DNA from: Candidatus Bathyarchaeia archaeon
GTDB taxonomy: Archaea > Thermoproteota > Bathyarchaeia > Bathyarchaeales > Bathycorpusculaceae
Direction of reading: 5' to 3'
Length of the DNA: 16,261 bases
Assembly: GCA_038883795.1 (NCBI GenBank)
Contig: JAVZLK010000036.1
Span: 1 to 16,261, forward strand
This document shows, piece by piece, positions 1-16,261 of the stretch. A program made the position numbers and the translations under genes. The notes beneath the pieces were generated by a model. It ran no database searches. It was not told the origin of the DNA and saw nothing but the letters and a program-made list of their open reading frames with translations. Each line of letters opens with the position of its first letter. Position 1 is the first letter of the stretch.

Positions 1-1201
1 GCAAAGACACGCCGAGCGCTACAGACGGGACAATTATTGGAATGTCAACTAAAACGTTTAAGACTAATGAAAAGCGTCCAAGACGTTTCCTTGCCACAAT
101 TATGGCCATGGGCAAACCCATGAAAACGTTTAAAACGGTTACGGTTGCCCCAAGAGAATATGACAAAACGAGACTTTGCCAATAATCGTCCCACGGATTA
201 ACACGGGACAAAGCCTCATGAAAGATATTGGTTGAAAGCGCTTCAAAAGCTGGAAGAGCCGCGAAAAGTGAAGGAGCCAAAACAACCGCAAAAAAGACAA
301 AAAGTGTTATACTGTTTCTAGTCAAGGTTGCAGTTGAATAGCTTAACTTCCTTTCCACAGTTGGCCAAGCACTTTTAATTGGCAACTTTAACCGACCGCC
401 AAGAACACGTATCACCGCAAAAATTATACATGAGAAAACTATGAGGATTAGGCTTACGAACACCGTGGCTCCTACATAAGTGTTCTTTGTTTTTTGGATA
501 AATATTGGACCGTTTTCAAAAGCTCCGGCAACCATCATGGTGGCTCCAGTTTCGGAAATAGACCTTGCAAAGGCTAGGATAAAGGCTGCAATTAGTGAAG
601 GCTTTATGATCCCAAGCGTAACGGTTCTCGCCGTTGTGAGTGGTGGTGCGCCTAAGGTTCTTGCGGCTTGCTCATACTCAATCTTATAGTCCAGCAGTGC
701 ACCCACAATCACTCTTACAACAACTGGATAGGAGAACGTGAAATGAAGCAAAGCTACAAGAAAAACGCCCGGTGAGATCAACGGCCCCCAAAAGATCTCC
801 GAGACCATCTTAGGATTATGCCAAAAAAGAAGAAGTGAATAGCCCAGCACTGCAGTCGGTACTATGAATGGAACATCGGCAAGCGTGTCTAGAACGTTTA
901 TCCATTTAGATTTGCTGCGAGCTATAAGCCAAGCCATCGGGATTCCGGCAGCAACATCTAAAGCCGATACGAGCACAGCTACAACAAAAGAATTCTTCAC
1001 GGCATTTAACGCACCAGCCAAAAGTTCTGCATTGCCAAAAATTTCTTCCATAGCCCCCCACTTAATTATTATGCCCAAAATAGGCGGAACCAAAATCAAA
1101 GCAAAAAACAACACAACAGCCGTTAAATACACTCCATATTTAGCCATCGTTTTTGCGGAAAGCCTATCCAACTTATCCAAGATCTTTCTCGGCAAACTCA
1201 C
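1..1201 (-). CDS. ABC transporter permease with two transmembrane domains (Fe3+/thiamine/oxyanion class, FbpB/ThiP-like); runs off the left edge
   Basis: Manual translation of the minus strand from GTG at 1201 (in-frame TAA at 1219-1217 upstream; alternative starts TTG 1195 and ATG 1147) is open to the window edge. It shows hydrophobic helices, DVPFIVPTAVLG, the EAA loop EYEQAARTLGAPPLTTARTVTL and FARSISETGA, then a second repeat (MGLPMAIIVAR...DIPIIVPSVALG). Absent from the ORF track, presumably because it has no stop in the window. Confidence 0.9.
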   Translation of the reverse strand, partial: MSLPRKILDKLDRLSAKTMAKYGVYLTAVVLFFALILVPPILGIIIKWGAMEEIFGNAELLAGALNAVKNSFVVAVLVSALDVAAGIPMAWLIARSKSKWINVLDTLADVPFIVPTAVLGYSLLLFWHNPKMVSEIFWGPLISPGVFLVALLHFTFSYPVVVRVIVGALLDYKIEYEQAARTLGAPPLTTARTVTLGIIKPSLIAAFILAFARSISETGATMMVAGAFENGPIFIQKTKNTYVGATVFVSLILIVFSCIIFAVIRVLGGRLKLPIKSAWPTVERKLSYSTATLTRNSITLFVFFAVVLAPSLFAALPAFEALSTNIFHEALSRVNPWDDYWQSLVLSYSLGATVTVLNVFMGLPMAIIVARKRLGRFSLVLNVLVDIPIIVPSVALGVSL

Positions 1202-1249
1202 CAGCCTTAAACCAAATTAAACAGTCAACCGTATTTCTTTTCCAATTCG

Positions 1250-1394
1250 CCAGAATCCGTTGATAAACCTTCCGTATAAAAACAATTAATTACCTTGGTC
1301 TTTAGGGTAAGTTAAAAATGTCAAGGTCGTTGCTATAATCTTAATGAAACATGTAACACCAGAATTGTTGGGCTAAACCATCCGTTGTAAAAAC
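1250..1394. repeat. Degenerate direct repeat of about 35 bp (1250-1283 and 1359-1394)
   Basis: ccagaatccgttga--taaaccttccgta-taaaaac versus ccagaatt-gttgggctaaaccatccgttgtaaaaac: 29 of 37 columns identical by hand alignment. Confidence 0.6.
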
Positions 1395-1404
1395 TACGTT
1401 TGAT

Positions 1405-1422
1405 TAGTTAAGAAATTAACTA
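1405..1422. promoter_or_regulatory. Perfect inverted repeat TAGTTAA-GAAA-TTAACTA (possible operator or hairpin)
   Basis: 7-bp arms with a 4-nt spacer in the intergenic region upstream of the permease; function unknown. Confidence 0.35.
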
Positions 1423-1570
1423 CGTACAAAACAGTCTATGAAGAATGCCCTTGACCTACGTCACCTGATCTTCAGAAAAACTTAAAATAAAACACCAATA
1501 GTGAGTAAAGAAAAAACAATGAATGTTTCAAGTCAAGAGTTTTTGAGTGCTGGTGAATCATATGTTTTTC

Positions 1571-2326
1571 TTAAGTAGTTCGATCGAATTTCTTAAGTAT
1601 CTCTTCGAATATTTTTGAGTGAGTTTCCTTTCCTTCGTATGATGGAAGGAACCATGTCATTTCCTGCAAGTTTCTGGCGATAACCGGTATCCAATCGTGG
1701 GGAATAGATATTATAATGTAACCTTCTGGAGGTTCTTTCAACACCTTGGAACCGAAAGTCATTCCACTTACTATATAGTTGACTTTTCCGCTAATGTATG
1801 GATAGGCAAAAAGCCAAGCACATCCCAAAACAAACGAGTGTTTAGAAACCCACGGCTCCCCTGTTGAGTAGCTCATAGCTCTCAAGATTAATTCTGCTTG
1901 ACTAATGTTAGCGGTAACCATCAATAGGTCAGGGTTAAATGTTAACTTATCAATTGGGGAAAATACTACGTAATTAACAGTACCAGGCTTTAAAAATGGA
2001 ACGTAGAAATAAAGTCTTGCATTAGCCCGCGGGTCTTGAAAAATCTTTAATTCAGGTCCTATTAGACCGCTTTCAGCGAAGGGTGGAAAACTCTCCATTC
2101 CTAGAACTTTTTTACCATAGCAATCCTCATTTTCCTTCCCTATGTAAAACGGCTGACCTGTTTTTTGCGCTTCACCTAGACACTCGCAGAGTTTTAATTC
2201 TTTGCTTAGCTGTTTGAAACCTTCCGGCTTCAAATACGAAAATTTTACACCAACCGGCTTTCTCTCTAAGTTAAGTTTATCAAACATCTCTAAGTAAGAC
2301 ATGTTATATTTTTGTTTATTTTTCAT
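1571..2326 (-). CDS. DUF169 family protein (Cys-containing, function unknown)
   Basis: 251 aa. N-terminal L.L.RKPVGVKF, Cys pattern LCEC...DCYG...LG...LGCAW and the F.PDL...segment fit the DUF169/COG2043 layout as I recall it. SD-like GAGGG precedes the ATG. Confidence 0.75.
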   Translation of the reverse strand: MKNKQKYNMSYLEMFDKLNLERKPVGVKFSYLKPEGFKQLSKELKLCECLGEAQKTGQPFYIGKENEDCYGKKVLGMESFPPFAESGLIGPELKIFQDPRANARLYFYVPFLKPGTVNYVVFSPIDKLTFNPDLLMVTANISQAELILRAMSYSTGEPWVSKHSFVLGCAWLFAYPYISGKVNYIVSGMTFGSKVLKEPPEGYIIISIPHDWIPVIARNLQEMTWFLPSYEGKETHSKIFEEILKKFDRTT

Positions 2327-2402
2327 ATTTTTCCCTCAAGGTAGCTGAGATGTATCAAATTCTGTTTATTTAAGTCTTGCGTTTTTTGAGGTAAGAGATA
2401 TT

Positions 2403-2431
2403 AAAAAATACAATAAAAAACAGAAAGAAAA
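2403..2431 (-). terminator. Putative archaeal oligo-T terminator after the SDR gene
   Basis: Minus strand reads ttttctttctgttttttattgtatttttt about 30 nt after the SDR stop. Confidence 0.4.
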
Positions 2432-2458
2432 TTTCAACATTTCTCAACGATTTGAGTT

Positions 2459-3223
2459 TTACTGGGCCGTGAACCCCCCGTCAACAACGATGTTTATTCC
2501 AGTTATGTGTGAAGCGTCGTCGGACAATAAAAACGCGATAACCGACGCTATTTCATCAGCCGTAGCTAACCTATTCAATGGTACTGATTGTCGCAATTTT
2601 TCTGCATGCTCAGGAGTTTCCTTCCAAATTGATTGTAGGAGTGGTGTATTAACGAAGCCGGGAGAAATAGAGTTTACCCTTATGTTGTACTTGGCGTAAT
2701 CCACTGCAAATAACCTCGTAACGGAAAGCAAGGCTCCTTTGCTGGCAGTATATCCTACACCAGGGAGAGCTACACACGCTGCAACCGACGATAGATTAAC
2801 AATTGAGCCTTTACCGGACTCAATCATGTATGGCAGAGCATATTTAGTGCACAAAAGGACACCCATAAGATTCACACGTAAAATTTTTTCCCACACTTCC
2901 GGCTTACCTTCATGAACTAACCTCGTGTCATTTGCGGGGTCAATGATTCCTGCGTTATTAACTAAACCCTGTATTAAACCTAAATCCGATACTATCCGCT
3001 TAAAGACTTCTTTGACGTCCTTTTCTTTACTAACATCCATGTGGTAATATTTAGCTACAAGATTTTTTCCGCGCAGGTCTTTAACAACTTCTCCCCCAAG
3101 TCCATCTTGCACATCGCAAACAGCTACTTTTGCCCCTTCGCTGGCACATCTAATAGCGGTTGCCTTTCCAATACCACTGGCACCTCCGGTGACAACAACA
3201 ACCATTCCCTCCAATCTTTTCAT
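2459..3223 (-). CDS. Classical SDR oxidoreductase, probably NAD(H)-dependent (secondary alcohol/ketone dehydrogenase-like)
   Basis: TGGASGIG, acidic residue after beta2 (VCDVQD), NNAG, catalytic S and YTASK, IRVNSISPG and C-terminal VDGGFTAQ. AGGAGG SD upstream of the ATG. Confidence 0.93.
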   Translation of the reverse strand: MKRLEGMVVVVTGGASGIGKATAIRCASEGAKVAVCDVQDGLGGEVVKDLRGKNLVAKYYHMDVSKEKDVKEVFKRIVSDLGLIQGLVNNAGIIDPANDTRLVHEGKPEVWEKILRVNLMGVLLCTKYALPYMIESGKGSIVNLSSVAACVALPGVGYTASKGALLSVTRLFAVDYAKYNIRVNSISPGFVNTPLLQSIWKETPEHAEKLRQSVPLNRLATADEIASVIAFLLSDDASHITGINIVVDGGFTAQ

Positions 3224-3460
3224 TTTGTCTTCCTCCTAAAAGTTCTAACATTCTGTATTTCAACTTATTAATTTAATGTTCGTATATAGCTTTTGCTATT
3301 AGCTTCTTAAGTCGTTTGAGTTACTTAGCAGAGATGTTAACTTAGCCATAATCAAGTCTTCGTTTCATACACAATTTTTAAAAGTGTTATAAGATTTTAT
3401 AATCATGGTGTTATGATGTTATATTAAAAAATAAAATGAAATGAGAAGAGTTGATTTAAG
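3224..3460. promoter_or_regulatory. Divergent promoter region between the SDR and the CoA-transferase operon
   Basis: AT-rich. TATA-like TTTTATAA (3395-3402) and TTATATTA (3419-3426) on plus; CAAAAG-CTATATA on minus overlapped by the palindrome ATAGC-TTTT-GCTAT (3286-3299). Confidence 0.5.
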
Positions 3461-4816
3461 ATGGATCCAAAAGAAGAGTACAAGAAAAAATTGAGATCAC
3501 CTGAAGACGTTGCAAAGCTAATAACGCCCGGCATGTGGCTAGGAATGGGTAACCTTTCTGCTATCGGATGGCTTTTCGAAAAAGCTTTAGCTGAAAGGTT
3601 GTCAGAGCTGGAGGATATTAAATTATGGCTTGAGATACCGCTTAAACCACTAAAATGTCTCGAAAAAGACAAAGAGGGGAGGGTCTTTTCAGTATATACA
3701 GGATTTTTAAGCGAATTTTTACGTGGAAGACCAAAAGTCTATTATTGGCCAGGACAGTTGGGACAGTACCCGCATTTGTTTAGAGAGGGCTATCTAAAGG
3801 TTGATGTAGCCATTAAAACCGTAACACCGATGGATAAGAGAGGTTTCTTCAACTTTTCCACAGACATTACTTACAGCAGGGCAATGTTCGAGTCGGCAAA
3901 GATAAAAATTGTTGAGGTGAATGAAAGCTTTCCTTGGGTTCCAGGAGGTTACGATGAATGCATACATGTCTCTGAAGTCGATTATATTATAGAAAACCAT
4001 GAGGACAAAATTTTTGAATTACCGATACGGCCTCCATCAGATATAGAGAATAAGATAGCCGAAAATATTCTTAATATTTTGCCAAAACCGCTTGACGGTC
4101 TGACATTGCAAATTGGCATAGGGGGGCTTCCTGATGCGGTCTGTAGGATGCTGGAGGAAATGGGTGCTAAAGACTTAGGGGTACACTCGGAAATGTTAAG
4201 CGAAGGTATATTCAGGCTCGCAGAAGCAGGTATAATAACTGGTAGGAAGAAAAGTTTCTTGCCTGGGAAGATTGTACATACATTCGCCTTGGGAAGTAGG
4301 AAAATGTATGATTGGTTAGATCATAATCCAATGGTAGCTGGATATCCGTCTGACTTCGTTAATGACATAGTGGTAATAGCCCTAAATCATAAGGTAGTTT
4401 CCATAAATTCAGCTCTAGAAGTTGATTTGACAGGACAAGTCAACGCTGAATCTATTGGGCCTATGGAGTTTTCAGGGGTTGGGGGGCAATCTGCTTGGAC
4501 TTATGCCCCCTCTTATCGTTCTCCGAAAGCTATGCCACCAATAGGCTGGCCTTCAAGTATTTCAATTATTGCATTACCATCAACATATTTTGATAAAAAA
4601 ACTAATCAATTGGCCTCTAGAATAGTTCCTATGTTAAGACTCGGAAGCGCGGTGACAACGCAAAGGACAAACACGATGTATGTGGTCACGGAATACGGTG
4701 CAGCCAAACTAAAAGGCAAAAGCGTTAAAGAAAGAGCCCAAGAACTCATCAAAATAGCGCATCCAGATTTCAGAGAGCAGCTAACTAAGGAAGCAGAAAA
4801 GCTTGGTTTTATCTGA
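3461..4816 (+). CDS. Acetyl-CoA hydrolase/transferase family protein (4-hydroxybutyrate CoA-transferase-like, family I CoA-transferase)
   Basis: TLQIGIGGLPDAV, LGVHSEM (catalytic Glu), SINSALEVDLTGQVNAES, SGVGGQ, YVVTEYG, ERAQELIKIAHPDFREQL. Confidence 0.92.
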   Translation: MDPKEEYKKKLRSPEDVAKLITPGMWLGMGNLSAIGWLFEKALAERLSELEDIKLWLEIPLKPLKCLEKDKEGRVFSVYTGFLSEFLRGRPKVYYWPGQLGQYPHLFREGYLKVDVAIKTVTPMDKRGFFNFSTDITYSRAMFESAKIKIVEVNESFPWVPGGYDECIHVSEVDYIIENHEDKIFELPIRPPSDIENKIAENILNILPKPLDGLTLQIGIGGLPDAVCRMLEEMGAKDLGVHSEMLSEGIFRLAEAGIITGRKKSFLPGKIVHTFALGSRKMYDWLDHNPMVAGYPSDFVNDIVVIALNHKVVSINSALEVDLTGQVNAESIGPMEFSGVGGQSAWTYAPSYRSPKAMPPIGWPSSISIIALPSTYFDKKTNQLASRIVPMLRLGSAVTTQRTNTMYVVTEYGAAKLKGKSVKERAQELIKIAHPDFREQLTKEAEKLGFI

Positions 4817-4833
4817 AAGCGGAGGATTTAAAG

Positions 4834-6033
4834 TTGCGCAATGTAGCCGTGGTAGGAGTTGGCCATAGCCAGTTTGGCAGCAGGTTTGATGTGAGAATTG
4901 AAGAATTAGCCTTCGAAGCTGTGAAAGAGGCTATGGAAGACGCTAACATTGAGGCTAAGGATATAGAGTTCTTAGTACTTGGGTGTGCTGGTGTTTGGAG
5001 TGCCGAAGATTCTCCAGCTTTTATTTGCTCAGATTATTGCGGGATTCTCCCCAAAGGCAGTATGCGGGTTGAAGCTATGTGTGCTACTGGAAGTGCCGCA
5101 ACGTTTGTTGGATATAATGCTGTTGCCAGCGGATTTGCAGATTTAGTGCTAGTTCTTGGAGTTGAAAAGATGCATGAACTGCCCAGTTTACTTCAAGTAG
5201 AGCGAATGGGTAGAGGAGGAAGCTTCCTTTGGGAATTTGAAAACTTTGGATTAACTTTTCCAGGGTACTATGCGTTGCATGCAACTCGTTACATGTCACA
5301 ATACGGTTTGAAAGAAGAGGACCTGGCTGAAGTCGCAGTAAAAAATCATTACTATGGCGCAATGAATCCCAAGGCGCAGTTTAGGAAAACCATAACGGTT
5401 GAGATGGTTATGCAGTCAAGATATGTTGCCTGGCCGTTAAAACTTTTTGACTGTTGTCCATTAACAGACGGTTCATGCGCATTGTTGCTGGCAAGTGAAG
5501 ACATCGCCAAGAAACTGACTGATACTCCAATATGGATAAGCTCTATTGGCGTTTCGACGGGAGAAAGTACATTGAGCGCACGACCAGATTACTGTGGTTT
5601 TGGCAGTGCTGTAGAAGCTGCAAAGCAAGTTTACAAAATGGCTGGCATAGATTCTGATAAGCCTTTCAAGCACTTGGACGTTGTGAATGTGCATGATTGT
5701 TTCACGATAGCCGAAATCATGGCTTACGAGGATTTGGGATTCTGCAAAAGAGGGGAGGGTGTAAAACTCGTGAGGGAAAAACAGACATATAATGGCGGTA
5801 TTATCCCAGTTAACATGGATGGAGGTTTAAAGGCCAAAGGTCATCCTATAGGCGCCACTGGTTGCTCAATGATTTACACGTTAACAAAACAACTTAGACA
5901 AGAATATGGTAAATATGCAAATCCCTCTGCACAAGTTACTATCAGAAATGGTAGGGCGCTAGCCCATAATATCGGGGGAGCTGGCCATTATGCGTATGTA
6001 ACGTTGCTTTCACTCGAAAAACCAAGTAGATGA
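4834..6033 (+). CDS. Thiolase of the archaeal/SCP2 type (acetyl-CoA C-acyltransferase)
   Basis: TTG start after GGAGG. Nucleophile motif RVEAMCATG (Cys83), GVEKM, HDCFT, GHPIGATG, HNIGG. Confidence 0.92.
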   Translation: MRNVAVVGVGHSQFGSRFDVRIEELAFEAVKEAMEDANIEAKDIEFLVLGCAGVWSAEDSPAFICSDYCGILPKGSMRVEAMCATGSAATFVGYNAVASGFADLVLVLGVEKMHELPSLLQVERMGRGGSFLWEFENFGLTFPGYYALHATRYMSQYGLKEEDLAEVAVKNHYYGAMNPKAQFRKTITVEMVMQSRYVAWPLKLFDCCPLTDGSCALLLASEDIAKKLTDTPIWISSIGVSTGESTLSARPDYCGFGSAVEAAKQVYKMAGIDSDKPFKHLDVVNVHDCFTIAEIMAYEDLGFCKRGEGVKLVREKQTYNGGIIPVNMDGGLKAKGHPIGATGCSMIYTLTKQLRQEYGKYANPSAQVTIRNGRALAHNIGGAGHYAYVTLLSLEKPSR

Positions 6034-6046
6034 GGAAGGTGGTAAA

Positions 6047-6556
6047 TTGTCCGAGTTGTTTGAAAAAGCTAAAGAGAATATAAAAACGAAAGGTTTACCA
6101 ATAGTCGAAGATGAAAGAACCTTAATGCCGCTATACATAAGTCTGCGTGTGTTTCCGCTTAGATATCAAATAGGAATAGCAAAAATCCAAAAGTTTTTTG
6201 AAGGACTTAAAAAAGGCAAGGTTTATGCAACTCAATGTAACAAATGTGCTAAAAAATTCTTTCCGCCACGTGCAGTTTGTCCTACATGCCTAAACTCCAA
6301 TGTAAGCTGGGTTGAAGTGAATTGTGAAGGAGAACTTTTAACGTATACCATAATAACTGTCAAGCCTCCATCATTTGCCCATTACAAAGATTACGTGGTA
6401 GGCATAGCCCAACTTAAAGATGGACTAAAGGTCCTAGCATGGGTTAACGTGGATGATCCAAAGAAGTTAAAGCCTGGGACACAAGTACGTCTAACTACAA
6501 CAAAAAGGGATCCTGAAGGATATGTAACATATGAATTAGTTCCGATATCCCTCTAA
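6047..6556 (+). CDS. DUF35 Zn-ribbon/OB-fold protein (thiolase partner subunit)
   Basis: FFEGLKKGKV..TQCNKC...FFPPRAVCPTC Zn ribbon followed by an OB fold (GELLTYT...GTQV). Starts 13 nt after the thiolase stop, TTG start after GGAAGGTGG. Confidence 0.9.
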   Translation: MSELFEKAKENIKTKGLPIVEDERTLMPLYISLRVFPLRYQIGIAKIQKFFEGLKKGKVYATQCNKCAKKFFPPRAVCPTCLNSNVSWVEVNCEGELLTYTIITVKPPSFAHYKDYVVGIAQLKDGLKVLAWVNVDDPKKLKPGTQVRLTTTKRDPEGYVTYELVPISL

Positions 6557-6570
6557 CTTTTAAGTATGTG

Positions 6571-6599
6571 AAAACTTAAATTTTATTTGTTCATAAAAT
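6571..6599 (+). promoter_or_regulatory. Possible internal promoter (AAAAC-TTAAATTT) with inverted repeat ATTTTAT-N6-ATAAAAT before the C_GCAxxG_C_C gene
   Basis: The TATA-like box ends about 22 nt before ATG 6606 and there is no SD, consistent with a leaderless transcript. The region is AT-rich, so this is weak. Confidence 0.35.
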
Positions 6600-6605
6600 A
6601 ATTGT

Positions 6606-7160
6606 ATGGCCAGATCTGAAGAATTTAAAATTTTAAACAAGGCTTACGAACTTGGCTTTAAATATGAGAAGTTCAACAAGAATTGTGCTCAATGTACTTT
6701 TGCCGCTGTTTTAGACGCCTTAAACGTTGATTATGACGAAAAAACGTTTAAAGCTACCACTGGACTCGGTGGAGGCGGCGGGTTGACTGGAAGCGGGTCT
6801 TGTGGGGGTTTTTCGGGCGGTGCTATGGCGATAGGTTATATGCTTGGAAGGGGGCTGGAAGGCTTTAGGAACCTTAAGGCAAAACCCGATGAATGCTTAC
6901 GTGCTTTGGTCTTAGTAAAAAAGCTGCATGACAAATTTATTGAGAGCTATGGAAGCATACTGTGTTGTGACGTGCAGAAAAAAATGTTTGGAAGAACCTT
7001 TCAAATGATTAAGCGGGAAGGAGATAAGATAATAATGACGATGGATGAATTTGAAAATGCTGGTGCACATGCAGATAAGGGGTGTCCCGTGGTAGTTGGG
7101 ATGGCTGCAAGGTGGACTGTGGAGATTTTATTACGTGAGATAACTAAAAATGAACTTTAG
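6606..7160 (+). CDS. C_GCAxxG_C_C family putative redox-active protein
   Basis: NCAQC, Gly-rich GLGGGGGLTGSGSCGGFSGGAMAIG, F.ESYGSILCCDVQ and C-terminal KGCPVVVG.AA match the family Cys pattern. Confidence 0.85.
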   Translation: MARSEEFKILNKAYELGFKYEKFNKNCAQCTFAAVLDALNVDYDEKTFKATTGLGGGGGLTGSGSCGGFSGGAMAIGYMLGRGLEGFRNLKAKPDECLRALVLVKKLHDKFIESYGSILCCDVQKKMFGRTFQMIKREGDKIIMTMDEFENAGAHADKGCPVVVGMAARWTVEILLREITKNEL

Positions 7161-7278
7161 ATGTTTTCCCAAGAAAGGTTTAGACAAAATTATCATTTGT
7201 AATGAAAGTGTAGGCAAAGCTTAAAAGTTGAAGGAAATATTTTTCTTAAATATATTCTGTATTTACGAGGTTGAAGGC

Positions 7279-9417
7279 ATGGTCTCGGTTGACAAAATAC
7301 GGGATGTAATCATTATTTCTATTGATGCTGGGGGAACAATGACTGATTGTATCGCGGTGAGAGAGGACGGCTCATTTTTACTCGGAAAGGCGTTGACAAA
7401 CTACGCGGACGAATCATACAGTTTTGGTGAAAGTATAAAAGATGCTTTAAATGACAAATCCCCAGATTTATCGCGCTTAAGGATCTGCGCATACGCTGGA
7501 ACTTTGCTGCTTAACGCTGTGTTAACACGCAGAGGCCTAAAAACTGGTTTATTGACGACAAGAGGATTTGAGCATCTCATCTACTTCATGCGGGGGCACT
7601 CATGGCTAGGGTACTCATACGTGGACAAACTTCATTCTGTCACCCACATCTATCCAGACGTGTTCCCAGGGCCTCTAGTTCCAGTGGACCTAATAAAAGG
7701 TGTTAATGAACGTATAGATACAAATGGTCGCATAGTTATACCGCTGAATGAAGAAGACGTAAAAAGAGGGGTTAACGAGCTTTTGGATAAAGGTTGCCAA
7801 TCCATTGCGGTGAGTTATCTCAACTCCACAATGAATCCAGTTCATGAGATTAAGACAAGAGAAATAGCTAAGGAAGTTATTAATGAACGAGGGTTAAATG
7901 TTCATGTTGTTTTGTCTTCAGAAGTTTCTCCTAGAGGTAAAGAGACCGAGCGCACTGTCAGTACTGTTATTCAAGCTTTTGCTGCTGAACCAGCGGCTAA
8001 TCAACTTTTGAGAGTTGAGACCAAAGCCAGAGAGATGGGTTTTAAAGGAAACTTATACACGGTCCTTTCCTATGGAGGTTTAGTTGACATTAGATATCCT
8101 AGGCTATATGAAACTCTCATAAGCGGACCAATAGGCGGGGTTCTGGGATCTAAGTTCGTTGGCGATATTCTCGGCGAAAAAAACATTGTAGCCACTGATT
8201 TAGGTGGAACGAGCTTTGACGTTGGAATAATTAAAGATGGCATAATACACATAGAAAGAGAACCAGAAGTGGCCCGTTACATGCTTAGTCTTCCAATGGT
8301 GCGTACCGACTCCATAGCCGCGGGTGCGGGCATGGTCGTACGTGTGGATCCAGTTTCCAAACTTATAACTTTAGGTCCTGAAAGCGCTGGTTACCGTGTA
8401 GGCATATGCTTGGATTATCATGAAGTTACAATAAGCGATTGTAACGTGGTTTTGGGCTATTTAAACCCCAACTACTTCCTGGGAGGTAAAGTAAAATTGA
8501 ATAGAGATAAGGCATTAAAAGCTATCGAAGAAAAGATTGCGCAACCCTTAGGTCTTGATGTTTACAATGCTGCCTACCTAGCTATTGCATCATTGCATGC
8601 TAAAATGAGTGACTGGCTTAATGCCACATTAATGGCGAGAGGTTACACACCCTTAGACTATATACTTCTATGCTATGGTGGCGCCGGGCCTCTTCACATG
8701 TGGGGATTTGACGTAATACCCTTCAAAGATTATATAACCTTCAAGTTTGCAGCCGGTTTCTCAGCTTTTGGAAATTCTACGGTGGACTATATGATTAGGG
8801 AGCATAAGAGCGTGAACATCAGTATTCCCCCAAATCCAGATGCTGAAACAATTATGAAGGTTGGAGAGCATTTAAATAGCGCATGGGAAGACCTCGAAAA
8901 CAGGCAAATGAAAATACTAACTTCCCAAGGATTTTCAACGGAACAAATAATCATCAAACAGATTGCCTATATGAGGTTTGCGGGACAATTGGAGGATCAT
9001 GAAGTATTTTCACCCAGAAGCAGAATTTTGAAACCCGAAGATTTCGATGACTTAATGAAGGCTTTTGAAAGCGTCTACACATCTATATATCCAAAGGCAG
9101 CCTTATTCCCTGAAGCTGGAATTGTCATAAAAGAAGTGGCTACCTTAGCTTTAGTAACCGGAATGCCCAAACCGAAAATAATTAAGAAGCCACTAAGTGG
9201 TGAAAAGCCTCCAGAGAGCGCATTCAAAGGTCAACGTGAAGTTTTCTACGAGAAAAACTGGGTGACCTTTGATGTTTGGGAAATGGATCCACTTCAACCT
9301 GGCAACAAAGTGTATGGTCCTGCAATAATTGAACATCCCATGACAACTCTTGTTGTACCTCCACAAAGAAGGATCTACATTGACGAATATGAGTTTATTC
9401 ACTATTCTAGGAGGTGA
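7279..9417 (+). CDS. acxA: Acetone carboxylase-like beta subunit (hydantoinase A/oxoprolinase family, ATP-binding)
   Basis: IDAGGTMTD, SGPIGGV, DLGGTSFD, LGPESAGYRVG.C, TISDC..VLGYLNP..FLGG, YGGAGP.H, AAGFSAFG are collinear with bacterial AcxA as I recall it. The ORF is open from TTG 7228, but ATG 7279 follows a GAGGT SD and is preferred. Confidence 0.88.
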   Translation: MVSVDKIRDVIIISIDAGGTMTDCIAVREDGSFLLGKALTNYADESYSFGESIKDALNDKSPDLSRLRICAYAGTLLLNAVLTRRGLKTGLLTTRGFEHLIYFMRGHSWLGYSYVDKLHSVTHIYPDVFPGPLVPVDLIKGVNERIDTNGRIVIPLNEEDVKRGVNELLDKGCQSIAVSYLNSTMNPVHEIKTREIAKEVINERGLNVHVVLSSEVSPRGKETERTVSTVIQAFAAEPAANQLLRVETKAREMGFKGNLYTVLSYGGLVDIRYPRLYETLISGPIGGVLGSKFVGDILGEKNIVATDLGGTSFDVGIIKDGIIHIEREPEVARYMLSLPMVRTDSIAAGAGMVVRVDPVSKLITLGPESAGYRVGICLDYHEVTISDCNVVLGYLNPNYFLGGKVKLNRDKALKAIEEKIAQPLGLDVYNAAYLAIASLHAKMSDWLNATLMARGYTPLDYILLCYGGAGPLHMWGFDVIPFKDYITFKFAAGFSAFGNSTVDYMIREHKSVNISIPPNPDAETIMKVGEHLNSAWEDLENRQMKILTSQGFSTEQIIIKQIAYMRFAGQLEDHEVFSPRSRILKPEDFDDLMKAFESVYTSIYPKAALFPEAGIVIKEVATLALVTGMPKPKIIKKPLSGEKPPESAFKGQREVFYEKNWVTFDVWEMDPLQPGNKVYGPAIIEHPMTTLVVPPQRRIYIDEYEFIHYSRR

Positions 9418-9423
9418 AAAATG
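9408..9423 (+). promoter_or_regulatory. Strong ribosome-binding site overlapping the acxA stop (TAGGAGGTGAAAAATG)
   Basis: GGAGGTGA is complementary to the 16S rRNA 3' end. Its TGA is the acxA stop. Confidence 0.75.
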
Positions 9424-11607
9424 ATGGGAATAGGATATGGCGGGAAAACTCTCAAAGAGCTTTTAGAAGAAAATGTAAGACTTTTCAAGGAGACCGGATG
9501 TTATTACGGAATAAAGGAGCTAACGCTTAGAAAAGAAGATCCAGTTAAACTGGAACGTTTTTCCTCGCGGTTGCTGTCCTTGGTGGTCGGGGCGCGAGAG
9601 TCTGTGAGATACATTGCTTCTTCGCCGGGCACAAAAGAAGTGGGAGAACTTGTCTTTGCAATATTCACTCCTGAAGGAGACGGTGTAGTCTTCTCAACGG
9701 GTATCATGGCTCATGTTAACACTCTCTCACGGTTTATAAAGTGGATGATAGAGCGTGACTACGAAAGTGACCCAGGTATAGTTGAAGGAAGGTACTTTGA
9801 GGCTAATGATTGGTGGGTTGGGGGGCTACATCCAGTTGATGTGTTGCAGGTCACTCCAATCTTCTACAATGGACAGCTTATTGGATGGTGTGGGGGTGTT
9901 ATTCACGAACTTGAAGCAGGAGCTTATGAACCAGCTGGCTGTCCGCTATCTCCTACGCGCTTCTTGGAGGGGGTTCATCTAATGGGTGATATTGTCGGCG
10001 AGAACGACAAACTCAAGAAAGAGTATGTCGAAAAAATGAAGGTAAACGTGAGGATGCCAGAAATTTTCATAATGGATGCTAAAGTAAGGCTTTCCGGTAA
10101 TTACATGATCAGAGAGGGTGTTAAAAAAGTAATCGAAGAATTTGGCATCGACTATTACATGAGAGCAGTACGTGAACTCATAGAAGAAGGGCGAAGGGCG
10201 TTTCTAGAAAAAGTGAAACTAACCTTGATACCCGGAAAGTACAGGACCGCAGCTTTTATACCCCTAAACTATGGCCAAATAGAGGGATTGAGACGTTTAC
10301 ATCCCCTCGCCCAACAAGACACCTTACTACAATTTGCCTATGAAATAAAAGTCAACGAAGATGGCACGCTGGATTATGATTTTTACGCCGCAAATCCCCA
10401 AGGCCCTCACCCATTGCATGCAACTCCAACCCTTTTGAGAGGTGGCTTATGGATTACTTTAACCCAAATATTAGCTTACGATCTCAGAGTTTCTGAGGGA
10501 ACCAACCTTTGCGTCTCCTTCTCAGCGCCGCCGGGTTCAACGTTAAACCCAACGGATCCCCATGTGTCTACATCTAACGTATGGAACGTTTTATGCACAA
10601 TTTTTGGGTCTGGGGTCCGACTACTTTCACAAGGATTCTTTGCAAGGGGCTTTTTGGAAGAAATATTTCAAATGAACGCTAATGACATGCACGCAATCCA
10701 ATTGCTAGATGTTAGAGGAGGGTTGGCAGGTGGGGATAACATGGAGCATGCAGGCGCTGGAAGCGGTGCAAGAGCTGTTGAGGACGGGTTGGATGCAGGG
10801 CACTGTTTATGGCTGCCAGACACAACCGCTGGAAATGCTGAAAGATGGGAAGAGCTATATAACGAACTATACCTTTACCGCAGCTTTCTGAAGGATGTTT
10901 ACGCACCGGGTAGATTCCGGGGAGGCGTAGCCCGAAACTCCAGCTTCATTGTATGGACAGACTTTATGCAGGTAGTTTTCAGGTGTGGATGGACACCAGG
11001 TGTTTTCCCTTTCGACAAGGGAATGTTCGGTGGCTACCCGCCACCCACACCATTTGGCTACGCCTTAAGGAATACTAATGTCAAGGAGCTAATCGAAAAG
11101 GGACTTCCACTGCCGAGGAACGTGTTTGAAATTCTTGACGCCCTCAACAAAGGAATTCTAAAAGCTGATGAAGTGTATTTCTACAAGACTCATGATGTAA
11201 CTCCACGCTTGAAACATTACGACATATTCGGAATAGTGCATAAAGGCGGTGCGGGTTACGGCGATCCAATAAAGAGAGACCCTAAGTTGGTGCTAAGAGA
11301 TATAGGAATGGGTCTCGTTAGCCCAGAATATGCCGAGAGAATCCATGGAGTAGTTCTTAAACGGGAGGGAGACAAATGGACGGTGGATATAGAAGCAACG
11401 TTGAAAAAACGTGAGGCTATCAAGAGTGAAAGACTAGCTAAAGCAATTCCAGTGAAAGATTTCATAGAGCAGGAACGCAAGAGAATTTTGGATAGAAACA
11501 TTCCAGAGCACGTTCTAAGGTGTTATAGAGATTGTATGAGAATTTCACAGAGGTTTAAGGAAGAATTTTACAGATTCTGGAATCTAAATGAGAACTTTGA
11601 ACTGTAG
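9421..11607 (+). CDS. acxB: Acetone carboxylase-like alpha subunit (hydantoinase B family, metal-binding catalytic subunit)
   Basis: GG.TLKE, ARE...IA.SP, GE (E76), STGI..HV (H98), HP.D (H137/D140), GGV.H (H162), RGFLEE, GMFGGYP, GG.GYGDP. Lies between acxA and acxC homologues. Confidence 0.88.
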   Translation: MMGIGYGGKTLKELLEENVRLFKETGCYYGIKELTLRKEDPVKLERFSSRLLSLVVGARESVRYIASSPGTKEVGELVFAIFTPEGDGVVFSTGIMAHVNTLSRFIKWMIERDYESDPGIVEGRYFEANDWWVGGLHPVDVLQVTPIFYNGQLIGWCGGVIHELEAGAYEPAGCPLSPTRFLEGVHLMGDIVGENDKLKKEYVEKMKVNVRMPEIFIMDAKVRLSGNYMIREGVKKVIEEFGIDYYMRAVRELIEEGRRAFLEKVKLTLIPGKYRTAAFIPLNYGQIEGLRRLHPLAQQDTLLQFAYEIKVNEDGTLDYDFYAANPQGPHPLHATPTLLRGGLWITLTQILAYDLRVSEGTNLCVSFSAPPGSTLNPTDPHVSTSNVWNVLCTIFGSGVRLLSQGFFARGFLEEIFQMNANDMHAIQLLDVRGGLAGGDNMEHAGAGSGARAVEDGLDAGHCLWLPDTTAGNAERWEELYNELYLYRSFLKDVYAPGRFRGGVARNSSFIVWTDFMQVVFRCGWTPGVFPFDKGMFGGYPPPTPFGYALRNTNVKELIEKGLPLPRNVFEILDALNKGILKADEVYFYKTHDVTPRLKHYDIFGIVHKGGAGYGDPIKRDPKLVLRDIGMGLVSPEYAERIHGVVLKREGDKWTVDIEATLKKREAIKSERLAKAIPVKDFIEQERKRILDRNIPEHVLRCYRDCMRISQRFKEEFYRFWNLNENFEL

Positions 11608-11621
11608 GAGGTGAAAAAATG
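11605..11621 (+). promoter_or_regulatory. Strong ribosome-binding site overlapping the acxB stop (TAGGAGGTGAAAAAATG)
   Basis: Same GGAGGTGA element as at the acxA/acxB junction. Here the TAG is the acxB stop. Confidence 0.75.
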
Positions 11622-12113
11622 GCTGTTTCTTACCCTGAAGAAGTGATAAAGAAACTTGTTAATCGAGAACTTCCGTGGGAAGATTTGAGAAGAATTATGT
11701 CTTCATTTAAGGATGCCGACCGCTTTGAAAAATATATCAAAGTTCTACAGGAACAGACTGGATGGCGGGAGCCTATAGTACTACCGTTAACAGAACATCT
11801 AATGATCGTTAACAAGGATGAAAAGCTGATAATAAAAGCCCTGTGTGGATATGAGCTTGGAGATTACAGAGATAACTGGAAACTTAAAGTTTTGATCCAC
11901 GTCAGGAATTCGGTTGAAAAGTTCAAGGAGATCTATCCAGATCCACTAATACCTGACCCTAACTGGTGCGAAATACGAGAATTCATATGCCCTGGCTGCG
12001 GAACATTATTGGATGTGGATGCGGTTCCTCCCGGATATCCTATAATTAAAGAATTCGAACCAGACATTGAAACTTTCTATACAAAATGGTTGAAAAAGCC
12101 ATTACCAAAATAA
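11619..12113 (+). CDS. acxC: Acetone carboxylase gamma subunit
   Basis: KD.DRF.KY..VLQE...W...IVLPL, CG..LGDYRDNWKL, EIYP, IREFICPGCGTLLDV, YP.I.EFEPDIE.FY..WL; 164 aa. Confidence 0.92.
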   Translation: MAVSYPEEVIKKLVNRELPWEDLRRIMSSFKDADRFEKYIKVLQEQTGWREPIVLPLTEHLMIVNKDEKLIIKALCGYELGDYRDNWKLKVLIHVRNSVEKFKEIYPDPLIPDPNWCEIREFICPGCGTLLDVDAVPPGYPIIKEFEPDIETFYTKWLKKPLPK

Positions 12114-12120
12114 TCTAAAA

Positions 12121-12145
12121 CTTCTTTTATTATTCTTTTTATTAT
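12121..12145 (+). terminator. Putative oligo-T terminator between convergent acxC and nitrilase genes
   Basis: cttcttttattattctttttattat immediately follows the acxC stop. Confidence 0.45.
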
Positions 12146-12165
12146 GCCATTGTCAATTCGTGAAT

Positions 12166-13029
12166 CTATCTTTGTGTTAGTTCGGTGTATGTTTCAGGGC
12201 GTCTATCCTCAAATATGGTTCTAACCCCCATGCATAGATTTTTTAATGAAGACAGATCTAATGTAGCGATGGCAACTCCTTCTTTGTCGTCTAACGGTCC
12301 AGCGTATATGTGATAGCTCATTTTGCCAGGCTTTGGTCCAATTATCATACTATGTCCAAAGTAGCTGAATTCTCCTTGTCTTCCGACCATATTAGCGCTT
12401 GCAATAAACATGTTATTTTCGATGGAGCGTGCTCCAAGAGTTGTGGTATAAAAGTCTAAATAATCATCTGCATCTGGAAATCGTGGGAACGCTGTAATAT
12501 TTAGATGTATCCTGGCCCCTCTTGTTGCGTAGACTCTAGGGACTTCTGGAAAGCAATAGTTATCGTAACATATGCCTATTCCGATTAAACCCCAGGGAGT
12601 TTGGATCACTGGGTATGAATTACCCGGTGTAGCCCATTTTTCTGCAAATTTAGCTGGATGGACTTTACGGTAAACGCCTAGGATTCCTGTAGGACCTATG
12701 AATGGCACGGCATTATAAAGCTTTGAACCGTTCCTTTCTATCATTCCAAACGCGACATAGACCTTATGTTCAGCTACAATTTTTTGAACGGCATTTGTCG
12801 AAGGCCCTGGGATGGGTTCTGAAAGCTCGTTGGCCATTTCTGGAGGAAAACCACTATAACTTGTTAAGGCCAACTCGGGAAAGACGATAATGTTGGCCCC
12901 CCTCTCCGCTCCCTCAACAATGAAGTGCTCAATTTTTTTCAACGTGGCAGCTTTATCCGGCTTTAGCCCGTCAATCACGGGTTCGAAGTTTACAACAGCA
13001 ATCTTAACAATATCTCGGTGAGATAACAT
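12166..13029 (-). CDS. Carbon-nitrogen hydrolase (nitrilase/amidase superfamily)
   Basis: Glu-Lys-Cys triad motifs VFPELAL, YRKVHP and GICYD..., plus ARSIEN, ANMVG, YFGHSMIIGP and the C-terminal DRRPETY. Confidence 0.93.
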   Translation of the reverse strand: MLSHRDIVKIAVVNFEPVIDGLKPDKAATLKKIEHFIVEGAERGANIIVFPELALTSYSGFPPEMANELSEPIPGPSTNAVQKIVAEHKVYVAFGMIERNGSKLYNAVPFIGPTGILGVYRKVHPAKFAEKWATPGNSYPVIQTPWGLIGIGICYDNYCFPEVPRVYATRGARIHLNITAFPRFPDADDYLDFYTTTLGARSIENNMFIASANMVGRQGEFSYFGHSMIIGPKPGKMSYHIYAGPLDDKEGVAIATLDLSSLKNLCMGVRTIFEDRRPETYTELTQR

Positions 13030-13179
13030 ATCTTCTTTTATCTCCTTGCATGCTAATAACTATAAAAAACTATTTAAATTAAAATGTTGCTAATCTACGG
13101 AAAAGTTTATATCTTACTTTTCTTTTGCAATAAAACTTTTATAGTTCTTGTTTTCCAACGTAATAGACTGGGGATTATC
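13030..13179. promoter_or_regulatory. Divergent promoter region between the nitrilase and the ABC binding protein
   Basis: Plus strand BRE/TATA-like GGAAAAG-TTTATAT (13099-13112) and AAAAC-TTTTATA (13132-13143); minus strand TTTTTATA near 13061-13068. Confidence 0.5.
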
Positions 13180-14436
13180 GTGAAAAGCAGAGCCGTAACT
13201 AAAATGCAAGCAATTATAATTGCCGTGATAATTGTTGTTGTTATAATCGCTGGTGGGGTCTATTACTTCTACCAAACTCAAAAGGGTGCAAAGGAAAAAG
13301 TGGTAATAGGGTATGTCGACGCGTTTACTGGAGTATTCGCTCCGGGGCCGGAGACATGGGGTACAATATGGATGGAGATCCTTATTGACGAATATAATAA
13401 GGCCGGCGGTCTTTATGTCCCCGAATATGGCAAAAAATTACCTATCGAGTTTATAAAGTATGACTCAAAAAGTGATACGGAGACACTTATTAGGCTTACA
13501 GAAAAGTGTATGAGCGAAGACATGGTTGACCTAATGTTTGCGCCATGGGGAACTTCTCAAAACTTTGCCGTTCTGCCGTTATATGAAAAATATGGATATC
13601 CGTTGATAGCCCATGCCATGGGAAGTGGTCAAGTAGTAGACCTTATACTCTCCGGTGGAACAAAATGGGTTTTTCCTGTACTGTGCCAACCACCATTTGT
13701 AGCTAAGTATGTGGCAGATTTCCTTGTATGGGCAAATGCATCTCGCATAGGCATCATTGGCATAAGTGATTTACACGGCATAGAATTTACAGGGCGGCTG
13801 GCGTCGGAGTTGGCACAGAGAGGCATTACTCCAGTAGTTGGACCGGAGCTTTATCCATTGACGGTTACTGATCTATCGCCATTAATCAGGAAGCTTAAAG
13901 AGGCCAATGTGGACGCTTTGTGGGCGTCCACTTACCCGGCGGATGGGACTCTATTAATAAGGCAGTGTATGGAGCTTAGTTATGTTCCTAGAATAATGTT
14001 CATGGGTCCTGGCTCCCAATATCCGGCGATAATGGTGCCCGCCTTTGGTGTTAAAGCAATGACAGGAATTATGGAGTACCACGGATTTGAAGTGGATTAT
14101 AAAAGTTCTACAAAGCTGCTTGAACTTGCCGAAAAATATAAAGCGAAAGTTGGTTATTATCCTGGGGCCAACACTATAGCAGCTTACGTTTGCCATCAAG
14201 TGCTTTTCAAAGCCGTAGAAAAGTATGGCCTAGACAGAGTTAAAATTAGAGACGCCTTTTTGGCTGGTGAAACTTTCGACACTGTAGTTGGGCCAGCAAA
14301 GTTTGATACGTCAAATGTTTACTTAGACGCTCCAGGGGCTGGCTACATTTGTCAATGGCAAGGCGAAGAGATACTGAAGGTTGTGTGGCCTTTGAACAGA
14401 GCCACCGCGCAATGGATTCCTAAAACTTCGTGGTAA
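13180..14436 (+). CDS. LIV-family (type 1 periplasmic binding protein) ABC substrate-binding protein with an N-terminal membrane anchor
   Basis: VIG...AFTG.FA, YNKAGGLYV, YDSKSD, VDLMFAPWGT, DLSPLIRKLKEANVD, FDTVVG..KFD, QWQ. The ORF is open from 13084, but GTG 13180 after GGGGA gives a clean signal/anchor (MKSRAVTKMQAIIIAVIIVVVIIAGGVYY). Confidence 0.87.
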   Translation: MKSRAVTKMQAIIIAVIIVVVIIAGGVYYFYQTQKGAKEKVVIGYVDAFTGVFAPGPETWGTIWMEILIDEYNKAGGLYVPEYGKKLPIEFIKYDSKSDTETLIRLTEKCMSEDMVDLMFAPWGTSQNFAVLPLYEKYGYPLIAHAMGSGQVVDLILSGGTKWVFPVLCQPPFVAKYVADFLVWANASRIGIIGISDLHGIEFTGRLASELAQRGITPVVGPELYPLTVTDLSPLIRKLKEANVDALWASTYPADGTLLIRQCMELSYVPRIMFMGPGSQYPAIMVPAFGVKAMTGIMEYHGFEVDYKSSTKLLELAEKYKAKVGYYPGANTIAAYVCHQVLFKAVEKYGLDRVKIRDAFLAGETFDTVVGPAKFDTSNVYLDAPGAGYICQWQGEEILKVVWPLNRATAQWIPKTSW

Positions 14437-14457
14437 AGACTTTCGGAGTGTTTTTAA

Positions 14458-15342
14458 TTGGTAACCCCTTCTCTTTTTTTGGACATAATTGTCGGTGGTG
14501 TCATTTTAGGAGCATTCTACTCGTTGATAGCGGTAGGACTTAATTTGCAATATGGGGTTACGCGTATACTTAACGTTGCACATGGAGAATTTTTGATGCT
14601 AGGCGCTTACCTAACTTATTTCTGTTTCACACTATTTGGAATGAATCCTTTTGTATCCATAGTCATCGTTGGACCTTTGATGTTTTTTGTCGGACTATTT
14701 GTATATGTGCTAATACTTCGTAGGGTGGTGAAACTATCAAAGTCATCTGAAGAGCTTGAGTTTAGATCTTTACTAATATGTTTCGGCCTTTCTTTTGTCA
14801 TCCAAAACTTAGCTATGGTTTTATGGACAGCAAATTACAGAGGTTATGAAGTGCCTTCGCTTGGAATAATAACTATTTGGGGCGTGAGTTTTGAAGTTAA
14901 TAGGATAATTATCGCTTTAATATCAATCGCTATCAATGTTTTCCTTTACGTGTTTTTGCGATTCACAAAGACAGGCTTAGCCATGCGAGCCATGGTAAGC
15001 CAGCCTGAAGGAGCTCAGCTTGTTGGCGTTAATCTTAATCATATCTACGCCGTATCATTTGGCCTTGGCATTTTATTCAGCGCTTGGGCAGGCACTCTGA
15101 CAAGTGTTCTGTATTCTACAATAAATCCATTTATGGGGGTTCCATATACATTAATCAGCTTAGTATTAGTAATTCTGGCTGGTGTCGGCAGTTTTAGAGG
15201 TAATGTTGCGGGAGGATTTTTGCTTGGATATCTGGCGTATGTCACTATGAGGGTGATACATTCAGCGTTAACTCTTGTTGTTATATACGCCGTTCTGATA
15301 CTGATACTTCTAGTCAAACCTAAGGGACTGTTTACGAGGTGA
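14458..15342 (+). CDS. livH: Branched-chain amino acid-type ABC permease, LivH-like
   Basis: YSLIAVGLNLQYGVTRILNVAHGEF, TKTGLAMRA...AQLVGVN, VILAGVGS and C-terminal KPKGLF; TTG start. Confidence 0.88.
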   Translation: MVTPSLFLDIIVGGVILGAFYSLIAVGLNLQYGVTRILNVAHGEFLMLGAYLTYFCFTLFGMNPFVSIVIVGPLMFFVGLFVYVLILRRVVKLSKSSEELEFRSLLICFGLSFVIQNLAMVLWTANYRGYEVPSLGIITIWGVSFEVNRIIIALISIAINVFLYVFLRFTKTGLAMRAMVSQPEGAQLVGVNLNHIYAVSFGLGILFSAWAGTLTSVLYSTINPFMGVPYTLISLVLVILAGVGSFRGNVAGGFLLGYLAYVTMRVIHSALTLVVIYAVLILILLVKPKGLFTR

Positions 15343-15349
15343 ATTCTAG

Positions 15350-16252
15350 TTGGTTAGAGTAACGAACAATGTTTACTTGAAAATTTCTCCCTTGGTAATT
15401 TTTGCACTGTTAATGGTTGCTCCGTTCTTCATGGTGAGATATCACTTAGCATTGTTAACCAGCGTCCTATGCTGGATTGGGTTGACTGTTAGCTGGCACT
15501 TTTTTAGTGGCGTTACAAAATATGTCTCATTGGGTTCCGCTGCGTTTTTTGGAGTTGGGGTATATATAACGGCCATATTCTGTAGGACGCTAGCTTTCCC
15601 GCTCATCTTATTGTTAGCTGGTGTAATTAGCTTTTTATTTGCATGCGGCGTCGGTTTCGTCACTTTGAGAATGAAAGGTGTATTCTTTGCTATATTCACT
15701 TTTGGACTGGCCGAGCTTTTAAATAATGCAATATTATTCTGGGAGATGTCTGTAACTGGGACACGAGGTAGGTTCATTACGCCTTTTGACGTTTATTATC
15801 CAATACTCATAATTACTTTTGCCATCATCTTGTTTACAACTATTTTAAGAAAGTCAAAGTTGGGCCTTGCGCTAAGGATGATCGGTGAATGTGAGGACGC
15901 TGCTATTCATTTCGGCGTAAATGCTACGTTATATAAGGTTATTGGGTTTGCCGTGAGTAGCATGTTCATCGGCCTATTGGGCGCGTCGTTTGCACCCCGG
16001 TGGGGGTACGTGGATTCTGGTATAGCTTTTAACAGTTTATACTCATTTATGCCTGCGATAATGACGTTATTCGGTGGAACGGAACTGTACTTTGGACCTA
16101 TCGTAGGTGCTTTAGTTCTCTCATTACTGGAAGAGTATCTGCTTACCACTTTTAAGGACTATTTCATGATAATCTTAGGATCAATAATGATTCTTATCAT
16201 CCTCGTTTTACCTGAAGGAATAACTGGGAAACTTTTAAAGAAAGCTGGTTAA
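15350..16252 (+). CDS. livM: Branched-chain amino acid-type ABC permease, LivM-like
   Basis: SW...SG...YVSLG.AAFFGVG.Y, LRMKGVFFAIFT, SKLGLALR.I.E.EDAA..FGVN, LFGG....GPIVGA, LPEGI; TTG start after GAGGTGA. Confidence 0.88.
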   Translation: MVRVTNNVYLKISPLVIFALLMVAPFFMVRYHLALLTSVLCWIGLTVSWHFFSGVTKYVSLGSAAFFGVGVYITAIFCRTLAFPLILLLAGVISFLFACGVGFVTLRMKGVFFAIFTFGLAELLNNAILFWEMSVTGTRGRFITPFDVYYPILIITFAIILFTTILRKSKLGLALRMIGECEDAAIHFGVNATLYKVIGFAVSSMFIGLLGASFAPRWGYVDSGIAFNSLYSFMPAIMTLFGGTELYFGPIVGALVLSLLEEYLLTTFKDYFMIILGSIMILIILVLPEGITGKLLKKAG

Positions 16253-16261
16253 ATTCCCAAG

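Follow-up and report, generated by a model that had tools for sequence, protein, structure and literature searches.

A predicted ketone-assimilation island built around a divergent acetone carboxylase-type enzyme in Bathyarchaeia

Gene content of the locus

The window analysed here is a whole contig of 16,261 nucleotides. All 14 of its gene-sized open reading frames have a Pfam match, and 13 of them sit inside positions 1571–16252. The initial annotation had described this interval as a contiguous ketone-carboxylation cluster, and the open reading frame list together with Pfam and NCBIfam profiles recovered every gene that it named, side by side. The leftmost island gene, on the minus strand, encodes a DUF169 (COG2043) protein with four cysteines (1571–2326; PF02596, 1.7e-30), and is followed on the same strand by a short-chain dehydrogenase (SDR) gene (2459–3223; adh_short_C2, 1.4e-66). 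Four genes then run along the plus strand: a family-I CoA-transferase of the acetyl-CoA hydrolase/transferase type (3461–4816; AcetylCoA_hydro N and C domains), a thiolase (4834–6033; NCBIfam PRK06064, 524 bits against a cut-off of 420), a DUF35 protein with a zinc ribbon and an OB fold (zf-ChsH2 and OB_ChsH2_C; 6047–6556; PF12172, PF01796) and, between DUF35 and acxA, a putative redox protein of the C_GCAxxG_C_C family with seven cysteines (GCAxxG protein; 6606–7160; PF09719, 8.9e-20; TIGR01909, 51 bits against a cut-off of 47). These genes are separated by only 17, 13 and 49 bp.

The same strand continues into the three carboxylase genes, which lie 3 bp (acxA/acxB) and 11 bp (acxB/acxC) apart. 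They encode the HyuA-like beta subunit, with an ASKHA fold and ATP site (acxA; 7228–9417; Hydant_A_N, Hydantoinase_A, Hydant_A_C), the HyuB-like alpha subunit, with the predicted Mn-centre site of C–C bond formation (acxB; 9421–11607; PF02538), and the small Zn-ribbon gamma subunit (acxC; 11619–12113; PF08882, 1.3e-41). For acxA, an ATG at 7279 is a more likely start than the TTG at 7228. Convergent with acxC is a minus-strand gene for a nitrilase-superfamily CN-hydrolase, a candidate amidase, nitrilase or carbamoylase (12166–13029; PF00795, 6.9e-47). It shares a 54-bp divergent intergenic region with the plus-strand genes of an ABC importer, namely a substrate-binding protein (13084–14436; Peripla_BP_6, 8e-35), a LivH/UrtB-like permease (14458–15342; BPD_transp_2, 1.6e-31) and a LivM/UrtC-like permease (15350–16252; BPD_transp_2, 8.1e-21). 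Because the window is the whole contig, the importer ATPases fall beyond its end; two ABC ATPase genes follow in a longer contig, G341:C8 (59421–60846, minus strand; ABC_tran, BCA_ABC_TP_C).

Contigs assembled from one RNA-seq library matched parts of the DUF169 gene (1465–1821 and 1922–2331), the SDR gene, the GCAxxG/acxA junction and acxB, and the best-covered gene was that of the binding protein; matches of this kind do not prove transcription.

The island is present or absent as one unit

G341:C8, a 222-kb Bathyarchaeia contig, is 99.8% identical to the window. There, a conserved ABC permease gene and a nitroreductase gene bound a 16.8-kb gap that is occupied by the 13 genes and the two ABC ATPases. 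In three of the four congeners compared (G016, G364 and G345), the same two flanking genes are only 1.5–1.8 kb apart and the island is missing from this site. In the four congener stretches, the 15 island genes have no counterparts; there, the ATPases gave only 30–31% matches to another ABC ATPase. The 15 genes act as one presence/absence unit, and their grouping goes beyond chance.

Recurrence beside acxABC in related loci gave further evidence that the cluster, as first proposed, is a genuine unit. Among relatives 70–85% identical, the CoA-transferase, thiolase/DUF35, CN-hydrolase and binding protein genes recur next to acxABC in shuffled order in all three related loci (L017, L019 and L020), and they were found near acx in none of 84 more distant loci. 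CoA-transferase homologs of 73–80% identity adjoin acxABC in L017 and L020. For the thiolase, L017 has a 78% homolog and L020 a fragment; L017 also has a 63% homolog of DUF35, and L019 a 77% homolog of the GCAxxG protein. Both L019 and L020 carry CN-hydrolase orthologs in the same position (75–78%) and binding protein orthologs (79–80%), together with the permeases. CN-hydrolase orthologs of at least 75% identity all adjoin acx where they could be placed, and the CN-hydrolase, binding protein and permeases share two more contigs with the alpha subunit (36,826 and 35,601 bp; matched by equal size). The SDR occurs in only this locus among the four of its clade.

The host is archaeal, as had been suggested from the sequence: the closest alpha homologs are proteins of Bathyarchaeia metagenome-assembled genomes, and the flanks encode Mre11/Rad50 and an ATP-dependent DNA ligase, which are kept in nine of nine congeners. 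The contig is probably misbinned and truly derived from a sister genus. Three studies place its habitat in hot springs.

The carboxylase resembles three-subunit acetone carboxylases

All three subunits scored highest, among solved structures, against the acetone carboxylase (Acx) AcxABC of Xanthobacter autotrophicus Py2 (PDB 5M45, 5SVB, 5SVC), which has the same beta–alpha–gamma gene order. The beta subunit scored 570 bits against Acx beta (5m45_B), compared with 385 against acetophenone carboxylase (Apc) and 248 against 6yra_A, deposited as a 5-oxoprolinase; alpha scored 426 bits against Acx alpha (5m45_A) and 178 against Apc delta, and gamma 148 bits against Acx gamma and 46 against Apc beta. 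By these comparisons the enzyme is of the three-subunit Acx type, and neither a five-subunit acetophenone carboxylase nor a hydantoinase.

Two enzymes of the same superfamily, Apc from Aromatoleum aromaticum (PDB 5L9W) and Acr, a heterodecameric acetone carboxylase from Rhodococcus aetherivorans (PMC13677872), share ATP-dependent biotin-free ketone carboxylation and have a homologous small subunit. According to that study, both have two HyuA-like subunits and an epsilon subunit, encoded by five genes. The window has a single HyuA-like gene and no epsilon gene, which rules out a five-subunit Apc, a distinction already drawn in the initial annotation.

The Mn ligands of Acx alpha, given as E89, H150, D153 and H175 in PMC12250083, align with E76, H137, D140 and H162 of the window alpha subunit, so that all four are kept. 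Equivalents of beta Ser391 and Phe405, which touch the nucleotide in the X. autotrophicus structure according to PMC5543143, are kept as well. Around the Mn ligands, the window has NDWWVGGLH where canonical Acx has NNDSLIGNVH. The latch formed by alpha Glu85 and beta Asn578 in X. autotrophicus is replaced by Lys and Glu, and a basic alpha residue paired with an acidic beta residue at this latch is found family-wide, in 57 of 79 loci. The gamma subunit keeps three of four Zn cysteines (A-C-C-C); this loss is not diagnostic: the gammas of Paracoccus denitrificans and Cereibacter, both inside the canonical clade, retain just one. The proposal that remodelled enzymes point to a larger or polar substrate is not supported, with the four Mn ligands and beta Ser391 and Phe405 all kept.

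Relative to canonical Acx, the window alpha subunit is only about 33% (tblastn) to about 40% identical. In our trees its clade lies outside the canonical one, on a stem of 0.85–0.9 changes per site, and an AU test rejected a single clade with the enzymes of P. denitrificans, Cupriavidus metallidurans CH34, Cereibacter and Ancylobacter (p = 2.6e-15), which agrees with the earlier view of a non-canonical Acx. None of the named characterised enzymes in the trees fell within the window alpha clade or the larger clade that holds it. Given this and the long stem, specificity may differ from acetone. Outgroup HyuB proteins from related Bathyarchaeia share just 22–24% identity with the window protein. 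By its placement, the enzyme belongs to a deep, unstudied branch of the acetone carboxylase family.

A proposed route for ketone assimilation

We infer that the island encodes a biotin-independent ketone-assimilation route within a 16.8-kb accessory block, with acetone or another small aliphatic methyl ketone as the most likely substrate. The beta subunit would bind ATP and phosphorylate the enolised ketone and bicarbonate, and the alpha subunit would join the two at the Mn centre to give a beta-keto acid, with gamma in a structural role. The CoA-transferase encoded upstream would then form the beta-ketoacyl-CoA, which the thiolase/DUF35 pair would cleave to acetyl-CoA (two molecules in the case of acetone). 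The divergently encoded SDR may form the ketone by oxidising a secondary alcohol, or it may interconvert 3-hydroxybutyrate and acetoacetate, and the CN-hydrolase and ABC importer, as an attached module, probably import and deamidate a polar compound. We lean, by a little more than an even chance, towards this reading, in which a small aliphatic ketone is carboxylated, transferred to CoA and thiolysed, with the CN-hydrolase and importer as a feeder module joined to the route.

The pathway logic set out in the initial annotation holds, in that the Acx-type carboxylase genes are closely grouped with those of a CoA-transferase and of a thiolase/DUF35 pair whose catalytic residues are intact. The best solved relatives of the thiolase are the archaeal acetoacetyl-CoA thiolases 7yvy and 6esq, and its CA(T/S)G cysteine and GHP histidine align with theirs. 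The CoA-transferase scored 345 bits on TIGR03948, under the cut-off of 675. The SDR, a candidate ketone-forming secondary-alcohol dehydrogenase or 3-hydroxybutyrate/acetoacetate dehydrogenase, fell below the cut-off on specific NCBIfam models for both functions (181 versus 258 bits for 3-hydroxybutyrate dehydrogenase; 178 versus 400 for (R)-alcohol dehydrogenase).

Several observations count against a small-ketone substrate. Acetone would need neither an importer nor a C–N hydrolase, yet the CN-hydrolase is linked to acx, and the residues near the Mn ligands are changed. By our own arithmetic, carboxylation with ATP going to AMP would leave a net ATP yield of about zero for a fermenting anaerobe, which also tells against the route; PMC4103992 argues that strict anaerobes avoid Acx on ATP-balance grounds.

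Alternative substrates and functions

A smaller share of our confidence goes to a reading, which we consider unlikely, in which the compound carboxylated is a ketone that is larger, polar or nitrogen-containing, or one released from an imported nitrogenous precursor. The ABC importer would bring in the precursor, the CN-hydrolase would remove an amide, nitrile or carbamoyl group, and the SDR and Acx-type enzyme would work on the remaining carbon skeleton ahead of CoA transfer and thiolysis. This reading gains from the CN-hydrolase, binding protein and permeases being part of the same presence/absence unit and travelling with acxABC in L019, L020 and the two further contigs, and from the long alpha branch with its clade-specific changes beside the Mn ligands. 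The CN-hydrolase, whose best solved relatives are the Pyrococcus abyssi nitrilase 3ivz and PH0642, keeps aligned PEL, YRK and C-x-D motifs, which we take to be the Glu-Lys-Cys triad. The importer scores nearest to urea/short-amide systems, weakly: urea-binding proteins are the nearest solved relatives of the binding protein at 1e-14 only, its UrtA score of 41 bits falls below the cut-off of 493, and the permease at 14458–15342 reached 140 bits on UrtB and 91 on LivH, both under cut-off.

Against this reading, genome G267 has acxABC, CoA-transferase, thiolase and DUF35 and no CN-hydrolase at E ≤ 1e-50, and so the carboxylase route can do without the hydrolase. The catalytic residues are unchanged, the enzyme is of the three-subunit aliphatic rather than the five-subunit aryl type, and Pfam revealed no candidate genes in the island that would process an aromatic or amino product. 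The plant- or lignin-derived aryl ketone suggested earlier has no specific support and, by our reasoning, is not favoured by the hot-spring habitat. As for the suggested importer and nitrogen-containing ketone, the linkage of CN-hydrolase and importer to acx proved real; the ketone itself lacks specific support, and a nitrogenous precursor is only possible.

It is improbable that the island instead uses 3-hydroxybutyrate or acetoacetate, with the carboxylase recapturing acetone from heat-driven CO2 loss. Acetoacetate is thermally labile and loses CO2 spontaneously, and the hot-spring origin fits such a role. So do the CoA-transferase and acetoacetyl-CoA-type thiolase in one gene string, the SDR score on the 3-hydroxybutyrate dehydrogenase model (181 bits), which is as high as those on alcohol dehydrogenase models, and the absence from both G341 and G267 of any gene of the acetoacetate decarboxylase family. 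However, every SDR match to specific models is under cut-off, only one of the four loci in the clade carries the SDR, and the CN-hydrolase is left unexplained.

We regard as very improbable an ATP-dependent enzyme of the hydantoinase/oxoprolinase superfamily that opens amides, lactams, hydantoins or urea-like compounds taken up by the Urt-like importer, and whose N-carbamoyl or amide product the CN-hydrolase would then cleave: HyuA/HyuB homology, carbamoylases among the weaker solved matches of the CN-hydrolase, a binding protein nearest to urea binders and the absence of a urease alpha gene from G341, G267 and G000 are outweighed by the full Mn ligand set, a gamma subunit that is specific to Acx/Apc according to PMC13677872, two- to ten-fold lower scores for oxoprolinase, caprolactamase and N-methylhydantoinase chains, the distance of the outgroup HyuB proteins and the tight packing with CoA-transferase and thiolase.

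Comparison with known systems

With the small-ketone route as the preferred reading, the neighbourhood can be set beside those of known enzymes. In Ancylobacter the acx operon is likewise followed by a CoA-transferase (A/B), and CoA-activating genes adjoin acx in other clades too, with L026 carrying an acyl-CoA synthetase and L030 a family III CoA-transferase. Unlike canonical loci, the window has no gene for the sigma-54 regulator AcxR, and adds a different CoA-transferase family, thiolase/DUF35, the GCAxxG protein, the CN-hydrolase and the importer. The thiolase and its adjoining DUF35 partner resemble the archaeal acetoacetyl-CoA thiolase/DUF35 systems (PDB 6ESQ/6ET9, 7YVY); in contrast to these, no HMG-CoA synthase gene adjoins and the gene string looks catabolic, and the thiolase scored 329 bits, under the cut-off of 600, on the NCBIfam equivalog for the M. 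thermolithotrophicus enzyme.

In the sulfate reducer Desulfococcus biacutus, the acetone-induced proteins described in PMC4103992 include a thiolase (04509), an adjoining C_GCAxxG_C_C protein (04510) and an SDR. The window has thiolase, DUF35 and GCAxxG genes in a row and an SDR, a likeness by annotation only. The same study describes D. biacutus as lacking an acetone carboxylase and as activating acetone by way of a thiamine pyrophosphate (TPP) enzyme and a B12 mutase. The window, by contrast, encodes Acx but not this kind of TPP enzyme, of which G341 holds only a 40% homolog elsewhere. As in D. biacutus, a TPP enzyme, here acetolactate-synthase-like, is additionally carried by L019 and L020.

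Gene content of the window

We found that all 14 gene-sized open reading frames (ORFs) of the window, which is the entire 16,261-bp contig C36 of genome bin G000 (2.18 Mb in 81 contigs, completeness 87%, contamination 3.4%), matched Pfam families. A molybdate/tungstate/sulfate-type ABC permease gene (2–1201, minus strand) lies outside the gene block of interest. Within that block (1571–16252), minus-strand genes for DUF169 and SDR proteins are followed by plus-strand genes for an acetyl-CoA-hydrolase/transferase-type CoA-transferase (CoAT), a thiolase, a DUF35 protein and a C_GCAxxG_C_C protein (GCAxxG), separated by gaps of 17, 13 and 49 bp. The carboxylase genes, all on the plus strand with gaps of 3 and 11 bp, are acxA (HyuA-like), acxB (HyuB-like) and acxC (Acetone_carb_G). 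To their right are a minus-strand CN-hydrolase gene and plus-strand genes for a Peripla_BP_6 binding protein and two BPD_transp_2 permeases. All of the genes that the initial annotation had named were present and contiguous. The ATG at 7279 is a more likely start for the HyuA-like gene than the TTG at 7228, because the alignment with the solved enzyme and the homolog in a related locus (L020) both begin there. The start codons of the CN-hydrolase and binding-protein genes are divergent and 54 bp apart (13030–13083), and the two genes probably share one control region.

An acetone carboxylase-type enzyme

The carboxylase genes together encode the three-subunit set of acetone carboxylase (Acx): a HyuB-like alpha subunit (PF02538), a HyuA-like beta subunit (PF05378, PF01968 and PF19278) and a small Acetone_carb_G gamma subunit (PF08882 at 1.3e-41). 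Beta, alpha and gamma scored 570, 426 and 148 bits against the solved Acx, as opposed to 385, 178 and 46 bits against five-subunit acetophenone carboxylase (Apc), and NCBIfam Apc models fell far below their cut-offs (399 versus 1500, 180 versus 1500 and 44 versus 250). According to the available text of PMC13677872, enzymes of the Apc type, like the heterodecameric acetone carboxylase of Rhodococcus aetherivorans (Acr), are encoded by five genes, two HyuA-like, one HyuB-like, one for a small subunit and one for epsilon. By contrast, the window has only one Hydantoinase_A gene, and no extra unassigned gene of about 30 kDa, a candidate for epsilon, lies beside its carboxylase genes. The ATP-dependent hydantoinase, 5-oxoprolinase and caprolactamase enzymes (HyuAB) have two subunits and no gamma, whereas the window encodes a gamma. 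Distance from Apc, oxoprolinase and caprolactamase is expressed here in bit scores and by the HyuB outgroup in the tree.

We compared key residues with those of the Xanthobacter autotrophicus Py2 enzyme, using positions given in the available portions of two papers. All four Mn ligands of its alpha subunit (Glu89, His150, Asp153 and His175; PMC12250083) are kept in the window alpha as E76, H137, D140 and H162, and this EHDH set is common to 47 of 88 family members. Equivalents of beta Ser391 and Phe405, which touch the nucleotide (PMC5543143), are also kept in the alignment. In the Xanthobacter structure, a contact between alpha-Glu85 and beta-Asn578 gates an internal channel; the window has Lys/Glu at these positions instead of Glu/Asn. 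Over 79 loci, the pair was basic/acidic in 57, Arg/Ser in 14, Glu/Asn in 5 and Arg/Asn in 3, and we infer that this latch may be conserved in another chemical form. The gamma Zn site, formed by four cysteines (Cys74, 76, 124 and 127; PMC5543143), is incomplete in the window, where it reads A-C-C-C. We considered this loss as a sign of remodelling or changed function and rejected it, because the complete site is missing from 25 of 86 gammas, including those of Paracoccus denitrificans and Cereibacter (S-A-C-S), and gammas of the canonical clade vary more.

The enzyme belongs to a deep clade

The homolog scan recovered relatives with an alignment-based query and none with a single alpha protein; its patterns excluded the canonical clade, for which named references were taken from plasmid records instead. 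We built an LG+G4 tree from 46 non-redundant alpha sequences and three HyuB outgroups, and a second tree of 33 rows under a mixture model agreed with it; rows were limited to sequences of up to 905 residues and below 88% identity to a kept one. The window and the loci L017, L019 and L020 formed one clade on a stem of 0.85–0.9 changes per site. This clade is nested in a well-supported group alongside a Pseudonocardia/proteobacterial clade and other archaea (a Thermoproteota MAG, Jordarchaeia and 'Scotarchaeum'; 42–46% identical). P. denitrificans, C. metallidurans CH34, Cereibacter and Ancylobacter, which make up the canonical clade, were placed elsewhere, beside haloarchaeal plasmid copies; the P. 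denitrificans and C. metallidurans CH34 enzymes are the subject of papers cited in the available parts of the literature. Uniting the window clade with these canonical four, a group defined after inspection of the tree, cost 185 log-likelihood units (AU p = 2.6e-15). In both trees and by the AU test, the window alpha does not nest among canonical acetone carboxylases, in line with the initial annotation, which had called the enzyme divergent.

Host and extent of the island

The closest alpha homologs, 75–88% identical (eight 90% clusters), include proteins from Candidatus Bathyarchaeia MAGs, and the window is colinear over its full length, at 99.6–99.8% identity, with a 222-kb Bathyarchaeia contig (G341:C8), confirming an archaeal host. 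G341, which is 96% complete, belongs to the same family as G000 but to a different genus. From other G000 contigs, two pieces of 12 kb were 81–93% identical to same-genus genomes and only 65–74% identical to G341. Because contig C36 matches G341 so closely while these pieces do not, it probably comes from a G341-like organism and was misbinned. A very recent transfer would be the alternative, and on both readings the host belongs to Bathyarchaeia. Near-identical DNA was present in hot-spring metagenomes from three studies.

We found that the genes behave as a single unit of presence and absence. In G341, a fused ABC permease gene ends at 44374 and a nitroreductase gene starts at 61220, and the 16.8 kb between them hold exactly the 13 genes of the block and two ABC ATPase genes, which lie on the minus strand just beyond the window end. 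In three congeners (G016, G364 and G345), the same permease (81–84% identical) and nitroreductase (89–91%) are only 1.5–1.8 kb apart, with a NIF3-like gene and a small ORF between them. Counterparts of the 15 island genes were absent from all four congener stretches compared, in which the island ATPases found only 30–31% matches, to another ABC ATPase. A repeat scan noted no mobile-element signs at the island ends. The G341 block is flanked by Mre11/Rad50 and ATP-dependent DNA ligase genes, both of which were present in all nine genomes compared from that genus. A fourth congener (G406) carries a different insert of roughly 12 kb in the same Rad50-to-DNA-ligase slot (L111, G406:C33:24500–44499), a possible hot spot of accessory genes.

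Related loci share some of the attached genes

The trait is rare among sampled genomes. A close alpha homolog occurred in 4 of 401 genomes of the class at E <= 1e-50 (G000, G341, G267 at 78% and G146 at 39%) and in 3 of 401 genomes of the order at 1e-80; four of 40 nearer relatives had only 22–24% HyuB-like matches. The initial annotation had treated the neighbouring genes as one cluster with acxABC, and in three fetched loci with carboxylase genes 70–85% identical to those of the window these neighbours recur in varied order. L017, in G267, has a DUF35–thiolase–CoAT run divergent from acxABC. L019 has LivGF, a LivMH–binding protein set divergent from acxABC, a CN-hydrolase gene convergent with acxC, and then GCAxxG. 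L020 has LivG, the binding protein, a TPP enzyme, CoAT, a thiolase fragment, acxABC and the CN-hydrolase. Counting the window, CoAT, CN-hydrolase and binding protein were each present in three of the four loci, DUF35 and GCAxxG in two, thiolase in two plus one fragment, and SDR and DUF169 in one. Among 88 loci scanned (E <= 1e-8, half length), we found no CoAT, DUF35, GCAxxG, CN-hydrolase or binding-protein homologs outside L017, L019 and L020, L018 being a 4.4-kb contig fragment too short to inform the scan. Weak thiolase matches (27–32%) occurred in three other loci, and SDR matches (28–38%) directly after gamma in a rhizobial clade.

The CN-hydrolase is not required for the carboxylase–CoAT–thiolase set, because the G267 locus has this set without it. 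CN-hydrolase orthologs (75–81%) lie on contigs of 36,826 and 35,601 bp, and two further alpha matches lie on contigs of identical size, which suggests two more co-occurrences. We also considered the CN-hydrolase and importer as an independent, widespread Bathyarchaeia module and rejected this: the hydrolase had a match in 4 of 401 genomes at 1e-50, and in two of the four it was only 45% identical and in another gene context.

Downstream and accessory genes

The nearest solved relatives of the island thiolase are archaeal acetoacetyl-CoA thiolases, and the aligned Cys and His, which we take to be catalytic, are kept. Genes for CoA activation are also found beside acx-type operons of other clades, consistent with a carboxylic-acid product. 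G000 itself has another thiolase/DUF35 pair (59% and 42% identical) at G000:C5:32000–40000 (L107), within a beta-oxidation cluster of acyl-CoA synthetase, enoyl-CoA hydratase, acyl-CoA dehydrogenase and 3-hydroxyacyl-CoA dehydrogenase genes. The CN-hydrolase is nearest, among solved proteins, to Pyrococcus abyssi nitrilase and PH0642 (about 1e-30), and its PEL, YRK and C-x-D motifs, presumably catalytic, are retained in the alignment. The closest matches of the binding protein are urea-binding proteins, at no better than 1e-14. Against models of the urea transporter UrtABCDE, the binding protein and permeases stayed below the cut-offs (UrtA 41 versus 493, UrtB 140 versus 250 and UrtC 74 versus 296 bits), as they did against the LivJ/H/M models.

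Acetone-specific proteins of Desulfococcus biacutus include, in the available text of PMC4103992, thiolase 04509, an adjoining C_GCAxxG_C_C protein (04510), an SDR and a TPP enzyme; the same families occur in the window and L019/L020, a likeness at the level of family annotation. Beside the importer and acx genes of the latter two loci is an acetolactate-synthase-like TPP enzyme (L019:1233–2981, minus strand; L020:2786–4543, plus strand), which scored below all NCBIfam equivalog cut-offs and has oxalyl-CoA decarboxylase and 2-hydroxyacyl-CoA lyases among its solved relatives. A formaldehyde-activating enzyme gene adjoins it in L019 (662–1156, minus strand). The window island has no TPP enzyme of this type. 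A 2-hydroxyisobutyrate/acetone-cyanohydrin route (nitrilase, CoA-transferase, TPP lyase and Acx), to which the TPP enzyme of L019 and L020 had pointed, was set aside for the window, because a TPP homolog is absent from G000 (E <= 1e-10, half length) and G341 has only a 40% one, located elsewhere.

In the RNA-seq library assembly of one sediment metatranscriptome, eight pieces matched the island with 0–6 mismatches each, covering DUF169, SDR, the GCAxxG/acxA junction, acxB and the binding protein. As DNA can occur in such libraries, these pieces are a weak hint of expression, and window parts without them are uninformative.

Proposed function

We lean towards a reading in which acetone or another small aliphatic ketone would undergo ATP- and Mn-dependent carboxylation of the Acx type, and the product would pass to CoA transfer and then thiolysis; the hydrolase/importer module would be a feeder for some other or related compound. 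Against plain acetone stand the long branch of the alpha clade, the tight link to the C–N hydrolase and importer, and the energy that such a reaction would cost an anaerobe. It is conceivable, though unlikely, that importer, CN-hydrolase and deep-branching carboxylase share one compound: a polar amide, nitrile or N-carbamoyl precursor would be imported and deamidated, and its skeleton would reach an Acx-type enzyme of a specificity new to the family. We give about the same low credence to the larger, polar or nitrogenous substrate put forward in the initial annotation, to which none of the tested features points. Somewhat more doubtful is salvage, in which the carboxylase would recapture acetone formed from heat-labile acetoacetate. 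A non-carboxylating, lactamase-like role is very improbable: solved lactam-opening relatives scored 248 (beta) and 38 (alpha) bits versus the 570 and 426 of Acx, and NCBIfam caprolactamase models 357 and 52 bits versus cut-offs of 1000.

For the favoured small-ketone carboxylation, chemistry and pathway logic are known; what is new is the unstudied deep clade and its unusual attached genes. We found no biochemical study of an acetone carboxylase-type enzyme from any archaeon in the literature, including the available text of PMC5264521, PMC10547907 and PMC13677872, and our searches turned up no publication dealing with such an enzyme from Bathyarchaeia; public records do contain annotated archaeal Acx-type genes, such as those on haloarchaeal plasmids. 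The island combines an Acx-type enzyme and a complete downstream route in a well-defined, transferable block from a hot-spring member of Bathyarchaeia, of which few cultures exist. As a compact thermophile gene set, it lends itself to probing the substrate range of ATP-driven, biotin-free CO2-fixing chemistry. It also prompts one to ask how a seemingly anaerobic archaeon affords this chemistry, and provides a testable context for the function-orphan families C_GCAxxG_C_C and DUF169 and for this CN-hydrolase branch. If the three modules did share one compound, the island would give anaerobic thermophilic archaea a route for nitrogenous carbonyl compounds that incorporates CO2 without biotin, and ketone metabolism would gain new accessory factors in the C_GCAxxG_C_C and DUF169 proteins.

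Other branches of the family

Natronorubrum and Halococcus plasmids (L103 and L105) carry acxABC-like operons and a second, stand-alone alpha paralog, the Halococcus locus also having an alcohol dehydrogenase gene; these copies group beside the canonical bacterial clade. A basal bacterial clade (L028, L029, L034, L035 and L040; Binataceae and 'delta proteobacterium' MAGs) has the order gamma–alpha–(alpha)–beta, with two tandem alpha paralogs in L028 and L029. Gln takes the place of the Mn ligand His150 in 41 of 88 Acx-type alphas (a Mesorhizobium/Sinorhizobium/Lentibacillus/Saccharopolyspora clade; L104, L038–L042, L049 and others), which would make this group another uncharacterised branch, with a putatively altered metal site. 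Most of these loci have an SDR gene directly after gamma.
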